64,000 nucleotides of DNA from an uncultured delta proteobacterium (lineage in GTDB: Bacteria; Myxococcota_A; Polyangia; Polyangiales; Houyiibacteriaceae), in contig CAVOVB010000001.1 in the NCBI GenBank assembly GCA_963699755.1, positions 1,536,001 to 1,600,000 on the forward strand, given 5' to 3'. The translations under genes were made by a program, and so were the position numbers. Positions 1-64,000 of this stretch are shown here, piece by piece. Within the stretch, counting starts at the first letter, position 1. The number at the start of each line of letters is the position of its first letter. Under the pieces are notes generated by a model, which saw only the letters and a list, made by a program, of their open reading frames with translations, did no database searches and was not told the DNA's origin.

Positions 1-1727
1 GGTGCTCGACTCACGCCGTCATGGTAGACGTGCACGTCACGCTGCGGGAACGGTATTGAAATGCCCTCCGCGTCGAAACGCCGCTTCACCTCGCGGGTAA
101 CGTCCCAGTAGTCGCCCGTTTTGCTCCATGGCCGGACGACGAAGTTCATCGATGAATCGCCGAGCTCATGAAACCGAATCATCGGGGCGGGGTCTTCGAG
201 AACCTTTTCGTGACTCGTCACGATCTCGGCGAGCACCTGCTCCGCCTTCGCAATGTCGTCCGAGTATCCAATGCTGAACGTCATGTCGATGCGACGGGTC
301 TCTTGATGCGTGATATTGCGAATGACATCGCCCCAGATCTTGTTGTTCGGGACGACCAGGAGCTGGTTGTCGAAGGTCATGATCATCGTCGACACAAGGT
401 TCATCTGGTTGACCGCCCCGATGACTCCGCCAGCCTCGATGGCGTCTCCTACGTCGTAGGGCCGATAGACCAGTATCATCAGGCCTGATGCGAAATTTGA
501 AAGAGTGTCCTGCAAAGCAAAACCGACGACGAAGCCCGCGATACCCAGGCCGGCGAGCAGAGGCCCAATCTCGATGCCCAACTGAGCGATCGCGATGATG
601 AGCCCGATCAGCATGGTGAGCCGGCCGGTGCTCTTCACGAAGAAATCCCGGGCCAAGCTCGACACCTCAAGCTTCGAGCGTTCGAGCCCTCGTCGCACGG
701 CGCCTCGCACAATCCGCGCAAGCACCCAGAACCCGAGCAGAATCAGCAGAAACGTAAGCGCGCGGAAGACGAGCTCGGTAGCGTTGTTCTGCAGCCAATC
801 GCGGGCATCCGCCAACCATTGTTCGAGTAGCCCCCCGGCAACCTCTCGGTCGAGAATGTCCTGAGAGAGCCTGCCCGTCGCGCTGATGATGCCCTGTCTG
901 AGCTCTGCGGTCTGCATCCCGCGTTTGTCCATCAGTCGAACCGTCAGACGCTGGCTCTCGGCAAGCACATCGCGGTAGCTTCTGAGCGAGACGAGCTCCT
1001 CTTGGGCATCGGCGTCTTGGTCCAAACCGGGCTGGTCGACGAGGGCATCGATGTCCTTTTTCGTCTGCCGAAGAAGGCCTGCGAGGCCGTCGGCGCGAGT
1101 TTGGAGTCGCTCTTTCAGATGCTCGGTGACCGCTTTGACGTCTTCACCAAGCGCAGAGCGTTGAGCGATGCTCGAATCGAAGTACTCGAGAAGTCGGTTT
1201 GCGTCGCGAAGTAGCTCACCGAAGTCCTGACGAGCTTGCCTCGCTTCTTTGGCGCTTCCTTTCGAGATCCTCTCCAGGTCTTCGATCGCTTCGAGCGAGA
1301 GCGAATCCAGCTTCTCCCGCATGGATTTCGCGTCCTGCGTGACGAGATCGATGGTCGCCGCGCGTGCAATCGCAATCTCTCCGCCAGCGTCTTCTCCGTT
1401 TTTCACGAGCTCGACGAGGCTCGCAAGGGACCGTCGATAGCGGGATCGACGCTCCGACAGCTCTTTTCGTACAGGCGCTGCCGCCGCCATGTCCCCAACC
1501 TTTTTCAACTCTGCGCGCAGCTCGTCGAGCTCAGCGCGACGCGCTTTCAAGTCCTCGAGGAGGTCGAGAGCTTGCTGTGAGGTTGTCGTGGTGATTTCGG
1601 ATCGTCCGCCTTCTCGTGGTTGCGTTTCTTGTCCGAGCACCTCGGCTTCGATCGAGAGCGAAAGCGCCACGAAGAGCGCAAGAAGAATCAGCGGCGGAAG
1701 TCGACCGGGCTTGGCATGCGTATCCAT
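1..1727 (-). CDS. Mechanosensitive ion channel MscS family, large N-terminal domain; 3' end runs off the window
   Basis: Read by hand on the minus strand: ATG at 1727, then GFVVGFALQDTLSNFASG and C-terminal SIPFPQRDVHV typical of MscS. No stop before base 1, so it is absent from the ORF track. Confidence 0.85.
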   Translation of the reverse strand, partial: MDTHAKPGRLPPLILLALFVALSLSIEAEVLGQETQPREGGRSEITTTTSQQALDLLEDLKARRAELDELRAELKKVGDMAAAAPVRKELSERRSRYRRSLASLVELVKNGEDAGGEIAIARAATIDLVTQDAKSMREKLDSLSLEAIEDLERISKGSAKEARQARQDFGELLRDANRLLEYFDSSIAQRSALGEDVKAVTEHLKERLQTRADGLAGLLRQTKKDIDALVDQPGLDQDADAQEELVSLRSYRDVLAESQRLTVRLMDKRGMQTAELRQGIISATGRLSQDILDREVAGGLLEQWLADARDWLQNNATELVFRALTFLLILLGFWVLARIVRGAVRRGLERSKLEVSSLARDFFVKSTGRLTMLIGLIIAIAQLGIEIGPLLAGLGIAGFVVGFALQDTLSNFASGLMILVYRPYDVGDAIEAGGVIGAVNQMNLVSTMIMTFDNQLLVVPNNKIWGDVIRNITHQETRRIDMTFSIGYSDDIAKAEQVLAEIVTSHEKVLEDPAPMIRFHELGDSSMNFVVRPWSKTGDYWDVTREVKRRFDAEGISIPFPQRDVHVYHDGVSRA

Positions 1728-1939
1728 GCCGTGATCTTGCCGACTCGCGAGACGAAAGCGGAAAAAACAGCCTCGTCGCGAGGCGGCAAGATTCCCCGTC
1801 GCGCTAGTCGAGCTCCCGCAGCCCACTACCGGTGCCGGCGCCGGTCACGAGTGTCGCAGCTCCGTGCGGCCTCAAGTGTTTTATATCAAACATGAATCCT
1901 CCTATTGCAGGTGCAGAGGCCTGTCTCTAGCGTTCGGCT

Positions 1940-2794
1940 ATGAAAGACGACCTCAACCCTACGTCTCGCGAGGTCTTGCTGTGTCTTCTCTTGCCCAACG
2001 CTTCTTGCGGATTCCCCATCGGTGCGAGCGCGCAAGAGGCCTCGACCGAGAGAGCTGAGCACGAGAGCGCGGTTTCGTTCGAAGCAATCGAGCCCGATTT
2101 CGCCGTCGACTCGGTTGAAGCAAGCATAGCCAAGATCCAAGTGCTCTCCAAGTCCGGTATCGCAGCAACCCAGGTCATCGAGATTGGGGAAAACTTCGAT
2201 TGGGCACAGCTGGTTTCTGGAGAATAAGTCAAGGGTGAAATCAAACGCATGCGGGATGACGACCTCGAGCTCGACAGCGACAAGCTAGACATCTTGAAGA
2301 TCGACTTTGATGACGTCGCGCTTGTTCATTCGCCACGCATCGCAACATACGTCTTCGAAGGTCGAGTGAGCGCAAGCGGCAAGGGCGTCATCATCCCAGA
2401 CAAAGTCATCATCGAGACCAGAGAGGGAACAAAGGTCTTCCCGCGAAGTGAGCTGCAGTCGATCATCGAGGGCGGTGAGCGAGAGGGAAGCTGGTGGTGG
2501 TTCACGCTTGGCTTTGGTCTCACTTCGAACAAAGGAAACACCGATCAGTTCACCTACGACAGCAGTTTCAATGTCCGCCGCGAAGATCGGTTGACGTTGC
2601 TTCGTTTGGCTTACTACGCGACCTTCGGCCGGACCGACGGCTTCCAAAACGGCAGAGGTCATCTCGTGAACCTGGATTTCAGCGTGTTTCTTTTCCTTCG
2701 GACCGAAGATCCTGCACCACCCCCTGATCCCCATGTGACTATCGAGAAGAACGACTAGCAGCTGATTGTCGGCGTCAGCTTGGAGCTTGGCTAG
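1940..2794 (+). pseudogene. DUF481-like outer-membrane protein pseudogene
   Basis: Aligns to the intact paralog at 44845-46071. In-frame TAA at 2225 (W in paralog), internal deletion near 2690 and TAG at 2756 (Y in paralog), after which QLIVGVSLELG continues to 2794. Confidence 0.75.
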
Positions 2795-2921
2795 GTTGAA
2801 GGGACAGCGGCGCGTGGGTATGGCATGCCTCTGCGTCTCGCTCGTGCGACCCGCCAGGACTACATGCCACGAAGGCGCACAAGCGCGACGCGCGGCTCCT
2901 CGCCCATTGGACGAGGGCCAA

Positions 2922-3334
2922 GTGACTGCCGCACCGGGCGAGCATGTCACGGCGAAGAAGCCCAAGTCCGCATCGTATCCTTTAGCGTCGATGCAGACGA
3001 ACTGGTCCGTCTCGATGCCTTGCTCGGCAGACGAGCTGCTCCCGTGGCGAAGTGCTCCGCCGGTGTCTCCAGAGTGTTCGCCTCACAAGCACTGTGGACG
3101 CGCCAAGCGCTCAGCGAGGCATCGCGCATTCACGCAAAACCTCAATCGTCGCGGCGGTCTGCCCAAGCTCGCGTTTCGTGGGGGCGTTGCGGACCCTCCC
3201 AGCTACACCAGACTGAATCTCGAGCTCATCGACTCGGCTATGGACGTCCGCCGGGCGGTGAGCCCTTTAGTGGTGCAACGGTGACCGTCCGCCACCAGCG
3301 CGAATCGGCATCCAACTCAGGGGTTCGCAGATAG
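2922..3334 (+). pseudogene. Degenerate mobC/traJ plus the first codons of a relaxase
   Basis: Frameshifted pieces RIVSFSVD, RLNLELIDS..VRRAV and TVRHQRESASN match 24658-25050. Confidence 0.8.
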
Positions 3335-3467
3335 TTTCTACAAACGCAATGCCATTCACTTAGGAGCCTCGAGGCGGTCAGTGCGTGGGGCGGACGTCTC
3401 CGCAGACCGCAGAGCCCGGCTCCGTGCGTGGAGCCGGGATCCGCCGTTGTCGCGGAGACGGGTTGTG

Positions 3468-4343
3468 TCATTTGCGCGCGACCACGCAGCGCGCTTCCCA
3501 GCCCATCTGCTCGATGGGTCCGCGAGACAGGTCACCGAGTGCCTCAACGACACCCGCCTTGACCGAAGCCACGAGCTCGGTGGGGGCATCCCCGAGCGCC
3601 GCAACGATGGGAGGCACAACTTCGTTCATGAACGCCCAGTACTCGTCGAACGAATCACACGGCATTTGGCCCCGCATCGGCTCGCTTCGCTCGAGACGAA
3701 GTCCGGCATCGTCGAAGAGCGCGTGCAAGTCGTCAGGTTCGGCGCAGCGGAAGATCCCCGGACTTCCCGGCGGCGGGCTAGGAAGCTCCAGCTGCTTCCC
3801 CAGCACACCCATGAACGTCGTCAGCCACGGGTTGTCGCTCGGAGCAGCCCACACTGTTGCCGCTGCAACCCCGCCGGGCCGAAGCACGCGGGCTATCTCC
3901 CTGACGGCCTGCAGCGGATCGGGAAAGAACATGAGCCCAAGGCGACAGGACACCGCATCGAAGCTGCGGTCGGAGAAATCCAGCGCGCAGGCGTCACCGA
4001 CGACCGTTTTGAAGTTGGTCAGATGTAGAGCCTTGGACTTGTCGTAAGCGATTCGCAGCATGCCCTCGCACGCGTCTAGCGCGGTCACCTCGACGGTGCG
4101 CCTCCGGGACGCCAGCGTCAGCCCTGGGTCGCCGGTGCCTGCGGCGATGTCGAGCACTCGCGCTCCATCTCGCAGCTCGAGGGCGCTCAGAATGGCGGTC
4201 GCCTGCGGTTGCAGGAAGCGCATGGTGAAGTCGTCCCACTTCTCCCACCCAGCGGAGAACTTGTTCCACGATTGCTTCTGCGATCGCAGGATGCTGGCTG
4301 GCGAAAGACGAACGGTGGTGTCTTGCGTTTGACTCGTTTGCAT
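3468..4343 (-). CDS. Class I SAM-dependent methyltransferase
   Basis: VLDIAAGTG motif I and RVLRPGG; start chosen at the ATG after GAGGA. Confidence 0.85.
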   Translation of the reverse strand: MQTSQTQDTTVRLSPASILRSQKQSWNKFSAGWEKWDDFTMRFLQPQATAILSALELRDGARVLDIAAGTGDPGLTLASRRRTVEVTALDACEGMLRIAYDKSKALHLTNFKTVVGDACALDFSDRSFDAVSCRLGLMFFPDPLQAVREIARVLRPGGVAAATVWAAPSDNPWLTTFMGVLGKQLELPSPPPGSPGIFRCAEPDDLHALFDDAGLRLERSEPMRGQMPCDSFDEYWAFMNEVVPPIVAALGDAPTELVASVKAGVVEALGDLSRGPIEQMGWEARCVVARK

Positions 4344-4393
4344 GGCGGATTCCTCTGAAAGGTGTGCAATGGCCTCGGTGGGTTGTCTTTGGC

Positions 4394-4957
4394 TCACTGC
4401 ACCCGGCGAACCGCGAGCGGGGTCGGGTTGGAGACGATGTCGACGAGTGGCGAGCGCTCCTGGGCGACTTGAATGAGCTCGTCGATGATCTCTGACGGTG
4501 CGTCGGCGTCGACCTTGAGCGATACGCGAATTGCCTCATAGCCGTTGCGGACCGTGCCATCGAGGCCGAGGACGCCGTGCAGGTCCACGTCCCCTTCGAG
4601 CGTGGATTCTACCGAGCGCAGTCGAATGCCGCGTGCGGTCGCATGGATCACCAGGGTGGAGCACAGGCACGCCGCAAGAGCGTGGAGAGCGTGCTGTGCC
4701 GGGTTAGCAGCACGGTCCGCGCTCAGCAGGACCGCGGGCTCGTCGCTATCGACGACGTGGGGCTGTTCATGGATGTGCTTCTGACAGGCTCCGTCGAAGT
4801 CCGAGATCGTCGTCCGATTGTGACCGCCACCAAGCCACTGGGTATGGGCGCGGAACTGGAACTTGGCAATGACGGGTTGGTCGCCGATGGCGTTGACGGT
4901 GGCGCCCATTGCATTGGTGTCGAGACCGTTCAGGATGGAAGTCTGCTGGTTGTTCAT
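4394..4957 (-). CDS. OsmC family protein
   Basis: DEPAVLL..D.AANP..HALHALAACL and ERSP motifs. Confidence 0.85.
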   Translation of the reverse strand: MNNQQTSILNGLDTNAMGATVNAIGDQPVIAKFQFRAHTQWLGGGHNRTTISDFDGACQKHIHEQPHVVDSDEPAVLLSADRAANPAQHALHALAACLCSTLVIHATARGIRLRSVESTLEGDVDLHGVLGLDGTVRNGYEAIRVSLKVDADAPSEIIDELIQVAQERSPLVDIVSNPTPLAVRRVQ

Positions 4958-5091
4958 GGTGATTGTCCTCGTGGTTGTGGGCGACGTGCCCGGATGCCTT
5001 GCCGATGAGCACAGGTCGGGCCAAGTCGCGAACAGGCCACGAATGCAAGCAATTACAGTGGCTTACCAAGCGTGCCAGGCAATGCTGGCGG

Positions 5092-5148
5092 ACGCGAGAT
5101 CTCGCGTAGCGCGAAATCTCGCGTCGGATTCGGCACGATATCTCGCGC
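5092..5148. promoter_or_regulatory. Three CGCGAnATCTCGCG palindromes, candidate enhancer sites
   Basis: ACGCGAGATCTCGCGT (perfect, 5092), GCGCGAAATCTCGCGT (5109) and GCACGATATCTCGCGC (5133) lie between a sigma-54 activator gene and osmC. Confidence 0.55.
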
Positions 5149-7087
5149 TACTTGATACCGAGCGCCTGCAGTCGCGAGCGAAAAGTGGACGGTTTCATGC
5201 CCAGCATCGCTGCCGCCCCGGACGAGCCCGCGACCGTACCTTCGCACAGCTCCAGCGCACGTTCGAAGTTGCGCTTTTCCAGCGCGCGCAGCTCGTCGAT
5301 GGTCAGCACGGTGGGCGCGTTTTCTCCCTCGTCGCGCAAGCCTGGAGCGGCGAACTGCACCGCCTCGGCGAGGTCCGGCAGCGCGCGGCTCAGGTCGACA
5401 ACACCGTGTCGGGCGGTGATGACCGCGCGCTCCAGCACATTGATGAGCTCGCGCACGTTGCCCGGCCAGTCGTAGCGTGAGAGCCGATCGATGGCGAAGT
5501 CGGACGGTGCTTCCAGCGTCTTGCCCATGCGCACGGATATCCTCTTGAGCAACGTCCGCGTGAGCAGGGGAATGTCCTCGCGCCGCTCGCGGAGGGGCGG
5601 GACGTGGATCGGAAACACTGCCAAGCGGTAGTAGAGGTCTTCACGAAAGCGCCCGGCCTTGACTTCTCCGAGCAGGTCCCGGTGGGTGGCTGCCACTTCT
5701 CGGACATCCACACTGCGGGTACGCGAGCTTCCCACGGGCTCGAACTCGCCGCACTGCAGCACTCGAAGCAGCTTCGGTTGAAGAGACAGCGTAAGCTCTC
5801 CGATCTCGTCAAGGAACAGCGTGCCCCCGTCGGCGAGCGCAAACCGCCCCTCCCTTCTGCGCGTCGCACCGGTGTACGCCCCAGCTTCGTGCCCAAAGAA
5901 TTCGCTCTCGATGAGGTTGTCTGGGATCGCCCCACAGTTGACCTTGACGATGCGCTTGCTGCTGCGGGCGCTCAGTTCATGCAAGGCATCGGCGACGAGC
6001 TCCTTGCCGGTCCCCGTTTCACCCATCACCAGCACCGTTGCGTCGGTAGCGGCGACTTCTTCGATATTCCGCTGCATGGCGCGGAAAGCCAGGCTCTCTC
6101 CCATCATTCCGGTGGTTCGCCCTCTGGAGGCGCGCAGGTACTCCGCCTCGCTTGCCAGCGCTTCGATCGCACGTTCGGCCTCGAGGCGGTCGTTTACGTT
6201 TCTGAGGATCAGTGTGTAGTAGGCCTCCCCTTGGGCGCCCTGCGATCGCGAGAGAGAGCCCTCTGCAGGGAACAGCTCGCCGCTCGCTATTCGCCCCGTA
6301 AGGCCGCCAGCCACCCAGCTTAGCTTGCCCGTTGACCGGCCGGCCGCCCGTCGAGGGCGCGGGCGAGGCCTCTCACTTTCTGGGAAGACTCCTCGTCGAG
6401 GAAGGGCAGAAAGTCAGTCCCGACGAGCTCGCCGGGATCCTGTCCGAACACCGACGCGGCGGCCGTGTTTGCATGCGTGACCCGGAAGTCGCGATCCAGG
6501 TCCACAATGGCGTCCAGTACGCCATCGACCAGTCGTGCCAGCCTGGCCTCCCGCTCGCGGACTTCGCGCTCTGCCCGCAGGCGGCGTAACTCGGCCGCGG
6601 CCCGCGCCGAGAACACCCGAAACAGTGCGTCCAGCCTCGGATCGGCCGGCATGGGACGCGTATCGAGCGCAGCGAGGTGCCCCAGCACGCTCCCGTCCGA
6701 ATCGAGAAGCGCGAGCCCCATGAAGCTCACTGCGCGAGTCTGCTGCACGACTTGGTTGTCCGGGTAAAGATCGATGATGTTGTCTTCGATGTGAATGAGG
6801 CTCCCACTCTGTTCCACAACCCTCTCGCAAGGCGTCCCGTCGATGTCGTAGTTGAAATCGTCGACGAACCCGCCATCGAGGAACATGCTGTAGGAATTCA
6901 GGCGCCTTTCTTCGGGACGCCATTCGGTCACCCAGGCACCGAAGGTCTGCATAGCCGAACTGAGGCTCCGAGTGAGCTGAGCGAAGAACTGGGTGCCCGT
7001 TGCGCCCGCGGTCCCCTCTGCCACGCTGCGCCACAACGAAACATCGTCCAGAGAATCGAAACGCGAGATTGTGGCCCTTTGCGACAC
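5148..7087 (-). pseudogene. Sigma-54-dependent activator (GAF-PAS-AAA+-HTH), frameshifted
   Basis: [22 protein letters not shown] and WPGNVREL. Split into ORFs 6320-7087 and 5148-6314 by a 5-bp duplication AGCTT-AGCTT at 6317-6326. Confidence 0.85.
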
Positions 7088-7361
7088 GGCCTCATAGTAT
7101 CGAGTGTGGCCCCCGGACGCACCCTCGACGGGGTAGCCGCGGAGCCCGGACTCGTTTGCTCGTTGCCACGGTCACCCGCGGAAAACGTCCTCGTCCACGA
7201 GGGATCGAATCGCAATCTCATCGATTTCCAGCCCAGCGCGTGCGTGCTCGGCCTTCCACGTCGCTCGCCAGATGAGCCGGCGAACGAGCTCGGTCGTCTG
7301 GGGGCGACCCATTGACTTCCACTCCGAGCAGAGAGCATCGAGGAACGCGGTGGCAGATAGA

Positions 7362-7400
7362 AGAACTTTGAGCTTGACGGGGGACGCCGCTTCGCAGAAG
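7362..7400 (+). mobile_element. Isolated IS110/IS1111-type right-end tip
   Basis: AGAACTTTGAGCTTGACGGGGGACGCCGCTTCGCAGAAG is nearly identical to the reverse complement of 22547-22585. Confidence 0.75.
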
Positions 7401-7449
7401 GCAACACAAAGCCGCTCTCCGCGCGGTTCCCGACGCGACCTAACGAGCT

Positions 7450-7495
7450 AGTACCGCGCAATTCGGCGCTCATCATCATCCCGATGGGCTAAGAG
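7450..7495 (+). repeat. 46-bp site, copy 1
   Basis: AGTACCGCGCAATTCGGCGCTCA-TCATCAT-CCCGATGGGCTAAGAG. Confidence 0.9.
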
Positions 7496-7538
7496 GCTCT
7501 CCGATCGCGGTGGAGGGGCTGTCCGGACGGGCTGGCCC

Positions 7539-8534
7539 TCAGCCCGACTTGGCCCTGCCCGCCTTCACCTCGGTCACGTCGTCGAAGTCCAATTCTACCT
7601 CGACGTCCGCTTTTCCGCGCGGCTCGCCCTTCGAGCCGGCGGTCCCTACGCTGTTCAAGTCGGCCCCGGAACGGCCAGCAGTGCCAGCGCTTTTCCCGCC
7701 CGATGCATTCGCGTTCGCCGGAGAAAACTTCTTCACCTTGTCCGTTGCCTCCACGGGGGCTGCTTCATCCCCTTTGGCCGCTTCGACCGGGTCTACGAAG
7801 CCGTGTGCTTCGGCGATCTTCGGCACGATCATCGCGCTCCAGATGTCCTTCAGCGGAACATGCTCCAAGAGCGTTTGGGAGCCGACCGCATCCACCAAAC
7901 CGGCTTCGGTGAACTTCTTCTTCTCCTGCCCGGCGGTCAAGGCCGCCGTGATGATCTTCTCGAGCTCGCTACGGGGAAGTAGCGCGGCGATGCGATGGAC
8001 CGAGATACCGTCGATGATGTCACGATGGGTCATCAGCTCATCTTGGAGGGCCCGATCCATCATGAAGGCCACATGTTCCGTGGCTCTCTTCGACGCTTCC
8101 GCATCCGACGACGAGGCATCCCAGAACTCACCCTCGATCAGGAATTGCCAAAGTGCTTTGTCGGAGAGGTACCGGACACGATCATCTGGATCGAAGAGAC
8201 CCACGACCGTCTCGGCGTTCGTCTCTCCTTCGTCCAAGGCGATCTGCAGATCTTCACCCGCCGATTCAGCGGACTTCTTCGACGCGATTCGGGACTTGAT
8301 ACCCGTGGTGGTCACCAGGATGTTGGCCCGCAGCGAAGGTCGATCACCCAAGCCCGCCATGATGGCCGCTGGAGGGAAGTGACGTATGAAATCCTCCGCA
8401 GTGCGTCGTCCGCATCCAAGGGCATGCTCGACCACGTGGGCGAGGAAGCGCTCACGTCCGTGACTGAGCTTGGAGGCGAACGGAGGTTTCTCTTCCTGGA
8501 TTCCTTCGGGTTCTGTCTTCTTCGCGTCGGCCAT
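7539..8534 (-). CDS. Hypothetical protein
   Basis: 331-aa ORF with protein-like composition and a purine-rich RBS region; no family recognised. Confidence 0.75.
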   Translation of the reverse strand: MADAKKTEPEGIQEEKPPFASKLSHGRERFLAHVVEHALGCGRRTAEDFIRHFPPAAIMAGLGDRPSLRANILVTTTGIKSRIASKKSAESAGEDLQIALDEGETNAETVVGLFDPDDRVRYLSDKALWQFLIEGEFWDASSSDAEASKRATEHVAFMMDRALQDELMTHRDIIDGISVHRIAALLPRSELEKIITAALTAGQEKKKFTEAGLVDAVGSQTLLEHVPLKDIWSAMIVPKIAEAHGFVDPVEAAKGDEAAPVEATDKVKKFSPANANASGGKSAGTAGRSGADLNSVGTAGSKGEPRGKADVEVELDFDDVTEVKAGRAKSG

Positions 8535-8703
8535 GCCAGTCCATCTTTCGTTGAAACAGGAAAACTACACATATAAGGTATGAAAATCGCAGTCTCAGGT
8601 CAATGGAAATGTCGACCATGCCGAATGCCGGGCTCGTACCGAGAGCTCACGATCCAGTCCGCTTGCGCCTAGGAATCACTGAAAACACAAGTAGGCTCCA
8701 ACA

Positions 8704-8900
8704 TCACCCCGGTCCGTTTCTGCTCGAGTCCCACTCGACGGCGCAGCCACCGCCTCCGCGCCAGTCGTTCTCCAGGGTGCAGAACCGGGTACGGCCATCG
8801 TCGCGGTCCAAGCTGCCATCGTCGCAAACCTCGTCGACGTCGAGGACGCCGTTGTCGCAGGTCAGCGGTGCCGCGCGAACCGGGGTGGCGGCCATGGTAT
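8704..8900 (-). pseudogene. Fragment with a myxobacterial Cys-rich repeat (DUF4215-like)
   Basis: CDNGVLDVDEVCDDG motif in a short, incomplete ORF. Confidence 0.45.
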
Positions 8901-9038
8901 TTACAGACGCCGCTGCCACACTGAGGGGCTTCGGTGCAAGGCCCTGCGCCCAGCTCGCATCGGTCTTCGGGCCGCTAGGATATCCCGATTTCGCGCCGAG
9001 TCCCGGATTGAGCAAATGAACTGCGAGCGACTCCCCCG

Positions 9039-9875
9039 ATGCTGATCGACTCTCTCCTCATTCTCGCTGGCTTCGCGTTGCTCCTGGGAGGTGGAGAAGG
9101 CCTGGTGCGTGGCGCGAGCGGAATTGCGCTCCTTGCACGGGTCCCTCCGCCGGTCGTCGGGCTCACCGCTTTGGTCCGCCCTTTGTGAATCTTGGGCAAT
9201 ACCGTTCGCTTCGAATGGCCGGTCATGATGCTCGCTGCGGTTCTGCTCCATCTGCTCGCACGGGACTTGCTCGTCGATCGATTGGAGAGCGGCTTCCTCT
9301 TCGTGTGCATGGTCGCCTTTGCGGTTTACGCCGTCTGGCTCGGCCGCAAAGGGGTTGCTCCGGTCGAGCAACAGGAGTTCGCAGACCTGACGACCGCGTC
9401 CTTTGGTCGGTCTGGGAGGGCCGCCGTGGGCCTCAACGTTGTGGCGGTCGCCGTTGGGATTGGGTTGCTGGGTGCAGGCTCCACGGCCCTGGTGCAAGGG
9501 GCCGTCGGCGTGGCCAGCCTGCTCGGCGTCCCGGACACCGTCATTGGCCTCACGATCGTGGCAGCCGGGACCAGCGCGCCCGAGCTCGTGACCTCACTGG
9601 TCGCCGCACGCAGGGGGCAGGACGACATCGCAGTCGGCAACATCGTCGGCTCGAACATCTTCAACGTGCTCGGCATCGTCGGAGTCGCGGGCCTCATTCG
9701 ACCTTTGCCAGTTCCGCGAGAAATCATCGTTTGGGACGACCTGTGGATGTTGGGCGGATCTGCCCTGCTGTTTCCATTGATGAAAACCGACATGACGATC
9801 AACCGTATCGAAGGCGCCTTGCTCTTGGCGGGGTTCGCAACGTACATGGCGCTCTTGATCCACCGATTCGCGTGA
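9039..9875 (+). pseudogene. Calcium/sodium antiporter (YrbG-like) pseudogene
   Basis: Starts MLIDSLLILAGFALLLGGGEGLVRGA; the first alpha repeat is deleted after VVGLT; in-frame TGA at 9186; the second repeat GTSAPEL...[10 protein letters not shown] is intact. Confidence 0.8.
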
Positions 9876-9921
9876 AATCGTCATGGGCATCGCTTTAGAG
9901 GCCACGAGGATGCAATAGCGT

Positions 9922-11688
9922 ATGAGCATCGAAGCATGGATTGCGACCGCGATAGTCGTCGCCGTATTTGCGGTTCTCGCCTCGGGACGCTACCCGCCGT
10001 ACCTCGTATTACTCGGTGGCGCCACCGCGCTTTTAGCAGCAAAGATCATCGAACCCGACCAAGCGCTCGCGGGGTTTTCGAACAGCGGCGTGGTCACCGT
10101 CGGCGTCCTCTACGTGGTGGCCGCGGGGATGAAGCAAAGCGGGGCACTGGCGTTCCTCGTCTCGCGGGCGATGGGGCGCCCGAAGACCGTACGGGCCGCG
10201 CAGGCGAGGATGCTCGTGCCGGTCACGATCGGCAGCGCGTTCCTCAACAACACTCCGCTCGTCGCCATGCTGCTGCCGGTCGTCATGGACTGGAGCCGAT
10301 CGATGAGAATACCGGCCTCGAAGCTCCTTCTTCCATTGAGCTATGCCGCGATTCTGGGAGGCCTCTGCACGCTGATCGGAACGAGCACCACCTTGGTCGT
10401 CCACGGCCTCCTGCTCGCGGAGGGCAAGCCCGGGCTCGGGATGTTCGAGATCACCTGGATTGGGCTTCCATGCGCGATCCTCGGCTCGGCGCTCCTGATG
10501 TGGATGGCAAGGCGCTACCTTCCCGAATACGAGAGTGCCCTGCGGATTCCCGACGATCCACGGGAGTACACCGTCGAGATGCGTGTCGGTGCCCGCGGTC
10601 CGCTGGTCGGGAAGAACATCGAGAGCGCTGGGCTCCGTCATCTGCCCGGCCTCTACCTCATGGAGATCCACCGAGGAGGGCACATTCTGCCGGTCGTCGA
10701 TCCAGCGGAGCGACTCGAAGCAGACGACCAGCTCGTCTTCGTCGGAGTCGTGGACTCGGTGGTCGATCTTCAGCAGATTCCGGGTCTCGAGCCGACGACG
10801 GAGCAGGTCTTCAAGCTGGATTCGCACCGGTCGCTTCGGTGCTTCGCAGAGGCGGTCATCTCGCGCACGCATCCCTTGGTCGGGAGGAGCATCCGTGAAG
10901 GCAGATTTCGAAACCTCTATAACGCCGTCGTGATCGCCGTGTCGCGCAACGGCGAACGGGTCCAGGGACGCATCGGCGACATCCAGCTTCACGCGGGAGA
11001 TTCGTTGCTGCTGGAGGCGCTTCCGTCGTTCGTCGAGCAGCAGCGAAACTCCAGCGACTTTTATCTCGTTAGCCGTCTCGGAGACGCTGGACCCCCGACC
11101 ACGGCACAAGCGCCGTTGGCATTGGTGATCCTCTCGGCTATGGTGACGGTGGTAGCCCTGGGATGGCTGAGCATGTTGCAGGCAGCGCTCCTCGCCGCGG
11201 GTGCCATGCTCGCCGCGCGTTGTTGTTCGGAGGATACCGCACGACGGAGCATCGACTGGCCGCTGCTGGTGGCTATCGGTTCATCGTTCGGCCTCGGGAT
11301 GGGGCTACAGGAGACTGGCGCCGCTCAATCCTTCGCCCACGTGCTCCTGCAACAGGCTGGTAATCATCCGTGGCTGGCACTTGCTGCCATTTACGCAACC
11401 ACGACGATCGTCTCCGAGTTCGTCACCAACAATGCCGCGGCGGTGATCCTGTTTCCGATCGCCATGGCAACCGCGGAGTCGTTTCAGGTGAGCTACATGC
11501 CGTTCGTGATCGCGATCACCGTCGCGGCGTCTGCAAGCTTCGCCTCGCCCCTGGGCTATCAAACCCATCTCATGGTCTACGGCCCGGGCAACTACCGTCT
11601 CGTCGACTTCGTCCGGATGGGCGTTCCGATGAACCTCCTGTTGTGGGTCATCACGACTGCGCTGGTACCGTTCATCTGGCCGTTTTGA
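9922..11688 (+). CDS. SLC13 family permease with TrkA-C domains
   Basis: SAFLNNTP, GGLCTLIGTSTT and PLGYQTHLMVYGPG motifs; 588 aa. Confidence 0.9.
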   Translation: MSIEAWIATAIVVAVFAVLASGRYPPYLVLLGGATALLAAKIIEPDQALAGFSNSGVVTVGVLYVVAAGMKQSGALAFLVSRAMGRPKTVRAAQARMLVPVTIGSAFLNNTPLVAMLLPVVMDWSRSMRIPASKLLLPLSYAAILGGLCTLIGTSTTLVVHGLLLAEGKPGLGMFEITWIGLPCAILGSALLMWMARRYLPEYESALRIPDDPREYTVEMRVGARGPLVGKNIESAGLRHLPGLYLMEIHRGGHILPVVDPAERLEADDQLVFVGVVDSVVDLQQIPGLEPTTEQVFKLDSHRSLRCFAEAVISRTHPLVGRSIREGRFRNLYNAVVIAVSRNGERVQGRIGDIQLHAGDSLLLEALPSFVEQQRNSSDFYLVSRLGDAGPPTTAQAPLALVILSAMVTVVALGWLSMLQAALLAAGAMLAARCCSEDTARRSIDWPLLVAIGSSFGLGMGLQETGAAQSFAHVLLQQAGNHPWLALAAIYATTTIVSEFVTNNAAAVILFPIAMATAESFQVSYMPFVIAITVAASASFASPLGYQTHLMVYGPGNYRLVDFVRMGVPMNLLLWVITTALVPFIWPF

Positions 11689-11754
11689 GCCGCCGGATCG
11701 CCTGCTGCGAAGAGGCGTTGCACGATCTGCGCACTGTTTGCGCCCCCTGTCAGT

Positions 11755-11935
11755 CGGCCCGGCAAACCCACCGACAACGCCTTCATCGAGGCCTTCAACG
11801 GGACCTTGCGGCGAGAGTGCTTATCGCAACACTGGTTCGTGTCGCTGGACGATGTCCAGCAAACGCTTAGTCTATCGCAGGACGACTACAATCAAACCCG
11901 CCCACACAGCGCGTGGGGCGGCTTGACTCCATCCT
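11755..11935 (+). mobile_element. IS3-family transposase C-terminal fragment
   Basis: RPGKPTDNAFIEAFNGTLRRECL...YNQTRPHSA integrase-core motif, fused to the end of a mobC remnant. Confidence 0.8.
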
Positions 11936-11974
11936 TCAAGTCCGTCGGGCGGTGGAGCGTCTAGCAGGCCGTCG

Positions 11975-12920
11975 GTGATTGTCCGGCACCAACGTGCATC
12001 GGCAAGCAACAAGGGCTTTCGTCAGCTCGCCCGTTACATTCGGGGTCGAAGCGACACGCCGCGGGCGACCTGGTTCCTGGCCGCCAATCTTCCTGGCGTG
12101 ACCGGGCCCGCTGACCTCCAGCTCGCATGCCGACTCGTCGAGGCCGTGCACACTCAGAACACCCGCGCGGGCAACAACCGCACGTATCACATGGTCATCT
12201 CCCTTCACCCGGAGGACCGAAGCCTCAACGGGAACGAGCTCAGGCCTGTTGTGGAAAACCTGGTGGAGACCTTGGGCTTTTCCGGGCACCAGTACATCGC
12301 CGCGCGTCACAACGACAAAGACCACGAGCACGTGCACGTGGCCATCCACAAGATCCACCCGGAGACCTTTCGGATTCACTCGCCAGCCTGGGATCGCCAG
12401 AAGCTCTTCACCGCGGGCCGTGCGCTCGAACGAGAGCTCGGACTCACGCCGCTTCGGTCGAGAGTGCGCGATCGTGAGAAAGTCCCGCAGAGGGCGGCGG
12501 ACCACGAAGCCCACCACGGAATCGACAGCTTTGCTCGCTGGGCCAAAAACCAGCTAGGTCACGCACTTCGAGCCGGGCAGCTGCGGAGCTGGGACGATGT
12601 GCACGACGTCTGCGCCAGACTTGGCGTGGCGCTTGGGCGGCATGGCACGGCCTCCTCTTCGAGGATGTCGAGCAGGGCGTGCGCGCGAAGGCGTCCTTCG
12701 TCGGCCGCGAGCTCAGCAAGGCGCGCCTCTGCCAACGGCTCGGAGCCTTCCACCGAGCGCCCGCGCATCAGCTGGAAGCTTCAAGAAATGCGACCCGGCG
12801 ATACTCCCCCGCCCCTCCCATCGCGCCTCACAGCTTATGGAAGGAATACGAGCAGAGCCTGATCCAAGCCCGTACGCAGCGCCATTTCGTCGCCAGTCGC
12901 GCCGCGCATGCCGACCGAGG
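11975..12920 (+). pseudogene. MOB-P relaxase pseudogene, preceded by the mobC 3' end (about 11925-11978)
   Basis: Close paralog of 25002-26240 with a frameshift near 12648, a 234-bp deletion at 12879-12884 and a 3' truncation. Confidence 0.9.
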
Positions 12921-13355
12921 CTACGGCCCGCGAGCCGGCACCACCAGCACCGGCACCGGCGATTTGCGAATCACGCCAGCCGACACGCTGCCCATCACCA
13001 AGTCGAACAGCTTTCCACGCCCGTGCGAGCCCATCACGATGACCTCGGCATCGAGCTTGTCGGCCTGTTCGAGGATTGTCTGGATGGTCGGCCCCGGCAC
13101 GAGCCGGGTGTCGACCACGTGCCCCTTTGCGCGCAGGCGTTCCGCAAGCGCTTCGAGCTCGGTCTGCGCGCGTTGGAGCTCGTGCGCCACTTGGTGCTGC
13201 ACTTCCTCCGGACCCGCCGCGAGCCCCACGAACGACGGGTCGGGCTCGGTCACGTGAAGCAGATGAATCTCGCGCTTGGCGCTCGCGAGCCGATCGACAA
13301 TCTCGATTTGCGCATCGGTCACGGGTGAAAAGTCGATGCTGACGAGCAGGCTCAT
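12921..13355 (-). CDS. Universal stress protein
   Basis: LLVSIDFS, IVMGSHGRG and GSVS...PVPVLVVP. Confidence 0.9.
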   Translation of the reverse strand: MSLLVSIDFSPVTDAQIEIVDRLASAKREIHLLHVTEPDPSFVGLAAGPEEVQHQVAHELQRAQTELEALAERLRAKGHVVDTRLVPGPTIQTILEQADKLDAEVIVMGSHGRGKLFDLVMGSVSAGVIRKSPVPVLVVPARGP

Positions 13356-14455
13356 GATTTGATCTCCGGTCGATGAATGCCGCGCTCGGCCATGCGCTTC
13401 TGCAGGATGCCGATCAGGGCTCGTGTCCAACGCGCCTTGTCCTTGGCGGAGATGTGCGACCACTCCGGCGTTCGTGCGTCCGACAGCGCCGGATAATCCT
13501 CGAAGTGAACGCCAACGGCACCGGCGGAATCGACGATCGGCTGCCACACCCGCTCGCGCGGCGTGATCTTTCGCTCGGCCTCCCTGAACACATCGCTCGA
13601 CGGCGGTCGAATGAACACCACCTCGCCGCCATGCGCGCGGATCTTCGCGACATCTGCAGCGACCTGGTCGAGCAACGCCTGGAACTGAGCACGCGCCACC
13701 TCCTCCGGCGGAGGCGGCGGCAGGTTCTCGAGAATGGTCCGCCAGGTCCCGGTCACGATGGCCTGAAACTCCGGGTCGGTTTCGACGCGCTCCCAGAGGT
13801 CCGCCTGCCGGTCGCGCCGCATGTGCTCGATCTTGCGCACCTCGGGCTGCTGAAAGGGAAGATTCGGTCGGCTGGGCCACCACGGCTGCCGCGCGAGCAC
13901 GGTAAAAAGCTTCGTATCGATGTTGTAGTAGGCGAACGTCGTCTCGAGCGGGTACGAGAGCTGGGTCGCGATGCGCTGGGATGGTGTCTCGTCATGGTAG
14001 TATTCGAGCACGCCTGCCCTCACCCCCATGCCCGGCAAAAAGAGCAGGGGCGGTGTGATGCCGACCACCAGCAGGCCGCGAAAATCCTCGTCGTTTGCGA
14101 TATCGCTGAGCACGGGGAGCGGATTCGAGCCCTCGAGCGCAAGCTGGATCCCGTGCACGCCGGTCTCCTCTTTCCAGACGTCGAGATCGATGTCGAACAG
14201 GGTGCGCGACGAGCCAATGAACACCGTCGCGTTTGGTTCGCGGGCATCGACCCGCCGCCGGACCTCGGCCCACTGCCCGTCGCTGTTCCGGTAAGAAGCT
14301 TCGTATTGCTGCGCCACGCGCCAGTACGCCTCCCATGCACCGAGCCCCGCGGCGGCCAGCAGCAACGCCACCACCGCCACGCGCGGCCAGCCAAGCTCCG
14401 GCACCGGGCGGAGGATGACCGGCTCCGATTCAGAACTGGAAGTAGATGAAGGCAT
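13352..14455 (-). CDS. Membrane-anchored periplasmic partner of the MBOAT (SGNH/DltD-like, tentative)
   Basis: One TM helix, FIGSSR and a late SH motif; overlaps the MBOAT stop. Confidence 0.65.
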   Translation of the reverse strand: MPSSTSSSESEPVILRPVPELGWPRVAVVALLLAAAGLGAWEAYWRVAQQYEASYRNSDGQWAEVRRRVDAREPNATVFIGSSRTLFDIDLDVWKEETGVHGIQLALEGSNPLPVLSDIANDEDFRGLLVVGITPPLLFLPGMGVRAGVLEYYHDETPSQRIATQLSYPLETTFAYYNIDTKLFTVLARQPWWPSRPNLPFQQPEVRKIEHMRRDRQADLWERVETDPEFQAIVTGTWRTILENLPPPPPEEVARAQFQALLDQVAADVAKIRAHGGEVVFIRPPSSDVFREAERKITPRERVWQPIVDSAGAVGVHFEDYPALSDARTPEWSHISAKDKARWTRALIGILQKRMAERGIHRPEIKS

Positions 14456-15854
14456 CACCAGACCCTTGAGCAATCAGGATGAAAAACAACATCGCGGCCC
14501 ACACGCAGCCTACCAGCCACCACGGGGCACTGGCCACGACGTCCTCGAGGCGCCGGTTCCGCATGAACCCGTGGACGAGCAGAATGCCGACCGTCACCGA
14601 AACGACCACCGCGATCAGATAGGTGGAGAGAACCAGCTCGCTTCCCTCGAGTCCGAAGCCGAGCATCGTCCGCGTCATGCGCCATGCCGTCGCGAAGTCC
14701 GGCGCCCGGAAGAACACCCAGGTGAGGTTCACCAGGAAGTAAGTCAGCAGGGCGAGAAACACTTTGAAGCCGAAGGTGCTCGCGATCTTCGCTCCGGCAA
14801 ACTGCCTTTGAAGAAATCGTTCGACCCCGAGGTAGAACCCGTGGAGGCCGCCCCACACGACGAAGGTCCATGCCGCCCCATGCCATAGGCCCCCGAGCAA
14901 CATGGTGACCATCAAATTGATCTGCGTGCGGTGCCAACCTTTTCGATTCCCGCCGAGTGGAATGTAGAGATAGTCCCGGAGCCAAGTCGAGAGTGAGATG
15001 TGCCAGCGACGCCAGAAGTCCGAAAAGCCGATCGCCGCGTAGGGAAACCGAAAGTTATCGGGCAGCGAGAACCCGAGGCAGAGGGCTACGCCAATCGCCA
15101 CCGTCGAATAGCCCGCGAAGTCCGAAAAAATCTGGCCGGCAAACGCGAGCGTTCCGAGCCATGCGTCCAAGAACGGCACCGGCTTGGCAGCCGTAAACAC
15201 CGCGTCGGCGGCGGGTGCCAGCGCTCCGTCTGCAATCACGATTTTTTCAAAGAGCCCCAGCGTCATCAGCCCGAACCCCCAGAGCAGCTGGTTCGCGTTC
15301 GCGGGCACCGGCTTTTGGAACTGCGGGATGAGTTGCGTCGGCCGGACGATCGGCCCCGCGACCAGCTGCGGAAAGAACGACACGAACAGGGAAAAGTCGA
15401 GCAGCGAGTCGGCCGGCTTGGCGCGGCGAAGGTAGACGTCGAGCGAGTACGCCATGGTCTGGAACGTGTAGAACGAGATGCCGACCGGGAGCACGATGTC
15501 CCAATCGGGCGGCGTCCACGCCACGCCAATGGCGGACATCAGCAGTTGCCAGTTCTCGAGCAGGAATTCTCCGTACTTGAAGTACCCGAGCAGCCCGAGG
15601 TTCACGAGAACGCTGACCGCCACCCATGCCTGGCGCCGCGGCAGCCTCTGCTCGGCGTAGATCCTCTTGGCGACGCGCCAGTCGAGCATCGTCGAGATCC
15701 ACAGGAGGATCACGAACGGCGGATTCCAGGCGGCGTAGAACAAGCAGCTCGCGACCAGAAGGTTGATCTTCTTGACCTTCCAAGGGAGCGGCGCGTTGTG
15801 GAGCGCAAGCACCACCGCGAAGAACACGATGAACGTGAGGGAGTTGAAGAGCAC
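14430..15854 (-). CDS. MBOAT O-acyltransferase (AlgI/DltB-like)
   Basis: LPVGISFYTFQ, FFPQLVAGPI, FWRRWHISLSTWLRDYLYIPLGG, GLWHGA and terminal FIYFQF. Confidence 0.95.
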   Translation of the reverse strand: MLFNSLTFIVFFAVVLALHNAPLPWKVKKINLLVASCLFYAAWNPPFVILLWISTMLDWRVAKRIYAEQRLPRRQAWVAVSVLVNLGLLGYFKYGEFLLENWQLLMSAIGVAWTPPDWDIVLPVGISFYTFQTMAYSLDVYLRRAKPADSLLDFSLFVSFFPQLVAGPIVRPTQLIPQFQKPVPANANQLLWGFGLMTLGLFEKIVIADGALAPAADAVFTAAKPVPFLDAWLGTLAFAGQIFSDFAGYSTVAIGVALCLGFSLPDNFRFPYAAIGFSDFWRRWHISLSTWLRDYLYIPLGGNRKGWHRTQINLMVTMLLGGLWHGAAWTFVVWGGLHGFYLGVERFLQRQFAGAKIASTFGFKVFLALLTYFLVNLTWVFFRAPDFATAWRMTRTMLGFGLEGSELVLSTYLIAVVVSVTVGILLVHGFMRNRRLEDVVASAPWWLVGCVWAAMLFFILIAQGSGDAFIYFQF

Positions 15855-16034
15855 TGAGGCGAGCGCCTCCTGAACCGGGGCCTACGTCGTGCCCGGTTCG
15901 TCTCGCGGGATATTCGGTTAGGTTCGAGGCGAGTGCAACGACTATCGCCCGCCGCAGTGGTCGGCACCGTCGACCCCGGCGGCCCGCCGGTCACGCGGGC
16001 GGCGGCATCTCGCTCTCTGCGATGCTCACGCGAG

Positions 16035-16262
16035 CTAGTGCTGTGAGACGCAACGAAAGCAGGGCGGGGTCTCGCCTTCCGGGCACGGCGCGTCACTGCA
16101 GACCCCGAGTGGCCCATCGGGCATCCGGCACTTGGCGTAGCGTTCGACGCAAGCCGCGCCGGGGGCTGGCGATTGGGTGCCGCTTGTCGGGCATCCTGCC
16201 ACGAGAAGAAAAGCGAAGAGACCCAAAGAGAGACAGGCGCGTCGGGAGCGGACGGGTTTCAT
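16035..16262 (-). CDS. Small Cys-rich lipoprotein
   Basis: Signal peptide with lipobox LVAGC followed by several Cys. Confidence 0.55.
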   Translation of the reverse strand: MKPVRSRRACLSLGLFAFLLVAGCPTSGTQSPAPGAACVERYAKCRMPDGPLGVCSDAPCPEGETPPCFRCVSQH

Positions 16263-16451
16263 GGCTGCAGTCACTCTACTACCATTCTGCGCCAACCCCC
16301 ATGAAGACCTCCAACTCCTCTGCCGTGCTCTCGCGCACCCCCGACACCGTTTGAGAGTCCCTATCGAAGCCTCGCGCGATGGCCATGGCCGCCGCACCGA
16401 CAGCTTCAGCGTCGAGGCGAAGATCTTCGGCCTCGGCGGCCTCTGTGCTTG

Positions 16452-16904
16452 TCAAAGTGCAATCATCTCGCTGAGGCGCTCCGCAAGCTCGCTCGTCTTC
16501 TCGGCCGCGAGGTCTTTGTCGAGCGAGGCCGTCACGAGCTTAGCCGTCGGACCGTCCAGCGAAGACCGCAGCAAACCCAAGAACCGGGGCGGCGCAACGA
16601 GCACCAGGCGCCAGTATCGATTCTGCATGCGGGCGTCTTTGAGCTTGTCGGCCAAGGCTCTCGCAAAGTCGGACACCGCCCGTTCGTGCGGGCCTTCGCT
16701 CTGGCTCATCGACGCGCGTCTCGGGTCACCGCTGTTCTTACGAAAGGAACGGCCAGGGCGGTCGGAAGCCATGTCCCGATCCCGTGCGCGACCCTCAGGG
16801 TGCTCGATCTCTTCCACGAGCTCTAGCCCCGTTCCGCGACCCTGGGTTTCGAAGACCCGCGCCCCCGCGTCGTGAGCGACTAGGATCCATGTATTGTAGA
16901 CCAT
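16452..16904 (-). CDS. Host attachment protein (AtsE/baeRF-like)
   Basis: TWILVA..AGAR, DRPGR, LVLVAPPRFLGLLR and LDKDL. Confidence 0.8.
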   Translation of the reverse strand: MVYNTWILVAHDAGARVFETQGRGTGLELVEEIEHPEGRARDRDMASDRPGRSFRKNSGDPRRASMSQSEGPHERAVSDFARALADKLKDARMQNRYWRLVLVAPPRFLGLLRSSLDGPTAKLVTASLDKDLAAEKTSELAERLSEMIAL

Positions 16905-16994
16905 CGATCCTCTTTATCTGTAACTCTGGAAACAGGCAACAGAGGCCGCCGGCGCGGCCGGGCTCATGTGTAAAGGTGGGGTCGGCATTGCGTC

Positions 16995-17498
16995 TCAAGT
17001 GGCCGGCAGCCTCAACAGCACGACCAGCAGTAGCAGCATCGTCACAATCGAAATCGCCGTTCGGATTTGGTTCGAGCGATTCCAACGCGCCTCGAAGCGC
17101 TCTCGAGCCTGCTTTCGCTCGGCCTCCCCAATCGCGTCAACTTCCACGGTTTGGATCTCGCTATTGAGCGGGAGGTGAACTCGCGCCGTCGGTAGTTGCA
17201 CGCCAAAGAGGTAGAGCGCCGCTGCGGCGATGAGCAGCCCACTTGTGACGCCATCTTGCTGTTGGAAACCCATTGCAAGCGCCAAGAGAAGCGCAACGAC
17301 CGAACCAAGCCAAACCACCACGAACAAGGGTTGCCGGTCTTGAATCACACGATCCATGACCTGAAACGCACGGATGAACTCGCGGTCGCTGAGTTTTTCA
17401 AGCCCGGGCATCGCAACGACAGCGAACGCAAACAACAGGCCGGCGACCAGCGCGCAGAGCGCCGCCGCCACGAGCACGACGAGGTGAAAGAGCTCCAT
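16995..17498 (-). CDS. DUF1772 / anthrone oxygenase-like membrane protein
   Basis: GLLFAF..VAMPGL, HLPLN and RWNRSNQIRT. Confidence 0.8.
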   Translation of the reverse strand: MELFHLVVLVAAALCALVAGLLFAFAVVAMPGLEKLSDREFIRAFQVMDRVIQDRQPLFVVVWLGSVVALLLALAMGFQQQDGVTSGLLIAAAALYLFGVQLPTARVHLPLNSEIQTVEVDAIGEAERKQARERFEARWNRSNQIRTAISIVTMLLLLVVLLRLPAT

Positions 17499-17608
17499 AT
17501 CGCATCGGCTTACCAGGCCGAGCGCCGTTAGCCTAGGCCCCTGAGCGTGTCTGCTCTTCTGAAGCAGCCGAACCGCCGACGTTTTTCGCGGTCTCGGCCC
17601 AGCGGCAA

Positions 17609-18619
17609 CTACGGCTGAGCCGCTTCCGCCACCGCGTCAAAGAGGCTCTTCGGGAATAAACGCCCCGTGAAGTTCTCGCGAACTTTCGCATAGGCCGCAT
17701 CCCACTCGGCCTTTGCGTCGCCGGGTCCGATGACTTGGATGCCCTTCTTGACGATGATGTCATAGGCTTTTCGGTCATCACTGCGTATGACTTTGTTGAT
17801 CAGCTCGTGTGCGCGCGCAGCGGTCGAATCGAAGGCTTCTCTCAGATCCGGTGGAAGCGCATCGTACTTGTCTTTGCGCATCAAGGTGCCACCCGCGATG
17901 ATCGCGGAGTTCCAGCCGGTCATGTACTTCACTTGCGTATACCACTGCAGGGCAACGGCGGTCAGCGCCGACGATGAGACCATGTCGATCATGCGCGTCT
18001 GAAGAGACGGGTACACCTCCGGCACACCGAGCCGGACCGCGTTGGCGCCGATGACGTCGTAGAGCTCCACGAAGACCAGCTCGTCCTTCCATACCCACGG
18101 GCGCATGGCTTTCAAGTCCGACGGCTTTCGAAAAGGCTTGGCAGCAAACAGGCGGTTCAGCCCCGCATCGCCCCAGCCGACGAGCTTGAACCCCTCCTTC
18201 TCGAACATCGCCTCGAACTGCGGCGCCATCTTGGCGCGTACCCTGTCGAGCTCTTCATAGGTGTCGAGGAAGCCGGGGAGCACCAGGACGATCATGGCCC
18301 GCACGATCATGCTCATCCCCGTCATCGTCATGATGCCGGCGTCGAGCTGGCCGACGCGCATCTTCCGCACGAAATCGCGCTCGTCTCCCTGAGAGCCCCC
18401 CGGATAGACTCTAATCTTGAGCCTGCCGTTCGTCTTTTCCTGGAGCGTCTTGTTCCAAGCGTTGACGATCTTCATCCAAGACGATCCAGCGGGTGCGAGC
18501 GTGGCGACGCGCAGCGTGTAGGTTTCTTCGGCCTTTGTAGTGGTCGTCGTTCCGGGGAGGGCGAGTGCGCCGAGGGCCAGAAGGGCGACGGGCATAAAAC
18601 GGAGGATGGCGTGGCTCAT
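17609..18619 (-). CDS. TRAP transporter substrate-binding protein (DctP/TatP-like), no partner genes nearby
   Basis: Signal peptide, ATLAPAGSSW and YPGGSQGDE. Confidence 0.85.
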   Translation of the reverse strand: MSHAILRFMPVALLALGALALPGTTTTTKAEETYTLRVATLAPAGSSWMKIVNAWNKTLQEKTNGRLKIRVYPGGSQGDERDFVRKMRVGQLDAGIMTMTGMSMIVRAMIVLVLPGFLDTYEELDRVRAKMAPQFEAMFEKEGFKLVGWGDAGLNRLFAAKPFRKPSDLKAMRPWVWKDELVFVELYDVIGANAVRLGVPEVYPSLQTRMIDMVSSSALTAVALQWYTQVKYMTGWNSAIIAGGTLMRKDKYDALPPDLREAFDSTAARAHELINKVIRSDDRKAYDIIVKKGIQVIGPGDAKAEWDAAYAKVRENFTGRLFPKSLFDAVAEAAQP

Positions 18620-18933
18620 GGCTCTCGGAGTCTACCCCAAGACGCGTGCCGATAAAGCCAGCGCGCGCACCCGAGCCGTTCACACCTGTGTGACTCTCTT
18701 GCACCACTCGGGCCCGCGGCCCGTCGATTCCCCAGCGTCTCTTATCGCGCTGCGTCTCTCGTCACGCTGGCCGTCGCTGCCTCGGGCTGCTTCAACTTCG
18801 ACTTCGGCTCGGGCGACAGCGACATCGAAGCTGATAGTCGATATAAACGCAATGCCGACCATTTCCATCCCTAACTGATCGGCATTGGATATAAATGCCC
18901 TTTCAGCTTCGCGCCCAACGCGACATAAGATCT

Positions 18934-18979
18934 AGTATCGCGCGATTCGGCGCACATCTTGAGCCCGATGGGCTAAGAG
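18934..18979 (+). repeat. 46-bp site, copy 2
   Basis: AGTATCGCGCGATTCGGCGCACA-TCTTGAG-CCCGATGGGCTAAGAG. Confidence 0.9.
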
Positions 18980-19346
18980 AGCTACGCTGCGCCGCATCCG
19001 CTTGGTAGCATTCTTGGGAGCGCTCGTGCTGACCGCGGGATGCCCAAGGTCAGACTGGAAACGGTGCAGCAATCTCGAGATTATGACCCGCAACGCTTCC
19101 AACCAGCAGCAGTGGATGCGTTACGAAAACGCCCGCTACTGGGTGCTCGACACGGACCTTTTGACGATCGAGTGGGAGTGCGTGAAGTGCATCGAGCTCG
19201 AATCGAAGTCGGCTCACTCCTCACCACACCGTTCAGCCTAATCGCGATGACGATTGCGTATCAACGGCCATGAGGGCGACGCACGCCGATTCGATGTGAA
19301 GCCGCGGCACCAATGATGTGAATCGATTTGGTTCGGAGCACGGCGC

Positions 19347-19559
19347 TCAGCGCGGTAGCGGCTCGAAAAGGTGGTCCAGCCTGCTGCGCGCAATCTGCAG
19401 CAGCTTTCTGGCGACGGGCGGCTCGAGCCCCAGTGCGCCGCGGAGTTGGCAGAGGGCGTCGACTTCGGCGCCCTGTTCTTTGCCATCGACGTTGGCCATC
19501 CAAGCCGCCACCAGAAAGAGCATGTTTCGTGCTTCGTTGGACAAAGTTGAATCGAGCAT
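19347..19559 (-). CDS. Small TerB-like protein (tentative)
   Basis: MANVDG....E..AL...LGL pattern; GGAG RBS; divergent from the LysR gene. Confidence 0.45.
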   Translation of the reverse strand: MLDSTLSNEARNMLFLVAAWMANVDGKEQGAEVDALCQLRGALGLEPPVARKLLQIARSRLDHLFEPLPR

Positions 19560-19660
19560 CGGTCGGACTCCTTTACTCCCTGATTCTCATGCTCCCCCAC
19601 ACTGTTGACAAGACAGATAAAACACCACAATCATGTAGATAGAACCTACGAGTAAGGCCT

Positions 19661-20563
19661 ATGGTAAACGCGATTAACTATCATCATTTCATGTACTTTT
19701 GGCTGACGGTACGGGAGGGTAGCATCCAGGCAGCCAGCCGTGTGCTGAGGTTGGCTCATCCGACGGTCAGCGTTCAGATCAAGCAGCTCGAGGAGAGCCT
19801 TGGGTACGCGCTTTTCGACCGAAGTCGCCGAAAGCTCGAGCTCACGGAGGCCGGTAAGCTCGCGTTTCGCTACGCCGACGAGATCTTTTCGCTCGGCCAG
19901 GAGTTCCTCGAGGCGCTCGAGGGTCAGCCCGAGGGCCGTCCGATTCGGCTCAACGTGGGCACCAGCGATGTGATGCCGAAGCTCATCGTGCGGACCCTGC
20001 TCGAACCCGCCCTCCGGCTCGACACACCGGTCCGTCTCAGCTGCTCGGAGGATCGATTCGAGCGCCTTCTCGGCGGCCTTGGAACGCATCAGCTCGATCT
20101 CGTACTCGCGGACACGCCGTGCCCTCCGGGAAGTGGCGTCAAAGCGTTCAACCATCTCCTCGGCGAGTGCGGGGTGACCTTCTTCGCGGCGCGCGAGCTT
20201 GCTCCGAAGATTCGAAAGGGCTTTCCAGACTCGCTCGATGGTGCACCGCTCCTGCGACCCGCCAGCGACAGCGCTCTCGGCCGGGGTATCATTCAATGGT
20301 GCGAGGACAAACAACTACGACCGAAGACGGTCGCAGAGTTCGACGACAGCGCGTTGATGAAAGCGTTCGGCCAACACGGTCTTGGCGTTTTTCCATTGCC
20401 GTCGGTCACTGAAACCGATGTGAAAAGGCAATACGGTGCCCAAGTGGTAGGACGTACCGAGGAGATTCGAGCGCGCTTCTACGCCATCTCACCCGAGCGT
20501 CGTCTAAAGAACGAAGCTGTCATTGCGATTTGTAGCGCCGCCCGTGCAGAGGTCTTTGCGTAA
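19661..20563 (+). CDS. nhaR: LysR family regulator, NhaR-like
   Basis: NYHHFMYFW..VREGS, HLLGECG and EFDDSALMKAFG. Confidence 0.85.
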   Translation: MVNAINYHHFMYFWLTVREGSIQAASRVLRLAHPTVSVQIKQLEESLGYALFDRSRRKLELTEAGKLAFRYADEIFSLGQEFLEALEGQPEGRPIRLNVGTSDVMPKLIVRTLLEPALRLDTPVRLSCSEDRFERLLGGLGTHQLDLVLADTPCPPGSGVKAFNHLLGECGVTFFAARELAPKIRKGFPDSLDGAPLLRPASDSALGRGIIQWCEDKQLRPKTVAEFDDSALMKAFGQHGLGVFPLPSVTETDVKRQYGAQVVGRTEEIRARFYAISPERRLKNEAVIAICSAARAEVFA

Positions 20564-20593
20564 AGCGACCGGTGACCATCAATGTCAGCGGGG

Positions 20594-21004
20594 TCAGAAG
20601 CTGACCCTGATCAGCGGCGCCATGAAGTCGGAGTTGAGCACGATGGGCGCCCCTGCCGAGTCCCGGTTCACAGGCCAGCGAAAGAGTGAATCGCTGGCGC
20701 CAGGGTCGACTTCGGAAAGATCGAGCCAGGTCAGTCTGGGTCGGACGATTTTCGTGGGTGGCGTCGGAGCTACCGGAGCCCTGAGCTCAAACGGGCTCAA
20801 GCGAACGCCATACGGTTGACCGGAGCTTGCCGCGGCTTCTGCAGACGACGGCGCTCCATCGAGGAGCAGGTCAGCGGACAGGAGGGCGGGGGCTGGCGTC
20901 AAATGGTTTGCACCGACCTTGCTGACGACGATGTCTTGGGCCAGCGCCGCTACAGCTACGGCGATGAGAGCGATCATCCTGCGGGCACCTTCGGAACGAA
21001 TCAT
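20594..21004 (-). CDS. Hypothetical exported protein (start uncertain)
   Basis: Hydrophobic N-terminal stretch and terminal Phe; LysR-type box upstream. Confidence 0.4.
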   Translation of the reverse strand: MIRSEGARRMIALIAVAVAALAQDIVVSKVGANHLTPAPALLSADLLLDGAPSSAEAAASSGQPYGVRLSPFELRAPVAPTPPTKIVRPRLTWLDLSEVDPGASDSLFRWPVNRDSAGAPIVLNSDFMAPLIRVSF

Positions 21005-21224
21005 CAGTAACCTCCTGATCAGGATTGTCCGGCCAGGCTCGAACGTCGGCAATCCAGATAGTTTAGCGGTCTGACGTAGATAATATCTATATCACCGAAC
21101 CGGGCTTTCCGACGGAAACCGACCGACGCAAGTCCGCCGTTTTCCTGACCCCGGCTGCGGGACACCCTTGAAATCACTTGGCTTTGCGGCTCGCACGCGG
21201 CGTCCGCGACGTCGGGCCCAGCCT

Positions 21225-21975
21225 CTAGCCTTCGTGCGTGACCCTGGGGAAACGGCAGCCGTGAGTTGGCGCCTGAACCGAGCTGCGCGGGCTACTGGCA
21301 GACCATGACGGTGTCCTCGTTGTCCATTTCAAACGGCGCTTCGAGCGGCGCCGGCCGGGGATTGCCGGCGAGGAGCAACCCGGAGTTGTCGGCTTCGACA
21401 TTCGTCCAGGCCGCGTCACGTCCGTCGGGGCCGCTCGCTAGCATGGCATTGATCCAGTCGACGACGGTAGGGAAGCCACCGGTCGTGTCCGTGTAGACAT
21501 CGCCGAAATCGCAGCTCGCCTCCCACCATGTCGTCGCGCCAAGCGGGCTCATGTCGAGCATGATGTTGTAGAAGCCGGTCTGGCCTCCGGGGCGTCAACG
21601 ACCCCTGGAATGCATTCAGCCAGATCGGCATCGAAGCTCCAGTTGCCGAATTCGTTCGTGAGGCACTCCTGGGTGATTCCGTTGCCTGCATCGGCGAGCC
21701 CATTTCTCGACGACCCGGGAGTTGTGGTACCCGCGGTGCTCGATCGTAGGCTCCTCGGCGTACTCCTGGATCGTGTCGCCGAACTGGACGTCACCGGTAC
21801 AATAGGACACGAATACGATGTGCCAGTCCTTGAAGGGGTTGTCCTCGTTCGTCAGGTCAGCAAAGCCGGAGGAGCGAGTGCTTGGGTTGTCGCCTTCGGT
21901 CGCCGTATCTGCACAGGTCGGAACGAGGCACGTGAACGCATCCCAGCATGCGCCTCCGACTTGGCAGTACATCAG
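21225..21975 (-). pseudogene. Pectin acetylesterase-family hydrolase fragments
   Basis: GGACWD, NPFKDWHIVFVSYCTGDV and HRGYHN across broken frames. Confidence 0.65.
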
Positions 21976-22349
21976 CTCCGCTCGACTGCGTACAGCACCA
22001 TCGCCGCGACCAAGCAGACGGCGGCCACGACGTCCCCCATGACGACCGTACGGATCGCAGGGCCGTAGCGGCCCACCTTGAACGCGAGATAGAAGAACGA
22101 AAGCAGGCTCGCGGCGGCTGCGACAAACGCGAGCGGCTGAACGGCCGGGACGAAGGCGGCATAGGCGAAGAATACCCCGAGGATGCCGAACAGAACGGCC
22201 CGGTGCCGCATGAGGATCTCCAGCTCGGGGCTATCGATCTCGATTCCATAGAGCGCAGCCAGCCGCGTAGGCCCGAGAAATCCAGTGATCGGAACCAGAT
22301 GAATCGCGGCAACGACCAGCATCAGTCCCGCGATGATGTTCTTCAGCAT
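21972..22349 (-). CDS. Small four-TM membrane protein
   Basis: IHLVP..G...L..LYGI and LMRHRAVLFG; function not assignable. Confidence 0.75.
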   Translation of the reverse strand: MLKNIIAGLMLVVAAIHLVPITGFLGPTRLAALYGIEIDSPELEILMRHRAVLFGILGVFFAYAAFVPAVQPLAFVAAAASLLSFFYLAFKVGRYGPAIRTVVMGDVVAAVCLVAAMVLYAVERS

Positions 22350-22450
22350 CCGGCGATCCTCCTAGCCCCCGCGCATGCGGTCAATGCCGGAAAGCGCCCC
22401 GCGATCATCGCGCAGTACCGAGCCGCTGACCTACGCCGCCACGATCGGCT

Positions 22451-22496
22451 CTCTTAGCCCATCCGGCTCAAGGTGAGCGCCCAATTTCGCGGGACT
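22451..22496 (-). repeat. 46-bp site, copy 3
   Basis: Reverse complement AGTCCCGCGAAATTGGGCGCTCA-CCTTGAG-CCGGATGGGCTAAGAG. Confidence 0.9.
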
Positions 22497-22548
22497 AGCG
22501 CGTTCTGTCGACTGGGACGCGAACCGGAAAAAGGCCTCTATGTCGACT

Positions 22549-23692
22549 TCTGTGAAGCGGCGTCCCCCGTCAAGTTCAAAGTTCTGGGTTGTCTAGCCGT
22601 TTTGGCGAGATGGTCGGCATCCTTCTGTTCGCGCTCGCCTGAGGCAGCTTCTTGCTGCGGCGCATGGTGGGATTCGAGGGCTGGCCGGCGCCATCTATGC
22701 TTCGGCTCCAAAAAAGTAGCCAAAATTCAACGCGCTCGGCCCCCGCAATTTGGACTCATCGCGGGAAGGCGTGTGTGTCAGTTCTCCTTTGGGATGTTCG
22801 GGTCACGCAGCATGGGCTGCAGAGATGTTGTGTCTTCCGAAGTCGGTGCCATCGCGCCACATCGCAAACAAGATGCCGGCGAGCTTTCGCGCCAAGGCGA
22901 CCGCGGCGATACGCTTGCCTCGTCGAATCGCAATCCGGTGAGCCCATGCGCGAAGCGCTTCGTTGTCCGCGCGTCGGCTTCGCAGCAATTGCCGTGAGGC
23001 CTCGACCACGAGTGCGCGCATGCGCCGGTTGCCCGCATTGGTGATGTGGCCTCAGCGTTGTTTCTCGCCGCTGCTGAGCTCCCGCGGCACAAGCCCTAGA
23101 TAAGCGCGCACCCGTTTGGCGTGCGCAAAGCGTTCGACCCGGTCGACGATAGCCACAAATGAAATCGCTGTGACCGGACCCACGCCAGCCGCGGTGCACA
23201 ATCGCTTGGCGACCTCATGGGTCCTGACTTGTTCGGCGAGGGCTTTGTCCGCGGCCTTGAGCTCTGCGTTGACCGAGCGCATCAGATCGAGCAGCGGCGC
23301 CACGTTCGCTCCGAAGGCTTCGGGCAAGTCGAGCTCGCCTAGGCGCTCAGCAAACGTGGCGGCCCCGCCGCTGCGCACGCGGTAGCCTTGCTGCCTCAAG
23401 AGCGCCCGAATCAGACGAATGTGACGGGTCCGCGTTTGCACCAGCGCCTCGCGCACCGCATGCGGGGCTTGTCGCGTTTCCCGAGCCACTTCGCAAAGCT
23501 CTGTCGGTCGGTGCCGATCCGCCGCTCGATGAGCTGCCCCGTTTCGGTCCGGATGCAGACTTGGCTTGCGTTCTTGTGCACGTCGATTCCAATATGGTCC
23601 ATGGCTGGCCTCCACTGCGGCGATTGACCGCGTTTATTGTGTGTGGGGCATCTTGCCACCACGTCGTGGCGGCCAGCCGCTTCATTTCATCT
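22549..23692 (-). mobile_element. IS110 family (IS1111-like) element with a decayed transposase (22803-23602)
   Basis: GIDVHK, GVGPVTA, YLGLVPRELSSG and ALARKLAGILFAMWRDG. Internal deletion and a TGA at 23052. Sub-terminal IR TGAAGCGGC at 22553 and 23676, ~250-bp downstream non-coding region, outward TTGACG at the right end. Confidence 0.85.
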
Positions 23693-23939
23693 ACGCTCCT
23701 TCACACGGTAGTCGAATCGGACTTTTCGATTTGCAAACCGATCAACAGAAGCATGCTGTGCTCGATGCAAATTGTGCACCGTGGCGAAGGGAATGCGTCC
23801 CACGAAGGTGCAAGTCGACTTGAGGTACTGCATAGCTGTTGCATGTTCCACGACAGGAGGAGGAGCGCCCTTCGCCGTTCGTTGCGTCGGCCAACTCCGA
23901 CGATGGATGACCGCTCGGTGTTGGGACGAGGGTGCGCAT

Positions 23940-24292
23940 GCCGCGCGCGCACGCTTCGCGCCGCCGCCCGTGCCGCCGGCTTAGAGCCCGATCGCGCATC
24001 GCAGGTCAAGCCATACGACTTCCGGCACAGCGTCGCGACGGAGCTCACGGAACGTTCAGGGAACCTTCTCGGTGTCGGCTACCTGCTCGGGCACCGCCAC
24101 GCGACCACCACCAACCAGTACGTTCATGCGCGTCGCCGCGCGGCCGAGGCAGTTCTTTTGGGACAGAATTCGGGACAGATTGAAAGTAGTTTCGAGGTGC
24201 CCACAATCGGCGATCGAGCTAACCCCCCGACATCACTTCAGTGCGAGGGACAGGACTCGAACCTGCACGCCCTAAGGACACTGGAACCTAAA
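23940..24292 (+). pseudogene. C-terminal remnant of an A-type tyrosine integrase from an older tandem element
   Basis: KPYDFRHSVATELTERSGNLLGVGYLLGHRHATTTNQY is identical to Int A. Confidence 0.9.
24242..24292 (-). repeat. att site: 3' half of tRNA-Leu
   Basis: Identical to 31454-31504; identity ends exactly after AACCTAAA. Confidence 0.95.
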
Positions 24293-24661
24293 CGTAGGCC
24301 AGGCCCCCCACTTCCCGCGAATTTATTGGGGAAAGATGCGTCAGCAGACGTCCTGAGAGGTAGTGAAAAGACGCATTCGGGACAGGATGTCCCAGATACA
24401 GGCGTCGTTGTGACGATGTCTGATGTTCGTGCGTGCGCCAGGGCGCTCGTCCAACGTGTCGCCGAAGGTGGGGAGATCCCGATGGCGTCATTGCGCGATC
24501 TTGCCGAGCTCGCGCTGCGTTCGGAGTTGGTTGCCGTCAGCCAACAGCTACTCGACGGGCCGCCCGAGTTTGCGCTCAGGCGGGCGATGGAGCTTGCGGG
24601 TTTGGTCTTGGCGGTAGTTGCTACCGATGAGCACGCGGAAGAAAAGGAGGCGGCCAAGTGA
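24293..24661 (+). CDS. Displaced integrase C-terminal extension (or a small ORF starting at 24416)
   Basis: In frame with the integrase across the att core; homologous to 52418-52798 (EIPM..LR..A.L.L.SELVA...LDGPPEFA.RRA.ELA); stop overlaps the mobC start. Confidence 0.7.
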   Translation, partial: RRPGPPLPANLLGKDASADVLRGSEKTHSGQDVPDTGVVVTMSDVRACARALVQRVAEGGEIPMASLRDLAELALRSELVAVSQQLLDGPPEFALRRAMELAGLVLAVVATDEHAEEKEAAK

Positions 24662-25005
24662 AGCGAAACGAGGCGAGGAAGCTGAAGTCCTGCATGATCT
24701 CGTTTCGGGTCGATGAGGACTACCTCAGTCGGCTCGATGCTCTGGCGCAGCAAACCAGCTATTCGCGCGCAGAGGTGCTTCGTCGATGCCTTGTCGGGGC
24801 TCCGCTCAAGAGCACCGTCGATGCACAGGCGCTCACCAAGGTTGCACGGGTGCACGCCGACCTCAACCGCATCGGTGGTCTTCTCAAGCTCGCGATTCGA
24901 GAGGGCGTGTCTGACCCGTCCAGCCACAACAGGCTGAACCTCGAGCTCATCGACTCCATCATCCAAGTCCGTCGGGCGGTGGAGCGTTTGGCAGGGCGTC
25001 GGTGA
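24658..25005 (+). CDS. mobC: Relaxosome accessory protein MobC/TraJ-like
   Basis: RHH-like ISFRVDE and LNRIGGLLKL; coupled to the relaxase start (GTGA). Confidence 0.85.
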   Translation: MKRNEARKLKSCMISFRVDEDYLSRLDALAQQTSYSRAEVLRRCLVGAPLKSTVDAQALTKVARVHADLNRIGGLLKLAIREGVSDPSSHNRLNLELIDSIIQVRRAVERLAGRR

Positions 25006-26240
25006 TCGTCCGGCACCAACGTGCATCAGCGAGCAACAGGGGCTTTCGTCAGCTCGCCCGCTACATTCAGGGTCGAAGCGACAAGCCGCGAACGACCTGG
25101 TTCCTGGCAGCAAATCTGCCTGGAGTGACCGGGCCCCGCAACCTCGAGCTCGCCTGCCGACTCGTCGAGGCCGTGCACGCGCAGAACACCCGCGCGGGGA
25201 GAAAACGTACCTATCATCTCGTCGTCTCGCTTCACCCGGAAGACCGAAGCCTCGACAGGAACGAGTTCAGGCGTGTTGTGGAAAACCTCGTGGAGACTTT
25301 GGGGTTTTCCGGTCATCAGTACATCGCCGCGCGTCACAACGACAAAGACCATGAGCACGTTCATGTAGCCATCCACAAGATCCACCCGGAGACCTTTCGG
25401 ATTCACTCGCCGGCGTGGAGCCACCAGAAGCTCTTCACCGTGAGCCGTGCGCTCGAACTAGAGCTCGGACTCACGCCGCTTCGGCCGAGAGTGCGTGATC
25501 GTGAGAAGGTCCCGCAGAGGGCGGCGGACCACGAAGCTCACCACGGGGTCGACAGCTTCGCTCGCTGGGCCCGGAAGGAGCTTGGTCCCGCACTTCGAGC
25601 CGTGCAGGTCCGGAGCTGGGACGATGTTCACGACGTCTGCGCCACTCTTGGCGTCGTGCTTCGGCCACATGGCAACGGCCTCGTCTTCGAGGATGTCGAG
25701 CAAGGCGTGCGCGTCAAGGCGTCGTTCGTGGGCCGCGCGCTCAGCAAGCCGCGCCTGTGCCAACGGTTCGGAGCCTTCCACCGAGCGCCCGCGCATCAGC
25801 TGGAAGCTGCAAGAACTGCGACCCGGCGATACTCCCCCGCCCCTCCCATCGCGCCGCAGGGCCTGTGGAAGGAATACGAGCAGAGCCTGATCCAAGCTCG
25901 TACGCAGCGCCAAGACGCATGGGATAGCTACCGGCATGCTGCCGCGCGCGAGCGCCAGGAGCTCAAGCAGAAGTATCGCCGTCAGCGGAACGTCATCAAC
26001 GCCTTACCCGTGTCAGCCCGCGATCGAGGCCAGCTTGTGCGACAACTCGCGCTTCGGCAGACCATGGAAACTCGAGCTCTGAGGCGAAAACTCGCGATCC
26101 AACGGAAAGCCATCCAGAAGACCTGGCACCCTGGCACGTGGCGCCATTTCGTCACCAGTCGCGCCGCGCAGCGCGACGCCCGCGCGATTCGACTTCGAGA
26201 GCGGGAACGCGGCGGTTCCGAGCAAGAACGGGAGTTGTGA
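25002..26240 (+). CDS. MOB-P (TraI/VirD2-type) relaxase
   Basis: LARYI (putative catalytic Tyr21), YHLVVSLHPED and HQYIAARHNDKDHEHVHVAIHKIHP. Confidence 0.92.
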   Translation: MIVRHQRASASNRGFRQLARYIQGRSDKPRTTWFLAANLPGVTGPRNLELACRLVEAVHAQNTRAGRKRTYHLVVSLHPEDRSLDRNEFRRVVENLVETLGFSGHQYIAARHNDKDHEHVHVAIHKIHPETFRIHSPAWSHQKLFTVSRALELELGLTPLRPRVRDREKVPQRAADHEAHHGVDSFARWARKELGPALRAVQVRSWDDVHDVCATLGVVLRPHGNGLVFEDVEQGVRVKASFVGRALSKPRLCQRFGAFHRAPAHQLEAARTATRRYSPAPPIAPQGLWKEYEQSLIQARTQRQDAWDSYRHAAARERQELKQKYRRQRNVINALPVSARDRGQLVRQLALRQTMETRALRRKLAIQRKAIQKTWHPGTWRHFVTSRAAQRDARAIRLRERERGGSEQEREL

Positions 26241-26321
26241 GATGCAAGGAGACGGAGTGGAGACGCAGATGGGCGAGCCAAACGCGGTCTAGCGGTGCGT
26301 CGCAAGTCGAAATAACGAGCT

Positions 26322-26367
26322 AGTACCGCGCAATTTGGCGTCTACGATGAGCCCGATGGGCAGAGAG
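26322..26367 (+). repeat. 46-bp site, copy 4
   Basis: AGTACCGCGCAATTTGGCGTCTA-CGATGAG-CCCGATGGGCAGAGAG, ~80 bp after the relaxase stop. Confidence 0.9.
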
Positions 26368-26538
26368 TCAAACTCGGTCGGATCTCTTGGTGGGATCTCT
26401 TGGGTCGGTCAACCTGAGTCGGATTCTCCAACTCACAGCGCGGACAGGGCCTTTGTTCCTACTACGACCGTCGCAACGTGTGTTAGCCGGAGGGCGACAA
26501 ACAGAATCAGTCACTCTGGTCGGAAGCGACCACGAGGT

Positions 26539-27333
26539 CTACAGGGCCAGGTTGAGCTCATCGACGAGGACCACAGCATTCCAAGCCGCGTGCAATAGCA
26601 TCCCAGGGTAGATGCTGTTCGACCGGTTTCGAAGCCAGCCGAACATGAGGCCCATCCCGAAGTGCGTGATGAAGATAATGGGGGAGAGGTGAAGCACGCT
26701 AAACAGAGCCGCCTGGACGATCCAGGCCTCCGTCTGGGTCAGCACACCCGCCAGCCTCGTCTGGATCACCCCTCTGAAGGCAAGCTCCTCCCAGACCGCC
26801 GGCGCGATGCTGATTGCTACGAAGACTAGCCACGTGGGAACTCCCGCTTCGATGTAACGTTCGCTCACTATCAAGAACGGAACCCCGAGAGAGTCGAGCC
26901 CCCTGAAAACGGCAAAGAACAGGAGCACGAAGGCAAGGCTGGAACCGAGAAACACGACAACGCCAGCGAGGCTCGGTAGCCGCAACGCCAATAGAGGTCG
27001 AATGTCATCGTAGAAGCGCACGCAGAAGCCCAGTGTCACGATGGCATCCAGTGCGCCGAAGGCGTGGATCAGCAAGAGGGACTCGTTGAATCGTGACACC
27101 AGACCCAACACCAGGGAGGTGCCAAGGTAGACCAAGTAGAGCCCGACCAGAGGCTCTACGTATCCCCAAGCGGAAGCACCAGCGCGATGCGACGGCTGTG
27201 CCGCGAGGGCGGACTCAACTGCCGACTCGGCGTCCGTCGGGGCTCCACACCGCGGGCAGAACTTTGCGGAAGCGCGCAGGGGAGTATCGCAGGCGCGGCA
27301 CAGTCCGACGCCTCCCCCAGCCGGAGGACTCAT
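26539..27333 (-). CDS. CPBP intramembrane metalloprotease with an N-terminal zinc ribbon
   Basis: EELAFRG, FSVLH and HAAWN; CRAC...CPRCG. Confidence 0.9.
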   Translation of the reverse strand: MSPPAGGGVGLCRACDTPLRASAKFCPRCGAPTDAESAVESALAAQPSHRAGASAWGYVEPLVGLYLVYLGTSLVLGLVSRFNESLLLIHAFGALDAIVTLGFCVRFYDDIRPLLALRLPSLAGVVVFLGSSLAFVLLFFAVFRGLDSLGVPFLIVSERYIEAGVPTWLVFVAISIAPAVWEELAFRGVIQTRLAGVLTQTEAWIVQAALFSVLHLSPIIFITHFGMGLMFGWLRNRSNSIYPGMLLHAAWNAVVLVDELNLAL

Positions 27334-28127
27334 GTCTGTAGGCTGCGTTGCTGGAAGCCTGCCTTGATACCGCGATACAGCATCGCGACGATGATTATCT
27401 TTAGGACGATGCCTTGGCCTATCGTCGCAGGGTCAACGATCGCTGAGATGACCTGCACTGCCAAATAAGTCCCAGCGGCAACCAGCACGGCGGGCAGAGG
27501 CGAGCGCCGTCCCCAGAAATAGAGCCCCGCCATCACGACCGCGAGGAGGATGTTAACGAGGAGAACCCCAATCGGTTCCCATTCGACCATCTCCCGCAAC
27601 TCCCCCACGGTAACGATGTTTCCGTTCACGGGTTCGGACCACTGCGCAGCTGCGTCGTATTGCGCTAGCTTCTCGAGTGCATCCTGAGCCCGGCTGTACT
27701 GGATTCCACCAAGCAGTAGGCCCGCCAATAAGAACAGTATGGAGAGTGCTCCGATAACGCCGTTAGCGCCCTTGATGCTGAGATCCAACTGCTGCACTTC
27801 GGGAGGCTGTGCTGGCGTGCCACACGACTCGCAGAACTTGTCGTACGCCTTCATCTCGGCGGAACACTTCTCACATCGAATCTTCGTGCCTACAGCCGCT
27901 AGTCGAGCCATCTCGCCATTCACGCGAAGCTCAACGGTCTGCTGGGTGAGGCCCCATGTCACGAAGGCTTCCGCCATTCTTCCGTCGGAGAGAGAGAATT
28001 TGGGTCCCGTCTTTCCCGAAAACTCCTGTACAGGCTCGCCGTTAAGTGAAACTTGCCTCCTCCCATTCCAGCGGAGCTTCAGGCTCACGATGTCCTCCGG
28101 CCCGACTTCCCACTCAAACTTCGCCAT
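27330..28127 (-). CDS. Zinc-ribbon membrane protein
   Basis: CEKC...FCESCG plus about four TM segments; coupled to the CPBP gene. Confidence 0.75.
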   Translation of the reverse strand: MAKFEWEVGPEDIVSLKLRWNGRRQVSLNGEPVQEFSGKTGPKFSLSDGRMAEAFVTWGLTQQTVELRVNGEMARLAAVGTKIRCEKCSAEMKAYDKFCESCGTPAQPPEVQQLDLSIKGANGVIGALSILFLLAGLLLGGIQYSRAQDALEKLAQYDAAAQWSEPVNGNIVTVGELREMVEWEPIGVLLVNILLAVVMAGLYFWGRRSPLPAVLVAAGTYLAVQVISAIVDPATIGQGIVLKIIIVAMLYRGIKAGFQQRSLQT

Positions 28128-28280
28128 AAGATCGAATTGTAGACCAAGGTCCCGTTTCTCGCATCAGCGCACAGATTGCGGTTCCTGGATGCGCTCGCAC
28201 GAGTCTTACCCAACGCGGCAAGGAGCGCATCGTAACTTCAAAGGACCTTTCCGGTTCGCGCCCCACGCGACATAACATGG

Positions 28281-28326
28281 AGTACCGCGAAATTCGGCGC
28301 TCATCGTCCTCCCGATGGGCTAAGAG
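28281..28326 (+). repeat. 46-bp site, copy 5
   Basis: AGTACCGCGAAATTCGGCGCTCA-TCGTCCT-CCCGATGGGCTAAGAG. Confidence 0.9.
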
Positions 28327-28328
28327 AG

Positions 28329-28452
28329 CTCGAAGGACCGCCGGAGTTCGCGCTCAGGCGAGCGATGGAACTGTCGGGCTTGATCTTGGCTTGGGCAGCT
28401 ACCGGTGAGTGCAAGGCAGAGGAGGAGGGAGGCGTCCAAGTGAGGCGAATCA
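28329..28452 (+). pseudogene. Remnant of the integrase extension and mobC start
   Basis: GPPEFALRRAMEL matches 24557-24665. Confidence 0.8.
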
Positions 28453-28478
28453 GACCATCCGACGACAGCACCGTGCTG

Positions 28479-28790
28479 TCAGACGGGACGATCCGCCCAG
28501 TATCCGGGTCGGCGCTTGAGGTGCGCCACCGCAAAGATCGTCACGGTATCCGAGTCAAAGTCGTATCGATAGATGAGCCCAAACGGAAATCGCTGCATGA
28601 GGTAGCGGCGATAGGGTTCGTCGATGAGCGGCCAACCCTCTGGGTTGTCGAGAATGTGATCAATCGCGACCTCGAGCTTCCGCGCGAAGTTCCTCGCGGC
28701 AGAGGCTGAGCGGAACTTGTACCAAAGACGCGCGCGACGAGCTTCGTCGGCCGCTTCCGGATGAATGATGAGCTCGGGTTGCTGGCTCAC
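28479..28790 (-). CDS. RelE/ParE family toxin
   Basis: HPEAADE, RFPFGLIY and AVAHLKRRPGYW. Confidence 0.88.
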   Translation of the reverse strand: MSQQPELIIHPEAADEARRARLWYKFRSASAARNFARKLEVAIDHILDNPEGWPLIDEPYRRYLMQRFPFGLIYRYDFDSDTVTIFAVAHLKRRPGYWADRPV

Positions 28791-29011
28791 GTGCCGAGCA
28801 TGATGCGACGGGCTTGAGCCCAAGTGAGCCCTTGAACTTGTCCCGTTTTGAGCTCGCGAGCGCGCTTGTGGACCTCCTCGATCCAGGCTTGCTCGACATC
28901 CGCTTCATCGCTCTCTTCGAGACTGTCGATCAACGAGGATACCAAGCGAGCGCGTTGGCGGACCGGAAGCTTCATCGCCTCCTCGAGCAGCTTCTTCGCC
29001 TCATCGGTCAT
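28787..29011 (-). CDS. Addiction-module antitoxin
   Basis: AMKLPVRQRARLV..LIDSL and AWIEEVHKR; overlaps the toxin start. Confidence 0.85.
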   Translation of the reverse strand: MTDEAKKLLEEAMKLPVRQRARLVSSLIDSLEESDEADVEQAWIEEVHKRARELKTGQVQGLTWAQARRIMLGT

Positions 29012-29156
29012 GCTCCGATTATGCCCGATCGGGTGTGCTGTCGCTACCGCCCGCGTTCTCCGTGCGCCGCGTCTACATGACGACCGAGCTAAGCGACCTG
29101 GCCCAGGGAGCCCTCGCGTCCTTTCGTCTCGAGTGCTACTCTCTGGCCGCTTCGCC

Positions 29157-29648
29157 ATGCGCGTGCCTGCGCTAGTATCCGTGATTCTGTGCGTCTCGTT
29201 CGTCTGCTTCGCCTGCTCCTCAGGCGGCGCCGGGGTCGGTACAGGAGGGGCGGGAGGCCCAGCCGGGATGGGTGGTGCCGCTGGCCGAGGCGGCGCAGGT
29301 GGCATAGGTGCCGACGCGTGTCGCGGACCCCTTGAGGATTACTGCTCTCGATGCCCGACGTACGAAGCGGCGTTTGCCGAGGCTTTCGAGGGATTTGAGA
29401 TCTGCAGCGACGACGGCCCAAGGACAGATCTGCCCGCTGCCGGGACTTGCGGGGAGCTCCGCTGGATCGTGACGTGGGACGTGGTCGACGAGTATTTCGA
29501 GTACTTCGATGCGTCCGGCACGCTGGTCGGAGCGACCTTCGTGACGGACGTGTTCGTTCTGTGTGACGGATCGTCTGCCAGCAAGGACTATGGAATAGTG
29601 CCCGACTGCGAGCGGGTGACCACCACCAGGGTGTGCGAGCCGCAATAG
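29157..29648 (+). CDS. Cys-rich lipoprotein with a Gly linker
   Basis: Lipobox CFAC, GGAGG linker and paired Cys. Confidence 0.7.
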   Translation: MRVPALVSVILCVSFVCFACSSGGAGVGTGGAGGPAGMGGAAGRGGAGGIGADACRGPLEDYCSRCPTYEAAFAEAFEGFEICSDDGPRTDLPAAGTCGELRWIVTWDVVDEYFEYFDASGTLVGATFVTDVFVLCDGSSASKDYGIVPDCERVTTTRVCEPQ

Positions 29649-29723
29649 ACCTCTCTGCGCCAGAGACGACCGAACGTCGAAGTCGTCAAATAGCCCTTAC
29701 GAGCACCCGCATGATGCCTACCG

Positions 29724-29811
29724 AGCCCCTGCGCGAATAAGCCGAAGGCGTTGAGCGCGGCATGCGGGGACTGAGACATCTTCGATGTCTTACAATCCCA
29801 CATCTTGCCCG
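29724..29811 (+). other. oriT of element A (IncP-type nic site)
   Basis: IR AGACATC-TTC-GATGTCT followed by CCCACATCTTG^CCC, resembling the IncP YATCCTG^Y nic; homologous to 34625-34711. Confidence 0.75.
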
Positions 29812-30331
29812 GTACCCAGCATGGTCCGAACTGACCAAGACTGGCGGAATCTGTCACAGGCTGACCTTTTTTGGCGCGTTCTGAATCCTTTTGGAGTCTT
29901 CTGCGCTGTCTTGGATTGAAAGGGAGCCATTTCGCGTCAATCGATTCCACGTCTAGTCAAAGTTGGTCAACCTTGGTCAGTTTGTGACAGTAGAGGACAG
30001 AATGTGACTGCCAGCGCCAAGCTCACCGCGGCGCTTCTTGTCGCTCGATGGCGTGCTCGCTTTCCAAGCATTTTCTGCTCGCGCAACTTTTCGGGGGACA
30101 AAACCGATAACCATGTATGGGGGACACGCCCGACTCATATCAACCGCACGCGAGACCTTCTGATCAAGAAGCCCGAAGAACACCGGCTCTCGATTCGCCC
30201 CTGCTGACAAGAAATGAGGCGGCGGTATATTGTCGAATCTCTCTTCGGACATTCGATCGGCAAGTTGCTGCGAAAGTTCCTCGAGTGCGAATCGGTTGCC
30301 GTTGCTTGTATGACAGGAAAGATATCGATCG

Positions 30332-32677
<2,346 letters not shown>

Positions 32678-32873
32678 GTATCGATGTCCTTTCGATCAAA
32701 GAAGCGGCGAGCTCCGATGCAAAGCCCACGCACCTGAGGCGCGACACGCCGATCAAACGTGCGCAGCCCTATCCGACAATACCTCGCCGCCTCGTGTCTT
32801 GTCAGCAGGGGCGAATCTGCCCTTGCAACCGCCGTGGGCTCATCTGTCTCTAGCGCCGGCCTCCGTACGGTCA

Positions 32874-33284
32874 CTAGAAAGGCCACCTAACCAGACCAGA
32901 GACCAAGGCCATGGCGAAGATGCCGAGCGCGGCAAGCCCCAACAGCCATAGCTGCGCACGGCGATCGAGTCGCGTCACGGCGACGCCGTAGAGACCCGCA
33001 AACCCGCGGACCCTCGCGTCGACGTCGCGAGACAGCTTCTCACCCACATGGTCGAGGTGGGCTGAAAGCATCCGGTCGAGCTCTCTCACGAGAGATGACG
33101 TCAATCGATCACCAAGGTTCTCGACCGTGCGCCGAAGCACGCATTCGTTGACGACCACCAAATCGAACAAAGGATCATCCTGAGGAATCAAGCGACCGCA
33201 TTCCTTGGCCACCTGCGCTGCGATATCCCTCTTGTCTTCATCCGTCAGCAGCGGCCGTCGGTTTCTAGGCTCGTTCGAGCGCAT
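32874..33284 (-). CDS. traM: IncP-type TraM-like protein
   Basis: DDPLFDLVVVN motif, C-terminal TM helix and position after traL. Confidence 0.65.
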   Translation of the reverse strand: MRSNEPRNRRPLLTDEDKRDIAAQVAKECGRLIPQDDPLFDLVVVNECVLRRTVENLGDRLTSSLVRELDRMLSAHLDHVGEKLSRDVDARVRGFAGLYGVAVTRLDRRAQLWLLGLAALGIFAMALVSGLVRWPF

Positions 33285-33984
33285 GTTCGATCTCCGTAAA
33301 CAGGTCTGTTCTCACAATCGAAAGCCGGGACTTGGCCGGCGTTCTGAAGTGATCGCTCGCGATCGCTTCGTCGAACGTCATGAACCGGCTGAGCATCTCC
33401 TGAACGTCTTCCTGAAACGTATGTCCCCGGCGAACCATGACCACGGGTCCGAGCAACCTGTCGGAGCACGTTTGCGTTAGCTCGCCGGCGCGCTCGACGT
33501 CGACGGGCCCGAAGTGTTCGTTCTGCCAGACGACAAGAGTCGAATCCTCGACCAAAAACTTCGCGACCGTGGCGAGCCCCGCCAGTGTCGAGGGGCCGTG
33601 CTGGCCGCCCGTGACTACGCAGTGAAGGAACGTCTGGCGGCCGGCGGCTTTCAACTGACGGACGGCATCCATTTCGAGGAGGTACTGAGCCAAAGGCTCG
33701 AAGCTGCCTTGGCCGTTGTCGACCACCACCGCTTTCTCCTCGTCTGCGAGCAGGATCTCGAGAAGCTCATCGAAGCGTCTACGATTGATTCGCCGGTCCT
33801 CATCAAGGAGATCGATGCGCTGGACGCGAAGTCCGGAATACCGAGACAAGGTCTTGTTCGACGCGTCGCACTCGACGCACAACGGATCGTCGGTTCGCGA
33901 TCGCAGGTACTGCGCGAGCCAAGACGCGACCAACGATTTTCCGATTCCACCTTTTGCCTGAATGACGCAATGAAACTCGCTCAT
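33265..33984 (-). CDS. traL: IncP-type TraL-like P-loop ATPase
   Basis: HCVIQAKGGIGKS..A..LAQY, VVDNGQGSFEPL, HCVVTGG and VVWQNE. Confidence 0.8.
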   Translation of the reverse strand: MSEFHCVIQAKGGIGKSLVASWLAQYLRSRTDDPLCVECDASNKTLSRYSGLRVQRIDLLDEDRRINRRRFDELLEILLADEEKAVVVDNGQGSFEPLAQYLLEMDAVRQLKAAGRQTFLHCVVTGGQHGPSTLAGLATVAKFLVEDSTLVVWQNEHFGPVDVERAGELTQTCSDRLLGPVVMVRRGHTFQEDVQEMLSRFMTFDEAIASDHFRTPAKSRLSIVRTDLFTEIEHALERA

Positions 33985-34027
33985 GGCCGACTCCTGTCGG
34001 CTGAGGCGAAATGCGAAGATGGCGTCT

Positions 34028-34381
34028 TCATTCGAGCTCCAGCTTGGGAAGCTTTCGGCGGAGGTTGTTCCTGACGTACTCAATACTGGGCGTGGGCACG
34101 GTGGACGCGCGCCTGGGGATATCGTTGATGTCTCGCTTGGTCAGAACTGCGGGCTCACCTGCGGGCTCGTTGAATCCGAGGCCATGTTTTCGGACCTGCC
34201 TGTAGAACGACGTGTAGCAACCTGGGTACGGCGGGCTGACACCGCGGTAGGCCCGCCATACTTCCTTGATGTGATACCCAAGGCGTAGATAGCCCTCGAT
34301 TGCATCTCGGTGACACGAGAAGTAGACGCGAGGTGGCGCACCTTGGAGTGCCTGCGGACCTGGTAGTGTTGCTCTAGCCAT
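34028..34381 (-). CDS. traK: TraK-like oriT-binding protein
   Basis: F...RDAIE..L.LGY..KEVW and YTSFYRQVRKH; first gene next to oriT. Confidence 0.65.
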   Translation of the reverse strand: MARATLPGPQALQGAPPRVYFSCHRDAIEGYLRLGYHIKEVWRAYRGVSPPYPGCYTSFYRQVRKHGLGFNEPAGEPAVLTKRDINDIPRRASTVPTPSIEYVRNNLRRKLPKLELE

Positions 34382-34624
34382 TTTCCCCCTACACCCTGTT
34401 ATCGGTTTTCCCCCCCCAAAATGTTGCGCGGGATCCGGTAAGCTAGGTCACAGGAACTTCAGTTTTTCGCCCTCGGCGATAGAAATCGACCTGTGCGTTG
34501 CGTGGTGTTGCACGTCCTTGCACGAAGTTGCGTGGCACGCGCCGCCGATTGCACGATCGATCCAATTGTTGCGCTCCGTTGCATACGGTTGCGCCAAATA
34601 CACCGATGTTGAAGCAGTTGGGCA

Positions 34625-34711
34625 GGGCAAGATGTGGGATTGTAAGACATCGCAGATGTCCCAATCCCTGCTTGCCGCGCTCAACGCCTTCGGCTTATTC
34701 GCGGCGGGGCT
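34625..34711 (-). other. oriT of element B
   Basis: Inverted homolog of 29724-29811 with the same nic sequence and IR GACATC-GCA-GATGTC. Confidence 0.75.
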
Positions 34712-34865
34712 TCAGGGAGAGCAAGGCCACGCATGTGCCAAGGGTGGCGGCCGCCAGCTTTCCGACGCCGTTCGCCACTTCACTTCACTTCAGCGCGATC
34801 TATGTGAAACACTTTGAAAACACAGGGGCGAACCACGGCACGCGTCTTGATGGCGCCCTGCGGTC

Positions 34866-35070
34866 GTGGAGCTTCACGCGGCGGCTGCGCGCGAGGCGAT
34901 TTCTCAGTCGTACGTGCGTCGCGTGCCGGAGCATGGGCTGCTGCACCGCGTCGTCCGCGAGCACCTTCAGGCCTTCCTTTGGGAGCTCGACCGACGTGAT
35001 CACGATCGCGGCGCCCCTTTGTTCGTGAAGCGCGAGTTTCAGCGATTCATTCGTTGCGGAGTGCTTGCCA
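34866..35070 (+). mobile_element. IS91-like transposase N-terminal fragment
   Basis: YVRRVPE..LLHRVVREHL..F...P.FVKREF..FIRCGVLA, truncated next to site copy 6. Confidence 0.75.
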
Positions 35071-35076
35071 GAAAGC

Positions 35077-35122
35077 GAGCCAAGGCATCGGGCTCATCGT
35101 AAACGCACAATTGCGGGGTACC
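35077..35122 (-). repeat. 46-bp site, copy 6 (right arm degenerate)
   Basis: Reverse complement GGTACCCCGCAATTGTGCGTTTA-CGATGAG-CCCGATG..., preceded by GCGACATAGC. Confidence 0.75.
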
Positions 35123-35318
35123 AGATGCTATGTCGCGCGGCGCGATGCATCGAGAAGGCCTTTGTCTTGCCTATCTGCCGAGCCCCAGGACGCCACTGCT
35201 CGTGTCTTACTCACGAAGCGACGATGAAGGGTTTTCATCATTTTCCCTTCTGCTAGGGTTCCCCCACGACGTGCCGCATGAGGCGCACACCCACTCTCGA
35301 AAAGGACAGATCCTTCAG

Positions 35319-36947
35319 ATGACCAAAACGACTCGGCTTCTTTGCTGCTCGCTGCTGGCGGTCGGCTTCGTGCTCTCGCCATGGGGGCCTTCACACGCAT
35401 CGGCCAAGAAAGCGAAGAAGGCGCAGCAACCGAACATCGTCGTGATCATGGGCGACGACATCGGCTGGTTCAACATTGGTGCGTACCACCGCGGCATCAT
35501 GAGCGGTAAGACACCGAACATCGATAGCCTGGCGCGCGACGGCATGATGTTCACCGACTACTACGCGGAGGCCAGCTGTACGGCCGGCCGTGCCAACTTC
35601 ATCACCGGCATGATTCCGATGCGGACTGGGATGACTACCGTCGGTCAAGCGGGCTCTCCGTTGGGCCTGCCTGCCGAGGCTCCGACGATTGCAACCGCCC
35701 TCAGGGAGATGGGCTATGCAACGGGCCAGTTCGGCAAGAACCACCTCGGTGACTTGAACCAATTCCTGCCGACGGCTCATGGCTTCGACGAGTTCTTCGG
35801 CTACCTCTATCACCTCGATGCCATGTCCGATCCGTACTGGCCCGGCTATCCCCAGGAGCTGCTCGGCGAGATCGGACCGCGGAACATGGTGCACTCGTGG
35901 GCGACCGACAGAGACGACCCACGCGTTCAGCCCCGGTGGGGCAAGGTCGGCAAACAGAAGATCAAGGATGCGGGTCCGCTACCGCCCAAGCGCATGGAGA
36001 CGGTGGACGACGAGATCCTGAAGCACACCTTGAGCTTCATGGAACGGGCCAAGAAAGACGGTAAGCCGTTCTTCGTTTGGCTGAACCCGACCCGGATGCA
36101 CATCTTCACGTTTCTCTCACCGAAGTACAAAGCGCTCGAGGGCAAAAACAACTACGGTCTTCAGGAAGCCGGCATGGCCCAGTTCGACGACATCGTCGGC
36201 GCGGTCATGAAGAAGCTCGAGGCGATGGGAGTCGCCAAGAACACGATCATTGCGGTGACCACCGACAACGGAACCGAGGTCTTCACCTGGCCGGACGGGG
36301 GTAACACACCCTTCAAGGGCGCCAAAGGTATGACGACCGACGGCGGGTTTCGGGCGCCGATGATCGTGCGTTGGCCAGAGCGCATTCCGGCCGGCAGGGT
36401 GGAGAACGGCATCATGTCCGGCATGGACTGGTTTCCAACGCTGGTCGCGGCGGCGGGGAACCCCAACATCGTCGAGGAGCTCAAGACGGGAAAGCAGTTG
36501 GGAGACCGCGAGTACAAGGTGCATCTCGATGGGTACGATCAAACCAACATGTTCACCGGCAAGGGGCCGAGCGCGCGAGAAGAGATCTGGTACTTCGGTG
36601 AGTCGACCCTCGGCGCTGTCCGACTTGGCGACTGGAAGTACACTTTCATCGACCAGCCCGACGGTTGGCCGGGCGCGAAGGTCAGACTGAACATGCCCCT
36701 GATTCACAACCTGCGTCGCGATCCGTTCGAGCGATATGCGGATCCCAACTTTGCGGTCGGGTCGCCCGACTGGTTCATGGAGTTCTACGCACGAGAGTTC
36801 TGGCGCTTTGTCTTCGTGCAGCGTCAGGTGGCCGAGCTTGCCAAGACGGCGATCGAGTTCCCGCCGATGCAAAAAGGCGCGTCCTTCAACTTGGATGCGG
36901 TGAAGGCTCAAATCCAAGAGGCCGTTCAAGCTCGTCACGGGCAGTAA
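35319..36947 (+). CDS. Arylsulfatase (Cys-type formylglycine motif)
   Basis: Signal peptide, PNIVVIMGDDIG, SCTAGR and FGKNHLG. Confidence 0.93.
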   Translation: MTKTTRLLCCSLLAVGFVLSPWGPSHASAKKAKKAQQPNIVVIMGDDIGWFNIGAYHRGIMSGKTPNIDSLARDGMMFTDYYAEASCTAGRANFITGMIPMRTGMTTVGQAGSPLGLPAEAPTIATALREMGYATGQFGKNHLGDLNQFLPTAHGFDEFFGYLYHLDAMSDPYWPGYPQELLGEIGPRNMVHSWATDRDDPRVQPRWGKVGKQKIKDAGPLPPKRMETVDDEILKHTLSFMERAKKDGKPFFVWLNPTRMHIFTFLSPKYKALEGKNNYGLQEAGMAQFDDIVGAVMKKLEAMGVAKNTIIAVTTDNGTEVFTWPDGGNTPFKGAKGMTTDGGFRAPMIVRWPERIPAGRVENGIMSGMDWFPTLVAAAGNPNIVEELKTGKQLGDREYKVHLDGYDQTNMFTGKGPSAREEIWYFGESTLGAVRLGDWKYTFIDQPDGWPGAKVRLNMPLIHNLRRDPFERYADPNFAVGSPDWFMEFYAREFWRFVFVQRQVAELAKTAIEFPPMQKGASFNLDAVKAQIQEAVQARHGQ

Positions 36948-37840
36948 AGGCCGAGGTGATTGGCTAGGGTGGTGCCCTCGCCTAAGACAGGGTTACAACG
37001 AGCGAGAAGCTGATGGATAGAATCCTGTTGGTTGCGGACAGCCTCTTTGTGTACGTCGGCAAAATAGTTCGGACAAGAGGGCACGTTGATTAAGAGACGG
37101 TTCATGGTTTTGGCCGAGGCCGCACGACCGAAGTCGCTACCGACGTCCGCGGGGTGCTTCCCCGGTTCGTGCAGGAGTTCCACCGATTGCTGGCGCTCAC
37201 CACCAAAGCGCTTCGCGGCGGGGCATCGAGGCGCGGCGACCGAAGCGGTCCGGCGAATGGAGCACATACGAAAGCCACGCACCGCTCAGGGTTAGCTTCG
37301 AGCTCGATGTTGTATGCGTGCGCATCCGCTAAGGATTGCGAGGATGGATTGGTCGATTTGGCGTGGCAAACCGCGTGGGCTCAAACGAGCCCGAAGTATA
37401 GAAGCCAGCTCGGGGAACCGTGAAAGCATCGGCCCTCGGCGGGGACCGGATAGCAACCATCGGTCGCCCTGCTGACTCCGCCGACGCAGAACTCGGTCAG
37501 CTCGCGGGGACTCGGACGCGCGTCGGTCGGTTCCGGCCAACGCGGGGCGCAATCCGGGTCGAGAAGCTGGCGGGCAAGGGTGCTCAGGTCGCGCATGTCT
37601 CATCCGTGTTCGGGCTGGGAAACTCTCAGTTGTTGACGACATCTTGATACCACCGTCCAAGTGATATGAGCCGCCAAGCAGTCGCATAGATCGCGCCAAA
37701 CCTCCCGATGGCCATGATGCCCCCCCATTCGCGGTTGCATCGGCGACGTCAATCAAATAGGAGTCCCATAGCGTGGCTTGGAGAAGCGCCGCGCGGGCCC
37801 GACCGTTCGGGCCGAAGGTGACCCCCAAGGAGTTGAAGGC

Positions 37841-38383
37841 ATGCAGAACATCGGAATGAAATCGTTAGCGCTTGGCGCCTTGTTGCTCTTCGGATGCGCG
37901 GGGCAGATTCAAACCAACACGACCTACGACAACTCCGCGGACTTCGCGGCCTACAGAACGTTCGCCCAGGCACCGGCGCCGACGTACGCGTCAGACATGC
38001 CGGGTTACAGCGAAATCACGGGACGCGATATTCAGGGACAGATCGCGAACAACCTTCAGCAAAAAGGATTGCAGCCCGCGAGCTGGGATGAGGCCGACCT
38101 CCAGGTGAGCTTCACCCTCGGCGGCCAGCCGCGACAGCAGACCGAGTATTGGGGCGGATGGGGCTGGTACGGCGGGTACGGCCCAGGGGAGATGGAGACC
38201 GAAAACTACGTCCAGGGTAGCCTCGTCATCGACATGGCCGATCGCGCGAAGAAGCGGCTCGTGTGGCACGGATTCGGTACTGAAAATCTCTTCTCGGAGA
38301 CCGCAAGCGCCGAAACCATAGCGCGCGCGGTCGATGCCGTTCTCGCCAAGTATCCGCCGTCCGGGGCAGCGAGCTCGAAGTAG
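37841..38383 (+). CDS. DUF4136 lipoprotein
   Basis: Lipobox LFGC, YD..ADFAAYRTF and GSLVIDMAD...LVWHG. Confidence 0.8.
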   Translation: MQNIGMKSLALGALLLFGCAGQIQTNTTYDNSADFAAYRTFAQAPAPTYASDMPGYSEITGRDIQGQIANNLQQKGLQPASWDEADLQVSFTLGGQPRQQTEYWGGWGWYGGYGPGEMETENYVQGSLVIDMADRAKKRLVWHGFGTENLFSETASAETIARAVDAVLAKYPPSGAASSK

Positions 38384-38410
38384 ATCGACCGCGGCGCGGC
38401 TCACTGGCCG

Positions 38411-39808
38411 TCAGCAAATCTTATGCGCCTTGCCCGATTTCTTCTGTTCGGCCGGTTTGTAGCCCGGCTGCGATTCAAAGTGGGCAATGGCCGCCTTCAG
38501 GTCGGTCAAGAGCATGTCCGCCATATCTCGACTGAAGCCCTCTCGAATGACGATCCGTAGCACGGCAAGGTCGTCGACTTTCGGGGGCATCGTATACGCA
38601 GGCACTTGCCAGCCGTGCTCGCGGAGCTTGTCCGATAGATCGTAGACCGTGTAGTTGCTCGAATCCTTGAGGGCGAAGGCGAAGACAGGAATCGTATCGC
38701 CGCGGCTCAGCAGGTCGAAGCGTCCGGTGTTCTCGATTGCAGACGAAAGGTGTGTCGCGATATCCCGCATCTGCTCGAAGGCGCGTTTGTACCCCGCGCG
38801 ACCCAGGCGGATGAAGTTGTAGTACTGCGCGACGACCTGATTGCCCGGTCGTGAGAAATTGAGAGTGAACGTCGGCATGTCGCCGCCCAGGTAGTTGACA
38901 TGAAAAATCAGGTCTTGAGGGAGATCTTCATGTGAGCGCCAGGCCACCCAGCCGATGCCAGGATAGACGAGCCCGTACTTGTGACCCGACACATTGATCG
39001 ACTTCACGAGTGGCAAACGAAAGTCCCACTTCAGCTCGGGATTCAGGAACGGGGCCACGAAACCACCGCTGGCCGCGTCGACGTGCATCGGAATGTCGTG
39101 GCCTGTCTTCGCGTTGTGCTCGACCAGCGCATCGTGAATGGCTTCGACGGGCTCGAAGGCACCGGTGTATGTGACGCCGAGAATCGGAATCACCCCGATC
39201 GTATTTTCATCGACGGCATCGAGCACGCCCTGGGGCGTGATCGTGTACTGGTTGGGCTCCATCTCGATGTAGCGGGGCTCTACGTCCCAGTACCGGGCAA
39301 ACTTTTCCCAAACGACCTGTACGTTGTTGCCCATCACGATGTTGGGCTTGTCCGTCGGCTTCCCTTTGGCCTTCATGCGTTCGCGCCATTTCCACTTTAG
39401 CGCCATGCCCGCGAGCATGACCGCCTCCGAAGAGCCGATGGCGGAGGCGCCTACGCCCGTCTCGGGCGCGTTGAAGAGCCGCGATACGATGTTGATGCAG
39501 CGTTCCTCGATCATGGCCGTGTAAGGATACTCGTCCTTGTCGATCATGTTCTTGTCGAAGCACTCCGCCATCAGCTTCTCGGCTTGCGGCTCCATCCAAG
39601 TCGTCACGAACGTTGCCAGGTTCAGGCGCGCGTTGCCATCCAACATCAGCTCGTCGTGGATCAGGCTGTAGGCGACGTCGGGGTCGAGCTCTCCTTCCGG
39701 CAGCTCGAACTTGGGGACTCGTTGAGCCATCGCGTTGCGCGCGTAAATGGGAGTTAGCTCTTTGTCGTGATCCGAGAGCTCGCTGAGTTTCTTCTGCCTG
39801 GTGACCAT
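38411..39808 (-). CDS. gadB: Glutamate decarboxylase
   Basis: DGNARLNLATFVTTWME, NMIDKDEYP, HVDAASGG and SGHKYG (PLP lysine). Confidence 0.93.
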   Translation of the reverse strand: MVTRQKKLSELSDHDKELTPIYARNAMAQRVPKFELPEGELDPDVAYSLIHDELMLDGNARLNLATFVTTWMEPQAEKLMAECFDKNMIDKDEYPYTAMIEERCINIVSRLFNAPETGVGASAIGSSEAVMLAGMALKWKWRERMKAKGKPTDKPNIVMGNNVQVVWEKFARYWDVEPRYIEMEPNQYTITPQGVLDAVDENTIGVIPILGVTYTGAFEPVEAIHDALVEHNAKTGHDIPMHVDAASGGFVAPFLNPELKWDFRLPLVKSINVSGHKYGLVYPGIGWVAWRSHEDLPQDLIFHVNYLGGDMPTFTLNFSRPGNQVVAQYYNFIRLGRAGYKRAFEQMRDIATHLSSAIENTGRFDLLSRGDTIPVFAFALKDSSNYTVYDLSDKLREHGWQVPAYTMPPKVDDLAVLRIVIREGFSRDMADMLLTDLKAAIAHFESQPGYKPAEQKKSGKAHKIC

Positions 39809-39861
39809 GATTGGGTAGTCCTTTCGTGGGATCCGTGAGCGAGCAACGTGACTGCGCCGCT

Positions 39862-40737
39862 CTAGGGAGCCTGCGTGGCAGAATGTGACGTCATTTCCGG
39901 GAGTAGCAAGTAACCACCGACGAAGAAGCAGATGGCTCCGACGAACGTCCACAAATTAGAGGCGTACGCGCTCAGGAGCTCGCCGGTTTGGACGATGACG
40001 ACGGAAGCCACGGCAGATACGCCAAAGGCAACCGAGCCTAGGAGATTGATGATGGCCACCCACCAGGAGATGTTTCGAGATTGCCAACCAATCCAACGAT
40101 GGCAAATCTCCGCGTACGCGAGGTAGCTAGCGGCCAGAAAGCAGATCGAGCCGATTGCATCGGGTGCCCAGACGAAGCGGTCTTGGTCGATTGGGCTCAG
40201 CGTCTGCATTGCCTCGAAGGTGTTCATGTTGAACAGAAGCGTGCCGAGCAGTTGCACGACGACCGCCCACCAACCGATCTTGTGTGGTTCCCAGCGCCAC
40301 AGGGAGATGGACGGACGCTTCTTGCTCAAGGCTTCGGGCTCGTTGATGACTTCGAGCAGTTGAAGATACGCGGCGCTCGTGAAGAAGAGCGACCCTGCGA
40401 AGAAGAGCGAGCCGCTGCCGCCCGCCCAGCTCGTTCGAAGCAGTGTGCCGGCCGAGCCGACTGCGAAAAGCGCCGCCCCGATCATGAAAAGGACGGCAAT
40501 CCACCAGGCGAGGCTTCCCGGGCTGATCGGAAGGAGATGACGGGGCCGCGACCGCGAAAAGAGATGTACGGGCTCTGGGTCCAGCCCCTTGCGGTTGCGC
40601 CTCGAGCTCCAGACCAGTCGCTGGCCGCTCGGATCTTCGAAAAGCACGGCCGAGCTGAAGCGTCCGAGGCCTCTTCGTTCGACGATGGTCGGCTCGGAGG
40701 TAGAGTCCTTGTGTTCGCCTCTTTCGACCCCCGACAT
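39862..40737 (-). CDS. YrhK-like multi-TM membrane protein
   Basis: Repeated F..GS..F helices and GSICFL. Confidence 0.6.
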   Translation of the reverse strand: MSGVERGEHKDSTSEPTIVERRGLGRFSSAVLFEDPSGQRLVWSSRRNRKGLDPEPVHLFSRSRPRHLLPISPGSLAWWIAVLFMIGAALFAVGSAGTLLRTSWAGGSGSLFFAGSLFFTSAAYLQLLEVINEPEALSKKRPSISLWRWEPHKIGWWAVVVQLLGTLLFNMNTFEAMQTLSPIDQDRFVWAPDAIGSICFLAASYLAYAEICHRWIGWQSRNISWWVAIINLLGSVAFGVSAVASVVIVQTGELLSAYASNLWTFVGAICFFVGGYLLLPEMTSHSATQAP

Positions 40738-40790
40738 ACCCAGTTCCTTCTTGCATTTTCGATTTCGGACATGGGAGCGTCCGGCCCAGC

Positions 40791-42155
40791 ATGAACCGAA
40801 CCCTAGCAGGATTGCGGTGCCTCGCCGTCGCCGTTGTGGTCACGTTTGCTGGCGCCTGGACCGCCGCGCGCGCTTGTCCACCGCAAGCTCCCACCAGCGT
40901 CCCCTGTAGCGAGACACAGAGCCTGCTTCGCGATCCGCCACGAATCATCGGCGACGCCTGGCGCAACGGGCGAGCCGAGGTCGACGTAGGGCAGGGGATG
41001 CTCGGCCAGGTCTCACCTGAAGCGATCGACTGGCTTGCACAGCACGGCATCCAGCCTTTCGGCTGGTATATGATCGCCTTGCAGGGCAATCCACTGGGCG
41101 GTCAAGCGCAGGCGTTTCGCTATACGGGGCTTATGGATTTCGGCATCGACCTCGACATGGAAACCATGGCTCAGATCAAGGGCTTCTGGGTGCACGTTTC
41201 GGGATCATGGACGAGCGGGCTCGACCTGACGCAGGACGTCGGCGCGTTCGCTCCGGTGAACGCCGTGTTCAGCGGCGATACGATTCGACTGTTCGAGATG
41301 TACCTAGAGGAGCGCCTGCTCGGTGACCGACTGTCGATCCGCGTAGGGAGGCTCTCTGTGGGCTGGGAATACGGCCTCGAGTACAACTACTTCACCCAGT
41401 ACTTGAGCGCAGCCTTTCGCTTGAACGTCTTTGCGCTCGATCCGGCCACCGTGAACTTCACTGTCATCCCGTTTGCGAACTGGGGCGTTCGCCTGCGCTG
41501 GACCCCCAACGAAAACTGGCGCCTGCAGGCGTCCTGGATGAACGGCTTCCCGAGGGATTTCACCGACGACGACAAGCATGGCGTCGACTTCACGTTCAAG
41601 CCGAGGCAAGGGTCGTTCTTCATTGTCGAGGCAAGCTACCAGTGGGTTCCCACGACTGCGCAGCGCCATCAAAACCCAGACCGACTCCCCGGCCGAATCA
41701 CGTTCGGTGGCTTCTACGACACCGGTTCATTCGAGACGCTCGATGGCTCGGGCAATCAGAACAAGGTGCTCGGAAAGGCCTATTTGATCGTACGCCAGAA
41801 GCTCTGGGAGCCGACGTTCGCCGACGAACGGGGCATCGACGTCTGGACGGCGGTGACTGTCGGCGGGAAGCAGAGCATCGTCCCTATCACTTACTTTTGG
41901 AGCGGCGGCCTGGTTTGGAAGGGCCCGTTTCGGCGACTCCGCGAAGATGTGCTGGCGCTTGGTTTCGCCAGTGAGTTCTTCAGCGCCGCGCTACTCGACC
42001 AAACGGTCGAGACTGTGGTCGAGGCCGCGTATTCGTTCAACGTGACCAGCTGGCTCACGATCACGCCCGACGTCCAGTACATCATCCGCCCGAGCGGCAT
42101 GCGAAGCATCGAGAACGCTTTGCTGGCCGGGGTGCTGATCTATTTGACGTTCTGA
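40791..42155 (+). CDS. Carbohydrate porin, OprB family
   Basis: GNPLGG and TITPDVQYIIRPSG; terminal Phe. Confidence 0.85.
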   Translation: MNRTLAGLRCLAVAVVVTFAGAWTAARACPPQAPTSVPCSETQSLLRDPPRIIGDAWRNGRAEVDVGQGMLGQVSPEAIDWLAQHGIQPFGWYMIALQGNPLGGQAQAFRYTGLMDFGIDLDMETMAQIKGFWVHVSGSWTSGLDLTQDVGAFAPVNAVFSGDTIRLFEMYLEERLLGDRLSIRVGRLSVGWEYGLEYNYFTQYLSAAFRLNVFALDPATVNFTVIPFANWGVRLRWTPNENWRLQASWMNGFPRDFTDDDKHGVDFTFKPRQGSFFIVEASYQWVPTTAQRHQNPDRLPGRITFGGFYDTGSFETLDGSGNQNKVLGKAYLIVRQKLWEPTFADERGIDVWTAVTVGGKQSIVPITYFWSGGLVWKGPFRRLREDVLALGFASEFFSAALLDQTVETVVEAAYSFNVTSWLTITPDVQYIIRPSGMRSIENALLAGVLIYLTF

Positions 42156-42388
42156 CGTGCGTGCCGGGTCACGCGCTCAGTCTGTCCAGCGCTCGGACTC
42201 TGGCTGGTAGTTCAAGTCGATGTACGTCGACACGGGCTGCGAAGTCTGCGTATCGAGCGGCCGCGAGACCACATCGCCGACTCGTTGCTCGATGCACCGG
42301 CGGTCGTTGGCGCAAAGGCCGCGCCCGCCGGCGCCCAACTCGCCGTTCTTCGGTTCCCTGCGGTCACATCCAATTAGGCCACCGTGCC

Positions 42389-43114
42389 TCAGCCCGCGCC
42401 GCCGCCTGCGCCGCCTGCGCCGCCTGCGCCGCCTGCGCCGCCAGCGCCGTCGTCGCAGAGTCCGATGCCCTGGTAGAGCGCGCGGAGTGCTTCTTCTCGC
42501 GTCCGGAGCTCACGCGTATCGGGGAACAGCTGCTGGCTGTTGGCCTCATCGAGCACGGCTTGGAGGTCGGTATCCGTGCTGAACTCCGCCCAGGTCTGAT
42601 CGATGTCGATGCTCACGCCATCGAAGAGGGCCGCTGTCTCGGAGCTGATGTCGATCTCGGTCGTAGGATCTCCGTCCGTGTCCATGGTCTGGAGAAGGAC
42701 TGCGAGGTTGTGGACGATTTGAAAGTCGCCGCCGTCGTCGGGCAGTGTGCCGTCGACGTCACATCCGCCGACCGGCTCTTCCGTGACGCCAGCGATATCA
42801 AAAGGCGTGACTCTGGCTTGGGCAGCGCTTTGTCCAAGTGCGGTGTCGCCGAGGGAGAAGGTCATTGTCGCTTCTGGCATGTAGTAGCTGAAGCGCCCCG
42901 GGTCCCCGTTCTCGCCCGTGACGCCGGTTCGAACGGTGCCGTCTTCGGTCTGAGTCGAGTAGGCCACTCCGGAAACGAGGTTATCGTAGTAGTACCCCGT
43001 GTCGTAGACCGGCACGCAAACGCCGTCGACGCATTCTTCGTCGCAGGCGAGCACTTGGGTGGCTGCGCCCAAGACGCAGAGAAGAAGAAAAGCTCTGTTT
43101 GTGTTGTTCGACAT
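42389..43114 (-). CDS. Secreted acidic protein/lipoprotein
   Basis: Signal peptide, VSGVAY, NLAVLLQTMD.DGDP and a GAG-repeat tail. Confidence 0.65.
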   Translation of the reverse strand: MSNNTNRAFLLLCVLGAATQVLACDEECVDGVCVPVYDTGYYYDNLVSGVAYSTQTEDGTVRTGVTGENGDPGRFSYYMPEATMTFSLGDTALGQSAAQARVTPFDIAGVTEEPVGGCDVDGTLPDDGGDFQIVHNLAVLLQTMDTDGDPTTEIDISSETAALFDGVSIDIDQTWAEFSTDTDLQAVLDEANSQQLFPDTRELRTREEALRALYQGIGLCDDGAGGAGGAGGAGGAGGGAG

Positions 43115-43294
43115 ATCTCTCCCCAGAAGTAGTGGTCCGGACATCGGAGCCACGTGGCGCGAGATTTATGCCCGCGCATGGTGCTCGTCAAGCGACTTTG
43201 AGGAGGTCGCCGGGGGCTGAACACCCGCGCCAGTGGGGCCGCGTTCGGCGGTCGATTGACCGGCTTGATTCCGTCCTCTACTAGACCGTTCTGA

Positions 43295-43528
43295 ATGAAG
43301 GAGATGCCCATGAATCGAATGTTGGTTGTTGCGGGGTTGTGGCTGTTGGGACTTGCCAGCGCCTGCGGTACGCCGCAGGAAGTCGCTAACATGGAGGCAG
43401 AGGAGGAGATGGAGGAGACCTCGGGTGACGAGCGAATGATGGTCCAGTCCGAAGAGGGAGAGGGCTACTTGATGCCGCCGAACGCCGAAGAGGACATCGA
43501 GATGCAAACCGAGCCGTACCCCGAATAG
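43295..43528 (+). CDS. Small acidic lipoprotein
   Basis: Lipobox ASAC; AAGGAG before the downstream ATGs. Confidence 0.55.
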   Translation: MKEMPMNRMLVVAGLWLLGLASACGTPQEVANMEAEEEMEETSGDERMMVQSEEGEGYLMPPNAEEDIEMQTEPYPE

Positions 43529-43649
43529 GAACGGTTTGGCCGAGCTCGTTGCTGTCGCTTAACCGGTGAGCTTGCTGGTCACTCCGAACCCGCGCCCGCT
43601 GCCCGACTCTCTTAGCCCTCGGCGACTCGACGGCGCGCCCGGCACGTCT

Positions 43650-44750
43650 CTAGCTGCCTTGGCCCAAGTACTGCTTCAAGATTTGCGTCCATTGGTCCGT
43701 CTCCATGAACGCCAAGAGGGCTCTATTCAGCGACTCGCGCAGCTGGCTACCGGGCGGCACGGCCATGCCCATGTAGTGGTGATCGAACGTCCCAGGTAGC
43801 ACTTCCACTCGTCCCAGGAACTCGTTCTTCGCCAGGTACTTCACGACGGGCCCTTGGAAGACAAAGGCGTCCGTTTCCGCGTCTACGAGTGACTTCAAAC
43901 CATCCCGCGGATTCCCGAACGAACGCGCCTGCTTGATTCCCTTTTTCATGAGGTAGGCTTCGGCGCTCGATTCGGCCACGGTGCCGACGCGAGCAGTCGC
44001 CAGATCGTGCATTCCGCGCACCTTGCCGCTCAACTCACCGACGGTCAGCGAGCTAGAGATGGCCGCCGTGAAGCCAGAGATCGAAATGATCGCTGCAAAC
44101 ATCCAAACGACCCCGACGATCCGGCCGCCTGCGGTCTTCGGCGCTAAATCTCCGTAGCCGACTGTGGTCATCGTGACGGCAGCCCACCAGATGCCCTGCG
44201 CAACCCCTTTGGCGGGCCCGCCGCCGAACATTTCGGGGTTCCGGCGGCGTTCGAAAAGCCATACGGCGACACCGGCGATTAGCCACAGAAGGAGCAGCAA
44301 ACCAATGACCTGGAGGAATTCCACGGAGAAAAAACGACGGGCAACACGGAACCAGCCTTGTTGGGCTTTTCGCGCAGGGACCACGATCGCGGCTCCCGAC
44401 ATGTAGTAGGCATCTGAGAAGTCCACCACGACTTCGCGTTCCTCCGTCACCGCGACTAGCGGTGTCAGGTCGAGGTCGCCTTTGACGAAGTCCTCCGTCA
44501 GCGCTTGGACACTGCCATATTCGCGCAGCTCGAAGTCGACACCCATCTCATCGGCAACCTCACGCCAGAGATCGACGGCGATGCCTTCCCAGTGACCATC
44601 GACGGTCTTCATCGCGAAGGGCTCTAAAGCGACCACACCGACCCGCAGTGTCTCCGACTGGATGCCGTCGTCTTGCGCGGATAGTTTGCCGGGCAGCAGC
44701 GCGACGACGCAAAGCGTGATGATTCCTACGACCTTGTGATATTCACCCAT
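43650..44750 (-). CDS. Ligand-gated K+ channel, GluR0-like
   Basis: Split solute-binding domain around two TM helices with the filter TMTTVGYGD. Confidence 0.88.
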   Translation of the reverse strand: MGEYHKVVGIITLCVVALLPGKLSAQDDGIQSETLRVGVVALEPFAMKTVDGHWEGIAVDLWREVADEMGVDFELREYGSVQALTEDFVKGDLDLTPLVAVTEEREVVVDFSDAYYMSGAAIVVPARKAQQGWFRVARRFFSVEFLQVIGLLLLLWLIAGVAVWLFERRRNPEMFGGGPAKGVAQGIWWAAVTMTTVGYGDLAPKTAGGRIVGVVWMFAAIISISGFTAAISSSLTVGELSGKVRGMHDLATARVGTVAESSAEAYLMKKGIKQARSFGNPRDGLKSLVDAETDAFVFQGPVVKYLAKNEFLGRVEVLPGTFDHHYMGMAVPPGSQLRESLNRALLAFMETDQWTQILKQYLGQGS

Positions 44751-44844
44751 GACCCGACGGCGGTTACCGTGCTGGCCCAGAATGTCAAGATGTCTCGATC
44801 GATGAGCCTACGCACCCCGCGGGCGCTCGCCGACTCGGACGGTG

Positions 44845-46071
44845 TCAATTGATCTTGATGGCGAGGCTGACGACCACTTGATAGTCGTTCTTCTTAGGCA
44901 CGGTCCCGTCCGATCGTGGCTCTGGATCCCGGGTTCGCAGGAATAGGAACGAGTTGACGAAGTTGAACATGTCCGTGATCTCGACGCTCACCTCCGCCGT
45001 CCCTGTGTGGTTCGTCTGTCCGAAGCTCGTGTAGACGAGATTGGTGCGCCAGTCGAAGGTGAGCTCGACGTTGTCGTTCAGAAACTCCAGCTTCCAATGA
45101 GTTCGGAACATGATGAATCCATCGTTCTGCGGGTTGTCGACTCCAGGTACGGTCGAGATCAATCTGAGAAACTGATACCCAAGGCCGCTCTGCATGTCCC
45201 ACTCGAACTGGTTCGTATGTTTTCTTCTCTGCCTGGTCTTCTTGAAGACATAGACCCCGGCCCCCACGCCGGGAGTCGCTCGCAGCTTGATGTTCTGGAA
45301 CGGATCGTGGAGAAGCTGCCCGTCGATCGGAATCAGATAGAAACGGTCCCAGAGGAACAGAGCGGTATCGAGCCCGCCGAGGTGCCGATTGACGTTGAGC
45401 TCACCGTCGGTGTACGCCACGGTTCCATTGTACCTGACCGCTTCGAGCGAGTGGCCATCTTCACGCGCCAGCCTCCATTGCGTCGTGACCGAACCCTGGT
45501 TTGTATTTCCCGCATTGGCAGAGAACCCGAGGCTGAGCATCGTCGACCACCATGTCCGCTCCCGAGGCGGTCCCTCGGAGATCGAGACGAGCTCACTGCG
45601 AGGATGTGTCACGACGCCTTCGTTGGTCTCGACAATGACCAGGTCTTTGGTGATCATGGCCTTGCCCGAGACTGTGGTCTTGTTCTTGAACACGTAGCTC
45701 TTGATCTTGGGAGAATGGACGCCGGCGATGTCCGCCCAACTAAGCGTCAGGCCGTCGAGCTTGTTGCTGTAGAAGTTCACGTTCTTGCCGGCTTCGAGCC
45801 CTTTTGGACGCAGCCAATGTAGGTCGCCCCTCAGCCATTCACCCGTGTTGAGCTCGATCCAGTCGTCGGTATCGCCAAACTCCAGCCTGTAGTCGCTGCT
45901 GAGGCCCTCGGTGACCTGTCGCTCGGCCTGCTTCATGGCGGCCTGGACACTCGTCGGGTCTCCGCCCGGCTGGGCCTCCGCCACACGGGGAAGACAGCAC
46001 GCGCTGAGAGCGACGGCCGCGAGCGCCATGGGTCCGACTCTGCGCTTCGCTGTAGGTCCCGAGTCCTGCAT
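44845..46071 (-). CDS. DUF481-like outer-membrane beta-barrel protein
   Basis: Signal peptide, GFSANAGNT and alternating beta-strand pattern. Confidence 0.7.
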   Translation of the reverse strand: MQDSGPTAKRRVGPMALAAVALSACCLPRVAEAQPGGDPTSVQAAMKQAERQVTEGLSSDYRLEFGDTDDWIELNTGEWLRGDLHWLRPKGLEAGKNVNFYSNKLDGLTLSWADIAGVHSPKIKSYVFKNKTTVSGKAMITKDLVIVETNEGVVTHPRSELVSISEGPPRERTWWSTMLSLGFSANAGNTNQGSVTTQWRLAREDGHSLEAVRYNGTVAYTDGELNVNRHLGGLDTALFLWDRFYLIPIDGQLLHDPFQNIKLRATPGVGAGVYVFKKTRQRRKHTNQFEWDMQSGLGYQFLRLISTVPGVDNPQNDGFIMFRTHWKLEFLNDNVELTFDWRTNLVYTSFGQTNHTGTAEVSVEITDMFNFVNSFLFLRTRDPEPRSDGTVPKKNDYQVVVSLAIKIN

Positions 46072-46299
46072 ACGGCCGCGGCATATACGCTGTGCGTTCC
46101 TGCCGGCAACAAGGCTGCGGTGTTTCCAAGAGATCTGATAAAAAAAGATCTGACCCAGGGTGGCGACGGACGAGGACGCGAAACGGGGCGTCCGCGGGTG
46201 TCCCGCGAGTCGGTTGCATGAGCTGCGTCGGCCGGTGGATGCCGACTATCAGCGCTGAGCAGCGATTTCGGCCTCAGCGAACGTACTGCCTCTCCCAAA

Positions 46300-46533
46300 C
46301 ACCGCACTCCGACCGCACGGCGCCAACAAGTACACGCATACCTTTCCCGGGGGCTGACGCCGCTGGTGAACGACTTCTGGTCCATCACCATGTATACCGA
46401 TGACAATGGCTGGTGGTTCTATCCCAACCCGCTCAACAAGCTCACCGAGAGCATGCGTAATCAACCGAAGTTCAACGACGACGGGTCGCTCACGCTCTAC
46501 TTCCAGCACGAATCGGGATTGACCACCTCGTAA
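46300..46533 (+). pseudogene. DUF1214 C-terminal fragment
   Basis: FYPNPLNK...KFNDDGSLTLYFQHES with no start, in broken frames. Confidence 0.6.
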
Positions 46534-46630
46534 GCGACGCAGTCGGGTAAGCCGGCTCCGATTCATGCGCTGCTTACGGATGAAGCGTTTGCCGGACCCG
46601 TCCGCTCGGTGCCTAGCATCGGCTCTCAGC

Positions 46631-47281
46631 TCAATTGGTTTCGCCCGAGGAGAGCCCGCCCGAGCGAGAGCGAAACGGATCGCGGAGGAAATTGTAGAAG
46701 TGGGCGAACGGAATCAGAACGAATACGAGCGTGCCGAGCCTAACGTCGAGCCGCGCGACGAGAACACCGAGGACCATCCCAGCCGCGTGAACGCGGAGCT
46801 CCACCCGCATCCTCCGAGCGAGCATCGCTGTCTGAGAGCTCTTTTGAGTTTCGGGCATAGACGCGATGCGACTCCACATGCGCTCGATCACGAACGTCGC
46901 GAGCACATTGATTAGGGCGAAGTACAGAACCGCCCTCCAGTCAGTGCGCATGATTCCCATGAGCTGGGTGACGAAGGGAAGCAGCGTGATGGGCAAGAGA
47001 AGCAGGAGATTGAGGACGAAGGTTCCCCGGTCGATCTGCTTGAGCCCGGCAGTAAAGAGACTTTGTTGGGACCAATACATCCCCACCAGCCAAAAGGTGA
47101 CGAAGTAGATGAGGAGCTGGTGGAGGAGCTTTTCGCGCTCCATTGCCAGCGCAGATCCAGTCAGAACGGCGTCCGAAGGCATCTCGATCCCGAGGACCAG
47201 CACAGTAATGACAACCGCGAACACGCCGTCGCTGAAGGCAGCCATCCTGTCTATCGGGACGAATCTAGGCAAGGGTTCCAT
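46631..47281 (-). CDS. TMEM175 (DUF1211) family K+ channel
   Basis: RMAAFSDGVFAVVITVLVL signature. Confidence 0.88.
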   Translation of the reverse strand: MEPLPRFVPIDRMAAFSDGVFAVVITVLVLGIEMPSDAVLTGSALAMEREKLLHQLLIYFVTFWLVGMYWSQQSLFTAGLKQIDRGTFVLNLLLLLPITLLPFVTQLMGIMRTDWRAVLYFALINVLATFVIERMWSRIASMPETQKSSQTAMLARRMRVELRVHAAGMVLGVLVARLDVRLGTLVFVLIPFAHFYNFLRDPFRSRSGGLSSGETN

Positions 47282-47481
47282 GTCCAACCTCCGAAGTAGA
47301 TGCTTGGAGACTTCTTGTAGTTGAAGTCCCGGCGAATGCCAGTCTGAAACGAGATCCGACCTAGGTTGAGAAGCTGTCACCAGCAAGCCGTCGGTTTACC
47401 CATTCGAAACAAAATGGGCCAATCAAAATTGTGGAATCGCGACAAGACAAATTTGTGGATTGAGATACGTTTCGCGCCGAG

Positions 47482-48633
47482 ATGACGACAGCATCGCGAA
47501 TAGCCATCCGTTTATTTCCTGTTTGTCTGGCCTGCGTCATGACTGTGGTCTTGCTGTCGAGTTGTACGAAGGTCGGTCCCAAATCGATCCGCAAGACGCG
47601 CTTCGACTACAACTCGGCCATCATCGATACCCGCAACGAGCAGATGCTCGCGAACCTCGTCCGACTCCGCTATCGCGACACCCCCTATTTCATCGAAGTG
47701 TCGAGCGTCGCGACCCAGTACGTGCTGGGTATTGCAGGCTCGGCATCGGTAGGCGGAATCGGTGGGCCGGACAATAAGGCAGTGGGAGGCGTTGGGGGCG
47801 ACGTGTACTACGAAGACCGACCCACCATCACGTACACGCCGCTTCAAGGCGAAACGTTCGTGAACCGCCTGTTGTCGCCCGTACCGATGGGGGCGATTGT
47901 GCTCCTCAGTCACTCGGGTTGGCGGTTCGAACGTCTCCTGCGCTGCTGTGTCCAACGGATCAACGACGTGTGGAACGCGCCTACTGCGGCTGGGCCGACG
48001 CCTGATCTCGCGCCGGACTTCGAGCGATTCGTCGAAGTTGCAACACTGTTCGACGAAATGAGCCAGGCCGACGCGTTGGATTTGCGTTACCGGCGCCTCG
48101 GTCCCGAAGAGCCCCTCGACACGATCCCGCTCGGGGACCCAGAGACGCCCTTTGTGATGACCCTGGTATTCGGGGACGCTCCCGAGATCGCCGAGCAATC
48201 GAAACGCTTGAAAGAGATTCTGGGTATCCGGTCGGACCTCAACGAGTTCTTCTTGACGACGAACCCGACCTATCGCTCGCCTCGCGAAATCGGCATTTTG
48301 CCGCGCGCGCTCATCGGCGTGATGAGCTATCTCTCGCAGGGCGTCGAGCCGCCCCCGCAGGACGTCGAAGCCGGCAAAGTGACGGTGACCCGATATCGCG
48401 ACGGAACCGAGTTCGAATGGCGAGAGCTGACCGGCGCGGTGTTTCGGGTCGCCTCGAGCGACCAGGTCCCAAACGACGCCTTCGTCCGTGTGGAGTATCG
48501 CGGGACCTGGTTCTACATCGAGGACTCGGACCTCAACTCGAAGTCGACGTTCAACTTGCTCGATCAGCTCTTCCAACTGCAGTCCGGGAACACGAGGAAA
48601 GCCGGGCCTGTGCTCACACTGCCACTCAACTGA
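47482..48633 (+). CDS. Conserved hypothetical lipoprotein
   Basis: Lipobox LSSC, NLVRLRYRDTP and PTITYTPLQG. Confidence 0.75.
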   Translation: MTTASRIAIRLFPVCLACVMTVVLLSSCTKVGPKSIRKTRFDYNSAIIDTRNEQMLANLVRLRYRDTPYFIEVSSVATQYVLGIAGSASVGGIGGPDNKAVGGVGGDVYYEDRPTITYTPLQGETFVNRLLSPVPMGAIVLLSHSGWRFERLLRCCVQRINDVWNAPTAAGPTPDLAPDFERFVEVATLFDEMSQADALDLRYRRLGPEEPLDTIPLGDPETPFVMTLVFGDAPEIAEQSKRLKEILGIRSDLNEFFLTTNPTYRSPREIGILPRALIGVMSYLSQGVEPPPQDVEAGKVTVTRYRDGTEFEWRELTGAVFRVASSDQVPNDAFVRVEYRGTWFYIEDSDLNSKSTFNLLDQLFQLQSGNTRKAGPVLTLPLN

Positions 48634-48691
48634 CGAAGCGCCTGGGCCCTTTAGTCTTACCCACTAAGCTAGCGCCACGGAGCAATCTGCA

Positions 48692-50545
48692 ATGACCGAA
48701 CGTCTGCTTTTCACACGACCGTCTTCGCGAATCAGTGTTGTATTCATCCTGGCGGCCCTCACGGTACTGACTCTTCCGCTTGGTGCGGGAGCCGGCGAAA
48801 GCGGCGGCCCTGAAACGCACCCGCTCGAGCCACCCGATGTCTCCTCACCCGAAGCGACGCTGAACACGTTCTTGACCGAGGCCACGGCCGCGATTGAGGC
48901 ATCCTACGAGGGAAAGCGAGAGGCGGTAGGGGCCCACCGCGACCGCCTGTTTCAGACTCTCGAGGTCGACCGACCAAGCAGCGAGCCCGAGCTTCGCGCG
49001 TTGGTCGAGTCTTCACTTTACCTTTTCGAGATTCTCATTCGCATCGACATTCCGGCTCGCAAGGAGATTCCGGGTCCGGACCTCGATCCGGAGCGCATGC
49101 CTGCGTACTGGACGATTCCCCCTACCGAGCTTCGCATCGTGCGGATCGACTCGGCTGTCGGGGCACCGCCGCAGTATCGGTTCTCGGCCGAGACAGTCGC
49201 GCGCCTGCCGGAATTTTTCGAAAGAGCAAAATCGCTGCCCGTCAAGAAACGCTTTGCGAAGTTCGACGGCGTGCAGGAGAAGTATCGCCTTCAGCCAGGA
49301 TTCGCGGCACCGGCGTTTTTTCATCGTGCGGTCGAAGCGCTGCCACCTCGCTGGTTTATGACCTTGGGTGGCGTCCCGCTCTGGAAGTGGAGCGCGCTGA
49401 CCATCCTCGTTCTCATGGGCCTGATCTTCTTCAGCCTGACCTACAGATTGACCGGATTCATCGCCGACCGGGAGCGATCGACCTCGAGCGTGACTGCGCG
49501 GCTCCGCGCGCTTCGCCCCGTCGTCGCCATCGCGTTGATCGCATTCGTACAGCGGGGGGTCGCCGACTGGATCCGTCTCACAGGCGCTGAGCGAGCGGTG
49601 ACCATCGGCCTGCTCTCCGCGCTCGGTCACCTCGCGGCCATCTGGTTGCTGTTCACGGTCGCAAGGCTCGTCGCCGACGCCGTCATTCACGTGCGTGACA
49701 TGAGAGCCTATGCCCTCGATGCCCAACTCGTGCGTCTGATTTCCAAGCTCGGTGCCGTGCTGCTCACGGTCTATGTGCTGATGAGCCTGGCAGAAAGCCT
49801 CGGTGTGCCTGTGGCCCCCATGCTCGCCGGGCTCGGCGTCGGCGGCTTGGCGGTCGCGCTTGCGATACGCCCGACACTGGAGAACGTCATCGGAGGCTTC
49901 ATCCTGTTCGCCGACGCGCCAGTCCGGGTCGGCGAGTTGTGTCGATTTGGTGACACGCTCGGGACGGTCGAGGCGATCGGCCTGCGTTCGGTTCGGGTGC
50001 GCGGACGCGATCGCACGGTGATCACCATCCCGAATGCCGACTTCTCCCAGCTCGAGCTCACGAACTTGTCGCGCCGAGATTCCATCCTGCTACAGACCAC
50101 CCTCCAGCTTCGCTACGAAACCACGCCCGACCAATTGCGACTCGTCCTCGTACGGTTACGCGAGCTCTTGATCCAGCACCCCAAGGTTTTGCGCGATCCG
50201 GCGCGCGTACGATTCGTGGGGTACGGTAGTTCGTCACTCGATGTCGAGGTCTTCGCGTACGTCGCGACTCAGGATCGCAACGAGTTCTTCGCGATCCAAG
50301 AAGACGTGATGCTGCGCATCAAAGACATCGTGGAAGACGCAGGCTGCGGCTTTGCCTTCCCCTCTCAAACCCTCTACCTGACGCAGTCTGAAGACCCCGA
50401 TCCGGAGCTCGCCAAGGCTGCCGAGGCGGAGGTCGCGCGCTGGCGAGACGAAAACCGCCTGCCGTTTCCCGATCATGATGCCGACATCCGCAGCGAGCTC
50501 GCCGACACACTCGACTACCCTCCCAAAGGCTCGGGCACGGAATGA
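48692..50545 (+). CDS. MscS family mechanosensitive channel
   Basis: GLGVGGLAVALA, IGLRS.R.R, IPN and FAFPSQT. Confidence 0.92.
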   Translation: MTERLLFTRPSSRISVVFILAALTVLTLPLGAGAGESGGPETHPLEPPDVSSPEATLNTFLTEATAAIEASYEGKREAVGAHRDRLFQTLEVDRPSSEPELRALVESSLYLFEILIRIDIPARKEIPGPDLDPERMPAYWTIPPTELRIVRIDSAVGAPPQYRFSAETVARLPEFFERAKSLPVKKRFAKFDGVQEKYRLQPGFAAPAFFHRAVEALPPRWFMTLGGVPLWKWSALTILVLMGLIFFSLTYRLTGFIADRERSTSSVTARLRALRPVVAIALIAFVQRGVADWIRLTGAERAVTIGLLSALGHLAAIWLLFTVARLVADAVIHVRDMRAYALDAQLVRLISKLGAVLLTVYVLMSLAESLGVPVAPMLAGLGVGGLAVALAIRPTLENVIGGFILFADAPVRVGELCRFGDTLGTVEAIGLRSVRVRGRDRTVITIPNADFSQLELTNLSRRDSILLQTTLQLRYETTPDQLRLVLVRLRELLIQHPKVLRDPARVRFVGYGSSSLDVEVFAYVATQDRNEFFAIQEDVMLRIKDIVEDAGCGFAFPSQTLYLTQSEDPDPELAKAAEAEVARWRDENRLPFPDHDADIRSELADTLDYPPKGSGTE

Positions 50546-50704
50546 AGCGTGCCGTACACGACCTCACCCGGGCTGGCGTCGAGCACGACTCTTGCCGCCT
50601 TTTCCCAACGAGCTCGGCAGTCGCAGCCGCCGACGGATGACGGCCGAACGCCACCTGGGTGGGGTCGTTTCAACTGCAGTCCGGAAACGTGAGCAGTCGC
50701 GGGC

Positions 50705-50750
50705 CTCTTAGCCCCTGGGGACAATTCTAAGCGCCGAATTGCGCGGTACT
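50705..50750 (-). repeat. 46-bp site, copy 7
   Basis: Reverse complement AGTACCGCGCAATTCGGCGCTTA-GAATTGT-CCCCAGGGGCTAAGAG, ~80 bp after the relaxase stop. Confidence 0.9.
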
Positions 50751-50829
50751 CAATGTTGTGTCGATTTGCGGCGCACTCTAGACCGCAGTTGGCTCGCCAA
50801 TCTGCGTCTCCACTCCGTCTCCTCGCATC

Positions 50830-52077
50830 TCACAACTCTCTTTCTTCGTTGGAACGGCCTAGCTCCCGCTCTGGTCGCTGTAGAATTCGAATCGCACGGG
50901 CGTCGCGCTGCGCGGCGCGACTGGCGACGAAATGACGCCATGTGCCAGGGTGCGGAGTCTTCTGAATCGCCTTCCGTTGGACTGCGAGCTTCCGCTTGAG
51001 GGCCCGGGATTCGATGGCTCGGCGGAGCGCCAGTTGTTGTGAAAGCCGTTTTCGGTCGCGGCCCGACACGGGTAGGGCGGCGAGGAGACCTCGCTGGTTT
51101 CGATACTTCTCTTTGAGCCGCCGACGCTCGCGAGAGGCGGTGTCTCGGTAGCTGCTCCAGGCGTGTCGGCGCTGCCTTCGGGCCTGGTCGAGAGACTGCT
51201 CGTATTCCTTCCACAAGCCCTGCGGCGCGATGGCCGGGGCGGGGGAGTATCGCAGGGTCGCGGTTCTTGCGGCTTCCAGCTGATGCCCTGGCGTTGGCTG
51301 GAAGTCTCCGAACCGTTTGCAGAGGCGGGGCTTGCTGAGCTGGCGATCTACAAAAGAGGCCTTCACTCGCATGCCTTGCTCGACGTCCTCGAAGACGAGG
51401 CCGTTGCCATGCGGGCGAAGCACGACACCAAGACTGGCGCACACGTCGTGAACATCGTCCCAGCTCCGCAGCTGCCCGGCTCGAAGTGCGGGACCTAGCT
51501 CGTTCCGGGCCCAGCGAGCAAAGCTGTCGATCCCGTGCTGAGCTTCGTGGTCCGCTGCTCTCTGCGGGACTTTCTCACGATCGCGCACCTTGGACTGAAG
51601 CGGCGTGAGTCCGAGCTCTCGTTCGAGCGCACGGCCCGCGGTGAAGAGCTTCTGGTGATCCCAGGCTGGCGAGTGAATGCGAAAGGTCTCCGGATGAATC
51701 TTGTGGATGGCCACGTGCACGTGTTCGTGGTCTTTGTCGTTGTGACGGGCGGCGATGTACTGGTGACCGGCAAACCCCAACGTCTCCACAAGGTTTTCCA
51801 CAACACGCCTGAGCTCGTTCCCGTCGAGGCTTCGGTCCTCCGGGTGAAGCGAGACGACGAGGTGGTAGGTACGGTTGCTGCCCGCGCGGGTGTTCTGCGC
51901 GTTCACAGCCTCGACGAGTCGGCACGCCAGCTCGAGGTCACGGGTCCCGGTCACGCCAGGAAGATTGGCAGCCAGGAACCAGGTCGCTCGCGGCTTGTCG
52001 CTTCGACCTCGAATGTAGCGCGCGAGCTGACGAAAGCCTTTGTTGCTTGCCGATGCACGTTGGTGCCGGACAATCAC
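50830..52077 (-). CDS. MOB-P relaxase of element B
   Basis: Close paralog of 25002-26240 with all motifs intact. Confidence 0.92.
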   Translation of the reverse strand: MIVRHQRASASNKGFRQLARYIRGRSDKPRATWFLAANLPGVTGTRDLELACRLVEAVNAQNTRAGSNRTYHLVVSLHPEDRSLDGNELRRVVENLVETLGFAGHQYIAARHNDKDHEHVHVAIHKIHPETFRIHSPAWDHQKLFTAGRALERELGLTPLQSKVRDREKVPQRAADHEAQHGIDSFARWARNELGPALRAGQLRSWDDVHDVCASLGVVLRPHGNGLVFEDVEQGMRVKASFVDRQLSKPRLCKRFGDFQPTPGHQLEAARTATLRYSPAPAIAPQGLWKEYEQSLDQARRQRRHAWSSYRDTASRERRRLKEKYRNQRGLLAALPVSGRDRKRLSQQLALRRAIESRALKRKLAVQRKAIQKTPHPGTWRHFVASRAAQRDARAIRILQRPERELGRSNEEREL

Positions 52078-52421
52078 CGACGGCCCGCTAGCCGCTCCAC
52101 CGCTCGACGGACTTGGATGATGGAGTCGAGGAGCTCGAGGTTCAGCCTGTTGTGGCTCGATCGATCAGAAACGCCCTCTCGGATGGCGAGCTTGAGGAGG
52201 CCGCCGATGCGGTTGAGGTCGGCGTGCACCCGTGCAACCTCGGTGAGCGCCTGTGCATCGATGGTGCTTTTCAGGCGAGCACCCACGAGACATCGACGGA
52301 GCACCTCTGCACGCGAGTGGCTGGTTTGCTGGGCGAGGGTATCGAGCCGACTGAAATCTTCCTCATCGACACGGAACGAGACGATTCGTGACTTCGGCTT
52401 CCGTGCTCCGCCGCCTTTCAC
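52074..52421 (-). CDS. mobC: MobC/TraJ-like relaxosome protein
   Basis: Paralog of 24658-25005. Confidence 0.85.
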   Translation of the reverse strand: MKGGGARKPKSRIVSFRVDEEDFSRLDTLAQQTSHSRAEVLRRCLVGARLKSTIDAQALTEVARVHADLNRIGGLLKLAIREGVSDRSSHNRLNLELLDSIIQVRRAVERLAGRR

Positions 52422-52796
52422 TTCGTCCCTCCCTTTGTGTGTTCGCGTTCCGCACCCACCCCGACGGCCAGAACAACGCTCGCAAGCTCCAGCGCACGCC
52501 TCACGGCAAACTCGGGTGGCCCGTCGAGCACTGCGCGGGCACCCGCAACCAGCTCCGAGTGCAGCACGAGGTTCGCAAACTCGCGCAGCACCAACATTGG
52601 GATTTCGCCGCCGTCCGCTACCCGATGAAGTAGCGCGGCGGCAGCCCGACGGACGTCGTCCATGGGCACAACCCCCTTTTCATTCCGGTCACCGTGACCG
52701 AAATGAGTGCTTCGGGGACACTCGTTGACGTCTTCTGGCCGCGGGCCATGTGGAGTTTCGCTTAGAAAAAGCGGGGCATTTGGGTTCTGGTCTTGC

Positions 52797-52798
<2 letters not shown>
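52418..52798 (-). CDS. Displaced integrase B C-terminal extension (or a small ORF starting at 52663)
   Basis: In frame with the Int B sequence across the att core; homologous to 24293-24661. Confidence 0.7.
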
Positions 52799-52971
<173 letters not shown>

Positions 52972-53015
52972 CCATCTTGGTGAGCACCGAGATGTAGATT
53001 GCGTGCTGGGGTCGT

Positions 53016-53477
53016 TCAGGCGGATGCCGCTGAACGCAGGTAGTGGCGCCGGACATCGTCGCGGGTGACGAGCCAGAGGCCGATGAGATGTACTGCACTG
53101 GCGGCGAAGAACATGGTGGAGCCGAAGGTCTCGATCATGAAGAACTCGGGCCACGGCACGCTCTCCTGCACGAGGAAGGCGGAGAGAGCGTCCCAGATAC
53201 CGACGATGTTCCAGACGATGACGGCGATCCACGCGCCGATCCCATTGCCTCGCACGATGAGGTAGGCGATGAGCAAGGCGCTCACGCCGATCACGGCATC
53301 TCCAACCAGCGGCATCAGCCATGCGGACGGTGGGTCGCCAGGGCCGCCGGCTCCGGCTTGGCCGATGAACGCGACGGTCATCGCCCGGCCTGACAGGAGA
53401 AGCGTGAGGGCCAACAGGACGGCCCGCTTCGGGCCGAGACCGGCTGGCCTGGGTGTTTGCGGTGTGGACTCGGTCAT
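53016..53477 (-). CDS. Membrane protein
   Basis: Four hydrophobic segments; coupled to the upstream gene. Confidence 0.7.
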   Translation of the reverse strand: MTESTPQTPRPAGLGPKRAVLLALTLLLSGRAMTVAFIGQAGAGGPGDPPSAWLMPLVGDAVIGVSALLIAYLIVRGNGIGAWIAVIVWNIVGIWDALSAFLVQESVPWPEFFMIETFGSTMFFAASAVHLIGLWLVTRDDVRRHYLRSAASA

Positions 53478-53896
53478 GGAGCATGCCTCGCTTGAATACA
53501 GTGCTGGCCACCGAATCGACGGCCGAGCGAGTCGAGGTTGCCCTCGATCATCGGCCCGAGACCATCGGCCATGGCGTCCGGCTTCACGTCTGTGATCCAG
53601 ACCAAGGTGGATGTACCGTTGCCTTCATCGATGACCTGCATGGACGCCGCGTGGAACTCGATTGGGAAAGGCGAGTCGGTGATCGTATAGGCCACGCGCT
53701 GATGCTCCTCGTCGATGCCGACGATTGTTTCGGTGAGCTGCCCTCCGTCGGCGAGCGTACACGAACGTGTGTCGCCCGAAACGGAGCTCTTGTGGACGAT
53801 GTCCAAGAGGTCGGAGATCTGTCCGACATCGGCAACCCTGGTCCAGAGATCTTCGGCCGAGAGGTGAACGGTTACGCTTCTATAGATGGTTGCCAT
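53474..53896 (-). CDS. SRPBCC / polyketide cyclase family protein
   Basis: LWTRVADVG, R.CTLADG..L.E.I and YTIT.SP; GAGG RBS. Confidence 0.8.
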   Translation of the reverse strand: MATIYRSVTVHLSAEDLWTRVADVGQISDLLDIVHKSSVSGDTRSCTLADGGQLTETIVGIDEEHQRVAYTITDSPFPIEFHAASMQVIDEGNGTSTLVWITDVKPDAMADGLGPMIEGNLDSLGRRFGGQHCIQARHAP

Positions 53897-53907
53897 GATG
53901 CCTCCTC

Positions 53908-54135
53908 TCAAACCGCGGTCTTGGTTTGGGCCAAGTCGCGCAGATCGTCGGCCGTCATCGCCTGGCCGCCAACGCCCCACTCCCCTGGCTTCACGTCTTC
54001 AATCGTGACCCAGGTAACCGGACGCAAGCCCTCTCCTTCCACGGAGACGACCGCGTCCGTGACCTTTCGGATGAGATCCTGTTTCTGTTCCAGGGTGAGA
54101 TATCCCTCGATTCCTCTGATTTGTACGAGTGGCAT
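53908..54135 (-). CDS. 4-oxalocrotonate tautomerase family protein
   Basis: N-terminal Pro1, QKQDLI..VTDA and WGVGG. Confidence 0.88.
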   Translation of the reverse strand: MPLVQIRGIEGYLTLEQKQDLIRKVTDAVVSVEGEGLRPVTWVTIEDVKPGEWGVGGQAMTADDLRDLAQTKTAV

Positions 54136-54171
54136 TGTCGTGTTCCTTCCGCCGTGTTCTCTGGGTTTTTT

Positions 54172-54189
54172 TGGGACCGATTGGTCCTA
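54172..54189. promoter_or_regulatory. Putative TetR operator upstream of the tautomerase operon
   Basis: TGGGACCGATTGGTCCTA, matching the palindrome at 54801. Confidence 0.7.
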
Positions 54190-54204
54190 AAAAGGTAAAA
54201 AGAG

Positions 54205-54786
54205 TCAGTCGAGCGATTGGAGCGCGATGGAGGCGACCTCTCGAAGGGCCCGTGCGCTGGCCCCGGCCTTGGCCATGGTCTTGAGTCCGCTCAACGTCGT
54301 GAGACAGTATCGAGCCAAGGGGCGGGCGGGCTTGCTCTTCGGAATGCGTCCTTCGCGCTGGGCACGCTCGACTGCGGCCACGAAGGCGGCCTCGAATCGC
54401 TTGTGCTCCTTGGTGACCAAGTCGGCGAGGCTCGGGTCACGTTGGGCGAACTCGTTTGCGGTGTTCATCACGAGGCAACCGCGTTGTTCTTCCCTGCGAG
54501 CGACACCCTCGGCGACGCCGTTCAGCGAGCTCGCGATGAAATCGTACCCAGAAGGGGCGTCGTTTAGCTGCTGCCGCATGCTGTCGACGACTCGGTCGGC
54601 GTAGCGACGTATGCAGCGCTCGAAGAGCTCGTGCTTGCTCTCGAAGCTCTGATAGAAGCTGCTCTTGGAAAGACCCGTCGCGTCGAGCAAATCTTGAAGC
54701 GAAGTGGCCTCATACCCTTTGGCCCAGAACAGCTCCATCGCGGTTTCCAGCGCGGCGCTGCGGTCGAACTCCAAGGGCCTCGGCAT
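54205..54786 (-). CDS. TetR/AcrR regulator (NemR/ComR-like)
   Basis: RPLEFDR, FWAKGYEATS and GCLVMNTA.E. Confidence 0.9.
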   Translation of the reverse strand: MPRPLEFDRSAALETAMELFWAKGYEATSLQDLLDATGLSKSSFYQSFESKHELFERCIRRYADRVVDSMRQQLNDAPSGYDFIASSLNGVAEGVARREEQRGCLVMNTANEFAQRDPSLADLVTKEHKRFEAAFVAAVERAQREGRIPKSKPARPLARYCLTTLSGLKTMAKAGASARALREVASIALQSLD

Positions 54787-54800
54787 GACAGTTTCTTGTA

Positions 54801-54818
54801 TAGGACCGAACGGTCCTA
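54801..54818. promoter_or_regulatory. Putative TetR autoregulatory operator
   Basis: TAGGACCG-AA-CGGTCCTA, 15 bp upstream of the tetR start. Confidence 0.75.
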
Positions 54819-55152
54819 AATGTCAAGTCGGCTCGAGAAGGATTCGGCAGCGCAAACATTTGGGACTTCCACCGAACAGCACGATTGCGGCCGCCAATCA
54901 CACGAAGGGAATCTGCAACTGCCACGCCATCCAGAGAGCCCCCGCGCAGAGCGTAAAGAGGGTGACGATTCGGTTCATGGTTTCGTGGTGCATGGACCAT
55001 GCTTGTCGCTCCGCTGCTTTGCGACCCATGGAATGAAGCCCTAAGAGAACCCTCGTGATTCCTGAAGACATCGACCTCGAAGACCTGAGACGCAAGCTGT
55101 CCGCCTGAGTCGCGCAAGGCATGGCGACGCGACATCACAGGGCACACCTTTG

Positions 55153-56325
55153 TCATCCGCTCGTTGGGCGTTTGTCGGGCTGCCGGGGCGCTCGTCCACT
55201 CACGCTCAGCTTGTCGACGACCCGCTCGACCCCATCTTGTCCATGGACGAGCTGCTTGATCTTATCGCGGACGCCCGCTCTTGGGACACGGCCCGAAACG
55301 ACGGCAACGTTGCCGAAAACCGCGAGGTCGAGTGAGAGATTCTGGTATCTGGTATGGAGGACGTCACGGACTCGTCGAGCGAGTGCCTTGTCCTGCTTCT
55401 TCCCGCGCGCGGAAACGACTAAATAGTCGCGCACGCGGCGAACACCGCGAACCTGCTTGATCAGATCGAGGGCGCGTGACGCTTCCTGCTTGTCTCGGAC
55501 GGAGCCGGTCACCGTGACTTCGCCAGAGCGAACCGATATGGCGAGGGTGGTCCCCTCGACCATGACAGCGTGACGAATCACTTCGCGAACCGCCTTGGCG
55601 GTCGCCCGGTCTCCACGCGCCTGCCCGGTGATCTCGACACCGTCGGCGAGCACGTCCTCGACGCCCGGAATGTCGGCGACGATCTGCCGAGCGAGCTCCA
55701 GCTTCCACAGTGCGTCGAGGCTTCCCTTGAGAACCATGAATCGGCGGCAAGCTTCGACGCCAAGACGCGCTCCGAAGGGCACCGCCTCGGAGTTGAGATG
55801 GGCGCGCGCAGTCTCCTCCAGCGCGATTTCGGCCGGGGACTTGGCGCGGCCCCAGCTCGCCACGGTGGGGGCGGACACGCGAAACAGCGTCCGCTTCAAT
55901 GGCTGGCGATCCGCAGGCCATTCAAAGACGGCTTCGACGCCGTCGCCATAAAGCTTACGGACGGTTCGAGTTGGAAGTGGACCCTCCATGACGACGAAGA
56001 TCGGAACCTGCGCGCCTTCTGAACCGAAGCGGCGAGCGAAACCCGAGACGGACAGGTTGGGAATCGGGGGAACGACGACGAGGGCCTTCGTGACTTCGTC
56101 GATCGCGCCGTGGGCTGCCTCCGGGGTATCCACCCGCCGGCACAGCACTCCAAGCTCACGAATCGATCGGGTGATGTGCTTCGACAACTCGCTCTGACCC
56201 AGCACCAGGACGTTGCGGCGCCCTGAGAGCTTGGGTGCGGGGGGCTTGCGGCGTGCCGAACGCGCCGATGCTTTGGGCCGGCGTCGCCGTGGCTGTCTAG
56301 AGCGGGCTCCCTCGGGGCTGCTCAT
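55153..56325 (-). CDS. BON-domain protein with a receiver-like N-terminus
   Basis: Three BON-like repeats (IPGVEDV, VRGVRRVRDYL, DGVERVVDKL). Confidence 0.75.
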   Translation of the reverse strand: MSSPEGARSRQPRRRRPKASARSARRKPPAPKLSGRRNVLVLGQSELSKHITRSIRELGVLCRRVDTPEAAHGAIDEVTKALVVVPPIPNLSVSGFARRFGSEGAQVPIFVVMEGPLPTRTVRKLYGDGVEAVFEWPADRQPLKRTLFRVSAPTVASWGRAKSPAEIALEETARAHLNSEAVPFGARLGVEACRRFMVLKGSLDALWKLELARQIVADIPGVEDVLADGVEITGQARGDRATAKAVREVIRHAVMVEGTTLAISVRSGEVTVTGSVRDKQEASRALDLIKQVRGVRRVRDYLVVSARGKKQDKALARRVRDVLHTRYQNLSLDLAVFGNVAVVSGRVPRAGVRDKIKQLVHGQDGVERVVDKLSVSGRAPRQPDKRPTSG

Positions 56326-57242
56326 GACGCCTCCTTCGAATGGCCGTTGAACGCGCTTGGTGGAAGTGAATCAGCGAGTGGCTGGCCGCCACGGACACCG
56401 AAGTCCAACGTACGAATGGGGAACGGAATCACGATCTCGTTCTCGTCGAACGCCTTCTTGATCGCGAGGATCGCGCGACTTCGCGCGTCGAGAAAATCCG
56501 GATGCTTCGCGTAGTCGACCCAGAAGCGGCCGACCAAGTCGATCGAGCTGCTCCCAAATCCGGTGAAGAATACCTCAACGTTCCGGGAGCGGTCCCGGCT
56601 CTCGATACCCTCGAGTGTCTCCGCGACGAGCTGCTTCACCTTCTCGAGATCGTCGCCATAGGAGACGCCGCACTCGAGGTCGATACGCCGGGTCCCCGAA
56701 GCAGAGTAGTTCATGACTTTGTTTTGATAGATCTGCTTGTTGGGAATGACCGCCATCTTTCCGTCTAGCGTCCGAATGATCGACGTTCGGAGATAGATCT
56801 TCTGCACCACGCCGAACACATCGTTGGTCTCGACGACATCGCCGATCTTGAACGGCCAGCGCTGATGGATCGCGAGGCCGACACCCGAGATGAGGTTCCC
56901 GGCGAGGTCTTGAAAGGCAAAACCGATCGCCAACCCTACGATACCCGCACCGGCGAGAATGGAAGCAAGCGCCTTGTCGAGATTCATCACCCCGAGTGCG
57001 ACGACCAGACCGGCCAGCAGCACCCCGATCCGGATGATGCGTGAGATCAGATCGCGAGCGGCTTGGTGAGTATCGAAGCGCCTCAGGGCCCGATCGCTGG
57101 CGCTGCACGCCACTCGTGCCGCGAGCCAGAATAGACCGAGCACGAGCAGCGCCACAACGATGTTGGGAAGCATTTCGCCGACCGTATCGGCCCATTTGGA
57201 GAGCTTCCCCATCACATCCGGATAGACTTCCTCGAGCGGCAT
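56322..57242 (-). CDS. mscS: Small-conductance mechanosensitive channel
   Basis: GIVGLAIGFAFQD, PFKIGD and IPFPIRT. Confidence 0.9.
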   Translation of the reverse strand: MPLEEVYPDVMGKLSKWADTVGEMLPNIVVALLVLGLFWLAARVACSASDRALRRFDTHQAARDLISRIIRIGVLLAGLVVALGVMNLDKALASILAGAGIVGLAIGFAFQDLAGNLISGVGLAIHQRWPFKIGDVVETNDVFGVVQKIYLRTSIIRTLDGKMAVIPNKQIYQNKVMNYSASGTRRIDLECGVSYGDDLEKVKQLVAETLEGIESRDRSRNVEVFFTGFGSSSIDLVGRFWVDYAKHPDFLDARSRAILAIKKAFDENEIVIPFPIRTLDFGVRGGQPLADSLPPSAFNGHSKEAS

Positions 57243-57251
57243 CAGGCAGCC

Positions 57252-57737
57252 TTATACGTTCAGGTGACTCTCGAGGAACCACATGTCGAGCTCGGTTCCT
57301 CGCAGGATTTCGATGCAAAGGTCCTCGGTCGCGGGATCTTCGAGGTCTGCGGCCTCCCGCACGGCGTCGCGGACGAGGCGATTGTATTCGCTGTATCGAT
57401 CGACGAGCGTCTTGATGTGATGCTTTCCATCAACGGCGCGGAGGTCATACTCAGGAAGCTTCGAACGTTCCGCGCTCTGCCGCGTCGTGCCCATCGCGTA
57501 GCCTCCGAGAGTTGCGGCTCGCTCGGCGGTCACGTCGGCGTAGTCGAGGAGCTTCGCGGCCAGACTGTCGAAGAGCTCGTGTCGCGCAACGAACTGCGGC
57601 CCCTTGATATTCCAGTGAGCTTGCTTGACTTGAGTACGAAGGTCCGACGTGGTCGCGAGGACGGTGTTCAGGGTATCGACGAGCTTGGTCTTGGTTTCCT
57701 CCGGTAGTGAAACGTGGTTTGCGAATCGAGTGGGCAT
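57252..57737 (-). CDS. dps: DNA starvation/stationary-phase protection protein Dps
   Basis: KQAHWNIKGPQF..RHELFD, AER and WFLESH. Confidence 0.93.
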   Translation of the reverse strand: MPTRFANHVSLPEETKTKLVDTLNTVLATTSDLRTQVKQAHWNIKGPQFVARHELFDSLAAKLLDYADVTAERAATLGGYAMGTTRQSAERSKLPEYDLRAVDGKHHIKTLVDRYSEYNRLVRDAVREAADLEDPATEDLCIEILRGTELDMWFLESHLNV

Positions 57738-57804
57738 GAAATGTTGGTTCCTTTCTGGAATGAGGTGAAGTGTTGAGAACGGTTCATCGGTCGCTCGAAC
57801 CCAA

Positions 57805-58125
57805 TCAGTTGCTGGGCATCACGATTTGATTCGCGAGTTTCTGAAAGCGCATTCGGAGATCCTTTCCGGCCCGGACGAGGTCTTCTTGCGTCCGTTCGAC
57901 GGCATCTTCCACCTCGGCGCTGAATCGTTTGGCTTCGCGCTCGAGCATCCTGCGGGTGTCCTGCACCTCGGCGCTCGCGCCCTTCGACTTCATCCGGATC
58001 TCGTGTGCCGTTCGTGAGAGCTCGCTGCGGAGCCGGTTCAGCTCCTCGGAGACGTTCTCGCCAACGGTGGGCTCCGACGGTTTGTGGTTTTCGTTGTTGG
58101 ATTCGTTGGTGATGGTTTCTTCCAT
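57805..58125 (-). CDS. Hypothetical coiled-coil protein
   Basis: AAGGA RBS, co-oriented with dps. Confidence 0.65.
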   Translation of the reverse strand: MEETITNESNNENHKPSEPTVGENVSEELNRLRSELSRTAHEIRMKSKGASAEVQDTRRMLEREAKRFSAEVEDAVERTQEDLVRAGKDLRMRFQKLANQIVMPSN

Positions 58126-58512
58126 GGTTTGGTTGGTTCCTTTCTGCTGATGGAATGCATTTCGATCCGAGCGCGAAGCCGCAATGGTCCGCTGAACCGA
58201 CGCTCAATGAGCCGGCTTTGAGAACACAGAGCCACGGCCGCTGCGGCGGTCGATTGCGTTCAGCTTGGTTGAAGCGTTTGCAGGATGTGAAAATCGACTG
58301 CGCGACACCTCATGTGTTTCCTAAGCATAGCGCACTGGGCCAAAAACGCAAGGTTTTTGACCAATTTTCCCTATTCACCTCCGCCGTCGGCGACCCGATG
58401 AAGCAGTCCAGCGGCCGCCCGATGGACGTCGGAGATTGCCACAACGCCCTTTTTCATTCTGGTCACCGTAAACGAAATGAGCGCACCCGTGGCCCTCGCA
58501 AAATTCCGCCAG

Positions 58513-59091
58513 TCACATCGAATCGGTTTGCGGAGTTCCTCGCAGTCGCTGATACGCGAAGGTCATCACGATCAAGCTGAACGGTGTTGCGAGGAGTGAG
58601 CCGAAAATGATCGAGCCGCCGATCGCGTTTAGGACGGCCACGATCAGGAGCAGCACGAAACTTGGGGCGAGGTTCTCCTTGATGATCGTGTAGCTCTGTC
58701 CAATCGCTGCCGTCGCACCGGCGCCATCGATCGCGATCGCATGGAAGGTGAACGCGGTGATGAAGGCGAAGATCACGCCCGGTAGCACGAGCAACATCGA
58801 ACCGACGATGACGCCTACGCCAATGAGAATCATGGCGATTAGACTCGCGCCAAATTCGGAAAACCCGTCGAACACGTCGGTGGCGGTGCCCTCCTCGCCG
58901 CGCATTCGCTTACTGACCAGTTTGATGAATCCGACAATCATGGGCCCAGCACACACGCCTAGGCTCACGGCCGAGATCACGAACATCAGTAGAGTGGCGA
59001 CGACGTAGAGCACGACATCGTCCTTGAAAAGTGCCCAACTCTCGCGCAGTGAGCTCTCTACGAGGTTCTCGGTTTGAATCGCTTCGGACAT
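58513..59091 (-). CDS. Integral membrane protein
   Basis: GGAGG RBS, several TM segments and DVFDGF. Confidence 0.7.
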   Translation of the reverse strand: MSEAIQTENLVESSLRESWALFKDDVVLYVVATLLMFVISAVSLGVCAGPMIVGFIKLVSKRMRGEEGTATDVFDGFSEFGASLIAMILIGVGVIVGSMLLVLPGVIFAFITAFTFHAIAIDGAGATAAIGQSYTIIKENLAPSFVLLLIVAVLNAIGGSIIFGSLLATPFSLIVMTFAYQRLRGTPQTDSM

Positions 59092-59143
59092 TGGCACCTC
59101 CTTCACGAGATGAAGCCATGGATGCAGGCTATACTCCACGCTG

Positions 59144-59851
59144 ATGCGGGAACAACGATTTGCTAGCATCAACGTTCGGTTGACGGGAGGCGAGGATCGC
59201 GAAGGCGGCGGCGATGGACCGCTCGTCGTACTGATGCATGGCTTCGGTGCGCCCGGGACCGACTTGGTTGGTCTGTGGCGAGTGCTCGATGTGCCCCACC
59301 ATGTCCGCTTCGCGTTTCCCGAGGCCCCGCACGCGATCCCCGGGCTGTTCGGTGCACGCGCGTGGTGGATGATCGATTTCGCACGCGCCGAGCAAGCGAT
59401 GGCGGCTGGGCCGCGAAGCTACGCCCGGGAGATTCCGCCTGGGATGGAGGAAGCGACCGATGGAGTAGTCGAAATGATCGAGGCACTTCAACGCGACCTT
59501 GGTGTGCCGAGCGAGGGCCTGATAGTCGGGGGGTTTTCTCAAGGTTCGATGGCGGCATGCAATGCCGTGTTCACCAGAAACATCACCCCTGGCGGCTTGG
59601 TGATCCTCTCGGGCACGCCTGTGAATCTGGAAGCGTGGAAGGCCGGGATGGCATCGAAACGCGGAGTTCCCGTCTTTCAAAGCCATGGGCAGAACGACCC
59701 GCTGCTCTCGTTCCAGGCAGCCGAACAGCTGCGCGACGAGATGCGCGAGGCCGGCCTTTCGACCGAGTGGGTTCCCTTTCGAGGCGGCCACGAGATACCG
59801 ATGGCCGTCCTCGAAGCGCTTGGCCGATTCTTGTCGACGACGAGCGATTAG
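59144..59851 (+). CDS. Phospholipase/carboxylesterase
   Basis: MHGFGA, GGFSQG, HGQNDP and GGHEI. Confidence 0.9.
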   Translation: MREQRFASINVRLTGGEDREGGGDGPLVVLMHGFGAPGTDLVGLWRVLDVPHHVRFAFPEAPHAIPGLFGARAWWMIDFARAEQAMAAGPRSYAREIPPGMEEATDGVVEMIEALQRDLGVPSEGLIVGGFSQGSMAACNAVFTRNITPGGLVILSGTPVNLEAWKAGMASKRGVPVFQSHGQNDPLLSFQAAEQLRDEMREAGLSTEWVPFRGGHEIPMAVLEALGRFLSTTSD

Positions 59852-60737
59852 TTTCCGGGCGCGTCTAGCGCCAGGGTCTCCTCCTCGCGTCCCCGTACGA
59901 CCCGCTTGCCTGCAAGTGGTCCGCGGTACTCGGTGACGATGGTGCATTGGCCTTCGTGGCCGTCGCGCTCGAAGTAGATCACCACCCAGTCCCGAACGCG
60001 GCCGAGCTCGTGGGCCCGGTCCGTGTTGGAGTAGAGCGCGGTGAAATGCCAACCCTCGTCGTAGCTGTGAAGGATGGGCAGCCAGGCGGCGCCATCGGGG
60101 TTGTTTCGCTGAGGGGCGATGCGAGGGAGCTCGCCCGCTTCGGCTTTCTCCCGGTAGTCTCGATCGATCTCCAGCAACAGGGTGACATCCGGTTTGGCTT
60201 CGGCGGTCGCGGGACCGGTGACCTTGGCTCCCGCTTCTCGTAAATCTTCGAATCTGCGTGCCCTTCCGCGCGCAGAGCGTGTCAGCATCGTCGCCAGGAT
60301 GTCGCGAACGGCCTCGAGCCTTCGCGGGCCGAAGCCAGCCACCGCGTCGAGTCGTCCGTCGTGTGCGGCGACCTCCAAGGCTTCGAGCGTGTCGATGTCG
60401 AGCTCTCGGTGAATCCGCTCCGCGAGCTCTTCGCCGACGCCCGGGATCGTCTTGAACAACTCGACCGCCGAGAGCGTCCCCTCGAGCCGGCCCAGCATGC
60501 GCAGCTTCCCCGTATGCGCGATTTCGTCGATCGAGCCGGAGAGGCTCTTGCCGATTTGCGGGAGTGCATCGAGGCCTTCGCGTCCTTCGGTGAGCGCGAG
60601 GTCTTGAATGCTGCTCGGGTGCGCTCGAACCACCGCGGCTCCTGCTCGGTACGCATCGATTCGATACATGTTGGCGTGCTGCGTTTCGAGACGGTCGGCC
60701 ACGCGCTCTAGGAGCGCAGCGATTTGCTCGTTCGTCA
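59848..60737 (-). CDS. Helix-hairpin-helix DNA-binding protein (PolX N-terminal-like)
   Basis: NEQIA..LE..A..L, YR..AYR, IPGVG and FTALYSNT..AH; start uncertain. Confidence 0.75.
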
Positions 60738-60851
60738 CGACTGGTGGGCCGGAATCCACGCGTGAATGTAGCCAGCAGATCGTGGCAAAGGCAATAGCCG
60801 ATGAACCTCTGGCGCTACGTTCCAGATCGGATAAAGCTTCCGCCTCCATCC

Positions 60852-61523
60852 ATGCCGAACAACCCGAGCTCCCACACCGCGGCCTTTTTCGATCTCGATC
60901 GGACGCTGCTCGACATGAACAGCTCGACGCTTTGGGCCAAGCACGAGCTTCTCGCGGGCAGCATTTCGATTCGGCAGTTCGGCCGCGTGCTGGTTTGGAA
61001 CGTGCTCTATCATCTTTCGCTCATCGACATCGACACGGCATTCAAGGAAGCGGTTGGACACTATCGCGGAAGGTCGTACGAAGGGCTCGACGCGGAGACA
61101 CGCAACTGGTTCGCGCGCGAGGTCGCGCACCATCTTCGCCCCGGAGCCCGGTGCGCTCTGCGCGAGCACAGAGAGCAAGGGCATCATCTCGTTCTACTGA
61201 CCAGCGCATCCGCATTCGCGTCGCGCGCTGCGCGCGACACCTGGATGCTCGACGACTTCCTTGCCAACGACTTTCCGGCCGACGAGGAAGGGAGACTTCG
61301 CGGAACGTTCGTGCCCCCGCTTTGCCACGGGCCTGGAAAGGTCAAACGGGCGCGAGCTTGGGCCTCGGAGCGAAGCATCGACCTCGCCGACTGTTACTTC
61401 TATACCGACTCCTACAGCGACGCTCCCATGTTGAAGGCGGTTGGGTATCCTCGTGTCGTGAGTCCCGATCCGAGGTTGAAGCGTGCTGCCCGGCAACGAG
61501 GCTGGCCCATCCTGCAATGGTGA
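60852..61523 (+). CDS. HAD-IB family hydrolase
   Basis: FFDLDRTL and YTDSYSDAPML. Confidence 0.88.
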   Translation: MPNNPSSHTAAFFDLDRTLLDMNSSTLWAKHELLAGSISIRQFGRVLVWNVLYHLSLIDIDTAFKEAVGHYRGRSYEGLDAETRNWFAREVAHHLRPGARCALREHREQGHHLVLLTSASAFASRAARDTWMLDDFLANDFPADEEGRLRGTFVPPLCHGPGKVKRARAWASERSIDLADCYFYTDSYSDAPMLKAVGYPRVVSPDPRLKRAARQRGWPILQW

Positions 61524-62710
61524 GCACGACGCCCGGCTGGCTCGAAGGCTAGCGCTTGGCTCGCCTCGTCCATCGCTTCGGGCGGGAGGACACCTCGATC
61601 TTGGAAGCCCTCCAATGCCTCCCGGAACGCTTGTGCGCGACGGTTCTGAACGATGTGGCCACCGGGGAACTTGATGAGCTCGGTGCCGAAGTGGTCAGCG
61701 AGGCGGCGGCCGTGTTCCACGGTCGCGAGGCGATCGTACTCTCCTGAAACGATCGAGACGCGTTCTGGTCCGACCTTGGGCATGCGGCAGACCGGTGTGA
61801 TGGGAGCGAGCTGCTCGCGATAGCCTTCGTAGAGCGTTCGCTGGATGTCGCCGGTGCCTGGCACGAGGTCGTTGTCATTCATGACGTCGGCTACGCTACA
61901 GATCGGAATGTAGGCGAGCACGAAGTCGACGTCCGACGTGACCGTGGCCAGAAGAGACGCCGTGTAGCCACCGAGGCTCATGCCAACGACTCCGACGTGG
62001 CTTGCGCCCGCGTCTCGCATCGCGCGAATCGCGATCTGCAAGTCCCAGATGGCCTGACGGAAGCCTTCGATCGTGAAGGCCGTATCTTGCTGCGGCCACT
62101 CGGGTGGAAACGCGTGTCCGCGTCGCCCGTGGAAGGGGAGGGCAAAGAGCGAAACTCCAACCCCTTGGCGAAAGAACTCACGCATCGGCCATGCGACGCG
62201 TTCCATCAGATGGTGGCCGGACGAAAAGCCGTTCACGAGGATCGCCATCGGCTTCCCCTTGATCCGCAGATTCAGCGTCCGGAGCAGCGCGGTCTGGTTG
62301 TCTCGGTGACTCCGATACTCGCGTTTGACGTCTTTGAAGAGCAGCGGGTGGGCGCTGTGCCAACTCCATTCCGCATAGCCGACCCGCTGCGGCGCCAGCC
62401 AGCGTTTCCGGATGGCGATTCGCCCCGGGCTCGGGAAAAGATCGCGTGGGCGATGGCGGTACCGGCTGTAGTCATCGCTCGACGCAAACGCCGTCAGGTC
62501 GTGCACCAGCTCCGGAGGGTCTTTCAAATCCGACGGCTGAAGTTTGCTGATCTGAGAGACGAGGAAGCCGTCGACTCGGTACGCGAGCTTCGGAATCAGT
62601 CCTCTCGGCTTACCGATCGCTGCGAGCTCGGCGCCACCGCTCTTGAGAGAAATCCCGCTTGCTCTGCCAAGGTCCGGAGCATCCCAAGTTTGCTGAGCTT
62701 CACGCACCAT
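61412..62710 (-). CDS. Alpha/beta hydrolase
   Basis: LPFHGRR, GMSLGG and FPGGH. Confidence 0.8.
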   Translation of the reverse strand: MVREAQQTWDAPDLGRASGISLKSGGAELAAIGKPRGLIPKLAYRVDGFLVSQISKLQPSDLKDPPELVHDLTAFASSDDYSRYRHRPRDLFPSPGRIAIRKRWLAPQRVGYAEWSWHSAHPLLFKDVKREYRSHRDNQTALLRTLNLRIKGKPMAILVNGFSSGHHLMERVAWPMREFFRQGVGVSLFALPFHGRRGHAFPPEWPQQDTAFTIEGFRQAIWDLQIAIRAMRDAGASHVGVVGMSLGGYTASLLATVTSDVDFVLAYIPICSVADVMNDNDLVPGTGDIQRTLYEGYREQLAPITPVCRMPKVGPERVSIVSGEYDRLATVEHGRRLADHFGTELIKFPGGHIVQNRRAQAFREALEGFQDRGVLPPEAMDEASQALAFEPAGRRAHHCRMGQPRCRAARFNLGSGLTTRGYPTAFNMGASL

Positions 62711-62839
62711 CTTCGTCTAGGCCTATATCGGAACCGTGGATTCAGCGCAATGATTGTCGCCCATCGCCGATGAGCGCCGGGCGCAAGATTTGCGCGCGCG
62801 TGGCCACTCCGCGTTTCGGTAGTGGTAAGGTCAGACGAG

Positions 62840-63846
62840 ATGCGCGCAGCTCTTCTCGACAACCCCGCTCCGATCAGAAGGCATCCCCTGCGTCTCGGAG
62901 ATGTCGATGTTCCCGAGCCAGCAGCAGACGAGGTGCGGATCAAAGTACATGCCTGCGGCGTCTGCCGAACCGATCTCCACGTCGTCGAAGGCGATCTCGA
63001 ACCGCAGCGCACACCGATTATTCCGGGTCACCAGGTCGTCGGTACCATCGAATCGCTCGGCTCGCTCCGTGACGGATCAGCAAATCGGCGCGCGGGTCGG
63101 CGTTGCCTGGCTGCACCGCACCTGCGGTTGCTGCTCGTTTTGCACGAGCCAGCGCGAAAACCTCTGCGACTCCCCCGAGTTCACCGGCTGGACCGTTCAC
63201 GGAGGCTTCGCGGAATACCTGGTGGCGCCGGCGAGCTTCACCTACCCACTGCCCGACGGCTTTTCGGACCTGCAAGCGGCGCCCCTCCTTTGCGCTGGCA
63301 TCATCGGCTACCGCTGTCTGTCGAAGACCGGCATCGACGACTGGTCGGGTGCACGCCTCGGGCTCTACGGGTTCGGCGCCGCGGGGCACGTCGCGATCCA
63401 GATCGCGAGAGCGCGCGGAGCCGAGGTCTACGTCTGCACCCGCGATCGTGAACAGCATCAGGCCCTCGCCGAAGAGCTCGGCGCGGTCTGGACGGGCGGC
63501 ACGATGGACAAGCCCCCGGTTGCGCTCGATGCCGGCATCATCTTCGCGCCCGCGGGCGAGATCGTGCCCGCCGCGCTCTCGCACCTCGACAAGGGCGGCA
63601 CCCTCGTGCTTGGCGGCATTCACATGAGCCCGATTCCCAGAGCTCCCGTACGAGCTTCTTTATCGCGAGCGCGTCGTTCGCAGTGTAGCCAACAACACCC
63701 GGGCGGACGGACTCGCGTTCCTCCAAGAGGCCGCAGCAGTCCCCGTGCGGACGCATGTCGAGACATTTCCACTCGAGAATGCCAACGAAGCGCTCGAACG
63801 CCTTAAGCACGATGGAATTCGAGGCGCGGCCGTGCTGACGGTTTAA
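62840..63846 (+). pseudogene. Zn-dependent alcohol dehydrogenase with two frameshifts (real or sequencing error)
   Basis: [23 protein letters not shown]...ENLC and GLYGFG lie in three frames, with shifts near 63065 and 63638. Confidence 0.85.
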
Positions 63847-63848
63847 CG

Positions 63849-63880
63849 AAAAACGCCGCGCTCCGAAGAACGCGGCGTCA
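63849..63880 (-). terminator. Rho-independent terminator
   Basis: Minus strand ACGCCGCGTTC-TTCG-GAGCGCGGCGT followed by a T run. Confidence 0.75.
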
Positions 63881-63901
63881 TTCTGATCAGGCGCGAGCGC
63901 T

Positions 63902-64000
63902 TTACTCAGCGACCTCTGCCATCAGGCGCGCGACAATGTACGGGTCGATGTTCGCGCAAGGGCGACGGTCTTCGAGGTAACCCTTGCCGTCGAGATCGGT
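63902..64000 (-). CDS. Glutamine synthetase (type II-like), 3' end
   Basis: [17 protein letters not shown]. Confidence 0.85.

What the first reader, a model, noticed from the sequence alone, without database searches (positions are those of the whole stretch)
7400..50800. Fixed-length 46-bp site (7 copies) brackets the cargo: candidate gene-capture or cassette-exchange system
Seen: copies at 7450+, 18934+, 22451-, 26322+, 28281+, 35077- and 50705- with no indels. The structure is a 23-bp arm AGTACCGCGCAATTCGGCGCTYA, a variable 7-bp centre and a 16-bp arm CCCGATGGGCTAAGAG, with weaker homology ~50 bp further 5' (AAAGG..TTTCC..CGCGACATAAC). One copy sits ~80 bp after each intact relaxase. Copies 4/5 enclose two cargo genes of A and copies 6/7 enclose ~15.6 kb of cargo in B, both as direct repeats in backbone orientation. 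It does not match the attC, dif or Tn3 IR consensus as I know them. Inference: a site-specific recombination site; no dedicated recombinase is evident in the window.
Basis: partly seen in the sequence, partly recalled or inferred. Interest (0 to 1): 0.87.

Follow-up and report, generated by a model that had tools for sequence, protein, structure and literature searches.

The report
Rolling-circle transposon end repeat seams
The "46-bp site" is the core of a 105-bp repeat that most likely comes from the end of a rolling-circle (IS91-type) jumping gene and marks the seams where cargo genes are joined into mobilizable islands of one group of sediment bacteria.

Summary
The seven copies are real, but the unit is about 105 nt, not 46. 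It has about 48 copies in this genome. It occurs in 21 of 24 same-genus genomes and in 0 of 16 sampled from other families. Copies cluster, mostly co-oriented, inside islands built from tRNA-Leu-integrated mobilizable elements.

It is not a structured RNA, a promoter or terminator, an attC-like fold, a dyad-symmetric recombinase core, or a relative of the islands' tRNA att sites.

Homology between related islands, and between flank homologues in other genomes, stops at the repeat's edges rather than in the 7-bp centre.

The strongest link is to an IS91-family (Y2 HUH) transposase gene. All 12 full-length or near-full-length copies examined, from 10 genomes, have the repeat (two of them a variant of it) about 117 nt beyond the stop codon in one polarity. 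A variant transposase carries a variant repeat. A remnant of the gene lies beside window copy 6.

Best reading (about 0.5): the repeat is the ori-side terminal segment of this rolling-circle transposon. Solo copies would be miniature or one-ended products that capture and shuffle adjacent genes.

Rivals are a relaxase nick site, an integrase secondary att site, and a passive homology patch.

This is a new variant of a known kind.

The parts
7400..7498 (+). repeat copy 1 (full unit; 46-mer at 7450-7495)
   Evidence: C1:1543400-1543498
18887..18983 (+). repeat copy 2
22448..22541 (-). repeat copy 3
26273..26369 (+). repeat copy 4, relaxase-type left half, starts 33 nt after the relaxase A stop
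28233..28329 (+). repeat copy 5; many metagenome contigs diverge just behind 28326-28330
35080..35171 (-). repeat copy 6, right arm lost after CCCGATG
50702..50798 (-). repeat copy 7, relaxase-type, starts 32 nt after the relaxase B stop
34893..35069 (+). remnant of the IS91-family (Y2 HUH) transposase gene, residues 15-73, 86% identical to the intact copy on contig C2; abuts copy 6 in the usual polarity
   Evidence: tblastn, E 1e-25; no Pfam hit for this short piece
25002..26240 (+). MobA/VirD2-type relaxase of island A (NikA-like gene at 24658-25005)
50830..52077 (-). relaxase of island B (NikA-like gene at 52074-52421)
11975..12862 (+). truncated relaxase of an older island remnant
29733..29810 (+). 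roughly 80-nt 'module' repeat upstream of integrase A: the right border of the cargo region
34625..34702 (-). same module upstream of integrase B
30332..31561 (+). tyrosine integrase A (open frame runs into the tRNA)
31484..32677 (-). tyrosine integrase B
31453..31536 (-). tRNA-Leu, the integration target; a 75-nt copy of its 3' part and flank lies at 24218-24292
24379..24393 (+). hairpin of the better oriT candidate upstream of the mob operon (island B counterpart at 52686-52700, with compensatory changes)

Best explanation
The repeat is the ori-side terminal segment (about 105 nt) of an IS91-family rolling-circle transposon of this genus. That transposon consists of the repeat, then 116-118 nt, then an antisense gene for a Y2 HUH transposase with an IS91-type zinc ribbon, then a 5' region of about 370 nt.

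Solo copies are miniature or one-ended derivatives.

Inferred mechanism:
1. The transposase nicks one strand beside the repeat's left tip.
2. Replication displaces that strand through the repeat.
3. Stopping at the short motif that closes the repeat (…AAGAG-R-S-C) gives a 105-nt miniature.
4. Running past that motif carries the downstream genes along (one-ended transposition).
5. Reinsertion, often beside resident copies inside mobilizable islands, stacks co-oriented units of repeat plus cargo.
6. Recombination between the many copies then swaps flanks. Cargo therefore ends up bracketed by direct repeats, and homology between islands breaks at the repeat's edges.

Shown here: the anatomy, the copy distribution, the edge-precise breakpoints, and the constant linkage to the transposase gene. 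Inferred: every enzymatic step.
For: Linkage to the transposase gene:
- An ORF of 441-497 aa with Y2_Tnp (E 1.5e-23) and Zn_Tnp_IS91 (E 2.3e-16) lies antisense beyond the repeat's 3' edge.
- Of 10 loci from 10 genomes (L049-L058), 8 have a recognised repeat about 118 nt beyond the stop. L056 shows only its last 36 nt because the contig ends there. L058 carries a variant repeat.
- The same holds at own-genome C7 (intact) and C1:1949 kb (broken) and in L083. The junction is always …AAGAG followed by (A/G)CCGGCAAAC (or ATCGGCAAAC at C7).
- The two most diverged transposase genes (80-82% identity; L058 and L085) both carry the same variant repeat.
- Remnants stay adjacent: window copy 6, C3:9796-9984 and G018.
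- In this genome, 5 of 6 transposase pieces touch a repeat.

Fit to IS91-family anatomy:
- In distant homologues the transposon's ori tip lies about 240-320 nt past the stop and contains GATAG after a …GAG(G)AC flank. These are 4 Acidobacteria loci at 49-53% identity and one in-genus locus at about 42%.
- Here, the distance from the stop to the far edge of the repeat is about 222 nt, and the repeat's tip reads (C/G)ATAG.
- Both edges carry a similar short motif. NGAGC precedes ATAG in 28 of 87 left contexts, and GAGC closes 46 of 83 right ends. The three positions after AAGAG are R 82/83, S 81/83 and C 61/83.

The repeat behaves as a discrete unit:
- Of 2415 pairs among 70 distinct copies, 2357 share neither flank, 25 share the upstream flank only, 32 share the downstream flank only, and 1 shares both.
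- Breakpoints fall at the edges.
- Metagenome contigs from 4 runs of 4 studies diverge at 28326-28330.

Literature:
- The IS91 family has unlike ori and ter ends, tetranucleotide specificity, and one-ended transposition in 1-14% of events (PMC13181058, passages).
- IS801 throws off right-end miniatures of 229, 360 and 679 nt in 26% of events (PMC3189936, abstract and passages).
Against: - No filled-versus-empty site pair was found. The flanks of one tested copy have homologues in different genomes but never contiguous ones, and cargo homologues in relatives lack the repeat.
- In 8 of the 9 transposase loci whose far side could be read, that far side is the same spacer plus module. Independent movement of the full-length element is therefore not shown, and the linkage could be inheritance of one old arrangement.
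- Ten of the 21 repeat-bearing genomes gave no transposase hit. Several of these are fragmented assemblies.
- Only 28 of 87 left contexts show the NGAGC motif. Another 30 have GC[AT]GAT.G and 29 have neither.
- The repeat has no significant similarity to the transposon interior or its far end (observed scores were reached by 59-245 of 300 shuffles).
- The terminal hairpin keeps only 3 bp and shows no covariation.
- An alternative reading of the same junction treats the repeat as the transposon's preferred target or a ter-like site, with the ori starting at ACCGGCAAAC. This cannot be excluded.
Confidence: 0.5

Rival explanations
1. The repeat is a nick (oriT-like) site of the islands' MobA/VirD2 relaxase. 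Initiation at one copy and termination at the next, or relaxase-mediated integration, would cut and join cargo exactly at the nick.
For: - A copy follows the relaxase stop by about 33 nt, in sense orientation, in 8 of 12 relaxase loci and at 5 of 10 relaxase hits in this genome.
- Conservation lies entirely on one side of the junction, as in oriTs.
- The edge lies 8 nt after a small inverted repeat. That is the spacing reported for R388, RSF1010 and RP4 (PMC4814116, passages and Table 2).
- One metagenome contig places a repeat about 110 nt upstream of nikA.
Against: - Relaxases 74-81% identical to relaxase A (L066-L068) have no repeat within 1.5 kb.
- A better oriT candidate, a hairpin with compensatory changes, lies upstream of the mob operon in 11 of 12 loci, including two of the three loci (L067, L068) that lack any repeat.
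- The inverted repeat at the repeat's end is only 3 bp in many copies and shows no covariation.
- Most copies are far from any relaxase (48 copies against 10 relaxase hits).
Confidence: 0.13
2. The repeat is a secondary attachment site used by the islands' tyrosine integrases. This would resemble the third att site of GIsul2, which lets its integrase move the CR2-sul2 unit, or an integron-like attC/attI pair with the module next to int.
For: - Cargo always lies between the repeat and the module, a roughly 80-nt repeat upstream of int. The integrase gene reads away from the cargo, as in an integron platform.
- An 'empty' joint of repeat end to module start occurs in contigs of two runs from different studies.
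- There is a GIsul2 precedent for an island integrase moving a unit that includes an IS91-like gene (PMC9376610: abstract, Introduction and Discussion read).
- Arrays are co-oriented.
Against: - There is no similarity between the repeat and the tRNA-Leu att regions (scores at shuffle level).
- There is no dyad symmetry around any spacer, and conservation is wholly one-sided.
- There is no consensus fold: RNAalifold gives -1.65 kcal/mol with 0 compensatory pairs in 57 copies, and single-strand DNA folds score z -0.8 to -2.2 with different shapes.
- Neighbouring genes show no orientation rule (21 opposite, 17 same).
Confidence: 0.12
3. The repeat is a passive piece of island backbone, for example a protein-binding or regulatory site. 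It was multiplied by tandem accretion and decay of islands, and ordinary homologous recombination between copies explains the seams.
For: - Copies are mosaic. Copy 4 has a relaxase-type left half and a copy-6-like right half. L063 joins a type-1 left part to the variant right arm.
- Orientation follows the local island backbone.
- Islands integrate in tandem at one tRNA.
Against: - Copies far outnumber relaxases and integrases.
- Some spacings are only about 15-90 nt between successive full copies.
- Four copies 100% identical over about 103-105 nt sit in one array beside different flanks.
- Both edges are sharp, and 2357 of 2415 copy pairs share no flank.
- The repeat is constantly adjacent to the Y2 gene.
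Confidence: 0.15

Closest known systems
Miniature right-end derivatives of IS801 (IS91 family) in Pseudomonas syringae pv. phaseolicola (PMC3189936)
   Same: Both are non-coding fragments that keep the ori-side end of a Y2 rolling-circle transposon and stop at a short motif. Both can be mobilised in trans, and the parent element can carry adjacent host DNA along.
   Different: Here the unit has a fixed length of about 105 nt. It has dozens of copies per genome, is conserved across a genus, is clustered and co-oriented inside mobilizable islands, and sits at module seams. Its mobility has not been observed.
ISCR / CR elements and IS91 one-ended transposition (PMC13181058; PMC9376610 Introduction)
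   Same: There is a Y2 HUH gene with a sharply bounded ori-side end next to variable captured genes. There are no inverted terminal repeats. Specificity rests on a tetranucleotide.
   Different: The captured genes here are stress and transport genes in environmental Myxococcota islands, not resistance genes. Many ends occur without the transposase gene. The bounding motif (GAGC / AAGAG) differs from CTTG or GTTC.
GIsul2 attL / attLR / attR system (PMC9376610)
   Same: Both involve a mobilizable island carrying an integrase, transfer genes, a toxin-antitoxin pair and an IS91-like gene, in which an internal repeated site delimits a separately movable cargo unit.
   Different: In GIsul2 the internal site resembles the island's own att core and the integrase is shown to act on it. 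Here the repeat is unrelated to the tRNA att sites and no integrase action is shown.
Integron attC sites
   Same: Both form co-oriented arrays of a repeated site separating cargo, with a recombination point at one extreme end of the site.
   Different: The repeat has no R''/L''-L'/R' inverted-repeat fold. Its primary sequence is highly conserved. Cargo genes lie in either orientation. No integron integrase was identified.

Membership tests
IS91-family transposon end / miniature derivative | Physical association with a Y2 HUH transposase (Y2_Tnp with an IS91 zinc-binding domain) | tested here: met
   Pfam hits. Adjacency in L049-L058 (8 canonical, 1 cut by a contig end, 1 variant), own-genome C7 and C1:1949 kb, L083 and L085.
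IS91-family transposon end / miniature derivative | Two unlike ends and no terminal inverted repeats | tested here: met
   No inverted partner of the repeat at the other side of the gene. No internal dyad in the repeat.
IS91-family transposon end / miniature derivative | The same short (tetranucleotide-like) motif flanks the ori tip and closes the unit | tested here: inconclusive
   NGAGC lies before the tip in 28 of 87 contexts, and GAGC lies at the right end in 46 of 83. Distant homologues show …GAG(G)AC before GATAG in 5 of 5 loci. The exact cut position cannot be fixed.
IS91-family transposon end / miniature derivative | Insertion without target duplication, shown by filled and empty sites | tested here: inconclusive
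   No empty site was found.
IS91-family transposon end / miniature derivative | Transposase-dependent movement or circular intermediates | not testable with these tools
   Only assembled contigs of public runs were available.
oriT / nic site of a MOB relaxase | Present with every member of the relaxase family, at a conserved place | tested here: not met
   A same-orientation copy follows the relaxase in only 8 of 12 loci, and L066-L068 have none within 1.5 kb. Another conserved hairpin region is present in 11 of 12 loci.
oriT / nic site of a MOB relaxase | Inverted repeat about 8 nt 5' of the nick | tested here: inconclusive
   The spacing fits, but the stem is 3-5 bp, is broken in 30-50% of copies at the two outer pairs, and shows no covariation.
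Tyrosine-recombinase core / secondary att site | Inverted binding arms around a 6-8 bp overlap, and likeness to the element's own att sites | tested here: not met
   The arms are not inverted repeats (read directly). There is no similarity to the att regions. Breakpoints lie at the edges, not in the centre.
Integron attC | Conserved folded structure with paired R and L boxes | tested here: not met
Integron attC | Integron-type integrase next to the array | not tested
   There are 22 integrase-family hits in the genome. None was examined for the IntI-specific insertion.
REP / BIME-type repeats | Palindromic units spread through core intergenic regions | tested here: not met
   By my grouping of the coordinates, 44 of 48 hits lie in 8 clusters covering about 245 kb. 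The unit is not palindromic.
Known RNA families (Rfam 15) | Match to a curated covariance model | tested here: not met
   The only hit in the window is tRNA-Leu. There is nothing at E up to 1 in 28150-29900.

The most novel reading that the evidence does not exclude
The repeats together with the Y2 transposase form a rolling-circle counterpart of an integron. Each repeat would be a site the HUH enzyme can both start from and stop at. Any stretch between two direct copies could then be lifted out as a single-stranded circle of cargo plus repeat and set down at another copy. Mobilizable islands would gain a dedicated, polar cargo-exchange platform that needs no serine or tyrosine recombinase.
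Probability: 0.15. Interest if true: 0.8.

Novelty: new variant of a known kind. Interest (0 to 1): 0.5.

Why it matters
IS91 and ISCR elements are suspected to be major gene-capture vehicles, but their ends and their mode of capture are poorly defined outside a few model elements. This genus offers a natural series: full elements, variants, dozens of solo ends, and co-oriented arrays inside tRNA-integrated mobilizable islands, where the seams can be read to the nucleotide. If the transposase acts on the repeat, the system shows how rolling-circle transposons load mobilizable islands with adaptive cargo (here osmotic and general stress genes). It would also supply a compact 105-nt substrate for biochemical work on Y2 enzymes.

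Tried and rejected
- Structured RNA: RNAalifold on 57 copies gave no consensus structure. A hand-drawn terminal hairpin showed no covariation. Rfam gave nothing.
- Promoter or terminator: the repeat is nearly always intergenic (4 of 48 overlap a called gene) and has no strand relation to neighbouring genes (21 opposite, 17 same).
- Known plasmid sequence: no blastn match in 72,556 plasmids.
- Likeness to the tRNA-Leu att sites: none.
- Likeness of the repeat to the interior or far end of the transposon: not significant. An 11-nt match (AAACGCGGTCT) between relaxase-type copies and some ori regions was noted by eye only.
- Enrichment of canonical IS91 targets (CAAG and similar) before the left tip: about 10 of 87 by eye against roughly 6 expected, so dropped.
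- Empty-site search by two genus-wide DNA searches: flank homologues were found, but never contiguous.
- Metagenome contigs: parts without cover are not interpreted. No circle junction could be told apart from tandem arrays.
- Earlier-findings look-ups returned nothing on this repeat.
- PMC6856555 was consulted for nick consensus sequences and gave none.
Full report
**The observation**

All seven copies are present at the stated coordinates and strands. The three more diverged copies are recovered by repeat finding and by a profile built from the seven. The 46-bp core has no indels.

The conserved unit is larger than 46 bp. Aligning 30 full-length genomic copies, and then 57 and 62 copies including relatives, shows conservation from about 55 nt upstream of the 46-mer to 3 nt beyond it, about 105 nt in all. 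Information content falls to zero on both sides. After the final AAGAG, the next three positions are purine in 82 of 83 copies, G or C in 81 of 83, and C in 61 of 83; beyond that the sequence is random.

Copy 6 is truncated after CCCGATG.

**Distribution**

- The window is C1:1536001-1600000 of a 5.35-Mb, 11-contig assembly.
- The profile finds 48 copies at E up to 0.01. By my grouping of the coordinates, 44 lie in eight clusters covering about 245 kb.
- Orientation is strongly uniform within clusters. On contig C7, ten successive copies are on the minus strand. In C1:389-460 kb, nine of ten are on the plus strand. In relatives the counts are 8/8, 3/3, 4/4, 6/6, 4/4 and 3 of 4.
- 21 of 24 same-genus genomes have the repeat, usually many times. 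None of 16 genomes from other families of the order has it.
- There is no match in 72,556 plasmids and none to any Rfam family.
- Record titles of relatives are Polyangiales/Myxococcota metagenome-assembled genomes. The runs holding the region are sediment, soil and salt-marsh metagenomes.

**The setting**

The window holds mobilizable islands on both sides of a tRNA-Leu gene.

- Island A spans 24.2-31.5 kb: tRNA fragment, NikA-like gene, MobA/VirD2 relaxase, copy 4, two cargo genes, copy 5, ParE and antitoxin, a roughly 80-nt 'module', integrase, tRNA.
- Island B spans 31.5-52.9 kb and is inverted. It has the same backbone with 15.6 kb of cargo between copies 7 and 6.
- Older remnants lie further left: a truncated relaxase, an integrase fragment and an IS110 fragment.
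- Backbone comparison across the genome gives the order att, nikA, relaxase, repeat, cargo, module, int, att.

**What the repeat is not**

- It is nearly always intergenic: 4 of 48 copies overlap a gene called by a codon-usage model. The nearest gene beyond the 3' edge is on the opposite strand 21 times and the same strand 17 times. It is therefore not a promoter, leader or terminator.
- RNAalifold on 57 copies gives -1.65 kcal/mol with four pairs and no compensatory change.
- A terminal hairpin (AGCCC/GGGCT) keeps only its inner 3 bp and shows no covariation.
- Single-strand DNA folds of six sequences (five copies, one on both strands) score z -0.8 to -2.2 and have different shapes. This argues against a structured RNA and against an attC-like folded site.
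- The two 'arms' are not inverted repeats, and the repeat has no similarity to the islands' tRNA att regions. This argues against a conventional tyrosine or serine recombinase core.

**Where the seams are**

- Five independent lineages of relaxase-plus-repeat are 76-94% identical to each other: L059, L060/61, L062, L064/65 and L069. Their alignments stop at position 400-402, where 400 is the last G of AAGAG, in all but the two that involve L059 and L064/65 (these stop at 373, inside the repeat). What follows is unrelated in each lineage.
- In G014, a 530-nt copy of a relaxase 3' end with its repeat is joined exactly to the 3' edge of another repeat.
- In contigs of four metagenome runs from four studies, depth peaks on the repeat, and many contigs diverge just behind 28326-28330. 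Contigs of two runs join 28329 directly to 29733, that is, repeat end to module start with no cargo.
- For a repeat in G014, homologues of its left and right flanks exist in different genomes and stop at the repeat's two edges.
- Among 70 distinct full copies, 2357 of 2415 pairs share neither flank. Twenty-five share only the upstream flank (21 of these are the relaxase family). Thirty-two share only the downstream flank (all but one belong to one family). One pair shares both.
That centre is simply the most variable stretch.
- Copies are also mosaic, which shows exchange within the repeat.

**The downstream family is an IS91-type transposase gene**

- The gene lies beyond the 3' edge and antisense to the repeat. 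It encodes 441-497 aa with Y2_Tnp and Zn_Tnp_IS91 domains.
- This genome has an intact copy on C2, an intact copy on C7, a broken one at C1:1949 kb, a C-terminal piece at C1:406 kb, a distant piece on C3, and residues 15-73 at window 34893-35069, immediately beside copy 6.
- Across the genus the gene is found in 26 of 55 genomes.
- In ten loci from ten genomes (L049-L058), eight have a recognised repeat about 118 nt beyond the stop. One shows only the repeat's last 36 nt because the contig ends there. One has a variant repeat.
- That variant has the same left part, a different middle, and a right end …GCGCAATTC-AGGAGCTGAGTG. It recurs beside the other diverged transposase gene (80% identity) in a second genome.
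- A remnant in G018 is also fused to a repeat fragment.

**Is the repeat part of the transposon or its landing site?**

In favour of 'part of it':
- In distant homologues the ori tip lies about 240-320 nt past the stop and reads …GAG(G)AC then GATAG. These are four Acidobacteria loci at 49-53% identity and one in-genus locus at about 42%.
- Here the far edge of the repeat is about 222 nt past the stop, and its tip reads (C/G)ATAG, preceded by NGAGC in 28 of 87 contexts. The right edge ends GAGC in 46 of 83.
- The variant repeat travels with the variant gene.
- In IS801, right-end fragments of 229-679 nt ending at a short motif make up 26% of transposition events (PMC3189936, abstract and passages).
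- The family is described as having unlike ori and ter ends, a tetranucleotide beside the ori, a subterminal palindrome at the ter, and one-ended transposition in 1-14% of events (PMC13181058, passages).

In favour of 'landing site':
- The sequence right after the repeat (ACCGGCAAAC…, with a 7-bp palindrome in most copies) looks like an ori end.
- AAGAG would be a family-like flank.

Against both:
- In 8 of the 9 loci whose far side could be read, that far side is the same spacer, module and integrase. These copies may all descend from one arrangement.
- No filled/empty pair was found.
- Ten of the 21 repeat-bearing genomes gave no transposase hit.
- There is no significant similarity between the repeat and the rest of the transposon.

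**The relaxase rival**

- A repeat follows the relaxase in 8 of 12 loci. The one-sided conservation, with an edge 8 nt after a small inverted repeat, recalls oriTs (PMC4814116, passages).
- Three relaxases 74-81% identical to relaxase A have no repeat nearby.
- A different conserved region with a hairpin that changes by compensatory substitutions lies upstream of the mob operon in 11 of 12 loci. Its window coordinates are 24379-24393 and 52686-52700. That is the usual place for an oriT.

**The integrase rival**

- This rival rests on geometry (cargo between repeat and module, with int reading away) and on the GIsul2 precedent (PMC9376610).
- It lacks any sequence or symmetry support.

**Verdict**

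The feature is real, much more abundant than reported, and marks recombination seams. The specific idea of a 46-bp serine or tyrosine recombinase site, and the statement that no enzyme is evident, do not hold.

I put about 0.5 on an IS91-family origin and function, either as an ori-side end with miniature and one-ended derivatives or, less likely, as its cognate target. I put about 0.13 on a relaxase nick site, 0.12 on an integrase secondary site, and 0.15 on a passive homology patch.

I searched the held literature for IS91 with oriIS and terIS, for oriT/MOBQ terms, and for 'IS91 family' with miniature, non-autonomous and rolling-circle. I found IS801 miniatures and ISCR capture, but no description of a high-copy, genus-wide IS91-derived repeat organising island cargo. 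The supplements of these papers were not read.

Noticed in passing
window 29733-29810 (+) and 34625-34702 (-); also C1:463061, C1:1224919, C1:1950919, C7:9154, C7:48689: A discrete repeat of about 80 nt (starts GCGAATAAGCC, contains a long imperfect hairpin) lies about 520 nt upstream of island integrase genes, with sharp edges in different contexts. In the metagenome contigs its depth is even higher than that of the 105-nt repeat. Rfam gives no match. Its function is unknown.
   Followed up: partly
window 24379-24393 and 52686-52700: A hairpin upstream of the small ORF, nikA and relaxase operon is conserved in 11 of 12 relaxase loci, with compensatory stem changes (GGGACA/TGTCCC versus GGTCAC/GTGACC). 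It is a likely oriT of these islands.
   Followed up: partly
window 31453-32677 and 30332-31561; repeats 31494-31674 and 52794-52974: Two integrase genes converge on one tRNA-Leu gene, and their open frames run into it from both sides. Island B is bounded by a 181-nt direct repeat that includes the 5' part of the tRNA, which is unusual for tRNA-targeting islands.
   Followed up: no
G000 C7:430433-435813 versus window 50732-52839: The end of contig C7 repeats the relaxase end of island B with identical profile and BLAST scores. This is either a second copy of the island or an assembly duplicate. The tool reports 9% contamination for the genome.
   Followed up: no
window 1-62000, cargo genes: Cargo and neighbouring genes are rich in osmotic and general stress functions: four MscS-type channels, OsmC, a ferritin/Dps-like protein, a BON-domain protein, a universal stress protein, a TMEM175-type K+ channel and a glutamate-receptor-like channel.
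   Followed up: no
L058 (G045) beside the transposase gene; metagenome joint 28331 back to 28267: Tandem duplication of the last 21-65 nt of the repeat occurs in one genome and in one metagenome contig. This may be a trace of slippage or repeated cutting at the 3' edge.
   Followed up: no
window 28329-28449 versus 24551-24667; L043:17686-18214: Directly after some repeats lie truncated starts or ends of mob modules (75% similar to the region just upstream of nikA; a 530-nt relaxase 3' end). The mob operon itself therefore behaves like one of the shuffled units.
   Followed up: partly
window 7362-7411, 22536-22585; C7:11103 and C7:15587 upstream flanks: Four repeat copies share an extra conserved extension of about 40 nt on their left side (…GAACTTTGA.CTTGACGGGGGACGCCGCTTC.CAG). 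Its nature is unknown.
   Followed up: no
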